Source: Chiloscyllium plagiosum
Lineage: Eukaryota
NCBI RefSeq assembly: GCF_004010195.1
Contig: NC_057719.1
Location: forward strand, 31,228,957-31,276,472
Reading direction: 5' to 3'
Length of the DNA: 47,516 bases
The notes beneath the pieces were generated by a model. The model saw only the letters and a program-made list of their open reading frames with translations. It searched no databases and was not told where the DNA came from. A program made the position numbers and the translations under genes. Position 1 is the first letter of the stretch. Each line of letters starts with the position of its first letter. Of the stretch, positions 1-47,516 are shown one piece after another.

Positions 1-1215
1 AGTAAGGTGTTTGATAAGGTTCCTTATGGTAGACTAATGGAGAAAGTGAAGTCACATTGTGCCAAAAGAGAAAATGCTGGAAAATCTCAACAGGTCTGGC
101 AGCATTGTGTCGGGTATTCTAGCTAGGTGGATTAAAAAAAACTGGTTGAGCAGCAGGAGACAGTGGTAGTTGAAGGGAGTTTCTCGAAGTGGAGAAAGGT
201 GACCAGTGGTGTTCCACAGGGGTCAGTGTTGGGTCCACTGTTGTTTGTAATATACATAAATGATCTGGAAGAGGGCACTGTTGGTATGATCAGCAAGTTT
301 GCAGATGACACGAAGATTGGTGGAGTAGCAGAAAGCATAAGGGACTGTCAGAGAATACAGGCAGATATAGATAGACTGGAGAGTTGGGCTGAAAAGTGGC
401 AGATGGTTCTCAATCCAGACAAATGTGAGGTGATGTATTTAGGCAAGACTAATTCTAGAGCGAATTATACACTGAACGGAAGAGCCTTGGGAAAAGTTGA
501 TGGGCAGAGAGATCAGGGAGTGCAGGTCCATTGTACCCTGAAGGTTGCTGCACGGGTGGATGGAGTGGTCAAGAAGGTATATAGTATGCTTGCCTTCATT
601 GGACAGGGTATTGAGCATAAGAGCTGGCAAGTCATGTTAAAATTGTACAGGACATTGGTTCGGCTGCATTTAGAATACTGTATACAGTTCTGGTTGCTAC
701 ATTACCAAAAGGATGTGGACGTTTTGGAGAGGCTGCAGAGAAGGTTTACGAGGATGTTGCCTGGTATGGAAGGTGCTAGCTATGAAGAGAGGTTGAGTAG
801 GTTAGGTTTGTTTTCATTAGAAAAAAGGAGATTGAGGGGGGACCTGATTGAGGTTTACAAAATCATGAAGGATATAGACAGGATGGATAGAGACAAGCTT
901 TTTCCCAGGGTGAAGGATTCAATAACAAGAGGTCAAGCTTTCAAGGTGAGAGGTGGAAAGCTAAAGGGGGATACACACGGCAAGTACTTCATACAGAGGG
1001 TGGTGGGAGTTTGGAATGCGTTGCCAGCAGAGGTGGTAGAGGCAGGCACAATAGATTCATTTAAGATGCGTCTGGACAGATGCATGAGTAGGTGGGGAGC
1101 AGAGGGATACAGAACCTTAAGAATTGACCGACCGATTTAGAGAGTACATTTGGATAGGCTCAGGCTTGGAGGGCCGAAGTGCCTGTTCCTGGGCTGTAAA
1201 ATTTCTTTGTTCCTT
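1..1215 (+). mobile_element. CR1 LINE 3' portion with an open RT/C-terminal ORF2 segment (163-1140)
   Basis: [20 protein letters not shown] and RLRGDLIEVYK motifs in 325 uninterrupted codons, followed by a CR1-type 3' UTR and tail. Confidence 0.93.
62..102 (-). mobile_element. Tiny Penelope-derived 3' fragment inserted in the CR1
   Basis: gctggaaaatctcaacaggtctggcag resembles the reverse complement of the family A tail. Flanked by cattgtg (55-61 and 103-109). Confidence 0.55.
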
Positions 1216-1257
1216 GTAAGTTGCAATGAGGAAATAAGAACCTTATAAATGGATATG

Positions 1258-1571
1258 GATTAGATTAGATCCCTTACAGTATGGAAACAGACCCTTCACC
1301 CCAGCAAGTCCATACCGCACCTCCAAAGAGTAACCCACCCAGACCCAATCCCCTACCCTATATTTACTCCTGACTAATGCACCTAACACTACGGGCAATT
1401 TAGCTTGGCCAATTTGCCCAACCTGGATTGTGGGAGGAAACCGGAGCACCCGGACGAAACCCATAGGGAGAATGTGCAAACTCCACACAGACTGTTGCCC
1501 ATGGCAGGTATCGAACCCGGGTTCCTGGTGCTGTGAGACAGCAGTGCTAACTACTGTGCCACCGTGTCGCC
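1258..1571 (-). mobile_element. tRNA-derived V-SINE (HE1-like)
   Basis: Reverse strand shows a tRNA head (GGTGGCACAGTAGTTAGC...GGTTCGATACC), the V-domain (GTGTGGAGTTTGCACATTCTCCC...GGTTTCCTCCCAC) and a CR1-derived tail. Confidence 0.88.
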
Positions 1572-1574
1572 TCC

Positions 1575-2068
1575 GGTTAGGAGAATGGGCCTAAATGTGG
1601 TAGATGGAGTTTCACTTGGATAAGTGTGAGGTCTTGCATATTGATTGGAAAAAATGGAAAGGTGAGCTATTATCTAAATGGGGAGAGACTTTGGGGTGCT
1701 CCAATGCAGAGGGATCTGGGTGTCCTCGTTCATGAGTTACAGCGAACTAGCATGCAGGTACAGCAGGTAATAAGGCAAATGAAATGTTGGCTTTTGTAGC
1801 TAAAGGAACAGAATATAAATGTAAGGAAGTATTGTTGCAGTTAGACAAGGCATTGGTGAAACTACACCTGGAGTATTGTGGACAGGCTTGGTCCCTTGAT
1901 TTGAGGAAAGATGTAGTGGCATTGGAGGCAGTTCAGAGGAGGTTCCCTAGATCTATCCCAAAGATGAGGATTTTTCATATGAACAGAGATTGAACAGTTT
2001 AGGCCTTTACTCTCTGGAATTTAGAAGAATGAGGGGAGATCAAATTGAGGTATTCAAGATCATAAAAG
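1575..2068 (+). mobile_element. Degenerate CR1 LINE fragment
   Basis: LVKLHLEYCGQAWS...LEAVQRRF remnant of the ORF2 C-terminus. Confidence 0.85.
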
Positions 2069-2070
2069 GT

Positions 2071-3515
2071 TAGAATTGTAGCTCAGGTTGAGATTCCGGG
2101 TGTAGGTTTGCGTGCTGAGCTGGAAGGTTCATTTTCAGGCGTTTTGATACCATATTAGGTAACATCTTCAGTGAGTTCCCGGATGAAGCCTGGTGGTATA
2201 GCCCGCTTTCTGTTTATATGTTTGGGTTTCCTTATGTTGGTGATGTCATTTCCTGTTCTTTTTCTCAGGGGATGGTAAATGGGATCCAAGTTGATGTTTG
2301 CTGACAGAATTCCGGTTGGAGTGCCATGCTTCAAGGAATTCTCATACATCTCTCTGTTCGGCTCATCCTAGGATGGACGTGTTTTCCAAGTGGAAGTGGT
2401 GTCCTTCCTCATCCATATGTAAGGATACTAGTGAGAGTGGGTCATGTCTTTTTGTGACTAGTTGATATTCATGTACCCTGGTGGCTAGCTTTCTGCCTGT
2501 TTGTTCAATGTAGTGTATGTTACAGTTCTTGCACGGTATTTTGTAAATGACATTAGTTTTGCTTGTTGTCTGTATAGGATCTTTCAAGTTAATTAGCTGC
2601 TGTTTTCGTGGGTTTGTGGGCTACCATGATGCCAAAGGATCTGAGTAGTTTGGAAGTCATTTCAGAGATGTCTTTGATGTAGGGGAGAATGGCTAAGTTT
2701 TCTGGATGTGTTTTTTTCTGCTTGTTTGGGTTTGTTGCTCAGAAATCAGCAGACTGTGTTCCTTGGGTACCCGTTCTTTTTGATTGCTTCTGTAGTTCAG
2801 TATTTGGTTCAATCATCCCAACATCCACAAACCAAGCTGCATTAGAACATTATTTCAGTGAACCACCACACACTGCAGTGCAGAGGAACTATGCAGAGAA
2901 GAGGAAAATCACCTATACAGTGTATTTAAAAAGAACGAGTACCTAATAAACACAGTCCGCTGATTGCTCAGCAACAAACCCAAACAAGCAGACAAACAGC
3001 GTCCAGAAACCCTAGCCACTCTCCCCCTACATCAAAGATATCTCAGAAATGACTGCCAGACCACTAAAACAGCAGCTAATTAACTTGAAAGACCCTTTTA
3101 CAGACAACAAGCAATACTGTCATTGACAAAATACCTTGCAAGAACTGTAACAAATACTACACTGGACAAACAGGCAGAAAACTAGCCACCAGGATACATG
3201 AACATCAACTAGGCACAAAAACATTACCCATTCTGTCTAGTATCCTTTATATGGATGAGGAAGGACACCACTCCGACTGGGATAATACGTCCATCATAGG
3301 ACAAGCCACACGGAGACACACACAAGAATTCCTAGAAGCATGGCATTCGACAAACTCTACAAACACATTGACTTGGGTTCCATTTACCACCCACTGAGAA
3401 AAGAACAGGAAATTGTCACCAACCCAAGGAAACCCAAACTTAGCGCACTATATCACCAGTGCTTCATCTGGAGGCTCACTGAGCATGTTACCTAGTATGA
3501 TGATGAAACATGTCA
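2071..3515. mobile_element. Penelope-like element with two inverted arms (minus ~2071-2800, plus ~2880-3515)
   Basis: Both arms encode the GIY-YIG region (YKIPCKNCN..Y..QTGRKLATR.HE) and are reverse complements of each other. Confidence 0.9.
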
Positions 3516-5280
3516 GGCATGACCTTGACAAAGCTCTGTTGACTCAACCCTATTTTTACCATGTACTGTTCTCTCATCCTTAATAATGGATTGTAAAATT
3601 TTACCAATGACTCGGGTCAGGCTAATCAGCCTATAACTTCTGCTTCCATCTCTTTTTAACATTTTCCTCCGGGACCCTCCCTGACTCCACTGATTCATGA
3701 AAGATCATCATTAGTGTTTGCACAATCTCCTCCGTTATCCCCTTTAGAACTCTGGGGTGTAGTCAATCTGCTCTGGGTAATTTAACCACCTTCAGACCTT
3801 TCAGCTTCCCCTGCACCTTCTCAGTAATGATCACTGTATTCACCTCTGCCCCCAACGCAAGTTCTGATATGTTACTGAAGTCTTTCACCATGAAGTTCCA
3901 TAGGATCTGTTCTGTTCCTGCCAGTTTTTGTTTCCCTTTACTACTTCTCCAGCCTCATTTTCCAGTGGTCCAATTCTGTTCTTGCCTCTTTCCTTTTTAC
4001 ATGCAGCAAGGTTTTTGTTAAGCAGCACCTATGGGAACTGAAATGTGCCGGTTGATCAATAGCTTCACGTAATGTAAGAACACAGATAATAGAAATGTAG
4101 CACAGAAGGTGTACACATCGCTGTAATACTTTATTTACAACATAAATCACTTGAGTAATAATGCAACTTTTCCTCTATATAAAACTTAGCAGCGCACTCA
4201 TCTTTAACTGACTACTCAGAAATTGCTATAATACTAAACTTGCACTGTTTCAGGTATATAATTTTTGACAGTTTATGGAAAGTGCTGATCCATAAGAGAG
4301 TTAAAACAAAATTTGCTGTGTTTTTTTAAAAAAAAAGGTTCTTGCAATTGTTTTGTAATACGAGCTACCTTACTTTCCTATTTCATCTTCTTTCCCCTTG
4401 CTTTTTTTTTAGTTATCCTCTGGTTTTAAAAGCTTCCCAAACCTCTGGCTTCCCACAATTACTCACCATATTTACATTTTATTTTGCTTTTGTGCCGTGC
4501 CTAACCTCCCTTGATTGCCATGTCCTCGACATACGTTTCTTCTTCCTTGATGAATTTCTGCTGTGCCTGCCGAATTACCCCAGCAACCCCTACCATTATT
4601 GCTGTACTGTCTTCCCTTTCTCCTTTCAAACAACTCTAGTCAGCTTGTCCCTCATGTCTTTTAAGTAAAGGTAAGTATATGATACCTTTTAAATTTGATT
4701 CCAGCTTCTACATCAAACTTCAGGGTGAATTCTATCATGTTATGGTTGCTGCCCCCAAGGTGCTCCCTCACCTTAAATTCTCTAATCAAGTCTGCTTCAT
4801 TACACATCACCAAATCTAAAGTTCCCTGTTCTCCAGTGGGCTCTATCGGAGGCTGCTCAGAAAAACCATCTTGTAGACTTTCCATGAGTTCCTTCTCTTG
4901 CGATCCACTATCAACTTGATTTTCTCAGTCCATCTGCATATTGAAGTTTCCCATGATTATTGCCTTTCTGACATCCTTTTCTATCTCCTGATTTGTTTTC
5001 TACCCCACATCCTGACTACTGCTCAGGGACCTGTATATTACTACTTCCGGGACATTTTTTCCTTTGCGATTCCTCAACTCTACCCATACGATTCTACACC
5101 TTCTTACTCTATTACTTGTCGCAATTGACTTAGTACGAAGTGAAATTATCAAGATAACCTCGTCCACTCGGTCCATCTGCCTGTTATTTCGATAAGAAAT
5201 GTACCCTTGGATGTTTAATTCTGGACTCTGTCCCCCTTGTAGCCACCTCTCCTGATACCCACAACATTGTACCTGCCAGT
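3515..5280 (-). mobile_element. Old CR1 LINE (RT and endonuclease regions), interrupted by an AT-rich segment at ~4010-4335
   Basis: YRLISLTRVIGKILQSIIKD and LDLVMCNEADLI...EHLGGSNHNMIEF on the minus strand. Confidence 0.8.
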
Positions 5281-5289
5281 TTCAATCTG

Positions 5290-6300
5290 CTGAACCGAAA
5301 CTCCTCAATGTTGAATACCAGTTGGAGGAAGCCATGAGAGTAGTAAGGGCACAGGATATACTCTGCATGAGGGACTTCAATGTCCAACATGAAGAGAGAA
5401 TCTGTGGCATTGGTAAAGAGCCAAACAGATGCTGAACTGGGTCTGTGGCAAGTGGCGAGGGAACCAATGAAGGAAAGATTTACTTGACTGCATCCTTGCC
5501 AGGCATACCTGTTCAAATGCTTCTGTCCATGACCGTAACTATAAGAGTGACTACAGCATAGTATTTGTGGAAACAAAGCTTGTTTTCCAGTACCATTTTG
5601 TTGTGTGACACTATACCATTGTGCTAAATGCCACAGACTTGCAAAAACTTCTGTGAGGTGCTGTGGGCCATCAGAAATTGAATTTGATTGAACATGTAAT
5701 GTCCTGGCCAACATATTTTCTAGTCTACCTCTCTTATCAAGCCAGGAGTTCAAACCTGTTTCAATGAAGTGTTTGAGAGGGCATACCTAAAAAGTAGGTG
5801 CCAACATACAACGTGGGATTGATTGCATGCCAAACAATAGGAACAGCGTGCACTCAACAGGATTAAGCAATCTCCCAACAAATGGATTAGATCCAAGCTC
5901 TGCAGGCCTCCCGTATCCAGTTGTAAATGGTGGTGGACAATTAAACAACAAACAAGACATGGAGACTCCACAGATCTATCAATCCTCAATTCTAGGGGTA
6001 CCAGCAGATAGGTGCAAAACACAAGACTGAAGTACTTGCATTTTTCAGCCAGAGTGCCATGTGGATGGTGTAGCTCTGCCTCTTCCTGCGATCCCAATCG
6101 TTACAGATGCCAGGCTTCAACTAATTCAATTCACTCCATGTGAAATCAAGAAATGGTTGAAGTCCCTGGAGACTACAAAGGCTTTTAAGCACTGACAACA
6201 TTCCAGCAGTAATACTGAAGCACATACTCTAGGACTGGCTGTGCCTGTGCCAAGGTTTTCCAGAAATCTGCAATGCTGGCATTTACTGACTGCTACTGGT
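5290..6300 (+). mobile_element. Old L2/CR1-group LINE fragment (endonuclease to RT N-terminus)
   Basis: Degenerate LEEA.R...GDFNV AP-endonuclease motif. Same family as ~36400-39665. Confidence 0.65.
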
Positions 6301-7269
6301 TGCTAAGTAGTTTCACTTATTTGGGTCAGTGTCAGATGTTAGCAATGGTGCCTGTCCTGTCAGTGTCCATAAACAGCCTTGCTGGCATTTTCGTCCGTGA
6401 TTCAGTATTCAAGTACTATTGCCACATCAGGTATCCCTCGTATTTTACCAGAAACTGTTCACTTTCCAGGGTCAAGCAGAAGGTCAAAGTACTTCTGAAG
6501 CCTTTGGCAGTCAGTTTGAGGAATTGAATGAAGTATATTTAAGGGAGTGGTGGGATCTGGTATATAGTGGCTTCTAAGTTTCTGCATTAGGCATCCCAGT
6601 TGCCCTGCCAAGGACTTTGGCAATGTTTTGGCTTTCAGTTTATGGATAGTTGCTCATTAACAATGTTGTGAGGCTTGGGTGATGTTGGAATAGGCAAAGA
6701 TGGTCAACACAGCTATTGTTGCTGTGAGTCAGGAATGGTCCTCAGACCTTCCAAATGTATGACTACAGGCTCCTTTTGTATCATACTCAAGTTTTTGGTT
6801 ATATTGGTGCTGATGTCTTTGAAGTTATCAATGTAGATAGATGTGCTTCAAATTGTAACACAATGTTAGGCCATAATTCATTTGATAGCTTGTAGACATT
6901 TGTAATGGTCAACTTGTATCTATTGGTGGAGACAGGGTAGGAGTCATCTGGTTTTTTTTAAAATTTCTTCAATATCTTTGAAGCATTTTTTTGGGTGTGG
7001 TTAGACAATATGTATTTTTTTCTTTATGGTGAGTTAGTATGAGATTGTGGGCTTGATAGCAGGAGTAGCCTGCATGGTGGGTTTGCTGCCAGAAGGCGAA
7101 GTCCTTAACACTTTGCCCAGAAGAGGCCTTCGTTGTTAAGAAGGTACATTCTTGCCAGTCCCAGTTCTTAACTTTTACTAAGATATGTTTTAACTACTGA
7201 GAAGTGACTGGCATTTGGTTATTTTCTTTCCAGCATCAGTTCCTAACTGTTGAAGTTGGAAAGTTTACG

Positions 7270-8335
7270 CCAGAGAAGCTCCACTTGACTGGTTTCTTAA
7301 GATGAGGAGGTCATTGAAAAAAGATTGGGCTTTTTTATACTCATTAGAATTTAGAAGAATGAGGTGATCTTTGTGAACTTTATAGGGTATCTTAGTGGAG
7401 GCCTGAGAGGGTGTTCTAAGGCGATTTTTTTTTTTTTCTTGTGGGTAGTCTAGAACTGAGGAATACTGTTTTGAAATAAAATAGTGATAGAACATTACAG
7501 TGCAGTACCGGCCTTTCAGCCCTCTGTTGCACTGACGTGTAGAGCCAATCTGAAGCCCATCTACCCTACGCTCCTTCCATTCTCGTTGATATGCCTATCC
7601 AATGATCATTTAAATTCCCTTTAAAGTTGGTGAGTCTGCTACTATTGCAGGCAGTGCATTCCACACCCATACTACTGAGTAAAGAAACTACCTCTGACAT
7701 CTGTCCTAGATCTATCACCCCTCAATTTAAAGCTACATCCCCTCGTGCTAGGCATCGCCATTAGAGGAAAAAGGCGCTCATTGTTCAACCTATCTAACCT
7801 TCTGATCATCTTACGTCTCAATTAAGTCACCTTTCAACCTTCTCTCGAATGAAAACAGCCTCCAGTCTCTCAGCCTTTCTTCGTAAGACCATCCCTCCAT
7901 AGCAGGCAGCATCCTAGTAAATCTCTGAACCCTTTCCAAAGCTTCCACATCCTTCCTATAATGCGGTGACTAGATTGGTGCAGCCACTTTTGGAGTACTG
8001 CATACAGAGTTTTGTACAACTGCAACATGACCTCATGGTTCTGAAACTCGATCCCTCTACCAGCAAAAGCTAACACCATATGCCTTCTTAACAACCTTAT
8101 CAATCTGGGTAGCAACTTTCAGAGATCTATGTACCTGCACACAAAGATCTCTCTGCTCATCTACACTTCCAAGAATGATGACATAAATATCAAAGGCACG
8201 GCAATCTCCTCCCTGGCTTCCCAGAGGATCCTAGGATAAAGTCCATCCGGCCCAGGGGACTTACCTATTTTTTACACTTTGCAGATTTCCTAACACCACC
8301 ACCTTATGCACATCAATCCCATCTAATCTAGTAGC
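7270..8335. mobile_element. CR1 fragments (plus ~7270-7480, minus ~7485-8335)
   Basis: The minus copy has a CR1 3' tail at ~7490 and VLAFAGRGIEFQNHEVMLQLYKTL. Confidence 0.82.
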
Positions 8336-9039
8336 ATGATCTCCCAGTTTTGAAATGGAAAGAATTTTGAGTTAATCTGTGGAACTATCCATTTATAGTG
8401 ACTAAATTTTATACGCATTTTGAATTGTGCTGTTTGGATGTGTTATTGCACACCTCCATAGCAGTTAGGGCTTGAACGTGGACTTTCTGGCCTAAAGACA
8501 GGGCCGTTAATACTGTACCACAGAAGTCCTTGACTCACTTCCTCCCCGGTCGTGCTGCTCGCTTGATTGAATTTCAGCAGTCAAAACATTGGAGTACTTT
8601 ATTCTGCTGTCCAACATACTGCAGATTGCATTACTCTCCCAATTCTTTATTATTTCCTTTTAAACAAGCAGTGCATGGAAAGATTTCTGATTAGATCTGC
8701 TATGTGGCATGAAGTTGTCTAATGTGCTATGTCAAATTTCTTAGTAAGGGAGCATACTTGTGTCAAATAAAATATATCTTTTTAAAGCTGAATGGCAGGT
8801 GGTGTGGTTTATGCAAACTTGTATAATTCAAATAACAGCACCAGCTCCAGTCATCTTGTACCAAAAGGCTTTCGTACACATTTGAATGACCTTTGTGCTC
8901 CCACTATTCTGTGCACCTCGGCCACAATGTCTAGCTTGTTTATTTTAGCAGGTTCAAGGTTTTAGACCATAGTTGTTTAAGACTGGAAGTCCTAAATCTA
9001 AATAAAGGAAACCATGATAAGATGTATGAGCTGGCTACA

Positions 9040-10885
9040 ATAAATTAAAGAAAGTTACTTAAAGGGATAGGCAATTGCAAGCATGTAAAATGCATGTAGG
9101 AAGCGTAACAATTGTTTATTTCTATCAGCGCAAGAAAAATGGCCCAACCGTGGCTACCAAGCAAAATGAGGCATACTATTAGATCCAAAGAAGGAGCTGA
9201 CAAAGTGACCAAACAAAGCAGCAAACCAGCAACCAAGGACAAGAGGATAGATTAAGAGGTGGAAAATAGAGTATTTGTATGCTTGCAGGGAATATGTCGA
9301 TAGAAGCTTTTACAATAATGAAGAGAACAAGATTACTGAAGACAAATGTCGACCCCTTACTGTCAGAAATCGAGCAAGTTATAATGGGGAGCAAAGAGAT
9401 GAGCCTAATTAAATGCATATTTTCATTTCCTTTTCAGGGAGGAGACATAACTTCACAAAAATGTTGGGAATGTAGGGTCTTGTGAAAGGGAGGAACTGTA
9501 GGAAATCAGTGTTGGGAGAAGTTTGGCTTAAAGGCTGATTAACTCCCTAGGGCCCAATGATCCCCATCTAGAGTACTGGAAGAAATGGCCCTAGAAATAG
9601 TATGGATGCTTTGAATCTTTCAAAATTTTATAGACTGTGGAACAGTTCTTACAGCTACCCTTGAAGCTGTAATGTAACTCCACTTTTTTGTTTCTAAAAC
9701 AAAAAGGAAGAGAAAACAGGGAATACAGACCAATTAAGATTGACATCAGTGGTAAGGAAAATGCTGGAGTTCATTATAAAAGATTTACTAGCCGTCCGCT
9801 TGGAAAGCAGTAACAGGACTGGACAATCAGCATGGATTTATAAAAGAGAATTTTGAGGCTCTAATTAGTAGAATTGATTAAAGGGAAGCCAGTGGTTGCG
9901 GTTTACTTAGCCTTTCAGAAGGCTTTCGGTTAAGGTCCCTCATAAGAGATTAGCATGTAAAGTTAAAGCTCTGGTTTGGGTTACTGTACTGATGTGGATA
10001 GAAAACTAGTTGAAAGACAGGAAACAGTAGAAATAAATGGATCACTTTCTCAGTGGCAGGCAGCGACTAGTAGGGTACCACAGCAATTAGTGCTTGGGAC
10101 CCCAGCTATTCACTATATATTGATGATTTTAGATGTGGGAACGAAATGTAATATCTCTCAAGTTTGCAGGGAGGCACAAGGCTGTATTGGGAGGTTTAAG
10201 TGAGGAGGATGCAGACACACTTAACTGTGATTTGGGTAAGTTTTAATGAGTATAATGGTAGATGAAATATCTGGATGAATGATATTAACCACTTTGGTAA
10301 CAAAAACAGGAAAGCAGATTATTATCTGTCAATAAATTGGGCAAAGGGGAGGTGTAGTAAGACCTGGGTGTCCTTGTACACCAGTAGCTGAAAGTAAGCA
10401 TGCAGGTATAGCAGGTGGTGAAGAAGGCAAATTGTATCTTGACTCTCCGAATGGGATGTTTCAAATGGAGCAGCAATGATGTCTCACTGCAATTGTTCAG
10501 AACCTTGGTGGGAACACAGAGAATATTTACAGTTTTCTTCCTTTTATCTGAGGGAAAAATGTTTTGGCTTTGAAGACGGTGTGGCAAGTTTAGCAAACTG
10601 GTTTTTGGGGTGGCAGGACTGATATAGGAAGAGGGAGACCAGTTAGGACTTTATTTATTGGAGTTTAGGAGAATGAGGGGGATCTCTTAGAAACCTATAA
10701 GTGCTTTATGGGACTATATATGTAAGTGCAGGAAAGATGATCCTTAAAACCAGACAGTCCAGAACAGGGGTCACAGTCTAAGGATATGCTTTAGACTGTT
10801 CAAGGCTGCAATGAGGAATATCTTCACCCAGAAGGTGGTGAGTCTGTGGTATTCTGTCACAGAAAGCAGTTGAGGCCAAGACATT
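9040..10885 (+). mobile_element. Old CR1 LINE
   Basis: Frameshifted RT remnants (YRPI.LTSVV, QHGF, VYL.FQKAF) through the C-terminal region. Confidence 0.8.
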
Positions 10886-10887
10886 AC

Positions 10888-13032
10888 CCATAGTCATACA
10901 GCTGTAATCCATGGAAACAGATCCTTCAATACAATCTGTCCATGCTGATCAGATATCCTAAATTAATCTAGTCCCATTAGCCAGTATTTAGCCCATATTC
11001 CTCAATCCTTCCTACTCATAGAGCCATCGAAGTGCCTCTGGCAGCTTCCTCCGGCAGCTCATTCCAGATACGTACCACCCTCTGCATGAAGAAGTTGCTC
11101 CCTCGGTTCCCTTCAAATCTTACCCCTCTCACCTTAAACCTATGCCCTCTAGTTTTGGACTCCCCCACCCTGAGGAAAAGACCTTTTGCTATTCGATCCA
11201 TGGTCCTGATTTTTATAAACCTCTATAAGGGCACCCCTCAGCAACCGATGCTGCAGGGAAAAATAGCCCCAGCCTATTTAGCCTCTTCTTATAGCTCAAA
11301 CCCTCCAACTCTGGCAATATCCTTAAATCTTTTCTGAACCTTTTCAAATTTCACAACATCCTTCCTAAAGCAGGGATACCAGAATTGGACAAGTATTCCA
11401 AAAAGTGGCCTTGTATAGGTGCAATGTGACCTTCCAACTCCTATACTCAATGCACCGACCAATAAAGCATACCAAATGCTGCCTTCACTGTCCTGTTGAC
11501 CTGGGACTCTACTTTCATGGAGCTATGAACCTGTACTCCAGGGTCTCCTGGATCTTGTTTTGGGAAATGAGCCCAGCTAGCTGAGAGAAATTTCGGTGGG
11601 AGAACATTTCAGGAGTAGTGACCATCATAATGAGAGTTTTCAGATGTTTCTGGATCTAGATAACAGCAGTCCTCTGGTGAAGGTATTAACTTGGCGGAAG
11701 GCGAACAACGACAATATTAGGCAGCCTGACATCTGTGGTGGGCAAGTTGTTGGAGGGAATCCTGAGGGACAGGATGTACATGTATTTGGCAAGGCATAGT
11801 CAGCATGGCTTTGTCCGTGGGAAATCATCTTTCACCTACTTGATTGAGTTTTTGAAGACTTAACAAAGAGGGTAGAGCGTTGATGTGATCTGTATGGACT
11901 TCAGTAAGGCATTTGACAAGGTTAGCAAAGTTAGATCTCATGGCATACAAGGAGGACAAGCTATTTGAATACAGAACTGGTTCAAAGGTAGATACCTTGG
12001 GTGGTGGTGGAGGGTTGTTTTTCAGACTGGAGGCCTGTGACCAGTGGAGTGCCATTAGGATCAGTAGTGGGTCCACTACTTTTGGTCATTTACATAAATG
12101 ATTTGGATGTAAACACAGGAGATATAGTTAATAAGTTTGCAGATGACACCAAAATTGGAGATATAGTGGACAGTGAAGAAGGCTATCTCGAGAGTACAAC
12201 GGGATCTTGATCAGATGGGCCAATGGTCTGAGGAGTGGCAGGTGGTGATTAATTTAGATAAATGTGAGGTTCTGTATTTTGGAAAAGCAAATCAGAATAT
12301 CAGAATAGAACTTGTACACTTAATGATAGAGTCCTCTGTAGTGTTGCTGTACGAAGAGACCTTGGGAGTGCAAGTCCATTATTCCTTGAAAGTAGAGCCT
12401 CCGGTAGGATAGTGAAGATGGCGTTTAGTGTGCTTTCCTTTATTGGTGAGAGCATTGAGTATAGGAGGTAATGTTGCAGCTATAAAGGACATTGGTTCGG
12501 CCACTTTTGGAATATTGCGTGCAGTTCTGGACTCCTTCCTATTGGAAGTTCAGAAAAGATTTGCAAGGATGTTGCCAGGGTTGGAGGGTTTGAGCTATCC
12601 AGAGAGGCTGAAAAAGCTGGGGCTGTTTTCCCTGTAGCATTAGAGGTTGAGGGGTGACCTTATCCATGCCCCTTATGATTTTATAAACCTCTAAGATAAA
12701 TAGACAAGGTTTTTCCCTTGGGTTGGAGAGTCCAGAGCTAGAGAGGTATAGGTTTGGGGTATGAAGGGAAAGATATAAAAGGGACCCAAGGGGCAACTAT
12801 TTGACCCAGAGGGTGGTGTGTGTATAGAATGAGCTGCCAGAGGAAGTGGTGGAGACTGGTACAATTACAGCATTTAAAAGACATCTGGATGAGTACATGA
12901 ATAGGAAGGGTTTAGAGGGATATGGGCCAAGTGCTGGCAAATGGGACTAGATTAGTTTAGGATATCTGGTCAGCATGGATGAGTTGGACTGAAGGGTCTG
13001 TTTGCATGCTGTATATCTCAACGACTCTATGA
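10888..13032. mobile_element. Divergent CR1 pair (minus ~10888-11545, plus ~11548-13032)
   Basis: Both copies end in the (ctatga)n CR1 tail. The plus copy has [14 protein letters not shown]. Confidence 0.85.
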
Positions 13033-13809
13033 CCTGAAGAATGTTGATTGAAGGCAGTTGTTTGACAATAAATCTACATCAGAAGTGAGAATATTATCAA
13101 ACAGTAGTTGATAAGAGTTCAGGAATGGTATATTCCTGTGAGATTGAAGGGTAGATATGGCAAGTGATGTCAACCTTGAATGACCAGGGATGTCATAATC
13201 TTTTCAAAAAGGAAAATGAAGCATACTTCAGGTTTAGGAGCATGGGAACTGACAAAACCCTTGAGGTATAAAAGGAAAGTAAGAAAGAACTTAAACAAGG
13301 AATTAGAAGGGCTAAAAGGGGTCATGAAAAGTCATTAGCAAACAGGATTAAGGAGAATCCTAAAGCTGCTTATATGTATATTTAAAAAAAAAAGGTAACC
13401 AGGAAAGGGGCAGCCCATTCAAAGACAAAGGAGCAAATCTGTTGAAGCTAGAAGAGGTAGGTGAGGACCTAAACATTGTGTTGGAATTCACCAAAGAGAA
13501 GGAATTGGTCGAGGATGATCTCTGGGAGTATAGAGTTTCTAAGCCAAATTGTTATTAAAAAGGAAGACGTGTTATGAGTCTTAAAACATCTTAATGTAGA
13601 TAAGTCCTCAGGACCTGATGAACCTACCCCAGAATATTGAGGGAGGTAAGAGAACAAATTACTGGAAAATTTTGCAGACATCTTTGTATCCTCTTTGGCC
13701 ACAGCTAAGGTCCCAGAGGACTGGAGAATAGCCAGCGTTGTCCCATTGTTTAAGAAGGGCAACAGGGATAATAGTGTTAGAAATCACACACCAGGTTATA
13801 GTCCAACAG

Positions 13810-15626
13810 GATGTAGGACCATTTAGCGCAGCCACTTTGGCGCGAGCGATTCAGTGCGGCCGGTTTGGTGCGACTAATTTTGGTGCGAGCGATTCTGCGC
13901 GGTTCTTATTTATTCCTTTTCAGGCTTATTTACAAGCATTAATGAAAGCAATAAAAATGTTTATTCTCTTCAGTAAAAATGTTTAAAAAGTAAAAGTGAA
14001 AGAAATAAGGCAAATACAAAATTATTGATGGCGTTTTAATGAGTTTTATTTTAATAAATTGTATATTAATGTTTTATTTTAATAAGTTTAATAACTACTA
14101 CTGATTAACTACAAAACAGTTCTGCGCCAAATGGGTCTGTGCCAAAATATAGAACAATATAGCACAGAACAGGCCCTTCGGCCCACGATGTTGTGCCGAA
14201 TATTTGTCCTAGCTTATGATGACTTATTCTGACCATACTATTCTTTCTAAGTGTGCGGCGAGGTCTTCCTCAATAATAAATTTTAGCACTTTCATCATAA
14301 TAGATGTCAGGTTAACTGACCTGTAGCTGCTGGTTTCTCTCCCTCATTTTTTTTATTTACTGAGTTACAGCTAAAAAGTTACAGCTTGTAACACCATTTA
14401 CAGCAAATAATACCTCAGAAGTACTGAGGTCAAAGAAGATCAGCCTAGAATAATCAGATGGCGAGCTCAAGTAGACTGACGGGTAACTATTTTAAACTAT
14501 CACTGGCTCAGATTCAGAAGTTGGCAGGTGGCCATTTGATCTACTGTGCCCATGCTGCTCAACAAAGCGCTGACTACACTGATCCAATTTCCAGCTTTTG
14601 GCCCATAGTCCTAGAGGCTATGGCAATGCATTTGAATGTCTAAATATCTAAATACTGCACAAATCGTTCAAACGCAACCACTCTTTCAGGCAGTGTGGTC
14701 AAAACTCCCATTATATTCTGGGTGAAAACATTTTCAATCTCCCCTTAGCCTTCTGCCTTTAACCTTAAATCTATGCCTCTAATGGAATAAGTACCTATCT
14801 ATTCACCCCATCTATGCCCCTCAAAATCTTGGACATCTCAATCAGGTTCCCTTCTCATCCTTCACTGCTCTAAGGAAAACAATCCCAGTCTATTGAATCT
14901 TTCCTTATTTCAGACCCTCTCGCCCAGGCACATTCCTAGTATATATCCTCTGCACCATCCATCATACGACCACATTCTGTAACTTGGTGACCTGAATTGC
15001 GTATAGAACTCCAGTTGTGGCTTAACTCACGTTTTTACAGTTTCAACATAACCTTCATTGCTCTTGTATCCTGTGCCTCAACTAATAAATAGCCCATCTG
15101 CCATCTCAATCGCACCTACTTGCCCTATTACCTTATGGAAGATGCATACACAAAGATTCCACTGATTTAGAGTACTTTCCAAGTTATATCATTTATAGCA
15201 GAGTCCTTTGCCTTGTTAGCCTGCCCCAAATACAGTACATCATTCTCCAGGTTGAATTCCATTTGAAACTGCTCTGTCCATTGATCGTCTAGTTTATAGC
15301 TATCCTCCTCACTGTAAACCACCCAGTTTTCATGTCATCCACCAACTTCTTGACCTTATCACCCATGTTCAATTCCATATCATTAATGTACATCACAAAC
15401 AGCAGGAGCCCTAGCACCAAGCCCGAAAGAACCCCAATGGAAACAGTCTTCCTGTTACAGCAACATCCCTCTATATTTTAATATTTTTAATAATTTTAAT
15501 AATTTAATAATAGTTTAATAACTACTACTGAATAACTACAAAACAGGTCTGCGCCAAAATGGGTCGCGCCAAACCGGCCGCGTCGAATTGCTTGTGCCAA
15601 AGTGGCTGCGCCGAATGGTCCCACTC
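13810..15626. mobile_element. Non-autonomous DNA transposon with ~71-bp TIRs, itself interrupted by CR1 fragments
   Basis: 13816-13886 is the reverse complement of 15551-15621. Imperfect 9-bp flanks atagtccaa/agagtccaa. Confidence 0.8.
14148..15470 (-). mobile_element. CR1 fragments inside the MITE
   Basis: Reverse CR1 tail (atagaac...ggcccttcggccc) at ~14150 and an old minus-strand CR1 body at ~14570-15470. Confidence 0.72.
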
Positions 15627-16381
15627 AGAGTCCAAGTTTATTTGAAAGCAGTAGCTTTTGGAGTGCTGTTCCTTCATCAGAACCACCTGATGAAGGAGCA
15701 GTGCTCTGAAAGCTAGTGCTTCCAAATCAACCTGTTGGACGATAACCTGGTGTTGTGTGATTTCTAACTTTGTCCAGCCCAGTCCAACATCAGAGATAAT
15801 CCTGGAAATTACAGGCCTGTAAGTCTCATGTCGGTGGTAGGGAAATTATTGGAAAAGATTCACTAACAAGATAAAAGTCCATTTGCTTCTAAATGCATAT
15901 TAATGATAGACAGCATGGTTTTATGCAAGGGAGGTTGTGCCTCACTAACTTGACAGTGTTTTTTGAGGAGGTGACGAAGATGATTGAGGGAAAAGTGGTT
16001 GATGTTGTCTACATGGACTTCAGTAAAGCCTTTGACAAGGTCCCTCATGACAGACTGGTACAAAAGGTGAAGTCACATGACATCAGGTGAACTCACAAGA
16101 TGGTTATGGAACTGGCTTAGTCATAAGAGACCGGGTAGCAGTGTAAGGATGCTTTTTGGAATGGAGGGCTGAGACTAGTGTTCCATAGGGATCATTACTG
16201 GAACCTTTGCTGTTCATGATCTACACAAATGATTTAGAGGAAAACATAGCTGGTCTAATGAGTAACTTTACGGAGGACACAATGATTGGTGGAGTTCTGG
16301 ATAGTAAAGAGGATTGTCAGAGGATACAGCAGGATATAGACCAGTTGGCGGCTTAGGTAGAAAAATGGCAGATGGAGTTTA

Positions 16382-16680
16382 CAGATTAGATTACTTAGTG
16401 TGGAAACAGGCCCTTAGGCCCAACAAGTTCTCACCGACCCTCCGAAGAGCAACTCACCCAGACCCATTCCCCTACATTTACCCCTTCACCTAACACGCAA
16501 TTTAGCATGGCCAATTCACCTAATCTGCACATTTTTGGACTGTGGGAGGAAACCGGAACACCTAGAGGAAACCCACGCGGACACAGGGAGAATGCGCGAA
16601 CTCCACACAGTTGCCTGAAGTGGGAATTGAACCGGGTCTCTGGTGCTGTGAGGCAGCAGTGCTAACCACTGTGCCGCCCA
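16382..16680 (-). mobile_element. tRNA-derived V-SINE (HE1-like) inserted in the CR1
   Basis: tRNA head, V-domain and CR1 tail. TSD gagttta 16375-16381 and 16681-16687. Confidence 0.9.
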
Positions 16681-18247
16681 GAGTTTAATCTGGACAAATG
16701 TGAGGTGATGCATTTGGAAGGTCAAGTACAGGTGGAAATTATACAGTAAATGGCAGAACCTTTGGGAGTATTGAAGTGCAACAGGATCTGGGTGTGCAGG
16801 TCCACAGATCACTGAAGGAAGCAGCGCAGGTGGATAAGGTAGTAAGAAAAGGCTTTGATGCAAGGGCTATTTAGTATATGAATAAGCAAGTTATGCTGCA
16901 CCTTTTAGAACTTTAGGCAACACTTGGAATATTGTGTATTGTCTTGGTCCCCACACTACCAGAAGGATATAAATGCTTTGGAGGGGGTATAGAAAAGGTT
17001 TACCAGGATGTTGCTTGGTATGGGGGATTCTTGCTACGAAGAAAGGTTGGTTAAACTGGGTTTCTTTTCATTGGAATACAGGAGGTTGTGGGGCAACCTG
17101 AAAGAAGTTTACAAGGTTGTGAACGACATGGATAGAGTGAAAAATAAGAGGCATTTTCACAATTGTAAAGGGGACTTGGGAGCTTCCCTGAATCTGGCCT
17201 CTGTGAGAAAGCAATTTTTCATTAATCTTTGATTCAGATCGGAAGAGACACACTGTTTACAGTGAAATACAGCATTTTTTGTTACAATAATTAATACAAT
17301 GTGGTCACTGTGTCCTTCCCTCTTACTCTGTATACCTAATCCTAAGAGACATCTGCACTATAATGTGCATTCCTATGGACGGCCCCAGGTTCCCATGATT
17401 TTATGGTGTTTACCAGATATTATAATCTCTGGACCTTGATCTTCCAATGCATCCTGTTCATTTGCATTCCAAAGTTACTGGCTCTGCTCCTTTTGGATCT
17501 GTCTCAGGCTTGCTTATCTCTAAGGACAGCTTAAATTCAATTATTCATTATATTTCCCACTATCCCAATTATGTGTAAAAATATAAAAGACAGTTTTAAC
17601 TGCTTGATATAAGATTTGTAATATTGATTTGTTCTAAAATTATGCAGGTACTTCTGTTAGCACTTTGTAATTATTGGGCTGCGAACAATCTGTTTTGTTC
17701 AGGGTGTAAGAGAAGGCATTTCTTGAGACTAACTTTCACACCTGTGTTTTAGTTTTTTTTCCCTAATGTTTGTAGTATACTTTGGTTATATGTGTGTCTG
17801 TCCTTTATGTTGAAAACTGCTACTATGCTTATCTGAAAGACCTTTAACTAGAACCTATTTCATAATATTGCGAGTAACTTCAAGGAAACAACTATTCACT
17901 ACAAAATAACTTCAGCTGTTGTCTTTATTGCTGCTTAGGGAGTCAATCTGGCTGGTGCATGGGTTGAGACTTGCACCTGGTGTTATTCATTTACTGGGAC
18001 AGCCATCTTTTCATTTAATAAAGCTAGGATCATTCAGTTGTCTATGTTTAGGCATCCTCTTATCAAAACTATCTTGGATAGGGGCCCCCTTGCTGACCTT
18101 GGAGTAGTCCTGTTCAAAGGTACCATTATGTTTCACTTTGTAAGCAGGCTGTTTAGTTTTGCTTATTTTTCCCTTGGCCATTTTATGTCATCATGCTGGA
18201 GGAGGCTGTTTCAGTCTATCTAACTCTTGGCCATTTTGTGTAAGCAG

Positions 18248-18447
18248 CTGGAAATGTGTTGCTGGAAAAGCGCAGCAGGTCAGGCAGCATCCAGGGAACA
18301 GGAGAATCGACGTTTCGGGCATAAGCCCTTCTTCAGCTTATGCCCGAAACGTCGATTCTCCTGCTCCCTGGATGCTGCCTGACCTGCGCTTTTCCAGCAA
18401 CACATTTCCAGCTCTGATCTCCAGCATCTGCAGACCTCACTTTCTCC
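18248..18447. mobile_element. Penelope-derived fold-back element, family A
   Basis: Near-perfect inverted arms. 17-bp TSD ccattttgtgtaagcag at 18231-18247 and 18448-18464. Confidence 0.9.
18301..18336 (-). ncRNA. Minimal hammerhead ribozyme core
   Basis: Minus strand CTGAAGA-A-GGGC-TTAT-GCCC-GAAA-C-GTC. Confidence 0.7.
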
Positions 18448-18509
18448 CCATTTTGTGTAAGCAGTCATGGGCCGTTTTGATGTAAGCAGGTACAGGCCAC
18501 CCCTACAGT

Positions 18510-18735
18510 TCACCACCAAATATTTTCATATATGTAAATGATGAAAAGCAATGGACGCAGCACCAATCCTTGTGGCGCACAGCTAACAGGCCTCCAGTCT
18601 GAAAGAAACCCTCCACCATCACTCTGTTTTCTACCCTCAAGCCAGTTCTGTATCCACTGGATAGTTCTAGTATTCCATGTAATCTAATGGAGTTAACCAG
18701 TCTATCATGTGAAGCCTTGTCAAATACTTTGTAGA
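18510..18735 (-). mobile_element. CR1 RT fragment
   Basis: Reverse complement of the CR1 'IQNWL...VMVEG..SDWRPV' region. Confidence 0.75.
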
Positions 18736-18993
18736 AGGAGTTATAGATTTTGGGCTATAGCATCATTGAGGAGAAAGTGGAAACCAGCACGGAGTTGTGA
18801 AATCAGCCATGTTGAATGGCAGAGCAAAATGGCTGAATTCCTCCTCCTACTTTTCCTATGTTTCACACTTTTGAAATCACTCAGAAACTGATCCCTTTGC
18901 ATTATTCAGTTCCATGACTCTGTTATGCAACCCCTACACTTTTTAACTATCCTCAAACTACCAACCAAGTCTTTTGGCTTCTTCCAATAAATA

Positions 18994-19213
18994 TAGTCAG
19001 TTCTTCTATAACGCAATGGTTGGTTTCTTGTGCAACCCCACAGTATAGAAAAATCGCCCTTTAGAAATAGTGCTTTGTGTTGGTAATGTAATAAATAGCA
19101 TTGCAGTCAACACACATTTAAAAAGTTTGTGCTGTAGAAACAGCGTCCCCAGTTCATCAGTTGTGCTACAGTGAATTCAGGTTGACAAAATGTGCATTAT
19201 AACAGAAATCTGT
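18994..19213. mobile_element. Tigger/pogo-like MITE
   Basis: Ends ta|tagtcagttcttctataacgc ... gcattataacagaaatctg|ta. A second copy lies at 22966-23157. Confidence 0.65.
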
Positions 19214-19599
19214 ATCAGAAATGCTCTTTTCTAAATATAGAATGTATTAGCAAAACATCCTGTATTTTGCTGACTTAAAATTTTAAAGAGCACATTCAAA
19301 TATGAATTGTACCATTCCCAAACAGACAAGTAATTAGAGACTCATTGAATCAGTAGTAAAAGTGTTTGTTTATTGCCGAACACGCAATCTGTGAGCCTGC
19401 CCTATTGAGCAGCATTTTAAAATATACAGGCAGTCCCAGGGTTGTGATTGGGTTCCGTTTTGGAGTCAGTGTGAAAGTCGGAACATAGAACCATGTTCAT
19501 ACAGCAAGTGTGTGTATGTCTGCTCTTGAATATTACATCTGTATGAGGCAGCATCATAACCCCTTGAAATCCTTAAAACGTTACTTGGGAAAATACTGT

Positions 19600-19675
19600 C
19601 TGGCCTGCTGTGTTTTTCCAGCACCACATTTTTCAACTCTGGTCTCCAGCATCTGCAGTCCTCACTTTTTCTCCT
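19600..19675 (+). mobile_element. 5'-truncated family A Penelope-derived element
   Basis: Family A 3' tail. TSD aaaatactgt at 19590-19599 and 19676-19685. Confidence 0.82.
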
Positions 19676-20116
19676 AAAATACTGTATACACAAAAGAAAA
19701 CATGATACAATTTATTATACTCAAAATGGCTATACCAAGCATTTTAAAATAGTACATCATTTCACCACCTATGGTAACCAGTACCTTTTTTAAAAAATTC
19801 ATGCCAGAATTTTAAAACATACCAATCAGTGTTGAGTTACAAAAAGATCCATCTCCATTTGCATGCCTTCTATAGACTCTATTTAAAAATCAACAAAACA
19901 AAATCCTTAAGTGGTGGTTTGTTTGTCTGAGGTTGGAAGGCTTTGTTTCTAGCTCAGTTATTTTTTGCAATAGCTTAAATATGAGAACTCATTGCGCTGT
20001 TTGTAATTTCCACTTAAAATTTCATGGTCTGTACTTCAAGTAAGCTAATTTGGGGAATTGTGCAAAATAATCTGCAGATCACAATGACATACCAATGTAT
20101 TTTCATATTCCTACAG

Positions 20117-20284
20117 TGTATTTGAACATGCTGTGTTAGCTGCAGGGACTGACTTTCGCTCAGACAGACTTTGGGAAACTTACATCAACTGGGAAAATGA
20201 CCGGGGAAATCTGGAAGAAGTGACTACAATTTATGATCGGATTCTTGGTATTCCAACGCAGCTTTACAGTCATCACTTCCAAAG
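20117..20284 (+). CDS. PRPF39: PRPF39 coding exon (human exon 5 equivalent), 168 nt
   Basis: ctacag| acceptor and AG|gtacac donor. Encodes VFEHAVLAAGTDFRSDRLWETYINWENDRGNLEEVTTIYDRILGIPTQLYSHHFQR, recognisably PRPF39 HAT repeats. Confidence 0.96.
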
Positions 20285-20985
20285 GTACACTAGAAAATCC
20301 AAAACAAAATATTTTTTTCCACACACTTTTATGGTTTGGTTCAAATCTTGCTTATTGTTGAAAATCTTATTCTCAAAGTTTGAGTGAAGTTTGGAATTGA
20401 TGTGACAAAATCTCAAAACAATTGATTATGGAAATATGAAATTAAGTGGTTAAGTATAGAGTGAGAAAACGTGTTTTTGTCAAGTTGTTTAAGGAAGTTC
20501 GTTCACTGGTTGACTGGGACAGATTCCATCTTGTATGATGTCTGTACATTGGTGAATTAGTGTTAAGATTTTTATTGTTGTATTTTATTGGGCAATTCAT
20601 GAGTATTTTAACTATTCCACAGTTAAAACCATTCTTGACTTTCAAACTACCCTGTTTCCTGACCAATAACCTCTGGAAAAATCAATGAAATGAAACTCAA
20701 AAATTGTGCTGACCTTGGAATATTTTTAAATTCTCCATATTCTTAGTAAATTAAAAGTTGTAATAGTTTATTTTTATTTTTGTGCAGAAATTCTACTACA
20801 GTCAACAAAGGATTAAATGTGAAATTCTCAATAAACTGAATCTTCAGGGTAGGAAAATTCCAATAGTGTATCCCAATATTTTGTATTATAAACTGGAATT
20901 TTCTTTCCTAACTCTTTGTCTGGTAATGAATGACTCATTAATCTACTATTTTACACGAAGTATGAATAATTCTACTGTTTTTCAG

Positions 20986-21145
20986 GTTCAAAGATCATGT
21001 TCAGAATCACTTGCCTAAAGATATAATCTCTTCAGAGGATTTTATTAAACTACGTCAAGAGCTGGCATCCACAAATGAACATTTTGATAATGTTACTCCA
21101 GGAAATGATCTAACAGCTGGAATTGATATAAATGATCCTGCTCAG
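20986..21145 (+). CDS. PRPF39: PRPF39 coding exon (exon 6 equivalent), 160 nt
   Basis: ttttcag| acceptor and CAG|gtaat donor. Encodes FKDHVQNHLPKDIISSEDFIKLRQELAS...INDPAQ, in phase with the previous exon. Confidence 0.94.
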
Positions 21146-21339
21146 GTAATGTAGACTATATATAAATTATGATTATATATGAATCCTGTAGTGATTCTAG
21201 CGTTAAAAATTTATTCTCTACTTCAATATGCAGTCACATGAACATCATAGTTGATTCAGGTGATAGGTTTCTTTAACTTTACTAACTGGGGTTTTGAAAA
21301 GCATAGTTCTAACTGTTTTATTTCTAATCTAATCTGATG

Positions 21340-21970
21340 TCTTATGCTACGGCATTGAGATGTATTTTGACCTGGCTTTTGTTTTTGATAGAAGGTTTTA
21401 AGGCAGAGGTTCCAAGCTGTCTATTGAAAATTCATAAAGTAAACAGCTGGTGAAGCCTTAGTTTTCTTATTAAAGTTGGGACAATAGAAGCAGCTTGAAT
21501 GAATGGGTGTAATCAAGCTCCCAGAAAACCAGAATATTTGCTTGTAGCTTTCAGCAATTGTTGCAGAGATCTCAGCAGGTTTTGGAAACTACAGTACATT
21601 TCTCCCTGTTACACTTTCTCAGAATTTTCTCTTAGTGTTTTGCTGCTGCTGGAGTTGCATTTGAGACTGTGTTTTTCTGAATTTGCCTTTGTCAAGGGTG
21701 TGTTTATGACATATTACTATATTGGAACAGTTAATTAGTAATAAGTTACTGGATCTATTAATTAGTTAATCATTATGATAGAGTTACGGCTAAGCTAATC
21801 TTTTTCTTCTGTTCTTATAGTATATGAATAAAGTGCCTTGCTTGACAATACGTTTAACCAATCAAATTGCATTTGGAATGCAACACCTTATGCTTACATT
21901 TAAAATAAATAAAATCTAGTGTCTACGCTACTTTAAAATATTTGGAGGGGGGTTTGGTCTGGTCTGTAAG
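21340..21970 (+). mobile_element. Probable solo LTR
   Basis: AATAAA near 21827 and terminal ggggtttggtctggtctgtaa resembling fish Gypsy LTR ends. Boundaries uncertain. Confidence 0.35.
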
Positions 21971-22124
21971 TCTATTGAGTTAGTGGCATGATTAGCCCTC
22001 ACTAATGGGTAAAGCCCATTGGGTCTGACTTGTCATTGTATGGCCATGATTGATCAGGTCATTCAGTTTCTTGACAGAAAATTAGATTTAATAAACTTTT
22101 TTGTTTGAAGTGTTACCAGGGCAT

Positions 22125-22590
22125 AAACTGGAAAGAGTGCAAAGAAGATTTAAGAGGATCTTGTCAGGACTCAGGCCTGAGTAGGACTTTATTCCTTGGA
22201 ATGTAGGGGAGTGAGGGGTGACTTTATTGAGGTGTATAAAATCATGGTAGATGTCGATAATATGAATGCATATAGACTTTTTTCCCCCCCAAGGGTGGAG
22301 AATTGAATATGAGAGGGCATTGTTTTAAGGTGAGGGGGGGAAAGATTTAAGAAGAACCTGAGGGCCAACATCTTCATACGAGAGTGGTGCATATATGGAA
22401 TGGGCTGCCAGGAAAGTGGTTGAGGCAGATACATTTTAAAAAAAACATTTAGATAGGCACATGGGTGGGAAGGGTTTAAAGGGATATGGACCAAATGCAG
22501 GCAATTGGACCTGGCTGAGTGGACACCATGGTCAGCATGGACTAGTTTGGGCTGAAGGGCCTGTTTCCATGCTGTATTACTCTATAACTA
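22125..22590 (+). mobile_element. CR1 3' fragment
   Basis: RGDFIEVYKIM and a CR1 3' UTR and tail. Confidence 0.85.
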
Positions 22591-22594
22591 ATGA

Positions 22595-25500
22595 AGCCTA
22601 ATGATTTTGTGGTGTATGTAAATTTCCAAAAGGTATTCAACATATTTCTGCAAAACAGATTTAAACAAAGTTAGAGCTCATGGAATAAAAAAGATGGTAG
22701 CAATGTGGGTATGAAAGTAATTGGTTCAGTGACAGGAAACTAACTGTTAGAAGTGATTTTTTTTTTGGTATGGAGGAAGGTTCTCTGGGTCAGTGCTAGG
22801 ACTTCTGCATTTCCTTAAGAAATTATCTAGACCTTGGGTGTACTGGGGGCAAGTTAAAATTGTGAGCAACAAAAAAAATCTGAAAGCATTGTAAATTGAG
22901 GACACTGTAGAATTTCAAAGGAATACTGACAAGAGTGGGATTGATAAGTGGCAGATTAAGTTCTCCAGTCAGATCTTCTATAATATGATAGTTGCATTCT
23001 TGTGCAACCCCACATTATTAGAAATGCTGCGCTTTAGAAACCGTGCTTAGTGTTGGTGCTGTAATCGCCTTACAGCCAACACACATTTTAAGTTTGCACT
23101 TTAGAAACAGTGTCCCCATTTCATCATTCACATTACAACAAATTTGTGTTATTGAAGCTTGAGTTATAAGAATTGCGTAGGAGTATGCTTAAGAAGGAAA
23201 TCAGGAAGGCAGAAAGGGGACATAGCTTTGGCAAATAGTGTTAAGGAGAATCCAAAGGGATTTTACAAGTACATTAAGCACAAAAGGGTAACGAGGGAGA
23301 GAATAGGACCCCTCAAAGATCAGCAAGGCAGCCTATGTGTAGACGCAGGACATGGGTGAGATACTAAACGAGTATTTTGCATAAGTGTTTACTATGGAGA
23401 AGGACAAGGAAGATATGGAAAAGGGAAAATAGATGGTGACATCTTAAAATGTCCATATTACAGAGGAGAAATCCCCAGGACCTGATCAGGTGTACCTTGG
23501 AACTCCTGCAGGAAGCTAGGGAAGTGATTGCTGGGCCCCTTGCGGAGATATTTGTATTATCGATAAGAGTGGAGGTTGGCAAATGTAGTGCCACTATTTA
23601 AGAAAGGTGGTAAGGAAAAGCCAACAAACTTTAACCAGTGTGCCTGACATCGGTGGTGGGGAATCCTGAGGGGCAGACTTTGCTTTTACTTGGAAAGGCA
23701 AGGACTGATTAGGGATAGTCAACATGGCTTTGTGGATGGGAAATCATGTCTCACTTCTTCAAAAAGCTCAAACTAGTAACGAAGAGGATTGATAGAGGCA
23801 GAGTGCTGGACATGATCTGTATGGACTTCAGTATGGCATTTGACAGGGTTCCTTCTGGTAGACTGATTAGCAAAGTTAGATCACGTGGCATACAGGGAGA
23901 ACTAGCCATTTGGTTACAGAACTGGCTCAAAGGTAGAAGACAGGGTGGTGGTGGAGGGTTGTTTTTCAGATGGGAGGCCTGTGACCAGTGGAGTGCCACA
24001 AGGATCGGTGCTGGGTCCCCTACCTTTCTTCATTTTATATAAATGATTTGGGTGTGAGCATAAGAGGTAAGGGTCTGTTTCCATGCTTTACATCTCTGAC
24101 ATCAAACTTGGAGGTGTAGTGGACAGCGAAGAAGGTTACCTCCGATTACAACAGATCTTGATCAGATGGGCCAATGGGCTGAGAAGTGCAGATGGAGTTT
24201 AATTTAGATAAATATTTTGGGAAAGCAAATCAGGGCAGAACTTGTACACTTAATGGTACGATCCTGGGGGAGTGTTGCTGAACAAAGAGGCCTTGGCGTG
24301 CAGGTCCGTCATTCCTTGAAATTGGATTTGCAGACAGGTAAGATAGTGAAGAAGGTGTTTGGTATGCTTTGCTTTCTTAGTCAGTGCATTGAGTATAGAA
24401 GTTGTGAGGTTATGTTGTGGCTGTACAACACATTGGTTAGGCCACTTTTGTAATATTGTGTGCAATTCTAGCCACCTTCCTATTGGAAGGATGTTGTGAA
24501 ACTTGAAAGGGTTCAGAAAAGATTTGCAAGGACGTTGCCAGGGTTGGCGAGTTTGAGCTATAGGGAGAGCCAAATAGGCTAGGGCTGTTTTCCCTGGAGC
24601 ATCGGAGGCTAGGGGTAATCTTATTGAGGTTTATAAAATGATGAGGGGCATGGATAGCATAAATAGAAGAGTTCTATTCTCTGGTGTGGGGGAAATCCAG
24701 AACTGGAGGGCATAGGTTTAGGGTGAGAACGGAAAGATATAAAAGGGACCTAAGGAGCAACTTTTTCATGCAAAGAGTAGTGAGTGTATGGAATGAGCTG
24801 CCAGAGGAAGTGGTGGAGACTTGTACAATTAGAGTATTTTAAAAGGCATCTGGATGGGTATATGACTGGCAAGGGTTTAGAGGGATATGGACCAAGGCCT
24901 GGCAAATTGAGCTAAATTAATTTAGGATATCTGGTATCTTTTCCATGCTGTACATCTCTGACTCTATGACCTTTATTTGAAGACACAGCACTGTCTACAT
25001 TTTAGTAGAAAGATTGTAGCGAGTGGTATAAACTGAAAAGAATAGCTGGAGCATAGACACCAGGGTGTATGTGCATAAGTTATTCAAGTTGGCAGGAGAA
25101 ATGAGGGAGCAGTTATCCAATATAGAGTATCCAGGCTTTCTTAGTAGCAGCGTAAAGAACATGAGCAAAGTGGTTATGCTGGACTTGCATAAGATACTTG
25201 TTGGACCTCCTTTTTGAGTATTATGTATAGTTATGGCAGCACACTTTAAAAAGGATGTGAATGCATTGGTGAGTGTGCTGAAACAGTTCTATGGGTGAGA
25301 AAATTCAGTTATAAAAATAAATGAAAAGTTAGGACTATTTTTGTTGGAGAAGAGATGGCTAAGGAGATTTGCAAGTTTTCAAAATTGAGGTGTTTGGATA
25401 GAGAGAAACTGTTGCTATTTGTAAAAGGATTGAGGTTGAAGGATACAGATTTGTAATTTGTTAAAAGACAAATATCTCAAGAAGCTTATTGTAAGTAGTT

Positions 25501-25685
25501 AAGATCTGGTATGCAAGTGTGGTGGAGGCAATTTCAGTCAAGGTGGTCGAGGAGAGTGGGTAATTGTTCCTCTTCAAATGTGTAGGGTTATGGGAAGAAG
25601 GTAGGTGAATGACACTAATTCATAATGCTAATTTGCAGAGCTGGTGCAGATGTAATGGATCAAATATGCTGCATCGATCCTATGA
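22595..25685 (+). mobile_element. Old CR1 (~22595-22965 and ~24975-25685) interrupted by a MITE (22966-23157) and a younger CR1 (23158-24970)
   Basis: The old copy's coding remnants resume after the younger copy's ctctatgac tail. Confidence 0.75.
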
Positions 25686-26214
25686 GAAGGAAAAGTAGAT
25701 TCGTTGAATTAGTAATTTGACCTTCACTGAAGAAAACATACAAAATATTAACTGGAATGGCACCTTAAAATAAGTTGTAGAGAGGCATTTATTAGGTTTA
25801 ATATTTATAAGCAACAATGTGGAGCAAGTTATTGGGTTTAAGATTTTCATAGCTCACCCTAGTATGTCTAGAGTAAATGTGAAAAATTTGCAGATGTTGT
25901 TTTAATTGTCTGTTGCTCTTTAGATTCAGAAATTCTGCATTTGGACTGGAAAATTAAATGGTACTGATATTACTTAAAGTGAGCAAAAAACAATTAAGGC
26001 ACAAAGTTTTGTGACTTATTTTCTGTAAACCTAAGTTAGCAAAGAGCCATTGTTAACCATAAGCTGTAGAGGTAAAAGATAAAAATAGTTCTGTGCTTCA
26101 GAATGTGTGGTGGTGACGTTTATCATGAATTTCTATGCCGACTTGTGAAGAGTGAAAGATGTGAGTAGATTAACTTCGTCAGTGTGCACTTACATAGTGG
26201 CTTTCATAAATTGG

Positions 26215-26444
26215 TGTCAATAGTAGTCATGATTTGCAGATGTTGGTGTTGGACTGGGGTGTACAAAGTTAAAAATCACAACATCAAGTTGTTGTCCAAC
26301 AGGTTTAATTGGAAGCACACTAGCTTTCGGAGCGTCGCTCCTTCATCAGGTGATAGTCACCTGATGAAGGAGCGACCCTCCGAAAGCTAGTGTGCTTCCA
26401 ATTAAACCTGTTGGACTATAACGTGGTGTTGTGTGATTTTTAAC
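26215..26444. mobile_element. Penelope-derived fold-back element, family B
   Basis: Inverted arms around ggtgatagtcacc. TSD ttcataaattgg at 26203-26214 and 26445-26456. Confidence 0.9.
26321..26389. ncRNA. Back-to-back minimal hammerhead cores (minus 26321-26349, plus 26361-26389)
   Basis: cac-CTGATGA-A-GGAGC-GAC-GCTCC-GAAA-GCTA-gtg on the minus strand. The plus copy has one stem II change. Confidence 0.72.
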
Positions 26445-26739
26445 TTCATAAATTGGGAGGCTTTCAAGGCCCACATTCCTTCTCCAAGGAATAGAATACT
26501 TTTTACCTTTTTTCTTTCTTCCATGTATACAAGTAAGGATTTAAAAGTGCAATATTTGCAATTCATACCTTTGCAAGTCAGATCATGAAGATTCCGGGTC
26601 TTCTAAATTGTAGTTTCTCTGACATTCTAAGTATCGAGGAATGTTTGAAAATGTGTATGATTGCTATGATTCGGTATGCATTTAAATTTTATGGTATCGT
26701 CCCTTTGCATAAAATTTTCTCACTTCCAGTAATAATTTG

Positions 26740-27990
26740 ATCATGCAGAACTTGAGTATTGCTGAAAAACTCATCTTGTCAACTTGTCACCTTGCACTCA
26801 TCAGGACAGTTCGTAAGCATACCAGTTCAAAAGGAATCATTTAAAATATGTAAGTGGCGAGTGCTGATTTGTTAGCAATTGGACTCTGAATACCGTGCTG
26901 TGGAGGATGCACCCATTAATGCTAATTCACAGTTAACTCTTAGGTTTTGTATTTATACTGGGGAGGTTGACTGTGAACCAGCAAATGGCTGTCACCTGTT
27001 TTGAGTTGAAATAGGTGCAGTATGTGTTAATGTGTTCTTTTATGCTGACAACAAGCAGGCCTTTTCCTCAACTGATGCTCCTAAATTGATTGTCTGCATA
27101 ATTCTTCACATTGGAAAATATTTGCTAGATATTCCTGTTACATAACCACAGACAGCCATTGTTGGATACTTGAGTTTCGCAAAAGCAGTCTGGTTGAGTA
27201 TACTCCACATTTTATGAACTGTCGAAGGGATATGCTCCTTGGCATCACGCCAGCACTGAAATTCATGTTCTGCATCACTTATTTGTATTATAAGCAATAC
27301 ATCTTTTTGGCTTCGAAGCAGCATCCTGTTGGTAGTGAACATCATTTGCGTGAAACTACACACTAGAAGTGTAAAATACCTAACTTCATCTGTTGTTGAG
27401 ACACTTTCAGGGTAATCTGAGGTGCACTGGACCCCTTTTCGAGATGGAGTGATCAACGTAGGGCCTTGTATGAGTTTGCGTGATATAGAGTGAGGAATTA
27501 CCTAATCGCGATAGCTTTAATCGAGTGGGACAGCCTTGAAACCGATCAAATTTGTTGTTGATTTTGTTTCATCAAGTTTGCACGGTGAACAAATAGCTTG
27601 AGCCTTATTTGTGAAGTTGCTAATAAGGCCAACCTTTAGCATGGTGAACTGTCTGAATCCTGGTGTGCATTCTGACCAGTGAAGATAGTTTTAAGGTAGA
27701 CACCTGGCTTTCTGTAGTATAAATTTGTGCTAATTGAGTTTGTCATTCATCGATTGAACAAAACTAAAAGACTGGGGGTCAGGCAGCTTCCGAGGAGCAG
27801 GAAAATCGACATTTCGGGCAAAAGCCGTCCTGATGAAGGGCTTTTGCCTGAAACGTCGATTTTCCTGCTCCTGATGCTGCCTGACCAGCTGTGCTTTTCC
27901 AGCTCCACTCTAATCTAGACTGCGATTTCCAGCATCTGCAGTCCTCACTTTTGCCAAAACTAAAAGACATAGAGTTTATCAATGGACTCC
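26740..27990 (-). mobile_element. Degenerate Penelope-like element (RT thumb plus GIY-YIG), third family
   Basis: Minus-strand KVGLISN..NKAQAICS and FTTNRML..SQKDVL...EFQC..DA. CTGATGA near its 3' end (26798-26804). Confidence 0.7.
27773..27954. mobile_element. Family A fold-back element nested in the Penelope copy
   Basis: TSD caaaactaaaagac at 27759-27772 and 27955-27968. Plus-strand hammerhead core at 27830-27857. Confidence 0.88.
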
Positions 27991-28399
27991 TTCCTCCGTA
28001 GAAAAGCGTTTATATAAGAGAATTAACTACAAAAATGTCATACCAAATATTCAAGCCAAAACTTCATCGAATTTGATATAAAACATTGCTTCGGTTTGCA
28101 AAGACTGAAAGAAAGCAAAATTTAAAATATAATGCATAAAAGAAAAATAGATTAGCCACGTCTATCTAGCTTTATCACTTTGACACCAGTACACAGGAGT
28201 ATTTTGTGACAACGGGGGTCGTCTGCAAAGAGATATAACTTTTGTGATTGGGCAAAAAAGAAGGGTATAATGTGGCAAAATGTGAAATTGTCCAATTTGG
28301 CAGATAGAAATGAGAAGCAGCACGTTATTTGTAGGGATTACAGAACTTGGCAGCTCATTGGGATCTGGGTGTATTGGCACATGAATTGCAAAAGATAAA

Positions 28400-28622
28400 T
28401 ACAATGAGTTCTGATATAATGCAATAGTGCCGTTACCATGCAATCCAGTTTTATAAGAAAATCTCCTAATAGCAGTGTTGTTTAAACTAATAGGGCCAGA
28501 TTCACTTTATAGCCAGTACAGGTAAGGAAAGTTTGTATTCTACAAACAATGGTCTAAATTCTTCAATTGCGTTATAGCCAATTCACATTGAGGAAACCCT
28601 TGTTATATAGTACTTGTCTGTA
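28400..28622. mobile_element. Tigger-like MITE inside an old CR1 (~28170-28770)
   Basis: ta|caatgagttctgatataatgc ... gttatatagtacttgtctg|ta. Related to the 18994 element. Confidence 0.5.
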
Positions 28623-28959
28623 CACAAGTGTGGCACATGTGAAAGCAATGAACCTTTTTTATTGCAATGGGAAAGGAATATAAAAGTAGGTTGTAATAAT
28701 TGGTGAGACCACATGGTTAGTGTGCACTTTTGGTTCCTGAAAGATAACCATTGCATTCAAAAGTATTGTATTATTTCCTGTCGTTTTGAAGAGGAATTGC
28801 CCAAATGTAGTGCTTTTATAAATAAGGAACTTTTCTAAATGCTCATGGCCATATCTTGAGCTTTGGATAATGCATGAAAAAGCTAACTTTTAAAATATTA
28901 CATGCCCGCATCCAACACTCATTCATCATAGGCACAAATGCCCAATGAGAAAGGTAACA

Positions 28960-30745
28960 AAATAAGTTAAAGATTGAATACAATCAAAAGAAGTGGATGC
29001 AGTGTAACAGTGGTAAGTCTGACGATTGGGAGCAATTTACATCACAAAAAGGGCGACCACGAAACTGACTATGAATGCAAACTCATGAGCAACAAAGGTG
29101 CACTAAAAGTTTCTTTTAAATATATTTAAAGCTAAATATTAGATCGAACAAAACTCCTCCATTAGAGATGGAGACACTAAAATTTATCGCCTTGGAGAAA
29201 GAGGCAGACACTCTCTCAGAAATATGAGGCAATCAAGGGACTGAGCAACTGAAAGAAATTAATTAAAGTTTCCTGGAACAAATTAACATATTCCCAGTGT
29301 GTTGAAGGAGATGGCTATAGAGTTAGTGGATGTATATCCTGAATTCTTTACATTCTGAAAAGGTTTCTGCAGACTGGAAAGCAACAAATCTAAACCCACT
29401 ATTTGCAAAAGAAGGGAGTGGGAAAATGGCCAAGTGCAGAGCTCTTAGTTTGATGTTGGGTTAGTAGGAAAACGTTAGAATTTACAATAAAGAATATAAC
29501 AACTGGACACTTTAAAAATGGTTCAATTGGGCAGAGTCAACATGAACATGTGAAAGAGAAATCACTTCTGACAAACATTTTCAAGGTTTTTTGACTATTT
29601 TCTATGTTTCAATATTTAACAAGCATTGAAATTAATGTGGAGAAAGAAAGGAAATAAAAATAAATGGGAAAAAAACTGGAATTTTTTTTCCAATTCCAAA
29701 AGCTAACCCTATTAGCGAGTGAGATGGAGAAATACTAAAATTAGAGGCAAAACAATCCACTACTCTGCAGCTGGGAGAATTTGAGGATACAAGATGATAA
29801 CCGTATGGCTCAACGAGGACCTGGAGGAAGGAACCATCAGCCTGGGAGACTAGCAGTTCAACGTGCATGGAGTATTTTACAATAATCCAGGCAACTATTG
29901 AAGTCTAAAGCATGGCGATCAAAATTTAGTTACTACTGTGCATGTGTTAAACATATTGAAATTTATCAGCCATGCTACATCAAAAATGAAGGTTAGAAAT
30001 ATAACCTTAGGAGCAGACTTTTCAGCATATCAAGCTGCTTCGCTATTTAATTACAAAATGGTTGATCGCCTGCCTCAAAGCTAATTTCTGCATGCAATCT
30101 CTATATTTCTTGATGTCATTATTCACCAGAAGGTATAAATGTCTATCCCTGACATGCTCAACAATTAAGCCATGATTGCTGTCTGGGGTAGAGAATTCCC
30201 AAGACTCACCACCCTCAGTGAAAAAATTCCCCCTTATCTGAGTCTTATACATTGCTGTCACCTGGTCCTAACCTCACCAGCCAGGGGAGCATGTTATCCA
30301 TTTCTACCCCATGTGCATATCATAAGTGTGGGTGAGGTTGTATCTTCAAAACATTTAAGAGAATGCACGTCCAGCTTCTCCATTTCTAATAATAAGATCC
30401 CACTATCCCAGGCATCAATCTGGTAAATGTTTGAGCTGTACGTTACACAAGACCATGAGAACCTTTTTCCACGTATGGAGTCAGCTATTACGAGGGGGCA
30501 CAGCTTTAAATTAAGGGGTGTAGGTATAGGACAGATGTTAGGGGTAGATTCTTTACTCAGCGAGTCGTGAGTTCACGGAATGCCCTGCCAGTAGCAGTGG
30601 TGGACTCTCCCTCTTTATGGGCATTTAAACGGGCATTGGATAGGCATATGGAGGAGAGTGGGATAGTGTAGGTTAGGTGAGCTTGGATCGGCGCAACATC
30701 GAGGGCCAAAGGGCCTGTACTGCGCTGTATTTTTCTATGTTCTCT
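28960..30745. mobile_element. CR1 fragments (plus ~28960-29600, minus ~30000-30430, plus 3' end ~30455-30745)
   Basis: CR1 RT remnants and 3' tails (gggcctgtactgcgctgta...ctatgttct). Confidence 0.72.
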
Positions 30746-31149
30746 TTTTCTAAGTGTGATCTCACAAGGTGCTACACACTTGCAGCAAGACATTTTTACT
30801 TTTATACTCCCACTGGTGCAGTGAAGGCCTTTTAGTGAGACACGACCAACACTTCCCAATCACACCTTTTTAGAAAAATACCAAATAAATAACTTCACAT
30901 CTTTTCACATGATATTCTAATATGGCTCCCCGGAACAGCTTGCGGGAAATCAAGCCTCAGTATTTCTGGAGTTAAAGATGTTAAAATATGCACTCAAAAT
31001 TCCCCAATTTACCTGATTTTCAGACCCAAAAAGCAGAGACCATGTTTATATCCTTACACGAATTACTATTTATTACAAAGTAACCAGACTCTGGCTACAT
31101 GTTGAGAGACAATGTGTTTTAGGTTATTTTACTCCGTCACCAGCTCGCT

Positions 31150-31560
31150 TAAACCCATTAATATCAGGTTTCCATTCATTCATTCATAACCCTTTACTAA
31201 TCTGTTGTTTACCAAAACACACTTTTATTCATTCATTTACATGCATTTTGTAGTATATTTTACTATTACAACATAGACCAAAATTAAAACCTCCCTTTCA
31301 CCATAAACCCTTACCAGGCCTATTTCTACATCAGAAACTACCCCCGAACAGGTGTCAATATCGTAAACAATACCGTCCCCTTCAAGTCTCCATGAAAGAT
31401 AATATTAATCAGCCCTTACCAAAAGTTTCTCGAATCTGGAACACCAAACATTTTCCCCAATTAGTACGTACTTGGGCCATTATCCCCTTAAGAAACGAAC
31501 AGTCAAAAATGTGAAATTGCATGAATGAATGAAACGCTCACTGGCAAATAGTGAACCCAG
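31150..31560 (-). mobile_element. Possible L1/Tx1 ORF2 C-terminal remnant
   Basis: Minus strand atgtttggtgttccagattcgagaaacttttgg resembles a frameshifted HMFW.C..I..FW motif. Confidence 0.3.
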
Positions 31561-31899
31561 CTGCGGTAATCAGTTGAATAACCTCTCTTCTTTTATTTCG
31601 AACAGGTACAATTTCTAATTTAAAGCATATAGGTCTAGTATTTTTACTAACATTTACTAACTTTTATAAAACAAAAGGACTAACATGTCTTAATTATGCA
31701 AGCAGACCTGACAGATGTTCTTAATCCAATCAGAAGTAGCAGCCAGCATTTAGCACATAGTCATAGAGATGTACAACAGATGGGACCTTATCGAAAGCCT
31801 TCTGAACGTCCAAGTAAACCGCATCCACAAGCGACTCCTTGTCATGTCTATAGTTACAACCTCCAAGTTCCCAGAGATTTATCAAGTTCTGTTTTATTT

Positions 31900-32305
31900 A
31901 TTAGATAGAAACCTGGAATGAGCAGTTTATCTTACAAGGAAAAGTTGAATAGATTGGGCTTGATTCCACTGGAATTGAGAAAAATGAAGGGTAATTTGAT
32001 TAGTGTATAAGATCCCTGAATAGTGGTGGTAAGGTGATTGTGGAAGATGTTTCTTCTTTAGAGTGAGTGCTAAGGTAGAGGACACTTTAAAAGTTAGGCA
32101 TCACCCTTTTAAGGAGGAGGTATTTTTCTGAGGACTTTGAGTTTGGAACTCTGCCACAAAAGGCAGTGGAGGTGAGGTCATTTGAATTATTTTTAAAGGT
32201 AAAGGTAGATTCTTGTTAGGCAGGGAAATCATACTCCATTGGAGTAGATGGGAATCTGGAAGTTATACACAAACTGGTTGACCGTTGTTTAATTGAATGG
32301 CGGAG
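31900..32305 (+). mobile_element. Old CR1 3' fragment
   Basis: Degenerate SY.E.L.RLGL..LE.R..KG.LI.VYK. Confidence 0.7.
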
Positions 32306-32633
32306 CTACCTGTCAGTCAAGGAAAAACGGAGGGAATTGGTAGAGTGGCAAGTGTGGAAACAGGTAAGCTGTCTACCTGACTGATGATCTTTACTCTTGC
32401 ACAGTGCCATTACCATGCTCCTGGGTTCCTCTATGCACATAGTGACCTGTTGAAGAATAGCTTGCTGTATTGCAATGGAAGCCGAGGAATCATTTATCAA
32501 CAGTGGTCACCTCTAAGCTTCCAGGCCAGCAGTCTGTGCTGTGTTCGAAGTTTTCTGATTCGTTGAGCAAGCTTCCATCTTACTGGCCTTCATAAGTGAT
32601 CTGACTGCTGAACCCAATCTCCACTGTAAAGGA

Positions 32634-32980
32634 GGGGTGGCACGGTGGATCAGTAATGAGCACTGCTGCCTCAGCGCCAGGGTCCAGGTTCGATTCCAGC
32701 CTTTGGCAACTGTCTGTGTGGAGGTTGCATATTCTCCCCGTGTCTGCGTGAGTTTCCTCCGGGTGCTCAGGTTGCCTTCCATAGTCCAAAGATGTTAAGT
32801 GAATTGCCCATGCTAAATTGCCCAGAGTGTTCAGGGATGGTTAGGTGCATTAGTCAGGGATAAATATAGGGTAGGGAGAATGGATCTGAGTGGGCTACTC
32901 TTCAGAAGGTCCATCTGGACTTATTGGGCTGAACTGCCTGTTTCCTAACTGTAGAAATTCTATTCTGTATTATTCTATTC
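32634..32980 (+). mobile_element. tRNA-derived V-SINE (HE1-like)
   Basis: GGTGGCACGGTGGATCAGT...GGTTCGATTCC, the V-domain and a (tattc)n tail. Confidence 0.9.
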
Positions 32981-33204
32981 ATACTCTGCAACACACCCTT
33001 CCCAGTCAAGATGATTGTTTCTAAATCTAATTGGCCTCAAATTAGCATTCGGTTTCATCATCCATCATTGTTTTCCATGCAAGTCCTTTGGACGTTAATG
33101 GGTAATTTTGTGCCTACTGGAGCATTTAAATTCTGAAATGAAATTCTCTCCCTTGTGCCTGTGCTGGAATTCAAATTTTGCATTGCAGTTTGTGGCTTTT
33201 TTTT

Positions 33205-34295
33205 TGTTCTGAAAATTGGTGGTATAGTGGACAGTGAAGATTACAAAAAAATCTTGATCAATTTGGTCAATGGGCTGACTGGTAGGTGGAGTTTAATTTG
33301 GATAAATACAAGGTACAGATACAAAATCCTTTATCCGAAATGATCGGGACCAGCTGGTTTTCGGAATTCAAAATTTTTCAGAATAAGTGAGTTTGGTGAA
33401 ATTTTTAAAAATCTTAGCAGAGGAGCAGCCTCAATCAGTAAAACTGGGCTTGAGAGAGAGGCCTGCCAGTGCTGGGCCACGCCCCCACATGTCTCATCTG
33501 TGTGACCCACAGAGTGGGTGACGACTTGGGTTAACTGCATGCCAAACAACCTTATTAATGAGAAAAAAACTTCACAAAAAAAAACCTTCGGATTTTGGAT
33601 AAAGGATTGTCGACCTGTACTGGATTTTGGTAATACAAACAAGGGCAATACTTATACAATTAATGGTAGGGCCTTGGATATGTTGTAGAATGGACATGTA
33701 GGGGTTCTGGTGCATAATTCTTCGGAATTTGCATCACAGAATGGTTAAGGTGTTGAGCAAACTTGCTTTCATTGCTCAGCCCTTTTGTGTAAAGGAGTTG
33801 GGATGTCATGTTGAGGTTGTACAGGATATTGGTGAGGCATCTTCTGGAGTACTGAGTACAATTCTGGTTGCCATGTTATAGGAAGGTTATTATTAACTTG
33901 GAGAGGGTTCAGAAAAGATTTCCCAGTATGTTACTGGGAATGGAGGGTTTGAGTTATAAGGCGAGGTTGAATGGGCTTGGACTTTTTGCACTGGAGTGTA
34001 GGAAATGGAGGGATTGCCTTGGAGGTTTATAAAATGAGGAGCATAGATAAAGTGAATAGCAAGGGGACAACTTTTTCTCATAGACACTGGTTCTGGCAGA
34101 ATCACCTGCCAGGTGAAGTGGTAGGGGCAGGTACAGTTAGAATATTTAGAAGACATTTGGATAGAGACACGAATAGGAAAGGTTTAGAGGGATACAGGCT
34201 AAATGCAGGCAAGTGGGACTAGTTTAGCTTGGGAGCATGGTTGGTGTGAACTAGTTGGACTGAAAAATCCTACAGCATGGAAACAGACTCTGTGA
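33205..34295 (+). mobile_element. CR1 3' half interrupted by a MITE
   Basis: KIGGIVDSED through the CR1 tail. Confidence 0.82.
33316..33617. mobile_element. Tigger/pogo-type MITE with TA TSD
   Basis: ta|CAGATACAAAATCCTTTATCCGAAA ... TTTTGGATAAAGGATTGTCGACCTG|ta. The CR1 sequence resumes after it. Confidence 0.88.
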
Positions 34296-34299
34296 TTGT

Positions 34300-35220
34300 C
34301 TTAACATGCTTCCACTATTAATGCCAATTTTCTTCAGATAATTCATCTCACTAGTCCATGCATTTTGGATGTTACTTGTGTTTTTGTGAAGTCAGAACCA
34401 AAGTATGTATTTAATTATCTCAACTATAGCTTGTTATTTTTTACTGTAGAGACCTCGTTTGTCTTTAGTAATTCTTTCAAATACTATAGAAGCTATTGCC
34501 ATTTAATTTGTATGTTCCTATAAACTTACTCTCCTACTCTATTTTCTCCCACTTAATCCTTTTGGCCTTCAAAATTTAAACTTCTCTCAATCCTCCAGTC
34601 TTTTTTTTAGCCACTTAGTAAACCCTATTCTTGGATCTAATTGCTCTTTTCCATCACGGTCAGGCTAACTTTCTATTTCTATGCCAGATAAGAATGAACA
34701 ATTGTTGCATCTCCTATATGTTCTCTTTCGATATTTGCCATTGCCTATCCATCATCGTCACTTCAACAAGACACCAGCTATGCTTGCTTAAAGCTTCCTT
34801 TATTTAGATTCAGATTCTCAATCAACTGTCCGTCTTTAATGATTTCTATCATTTAGCGTCACACTTTCCCAAAGGGACTTGCACAACTCAATTAGCAATA
34901 ATGCTTTCACATTACACAATGCCCAGCCTAGAATGACCTGCTTAGTAGTTGGTTCCTAAACACGCTGATCCAGAAAACCAGCTTGTAAATATTCCAGGAA
35001 TTCTTTCTCCAGTATTTCCCCCTCTTCTGTGTCCCTACATTTGTCCCATTAGCCCTGCCTTTCAATTCAATTCTTCCCAGCTGCCATCCGAGCAAATACT
35101 CCCATATGGACATTTGTTCAGATCTGCCTGATACAATCTGTCCACCTTGTACTGGTCCCACCTTCCCCAGAACCAGTACCAATGGCCCAGGAATCTGAAA
35201 CACACCACCTTGCAATATCT
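34300..35220 (-). mobile_element. Old CR1 (endonuclease/linker region)
   Basis: Minus-strand remnants similar to 4340-5280 (FLEYLQAGFLDQRV.EPT...ILGW.LCN). Confidence 0.6.
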
Positions 35221-35852
35221 AGCAACTTAACTGATACCCTTCTATTTATACTCTGCCCACCACATGGGGTGGGCAGCAAATGCTGGTCAGCCAGCAATGC
35301 CCATATCCCAAGATTGAATAATAAAAATTAACAATCCTGAGAGAGCTGTGTTTTGAGGTTCTGCTTTTAGCTTCCTTTCTAACTCTCTATATTCTGCATT
35401 AAGGATATTATCCATTGTCTTTTGTATGCTTCATTACTTGATAACTCCCTCTTTCAATTTAATTTTAGCTGCTTCTCTTTGGTCTTGTTTCTCTTGTTTT
35501 TTGTTTATCTTTTTATCCTTTTTTTTTTGTGAGCATGTCTGTCATTTCTCTTTTTTTTTGGGCTTTTCCACCCAGATCCCAGCGATCATCCTCTCACTCC
35601 CTCATTTCTAATTCTTTTCAGTCTCTCCCACTTGCACATTGAATTTCTTTCAAGTTTCAATAAAACAATGAGGCTAGTCTTTCCAAAGTGCTTGTGCTTT
35701 CTGTACAGTTGTCCTGTAATACATTTAATTCTGGCTCATGTCTGGGATGTTGAATTATTTTCGTGCTGTTCATATTCCTATTTAGTTTCATCCAAATTAA
35801 TTACTTTTGTTATCACCTTCTATTTGGTGAGGATTTGATTTTGTTCTTTCAG

Positions 35853-35960
35853 ATTGTCTCTGAAATAGAAAATATGCGTCATAGAATAATTGAAGTTCGT
35901 CAGGAAATATATAATCATAATGAGAATGAAGTTAGCAGACGATGGGCTTTTGAAGAAGGG
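35853..35960 (+). CDS. PRPF39: PRPF39 coding exon (exon 7 equivalent), 108 nt
   Basis: ttctttcag| acceptor and GGG|gtaagt donor. Encodes IVSEIENMRHRIIEVRQEIYNHNENEVSRRWAFEEG. Confidence 0.96.
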
Positions 35961-36681
35961 GTAAGTATTAAAAGGAAATTAAATGTGGAAATTCTAAAAC
36001 GAAAAGTGCTACAAAATGCTATTTGTTTGTAAGATTCATTTTTGCCCAATACAGGCATGAACTTGAGGCAAAACATATCCATAATTTTGTTTCCCTGAAG
36101 ATATAAGAGAACATAGTCTGTCTATTTTGCAATAATCCCAGATTCTCCCACCTCTCCATGTAATTGGAGTTCTTCATCTCTGGTGTCAGCCTGATAAAAC
36201 CATCTCTCTACTCCCTCAAAATTGTGCATTTTCTTACTGAAGTATGGTGCCTAGACGTGATCAATTTGAGGTCTTACCAATTATTTTACGACTGTTTAGC
36301 ATAATATCACATCAATAACCAAGCATTTTCTCAACTCACTCTACCACTTTCAAAAATGTATAATGTTCCTGCACCCTCTTCCAAGTTATCGTCATGTGAA
36401 TTTACTTTTTAATCGTCCAGACTACCCATCAAGGCAACTGATGAACTTGAATTCAGTTAATAACTCTGGAATAAATCTGGACGATGGAACTATTGTCAAT
36501 TGTTATAAATTCTCATCTGGTTCACCAATATCCTTTTAAGGAAAGATCCGTTTGCTGGATCTGGCCACCATGTAACTCAACACCTCCTCCAACAATGTAG
36601 TTGATTGTTAAATACACCCTGAAACTGCTCAACAAACTAGTCTTGTGTTGAACCACTACAAAGTCTAAGAAATGAAACCAG

Positions 36682-36835
36682 AATCATAGAATCCCTTCAG
36701 TGTGGAAACAGGCTATTGGGCCCATCGAGTCCACACTGATCTTCCAAAGAGGATCCCATCCAGACCTTCACCCCTACCCTATCCCCATAATCCTACATTT
36801 CCCAGGGCCAGTTCACCTAACCTGCACCTCTTTGG
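36682..36835 (-). mobile_element. 3' half of an HE1-like SINE
   Basis: Matches the tail half of the SINEs at 1258 and 16382. Confidence 0.75.
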
Positions 36836-38609
36836 TCCATCTGACATCAATCTGTGCAGTGAAAACTGCAACAGCAAGCCCAGCCCTTTTGCCACTGTAA
36901 AGTTATCCCTTAACTAGGTTCTGGGGAGCACTGTCTCAAGTTAGTCAAGCCACAGCCTGGCATTGTCATACTCTTGGGATTATATCTCGCAGCATCACCC
37001 ACTGGAGCAAGCCTATCAGGGGATGAATGCAAAGTGGTATGCAGTTTGGAAGAACTTGCCCTGGGCGTCTTCAACATTTGACTCTGGATCTTGTGAAACG
37101 TCAAGGCGTCAGGTTAAGCATATGAATTAGAAGCTGGGTTAAGGCATTTGGCGTCTCCATCCTGATCTGCAATTCAAAAATATCATGGGCTAATCTGATT
37201 GTGTCCTCTACTGTTGTTGTTCTTGGTCGAGAATCTACCTCTGCCTTAAAAATATTCACTGACCTTGCTTCCACTACTCTGGCGAAGAGCTCCACAGGCT
37301 TACACCCTCAGGATAAAATGTCCTTCTCATCCCTTCCCATGGCTGCTGAATCAATACTCCTCATTGAATGTTGTTTTGAGGAAGCATTGAATGAGGCAAG
37401 GGCATAAAATGGTTAGGAGACTTCAATGTCTGTCACCCAATTATTGTTTAGTAACTGTTAGCCACTATTTACAGAGCAAGATGAATCCTATGGGAATCAT
37501 ATAGCTAATATGGTGGATCTATAGCAGGTATCGAGGGAATTTAACCAGGGGAGAAAACATTTTTCCTATTCCTCATCAATTTAAAATCTATTTGTGCCAG
37601 ATGCATCTGTCCATGTTAGAATTAGTAGAAATGACCGCAACGTCCTTGCAGAGACAAAACCATATTTTCACAATGAAGGTATTTTCCATGTTATATGGCC
37701 CTACCACTGTGATCTAGGAACAGATCTGACAACTCACTGGTCACTCTTGAGATGCTGTGGGCCATCAACAGGAGTATGCATTCAAGCACTATTTGTAGCT
37801 CCATGACCAGCATATCACAATCTCATTACTATAAGCTGGGGTTCTCTCCTGGGTAAATGAGGAGGCCAAGAAGTCATGTCTGGAGCAGCACCAGATATAC
37901 TGAAAATTAGGTGTCAATGTGGTGAAGCTACAAAGCAGAAATCCTTGCATGCGAAAAAGTGGAGTCAGCATGTGTTTAATAAATGCTAAGTGATCTTGCT
38001 TCCAATGGATCAGGTCTAAACTGTGCAATCCTGCTGCTTAAAGCTGTAAAGGATGCTGAACAGGTAAACAGCCAAGAGAAGGAGGTAACTCCACAAAAAT
38101 CATCATAAATTATAGGATAACCCAGAAAATTGATGCTGAAGACATGCTGAACCACTTAGAAGCACTTCAGCCCAAGGTACTGAATGGTTCATCTATTTCT
38201 GCTTCAACCTGTGCTCCAGAACATTAACTGAGCTCTATCTATAACTACAACACTGGTATCTACCCAGCGATGTTGCCAGGTATGTCTTGTCCATGAAAAG
38301 CAAGTAAAGCCTGACCCCTCTAATAACTCTGTTATCAACAGAGTGGTGGAAAAGGTTGACAATGCTGTTATGTGGCACTTGGTCAGAAATAACCTCCGCT
38401 CGTGTATCGCTTGTGTTCTACCAGAGCAACTCACACCCTAAACTCATTAGTCTTGATTGAAACATGAACAAAAGAGCTAAATTCCAGAGGTGAGGTAGAA
38501 GTGACTGCCCTTGATATTAAAACCGTATTTGTTTAAGGGTATGCCAGACATCACTGCAGGAGTTCATCGGGGTAAGACTGAGGGCACTCGTCACTCATCC
38601 TACCAGAAG

Positions 38610-38789
38610 ATAGAATGCTTTCTGATTAGAGACAACTGGTGGTAGTTTAACCTGAGGGTTACTATCCCTCTACAGAGGGACAAGGTTGAGAAGATGGGAC
38701 CTTCATAACACCTTCAGCTAGTGCAAAAATTGAACCTGTGCTGTTGGCATCACAAATCAGCATCTAGCCAACTGAGCTAACTGACCCCC
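38610..38789 (-). mobile_element. Second tRNA-derived SINE family
   Basis: Minus strand GGTCAGTTAGCTCAGTTGGCTAGA (A box) ... GGTTCAATT (B box), then a non-tRNA body. Confidence 0.7.
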
Positions 38790-39417
38790 AGCTTTGTCAA
38801 TGACCTTCCCTCCTTCCCTCAGTCAATGACCATCTCTCAAACAAAATAGAATGTAACCATCTCCCTGTAACATTTAATTATCATAATTTCAACTGAATTA
38901 CCTCACTATTAACATCCTGGATATTACCATTGGCCAGAAATTGAGCTGGACTGGAAATATAAATGCAATGCCAGAAAAGAAGGGCAGAAGCTAAGAATTT
39001 TGAAGCAATTAACTCTGTTTTCTTTGTGGCCATCCATGTGCAAAGCACAAGTCTCGAAGGTGTTGGAAGCTCTGTACTTGTTTGGATGGATACATTTCCA
39101 AAACACACTGTCTTGACACCATCAGGTCATGGTAATCAACTTGATGAACACCATATCCACAACCTTCATCATTCACTTCGTTTACCACACCCAATGACAG
39201 CAGTGCTTGCCATTTACACGATCCACTACAGCAACATGCCAAAGCTCCTTTGACATGTTCCATGAATTTTACACCAGAACAGACACATGGGATCACAATA
39301 GCACGTAGGTTCTATTCCAAACCCCAAATTATTTTTATTTGGAACAAGATTTAAATTGATTTATGTCACTGGATCAAAGTCCTGGAACACCTGTCCTTAA
39401 TTGAACTGTGGATATAC

Positions 39418-39546
39418 CTGATGAAGGGCTTTTGCCTGAAACGTCGATTTTCCTGCTCCTTGGATGCTGCCTGACCTGCTGTGCTTTTCCAGCACTATTC
39501 TAATCTAGACTCTAGTTTACAGCATCTGCAGTCCTTGTTTTTACCT
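39418..39546 (+). mobile_element. Family A monomer starting at the hammerhead core
   Basis: CTGATGAAGGGCTTTTGCCTGAAACGTC at 39418-39445. TSD tgtggatatacct at 39407-39419 and 39547-39559. Confidence 0.88.
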
Positions 39547-40644
39547 TGTGGATATACCTATCCTAAGAACTGTTGCAGTTCAAGAAAGCGGCTCACCACC
39601 AACTTCCCAGTATGTTTGGGGACTGTAGATGGTGGCCTAGCTAGCAATGCTTATATGAATAAATGAAAAGGGTACATGGCCTCTTGATCCTCCCATATAT
39701 GACTTTATCCTTCCCTTCATTAAAGTACATCTATTTATTTTATTGTCCTGTTATGTGCTATCCTAGTCATGTACTGTATTTTGCAAATTTTGATGTTCTT
39801 CTCCTGCTGGGCTATTTGTCCAGATGAGAATTGATTTTTGTCCTTGACCAAGATTGTTATCTTTCACGCCATTGATCTGTAGTTACAAAATTTAATCTTT
39901 GCCCCATTCAATAATAGGGAAGTTTTTCAGAACCTCAAGACAGGAAAAATGGTCAAACTTAGCAATAATTTCTGAAAAGCAGTTTACAGTAAATCCAAGT
40001 TCTGTCATTGTGTTTTAAGCGAGAAAGGTCAGGTAATGCAGATCGTATCTGATTCTCTTGTCCCATTACTTTTAACATATTTTAATTGCTCATATAATTA
40101 TACTCTGTGCATTGCTGTATTTCATAAACTTCATTATTAATGGAATTGACAGTTTACTTAAGGCTGCAATTTTAAGTGGGGTGGGGAGGAGCAAAACAAT
40201 TCAATAACAGTGCCGTGTTTGAACGTTACTCTGACAAAGCACTGGTTATACAATAATTCATGTGGGTTTTGTATTTGAAGGAATTGCAAAGACTCTTGAG
40301 AATTTCTTTGAAGAAAAATAACACAAGTCATGAGGTCACATATGACTTTTTAGCAGACAAAAAGATGAGATCAAGAATGGAAATTATAGGTCATTAGTTT
40401 GCTGCAGTTTGTCAGGATCAATCTGCACACAATTTTAATCGTACATATTTGAAATCCTTTAAATAGTTTTCATAAAATAAGAAATAATTAGTGGTCTAAG
40501 TAGATTATGGGTTTTTATTCAAATGCTAATAAAATTCGCATCAACTTGCAGTAAAGACAAACACACTCAGAATTAAGGGGGAATGAATCTGGGCACAGAG
40601 GTGATGGAAGTTAGATGAAAATCTTTGATACAATGCACTAGCAT

Positions 40645-40738
40645 GAACTACCTGATGAAGGAGCAGTGCTCCAAAAGCTTGAACTTCCAAATAAATCTTT
40701 TGGACTATAACCTGGTGTTGTAATTTTTAGCTTTAGTC
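40645..40738 (+). mobile_element. Family B monomer with a mutated hammerhead core
   Basis: CTGATGAAGGAGCAGTGCTCCAAAAGCTT (GAAA changed to AAAA), followed by the family B tail. Confidence 0.8.
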
Positions 40739-41280
40739 TGATATCCCCATCTTTTGATTTGGAAGGCTGTACCTCGAACAATGCAACACTAGCACTACGG
40801 CCTAATTTCAAACATGCCATGAATCCACAGTTTCCTGATACTTGGGCAAGTGATGCCATTAAGCCATGGCTGATGCACTAAATTGTAAAATTCTGAAATA
40901 TTCCTGATGCAAGCAAAGTCAGATCGAATAACAAATTTAAGACTATACGCACCATTTTGCGTAACAAATTTGAAAATGGTGGAAAAGGTGTGGTTAAAGG
41001 ATTGCCAGGGATTGCTGGTGAGTTATACTGGTGGAAAAAGACTAGATTTTTTTTTAAGAATGTTAACTTTGAATACATCCACATATCATCTATGATAGAA
41101 TAAATAAGTTGCCTTCCAGTTTCTGGTTTCAAATTGTGCTAATGAGAAATTTTAATGGCTATTGAAGAATACTTATACAAAATTTAGAATTTGAGCATTT
41201 GAATTTTAGCATTTTGAGGTTTTCTGTGGAAGAAATGTCTGATAGAGCACTTATTTTAATTTATTTACCTTCTATGATAG

Positions 41281-41445
41281 ATTAAACGGCCTTACTTTCA
41301 TGTAAAACCATTGGAGAAAATACAGCTAAAAAACTGGAAAGATTATCTTGACTTTGAGATAGAAAATGGAACTCTTGAACGTGTGGTGGTTTTGTTTGAG
41401 AGGTGTCTTGTTGCTTGTGCCCTTTATGAAGACTTCTGGATAAAG
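41281..41445 (+). CDS. PRPF39: PRPF39 coding exon (exon 8 equivalent), 165 nt, GC donor
   Basis: gatag| acceptor. Encodes [55 protein letters not shown] and ends AAG|gcaagt. Confidence 0.95.
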
Positions 41446-41627
41446 GCAAGTAGTATTGGCACCTTAAATGGTATGCTTTTAAACTTGGTATGTAAAGGCC
41501 TGAGTCTGTACATTATATTTTATAATACATTGTATTGGACTATAACATAACATGACATGAAACAATCTTCATGATGGCCCAAACGTTGTGATGCCAGTTA
41601 GTGTTGGACCCTGAATGCCTATTTTTA

Positions 41628-41900
41628 CTAGAATCAGACCGCACGGAAACAGACACTTCGGTCCAACCCGTTCATGCCGAGTGTAATCCCAAACCAACTA
41701 GTCCCTGCTCCTGACCTGTATCCCTTAAGCTTTCCTATTCTTGAACTTGTCCAAATGTCTTAAATGTAATTGTACCCACATCACCACTTAGGAAGTTCAT
41801 TCCACGTGCAAGCCTCCCTGTCTGTATTTTTTTTAAATTACTGCTAATTTCTTAATTAGATAATTACTGAAGAAATTCTCGTCTCACCTTTAAAAATGTG
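41628..41900 (-). mobile_element. CR1 3' tail fragment
   Basis: Reverse CR1 3' UTR (ggaaacagacacttcggtccaac). Confidence 0.72.
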
Positions 41901-42299
41901 CTTCTATTGCAAGAAGCATTTTCTCCTTTAAACAACTGAAGCAGTCAATCATTTGAGGTCATTCAAGTTATGTGTAACATGTTTACAAAAGTATGAAGAG
42001 TCATTTATTTCAAGCTTGGGTGTCCAAGAAATCCAGTTTTCCATTCCGGAAAGCCAGTTAAATAGCATTGGAGCCAATTTTTGGTCTGTTTTATTTACAG
42101 AGCAAAATGTTACAAAAGACCACCTAGTTCAATCACTGTCCTGTTGCATATCTTTATACCTAAGTGAATCCCAATTAATTTTATTAAACTCAATTAATTT
42201 GTAATTGGCATCTAAATCTGAGTTAAAATGATTTAGCAATCTATAATCAGGTCAGTAAGAACTTGAGTTAGAATGAATGTCTGTGTTTTTAAATTTCAG

Positions 42300-42426
42300 T
42301 ATGCTAAATACATGGAAAACCACAGTAGTGAAGCTGTGAGACATGTCTACAGCAGAGCATGTACAGTGCATCTATCAAAGAAACCCATGGTACATTTACT
42401 TTGGGCAGCTTTTGAGGAGCAGCAAG
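42300..42426 (+). CDS. PRPF39: PRPF39 coding exon (exon 9 equivalent), 127 nt
   Basis: tttcag| acceptor and AAG|gtaatt donor. Encodes YAKYMENHSSEAVRHVYSRACTVHLSKKPMVHLLWAAFEEQQ. Confidence 0.96.
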
Positions 42427-42637
42427 GTAATTGCAGATATAAATCAAAATCTGGTGCTTAATTCCATTTGATATAAATCCTTGATGAATTTAACTGAAAT
42501 AGATGTAGATTTATGTCTTAATGGGGAAAAATGACTTGCACTTTGGAACTGAATTTCCATCAGTATGATTTCAATGGTCATTGTTTGTGAAGTATTGAAT
42601 TCATTTAATCTGCATTTTTTTGTTATTTCTGTTCCAG

Positions 42638-42906
42638 GAAACATTAATGAAGCTAGAAGAATCTTGAAAATGCTAGAAGAATCTGTACCAGGGTTAGCTA
42701 TGGTCCGCTTGAGACGAGTAAGCTTAGAACGTCGCCATGGGAATATGGATGAAGCAGAATTTCTGCTACAGGATGCAATTAAAAACAGCAAAACACCCAA
42801 CGAAGCATCTTTCTATGCTGTGAAGTTGGCTCGTCTTTTATTCAAAGTAGAGAAAAGTCTTCCTAAGGCCAGAAAGGTCCTATTGGAAGCAATAGACTTT
42901 GATAAG
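42638..42906 (+). CDS. PRPF39: PRPF39 coding exon (exon 10 equivalent), 269 nt
   Basis: gttccag| acceptor and AAG|gtatga donor. Encodes GNINEARRILKMLEESVPGLAMVRLRRVSLERRHGN...VLLEAIDFDK. Confidence 0.96.
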
Positions 42907-43919
42907 GTATGATGGAAATTATTACATAAATGTCAGCATTAAAACAACTTGTGTAAATTTAGCTTCTAAAGCAGCGAAGCATGTCTGCATTCTGTTGTGG
43001 TTAAAGAGCAGCTTGTTATTTCTCTTAACATTGTTACATGTTTTAACTATTCTATATTAAAGTTGTAATGTGTTTTTTGTTTTCAATTAGAGTTTTAATT
43101 GTGAGTTTATGTTTCATTGGATCAAAGTGGCTGCTGAGATTTTTTTTTAACCAGCTCCAGATAAAAATTGCTGGTGAATCATCTATAGTACAGAATCACT
43201 TCCAAAAGTAGCTGTGTGCATTCTTGCTTGTTTGCACTATCTCCTAAATATATTGTAAGACTGTTCCACGAATAGAGCATGGCAGGAAACCAAGATGAAA
43301 CAACTGCATGCAATTTTTCCCTCAAACTTGAAATGGTTAATTCTCTACTGTTATATAATAGATCCATAATAAATGAATTACAGAAATGTTACTCAGCTTG
43401 ATTTATATTGGCGATCAGTTGTTTTGCTTTCATCTGTTTATGTGGTGAGATAACAGCTTCATTTTTGAATTACTTCTCTGACAGGGTGGATAAATTTTGT
43501 TATTTATATTCTGTTTTATTTGTTACCCTTGGCCTCCCCATCCCATCTGCCATCCCCTCATCTCTGGTTCAGTGAGGTGAATGATATATTTCAAACCCAG
43601 CAAGGTGGGTCTTGGCCCTTTTACAATGTTGAATACAATACTGTAACAAAAGGAGAATGCAGTACAATTCAAACATTGTGAATATAATAGTTTTAAAGTC
43701 TAATATGTCAGCACTATTCAAATCCCTATGAGCCTTTCTCATCTCCCCCTGAGATTGCATGCCTGAAATCATGGGAATTGCTGATCCTTAATTAGTTCAG
43801 TGAGAAATATTGTTGACCAATTCCTAATGTACTTTCAAAAGTCTGCCTATTTATAGTCTTGCTGGGTACATTGTTCACTACAGTTCCAATTTCCATATCA
43901 GCAAGTCACAAGCTTGCAA

Positions 43920-45148
43920 GTCATAGGGTCATAGAGATGTGTAGCACTGGAACAGACCCTTCAGTCCAACTTGTCCATGCCCACCAGATATCCTAAACTA
44001 ACCTATTCCCATTTGCCAGCACTTGGCCCATATCCCTCTAAACCCTTCCAATTCATATACCCATCCAAATACCATTTAAATGCTGTAATTGTACCAGCCT
44101 CTGCACTTCCTCTGGCAGCTCATTGCATACACGCACCACACTGTGTGAAAATGTTGCCCTTGAGGTTTCTTTCTTAAATCTTCCCCTCTCACCTTACACC
44201 TATGCCCTCTAGTTATGGATTCCCCCACCCTGGGAGAAGGCCTTGCCTGTTACCCTATCATGCCCCTCGTGATTCTATAAACCTCTATAAGGTCACCCCT
44301 CAGCCTCCAGCATTCCAGGGAAAACAGCCTCCACCTATACAGCCTCTCCCCATAGCTCAAACCCTCCAACCCTGGCAACATCCTTGCAAATCTTTTCTGA
44401 ACCCTTTCAAGTTTCACAACATCTTTCCTGCAGTAGGGAGACCAGAATTGTAGGCAATGTTCCAAAAATGGCCTAACCAATGTCCTGTACAGCCACAACA
44501 TGACCTCCCAATTTCTATACTCTGTGCTCTAACCATTAAAGGCAAATATACCAAACTCTCTCCTCTTCATTTTATCTACCTGAGACTCTACTTTTAAAGA
44601 GCTATGAACCTGCACTCCAAGGTCTCTTTGTTCAGCAACACTCCCAGAGCCTTACCATTAAGTGTACATGTCCTATCCTGATTTGCCTTTCCAAAATGCA
44701 GCACCTCACTTTTATCTATATTAAAGTCCATCTACCATTCTTCATCCCGTGTGATCAAGATTCTGTTGTACTCTGAGGTAATCTACTTCACTGACCACTA
44801 CAGCTCCAATTTTGATGTAATCTGCAAATGTACAAACCATACCTCCTATGTTCATTCCAAATCATTTATATAAGTGACGAAAAGTAGTGGACCTAGCACC
44901 GATCCTTGTGGCACACCACTGGTCACAGGCCTCCAGTCTGAATATCAACCCTCCACTACCACCCTCTGTCTTCTCCCTTCAAGCAAGTTCTGTATCCAGA
45001 TGGCTAGTGTTCCACGTGATCTAACCTTGCTAACCAGTCTATAACGAGGAACATTGTCAAATGTCTTACTGAAGTCCATATAGATAACTTCCGCCATTCT
45101 GTTGTCATCAATCCTCTTTGTTACTTCAAAAAATTCAATCAAGTTAGT
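43920..45148 (-). mobile_element. CR1 LINE 3' 1.2 kb
   Basis: IYMDFSKTFD..P, LEHCLQFWSP, RLRGDLIEVY and a (tcatag)n tail. Confidence 0.92.
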
Positions 45149-45855
45149 GGCAGCATTTAAATTTTAAAAACTGTGTGCAACTTTTTAAGTTTCTGAAAAT
45201 TGGGTGTTTCATTTTCTTTAATTTAGTTAGGAATCTATTTTTAAAATTATTGAGAAAAGACTCTACCCTGTGCAAAACTTATTATCTATTGGTGGCTATA
45301 TGAGACAAGTGATGGATATAAATGTTGTTTTGCATTAGTAAAGTGCTTCAGTGTGTAACTGAGTTATTCTTATGACTATTACACAAACTCTCCACAAGCA
45401 GCTTTGTGGGCAATTCAAACCAAACTATTTTTCACTCTCGTCATTGCTGTGTATTTTCAGATTATCTTCTTCAGTAATTTGACCCACTGGGACAGCTCTA
45501 ATGGCTTTATTCTACTACCATATACCATGCTGTATTCAGCTGGGTATGTTCTCTTACTCCCATCCTGTGACAAAAAATTTGTCACCAATTCAGGATATGT
45601 GGTTTTCAAAAAAATGCTGATTTTTATTTTCCCTCCCATTCTCCAGGCTGTCTAAGACGAGTGCAACTCCTCCAAGGAAGCCCAAGTGCAAATTGTTGTC
45701 AAGACTGGGAATCTGACTTGGGAGCTCACCAATTAAATGTAGTCAGTTAGTTTCTATGAAATGAGTAAAATATTGCCAACTTTTTACTAGGTAGTATTAT
45801 TTGGTTTGTAAACATTTGGATGATGGTTGTGTCTTATCTGTTTGTGATTTTTTAG

Positions 45856-46040
45856 GAAAGTACCAAACTGTATCTAAATCTTTTGGAACTTGAATACAAT
45901 TCAGATCTCAAACTGAATGAGGAAAACATTCTGAATGCTTTTGATAAAGCAATAAGTAGCTCAATGGCTATAGAAACGAGAATAGCCTTCTCTCAGCGAA
46001 AAGTTGAGTTTTTGGAAGACTTTGGCTCTGATGTAAAAAG
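45856..46040 (+). CDS. PRPF39: PRPF39 coding exon (exon 11 equivalent), 185 nt
   Basis: tttttag| acceptor and AAG|gtaact donor. Encodes ESTKLYLNLLELEYNSDLKLNEENILNAFDKAISSSMAIETRIAFSQRKVEFLEDFGSDVK. Confidence 0.95.
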
Positions 46041-46257
46041 GTAACTTTTTGCATTCTCAGTATTTGTTTATTTCATGAAATAAGGGCACTACAAGCGAGG
46101 GCAATATTGCTTGCATGTCCCCATGTGGCCTTCAAAGGATGGCAGTGGGATGCAGTCTTTGAGCTGTGGGTCCACCCACAGTGAAATTAGAGCAGGTGTT
46201 CAAATATTTTGACCTCGCAACCAGTGTTGGTTGATATGTGCAACATAGTTGAGGCAT

Positions 46258-46700
46258 GTCAGGCCAGAACCAACAACATTGCTGGAGAAACTGGGTGACT
46301 GACTCTGCTTCCTCTCCACAGATGCTATGTTTAGAGTCCAGTGACTCCAATAACCCATTTTTCAGCCCATTTCACCCCGTAATGGCCCCCAATAGCAGCT
46401 TTTCTTCCTCCCTGGCTCAGTTATTCATTCCTTTGTCTGATCAACTGCTGTTCTGTGGCTGGATACCATCTCTACCTATTGTTTACTCCTTCCCCATCCC
46501 CTCTTGTGTCCCATTTCTCGCACCCACTGTCTTCAGCATATGTATAACCTTTTCCTAGCGACCATCGGTTGTGAAGGGTCATTGCACTCTAAACATTAAC
46601 TCTTCTTCCATTCCACAGATGCTGCCAGATATTATTTTTTTTCTCTCCAGCAATTTGTTTTTGTTTCAGATTTCCAGGATCTGTAGTTCTGTTCTTGTTT
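46258..46700 (+). mobile_element. Old Penelope-like 3' region
   Basis: Repeated tccacagatgct, a pyrimidine-rich UTR, a degenerate hammerhead-like gtgaagggtca...aaacatt and a cagatttccag.atctg tail. Confidence 0.55.
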
Positions 46701-47036
46701 GCATGTTAGTCCACTTTAGATTAAATGAAGTTGGATTGTTGCTTTATCAGATGATATGAAATGTCTACATGTTAGTAATTTGAGGACAAAATAATCAAAT
46801 TATTGAATGTGATTGATACTAGATACAGAATTGTGGAAGTCAGCATCGCTTTCAAACAACAAATTTAACAATTTTTTTTATCTTAAACATCATGAATTCT
46901 GGTTTTAAATGAAACTGTACTGATAGAACAAATGTTATTTCAGATGATCCTCCGTGATATCATAATTTACTAAAACATGCACAGAAATATTTTGAAAATC
47001 CTTGGAAACTGCCATTAATTGTTTTCTGTCTCCTAG

Positions 47037-47111
47037 ACTCATGGTGGCTTATGATCATCATCAACAGCTTTTAAAAGAGCAAGAGTCATCTAAAAGAAAG
47101 GCAGAAAATGG
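47037..47111 (+). CDS. PRPF39: PRPF39 coding exon (exon 12 equivalent), 75 nt, GC donor
   Basis: tctcctag| acceptor. Encodes LMVAYDHHQQLLKEQESSKRKAENG and ends TGG|gcaagt. The gene continues beyond the window. Confidence 0.92.
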
Positions 47112-47138
47112 GCAAGTTTTGTTTTTTTTTATTCTAGT

Positions 47139-47516
47139 TGTCACAAAGCTTGTTCCCTTATTTTTCTAAAAGCTGTTCCTTGGCTCAAGGATACTCTGTT
47201 CTTGACTTTTTTTTCAGAGGGGCAGTAAACCGTGCTGAGCTCTGATCTGCCTGGTTTGGTACAGAGATGAAAAGGATTTTGAGGCTTTTTGTTCATATGT
47301 AAACAGATGAGGTTTCAGGCCAAAGTGGTCATGTTTTAGAAGTGACGTATAAAGAAAGGGAAGTAGTCAGCTCTCGAGCTGAGCAGTTTTAGTTCAGTCT
47401 TGAACTGGTGAGGGATTCAACAGGGAGTTGTGTGAAATCTCGCTCGCACTCTCTCGCCCTCTCTCTCGCCTTCTCGCCCTCTCGCCCGCCCCCCCCTCTC
47501 TCTCGCCCCCCCTCTC
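47139..47516 (+). mobile_element. Probable LTR start running off the window
   Basis: Begins TGTCACAA just after the exon 12 donor and leads into a CT-rich tract. The other end is not visible. Confidence 0.35.
47439..47516. repeat. (CT)n/ctcgcc low-complexity microsatellite
   Basis: ctctctcgccctctctctcgcc... seen directly. Confidence 0.85.

What the first reader, a model, noticed from the sequence alone, without database searches (positions are those of the whole stretch)
18248..39546. Family A: short TSD-flanked elements built around a minimal hammerhead ribozyme
Seen: copies at 18248-18447, 19600-19675, 27773-27954 and 39418-39546, each with a 10-17 bp TSD. The core CTGA(T/A)GA-A-GGGC-loop-GCC(C/T)-GAAA-C-GTC matches the hammerhead consensus with a vestigial palindromic stem III (ACGT) and a GUC cleavage triplet. 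The 19600 copy is truncated and lacks the core. Established: Penelope-like elements and animal retrozymes carry such minimal hammerheads, thought to cleave as dimers. Inference: a non-coding, ribozyme-bearing family mobilised in trans by a Penelope RT/GIY-YIG. Two sense-strand cores (27830, 39418) lie in the PRPF39 pre-mRNA. The 5' strand of stem I appears lost in these copies, so activity is uncertain.
Basis: partly seen in the sequence, partly recalled or inferred. Interest (0 to 1): 0.7.

Follow-up and report, generated by a model that had tools for sequence, protein, structure and literature searches.

The report
Shark Penelope-end insertions carrying minimal hammerheads
The four short repeats are real, but most likely they are stumps of the ribozyme-bearing end of a very abundant Penelope-like retrotransposon, a known kind of element, and the copies inside the PRPF39 gene are unlikely to cut its RNA.

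Summary
Observation confirmed: four copies with exact 10-17 bp TSDs, and three minimal hammerhead cores (0.015-0.035 expected by chance). Corrections: the 18248 core is on the minus strand; copies 18248 and 27773 are fold-backs with an inverted 5' arm; 27773 keeps a 3-bp helix I. The shared 3' end, variable 5' end, inverted arm and an optional 36-nt tail match published Penelope-like element (PLE) insertions, and the motif fits the published PLE minimal-hammerhead consensus. Public runs hold 82,000-91,000 matching contigs each, including members extending further upstream. Best reading: solo pLTR-sized products of PLE reverse transcription on uncleaved RNA. No autonomous partner was linked, so cis versus trans mobilisation stays open. 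It does not meet the retrozyme definition here (no tandem units in the window). Cleavage of PRPF39 pre-mRNA is unlikely. One unexplained feature: 5' ends pile up at the ribozyme's 5' edge (8 of 11 arms across two families; all 13 listed inversion joints). This scan already reported similar fold-back PLE ends on two other pieces of this genome.

The parts
18231..18247 (.). Copy 1 left TSD (17 bp); right copy 18448-18464
   Evidence: exact repeat
18248..18336 (-). Copy 1 inverted arm; begins at hammerhead C3 (18336), core 18336-18309, ends at the tail-less 3' end
18337..18447 (+). Copy 1 direct arm; starts at about +11 (no CUGANGA) and runs to the full 3' end
18412..18447 (+). 36-nt tail, present on the direct arm and absent from the inverted arm (34-36 nt allowing for microhomology)
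   Evidence: self-alignment; length; the PLE tail concept is from PMC11167929 and PMC3846280
19600..19675 (+). Copy 2, 5'-truncated at about +46, no core; TSD 19590-19599/19676-19685
27773..27826 (-). Copy 3 inverted arm (homology 27777-27826), starts at about +9; TSD 27759-27772/27955-27968
27828..27954 (+). Copy 3 direct arm; hammerhead core 27830-27857; helix I 27827-27829 with 27858-27860; helix II closes with a G.U pair
39417..39546 (+). Copy 4, direct only; core 39418-39445 with 1-bp helix I; TSD 39407-39419/39547-39559
75..105 (-).
   Evidence: blastn 87% over 31 nt, E about 1e-5
20115..20290 (+). PRPF39 exon (aa 193-252), host gene
35850..35965 (+). PRPF39 exon (about aa 303-340; boundaries approximate)
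42634..42906 (+). PRPF39 exon (aa 437-527)

Best explanation
Family A copies are solo, pLTR-sized insertions of the hammerhead-bearing end of a very high-copy, endonuclease-bearing Penelope-like element in a carpet-shark-type genome. Likely cycle: (1) the element's GIY-YIG nuclease nicks chromosomal DNA, with staggered nicks giving 10-17 bp TSDs (TSDs shown; enzyme inferred). (2) RT starts inside the element RNA at one of two sites about 36 nt apart, giving the shared 3' end with or without the tail (ends shown; internal priming inferred from the anole element PAc). (3) RT copies through an uncleaved hammerhead (shown: every core-bearing arm reads across GUC intact) and usually stops at the ribozyme's 5' edge, about 90-130 nt later. 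The simplest cause is that it is copying the 5' pLTR of the element's own transcript and runs off the RNA's 5' end (inferred). (4) In a fraction of events a second, oppositely oriented arm is laid down at the same site, giving a fold-back (shown). The ribozyme is kept by selection in the source elements and decays by CpG mutation once inserted. The copies in the PRPF39 introns are passengers.
For: Polarity: all four direct arms end at the same 3' position while their 5' ends differ. Two of four copies have an inverted 5' arm. Copy 1's arms differ by a 36-nt 3' extension. These match the 'inverted 5'-truncated copy' and '30-40 bp tail at one end' described for PLEs (PMC8557442 passages; PMC3846280 passages). 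In PAc the tail is the stretch between two internal RT starts, 111-118 nt into an ORF that begins in hammerhead stem II, and unprocessed RNA is the dominant template (PMC11167929); family A's 3' ends lie about 90 and 128 nt from C3. The motif fits the published consensus, including the extra base after A9, G10.1-C11.1 and a palindromic 15.2-16.2 pair; 39437 is C in 67% of X1 depth. Its helix II and core are nearly the same as the motif listed for an Acropora Neptune PLE. Runs X1, X2 and X9 lay 91,061, 82,063 and 85,884 contigs. In X22, 159 reads share a further upstream consensus (agreement 0.52), so longer members exist. One X1 contig carries 34 more letters beyond the 3' end and then returns to the core. 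A Chiloscyllium plagiosum protein model ends in a tail-less solo copy that starts at the core and sits between a duplicated 5-residue stretch. The window's own Poseidon fragment shows a GIY-YIG ORF followed by a decayed minimal hammerhead.
Against: No ORF was linked to family A. Protein searches with two reading frames of the element found only exonised pieces or nothing (2 hits among 2 candidates; 2 weak hits; 0 of 7 candidates). No genome is held. The upstream loose-end consensus at 39417 is clear for only about 7-10 nt (agreement 0.35-0.46), so most copies are short, which a separate short master would also explain. Unlike PAc and Adineta Pen2a, I could not show an ORF starting inside this pLTR. 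The Poseidon fragment in the window has a different terminal sequence and is not the partner.
Confidence: 0.58

Rival explanations
1. A distinct non-autonomous master of about 130-140 nt, a pLTR that became independent, is transcribed by itself and mobilised in trans by a PLE protein. The insertion mechanism is the same; the source RNA differs.
For: The sharp 5' boundary at the core and the rapid loss of upstream consensus. No ORF link found. pLTR sequences suffice in cis for mobilisation in trans in Adineta (PMC3846280). Non-autonomous PLE derivatives are proposed in bioRxiv 10.64898/2026.07.22.740005.
Against: Upstream-extending members and a downstream extension exist. The same 5' boundary recurs in unrelated family B, which points to a mechanism rather than to one master's end. 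Internal RT initiation yields short copies without needing a short master.
Confidence: 0.29
2. Non-LTR retrozyme: tandem units self-cleave as dimers, circularise, and are reverse-transcribed from circles.
For: table 5c lists two joints from the 3' end back to the core (X1 39545 to 39417 with 34 letters between, depth 50.9; X2 39546 to 39419), best read as head-to-tail dimers. Retrozymes are reported in one chondrichthyan.
Against: No tandem units in the window. Only 2 such rows among the 12 shown (54 hidden), against many inversion joints. Copy ends map to the tail sites and the core's 5' edge, not to the cleavage site. Partial tandems are also normal for PLEs.
Confidence: 0.06
3. A SINE mobilised by the abundant CR1/L2-type LINEs, or a MITE-like DNA element; the hammerhead match is incidental.
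For: LINE RT fragments are abundant in the window; fold-back shape.
Against: No A-rich or repeat 3' tail, and no blastn match of the copies to the LINE fragments. Arm lengths differ between copies and two copies have no inverted arm. The core is conserved with covarying helices across three families.
Confidence: 0.04
4. The two sense cores are functional or domesticated intronic ribozymes acting on PRPF39 pre-mRNA.
For: Both are sense and intronic, with all 11 strictly conserved core bases intact.
Against: Copy 3 folds into a -102 kcal/mol hairpin with its own inverted arm, which sequesters most of the core. Copy 4 has a 1-bp helix I. Both have G.U where most of the family has G10.1-C11.1. Helix III needs a partner, and the other sense core is 11.6 kb away. 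Minimal hammerheads are inactive as monomers and weak as dimers, and the PAc one needs protein.
Confidence: 0.03

Closest known systems
Minimal hammerheads (min-HHR) in pLTRs of metazoan Penelope-like elements (Cervera and de la Pena 2014, PMC4209133)
   Same: CUGANGA plus an extra base, G10.1-C11.1, GAAA, palindromic 15.2-16.2 with no loop 3, short helix I; mostly dispersed single motifs; opposite-strand pairs close together are described there too.
   Different: No cartilaginous fish among the 56 motifs of Fig. S3 as read in text form. Helix I of the family consensus is very short (2 pairs, then a mismatch). The ORF-bearing parent is not identified here.
Complex EN+ PLE insertions with inverted pLTR and tail (Adineta Pen elements, PMC3846280; Fig. 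2 legend of PMC8557442)
   Same: Head-to-head inverted 5' arm, 30-40 bp tail on one arm, TSD around the whole unit, solo pLTRs.
   Different: Here the unit is reduced to the pLTR alone (76-200 bp), TSDs are 10-17 bp (8-10 bp in the Adineta examples read), and copy number is very high.
Poseidon element PAc of Anolis carolinensis (PMC11167929)
   Same: Hammerhead about 100-130 nt upstream of the insertion's 3' end, two 3' ends defining a tail, uncleaved RNA as template, and no RNA ends seen at the cut site in public RNA-seq.
   Different: The PAc ORF starts in stem II; no such ORF start is shown for family A. Family A's clade is not established (a weak resemblance to a Neptune motif).
Animal non-LTR retrozymes (PMC7761336; bioRxiv 10.64898/2026.07.22.740005)
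   Same: Non-coding, type I hammerhead, unit size near the 150-300 bp range, proposed dependence on PLEs.
   Different: Defined by tandem units with hammerheads and circular RNA. The window's copies are dispersed monomers or fold-backs with TSDs.

Membership tests
PLE minimal hammerhead | CUGANGA and GAAA boxes, NUH triplet, helix II | tested here: met
   3 family A hits, null 0.015-0.035
PLE minimal hammerhead | Extra base after A9; G10.1-C11.1; palindromic 15.2-16.2 | tested here: met
   Copy 1 has all three. Copies 3 and 4 have G.U at 10.1-11.1, where most of the family has C (67% of X1 depth). The pair is C-G in family A and G-C in family B.
PLE minimal hammerhead | Helix I | tested here: inconclusive
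   3, 1 and 0 pairs in the three copies. The family's upstream consensus gives 2 pairs and then a mismatch; an A at 39448 (about 17% of X9 depth) would give a third. Published motifs have 2-6 pairs.
PLE minimal hammerhead | Core more constrained than neighbouring sequence | tested here: met
   Across families A, B and C the boxes are kept while 3' flanks of A and B are unrelated (87 of 500 shuffles score as well). Within A, 0 of 17 constrained against 13 of 50 other non-CpG positions vary (p=0.014; 0.19 if 2 of the 12 hidden rows hit constrained sites), so this part is weak.
PLE minimal hammerhead | Self-cleavage as a dimer or with protein help | not testable with these tools
   Needs a bench assay
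EN+ Penelope-like element insertion | Fixed 3' end, 5' truncation, inverted 5' arm, optional 30-40 bp tail, TSD | tested here: met
EN+ Penelope-like element insertion | Sequence is the pLTR of an RT plus GIY-YIG ORF | tested here: inconclusive
   No link found; no genome held; these searches were weak for this purpose
Non-LTR retrozyme | Two or more consecutive tandem units, each with a complete hammerhead | tested here: not met
   None in the window. Two candidate head-to-tail joints exist elsewhere (table 5c), so the genome is not excluded.
Non-LTR retrozyme | Circular RNA with a junction at the cleavage site | not testable with these tools
   The only RNA run laid was a polyA single-cell library (X22), which cannot show circles
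Rfam hammerhead families | Match to a curated covariance model | tested here: not met
   No hammerhead model among the 6 matches at E up to 5

The most novel reading that the evidence does not exclude
Short PLE insertions do not truncate at random: they stop within a few bases of the hammerhead's 5' edge, in at least two unrelated families. This would mean the templating RNA begins there (a transcription start or processed 5' end at helix I), or that the nuclease resolves the intermediate there (the upstream consensus ends in ATT, the motif PAc cuts best). The ribozyme would then mark the 5' boundary of the copied unit while itself staying uncut, and internally primed copying of the 5' pLTR would mass-produce solo pLTRs with no separate non-autonomous master. 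That gives a testable handle on the open question of what PLE hammerheads are for.
Probability: 0.35. Interest if true: 0.5.

Novelty: new member of a known kind. Interest (0 to 1): 0.22.

Why it matters
As it stands this is ordinary: thousands of dispersed minimal hammerheads tied to PLE ends are published for many animals, and the inverted-arm-plus-tail pattern is standard. The shark family adds a vertebrate genome with a very large number of natural insertion products. If the 5' pile-up at the ribozyme edge holds genome-wide, those copies would map both the start and the stop of PLE reverse transcription in vivo. That bears on the unresolved role of PLE hammerheads and on how pLTRs become non-autonomous elements.

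Tried and rejected
Rfam scan at E up to 5: no hammerhead model; the miRNA hits reflect only the copy 1 hairpin. No whole genome held. DNA pattern scans for longer loci: metagenome contigs 0 loci, then 48 loci; genome contigs 9 loci; viral contigs 0 in three scans; phages no match. The best blastn match among the 57 loci was 34 nt, so I treated them as chance. Protein searches for a link to an ORF: one search found two isoforms of one host gene with an exonised copy; one search found two weak short hits; one search found none among 7 candidates. These are weak negatives. No Neptune-type ORF remnant turned up in the window by motif scan (motifs recalled). Upstream PRPF39 exons (aa 1-192) were not found in the 65 of 110 plus-strand frames of 40 aa or more that I scanned between 3.6 and 20.1 kb; placing copies 1 and 2 in a PRPF39 intron is therefore inference. 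Sequencing-run search: no RNA holder listed, which is no evidence either way. In run X22 no pile-up of starts or ends was seen (table 6); this polyA single-cell library, read to about 2%, is unsuited to showing cleavage ends, and it did not cover the unique flanks, so it says nothing about expression of this locus. Single-strand folding of the cores gave no significant z-scores except the copy 1 hairpin, and co-folding two cores did not return the hammerhead dimer as the minimum-energy form; this is uninformative for a weak or protein-assisted fold. Summed contig depth was not used as a copy number. Lunse et al. 2017 (dimer cleavage) is not held; I saw only its title in a reference list.
Full report
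OBSERVATION. The four copies lie where stated. Each has an exact flanking duplication of 17, 10, 14 and 13 bp; 0 of 3000 random intervals had an exact flanking repeat of 10 bp or more. The copies align at 78-91%. A strict minimal-hammerhead descriptor found 6 motifs in the window, 3 from family A and 3 from a second family B, against 0.015 and 0.035 expected under first- and third-order Markov nulls. Rfam returned no hammerhead among 6 matches at E up to 5. PRPF39 runs on the + strand, so the cores at 27830 and 39418 are sense and intronic. Copies 1 and 2 lie 5' of the first exon I could map, and their intronic position is inferred. Protein hits and earlier scan notes indicate a carpet shark; the species was not determined.

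Copy 1 is a fold-back: an inverted arm (18248-18336) that starts exactly at C3 and carries the only complete core, then a direct arm from about +11. Copy 3 has an inverted arm (27777-27826) and a direct arm from about -2. Copy 4 is direct only and copy 2 is cut at about +46. All four direct arms end at the same 3' position. Copy 1's inverted arm stops 36 nt short of that end. A Chiloscyllium plagiosum gene model ends in another copy that runs from the core to this shorter end between a duplicated five-residue stretch. Helix I has 3 pairs in copy 3, 1 in copy 4 and none in copy 1, so it is not lost throughout.

THE FAMILY ELSEWHERE. Copy 4 with flanks was laid on four runs at 85% likeness. The three DNA runs, from three coded organisms, laid 91,061, 82,063 and 85,884 contigs, almost all on the element; this shows a very abundant repeat but is not a copy number. 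Position 39437 is C in 67% of X1 depth, so the G.U in copies 3 and 4 is most simply CpG decay of G10.1-C11.1. G12, 15.2, 16.2, C17 and 1.1 all show CpG-type changes at 9-20%, as expected for copies decaying after insertion. Among non-CpG positions, 0 of 17 constrained core and helix II sites were listed as variable against 13 of 50 others, which include N7 and loop II (p=0.014). Twelve rows were hidden and two hidden hits would raise p to 0.19, so this is weak. Across families the test is clearer. A, B and the window's Poseidon end (C, decayed) share the two boxes while helix II differs and still pairs, and the 15.2-16.2 pair is C-G in A and G-C in B. The 3' flanks of A and B are unrelated. 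Upstream of the core the loose-end consensus is clear for only about 7-10 nt and ends in ATT (agreement 0.35-0.46). A separate set of 159 RNA reads shares a longer upstream consensus (0.52), so longer members exist. Of 15 joints shown (41 hidden), 13 are strand inversions: 8 have one side at 39417 and 5 at 39418-39421. Two of 12 rows shown in table 5c (54 hidden) go from the 3' end back to the core and are best read as head-to-tail dimers. Run X22 laid 2,737 of about 13 million reads, in both orientations, 99% of them running on into unrelated sequence, consistent with passive read-through in host transcripts.

MECHANISM. A fixed 3' end, variable 5' end, TSD, inverted 5' arm and a 30-40 bp tail on one arm are the published signature of endonuclease-bearing PLEs (PMC8557442, passages; PMC3846280, passages). 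For the anole element PAc, RT starts internally at two sites about 110 nt past the hammerhead, the tail is the stretch between them, unprocessed RNA is the main template, and the ribozyme cuts only with protein present (PMC11167929, parts 1-2 of 4 and passages; its Fig. S2 could not be seen). Family A fits this layout, with ends about 90 and 128 nt from C3 and cDNA that reads across an intact GUC. I therefore read the copies as solo pLTR-sized products of PLE reverse transcription. Shown: ends, TSDs, tail, inversion, intact read-through. Inferred: the enzyme, internal priming, and the source RNA. Whether that RNA is the autonomous element's own transcript (0.58) or a separate short master (0.29) is open, because no ORF could be tied to this sequence (and the DNA scans). 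The window's Poseidon fragment at about 2150-3520 shows the expected order, GIY-YIG ORF then hammerhead, but has a different terminal sequence.

UNEXPLAINED. 5' ends cluster at the ribozyme's 5' edge. In the window 8 of 11 arms of families A and B start within -5 to +2 of C3; the exceptions are +9, +11 and about +46. The inversion joints agree. A caveat: the reference itself stops resembling the family at 39417, so arms that begin a few bases further upstream collapse onto that position; the listed spacers that precede 39417 end in ATT. Possible causes are run-off at an RNA 5' end, nuclease resolution at ATT (the motif PAc prefers), or a short master. In Drosophila virilis the intron's 3' end maps to the same place. 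I found no statement of such clustering in the texts read, but did not search for it exhaustively (one search was the one search aimed at it).

PRPF39. Copy 3 folds back on itself at -102 kcal/mol, pairing helix II and the GAAA-GUC half of the core with the inverted arm. Copy 4 lacks helix I, and the two sense cores are 11.6 kb apart. Minimal hammerheads showed no monomer activity and low dimer activity. An effect on the pre-mRNA is unlikely.

COMPARISON AND NOVELTY. The motif is a member of the PLE minimal-hammerhead class by sequence (PMC4209133, parts 1-2 of 4 and supplement parts 1-2 of 3); activity is untested. It does not meet the tandem definition of a non-LTR retrozyme in this window (definitions from bioRxiv 10.64898/2026.07.22.740005, parts 1-3 of 5, and PMC7761336, passages; background from PMC6155905, passages). 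That preprint includes one chondrichthyan, and its closed supplements may already list this family. Five literature searches found no description of a shark PLE hammerhead family; Repbase and Dfam were not searchable. Two earlier notes of this scan describe fold-back PLE ends on other pieces of the same genome; they are not independent support.

VERDICT. Real, and correctly recognised as a PLE-type minimal hammerhead, but best filed as a new member of a known kind. Interest 0.22. The 5' clustering is the one lead worth a genome-wide check.

Noticed in passing
window 15630-15790, 26260-26446, 40652-40735: Second hammerhead-bearing short family (B), with an AGCU palindrome and a 3-bp helix I. 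Two copies are fold-backs, and all five arms start within 0-4 nt of the core. The 40652 and 15680(-) cores have G12 changed to A.
   Followed up: partly
window 2150-3520: Head-to-head inverted pair of 5'-truncated Poseidon-type PLE ends (RT-thumb and GIY-YIG remnants), 59-80% identical to shark PLE proteins in the best GIY-YIG stretches, with a decayed minimal hammerhead at 2171(-) and a more decayed one near 3479(+).
   Followed up: partly
window 46250-46700: Old, decayed relative of the family A end, preceded by a long C/T-rich stretch that may be PLE 3' UTR; no intact core.
   Followed up: partly
protein P0002: A Chiloscyllium plagiosum FUBP3-like gene model ends in an exonised family A copy with its TSD in frame; probably an annotation artefact.
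   Followed up: partly
protein P0006: A Stegostoma Poseidon protein model appears to read through its own 3' hammerhead region.
   Followed up: no
table 5c, runs X1 and X2: Joints from the element's 3' end back to the core (one with 34 extra letters) and 39536 to 39465 in two runs: candidate tandem and partial-tandem copies; the 34 letters may be the start of the parent element's body.
   Followed up: no
window 18451-18498: A 25-bp unit repeated twice that overlaps copy 1's right TSD; similar short stretches recur just upstream (about 18140-18245).
   Followed up: no
window 136-1140 and many other sites: Numerous LINE RT fragments (RVT_1); the CR1/L2 label is from recall.
   Followed up: no
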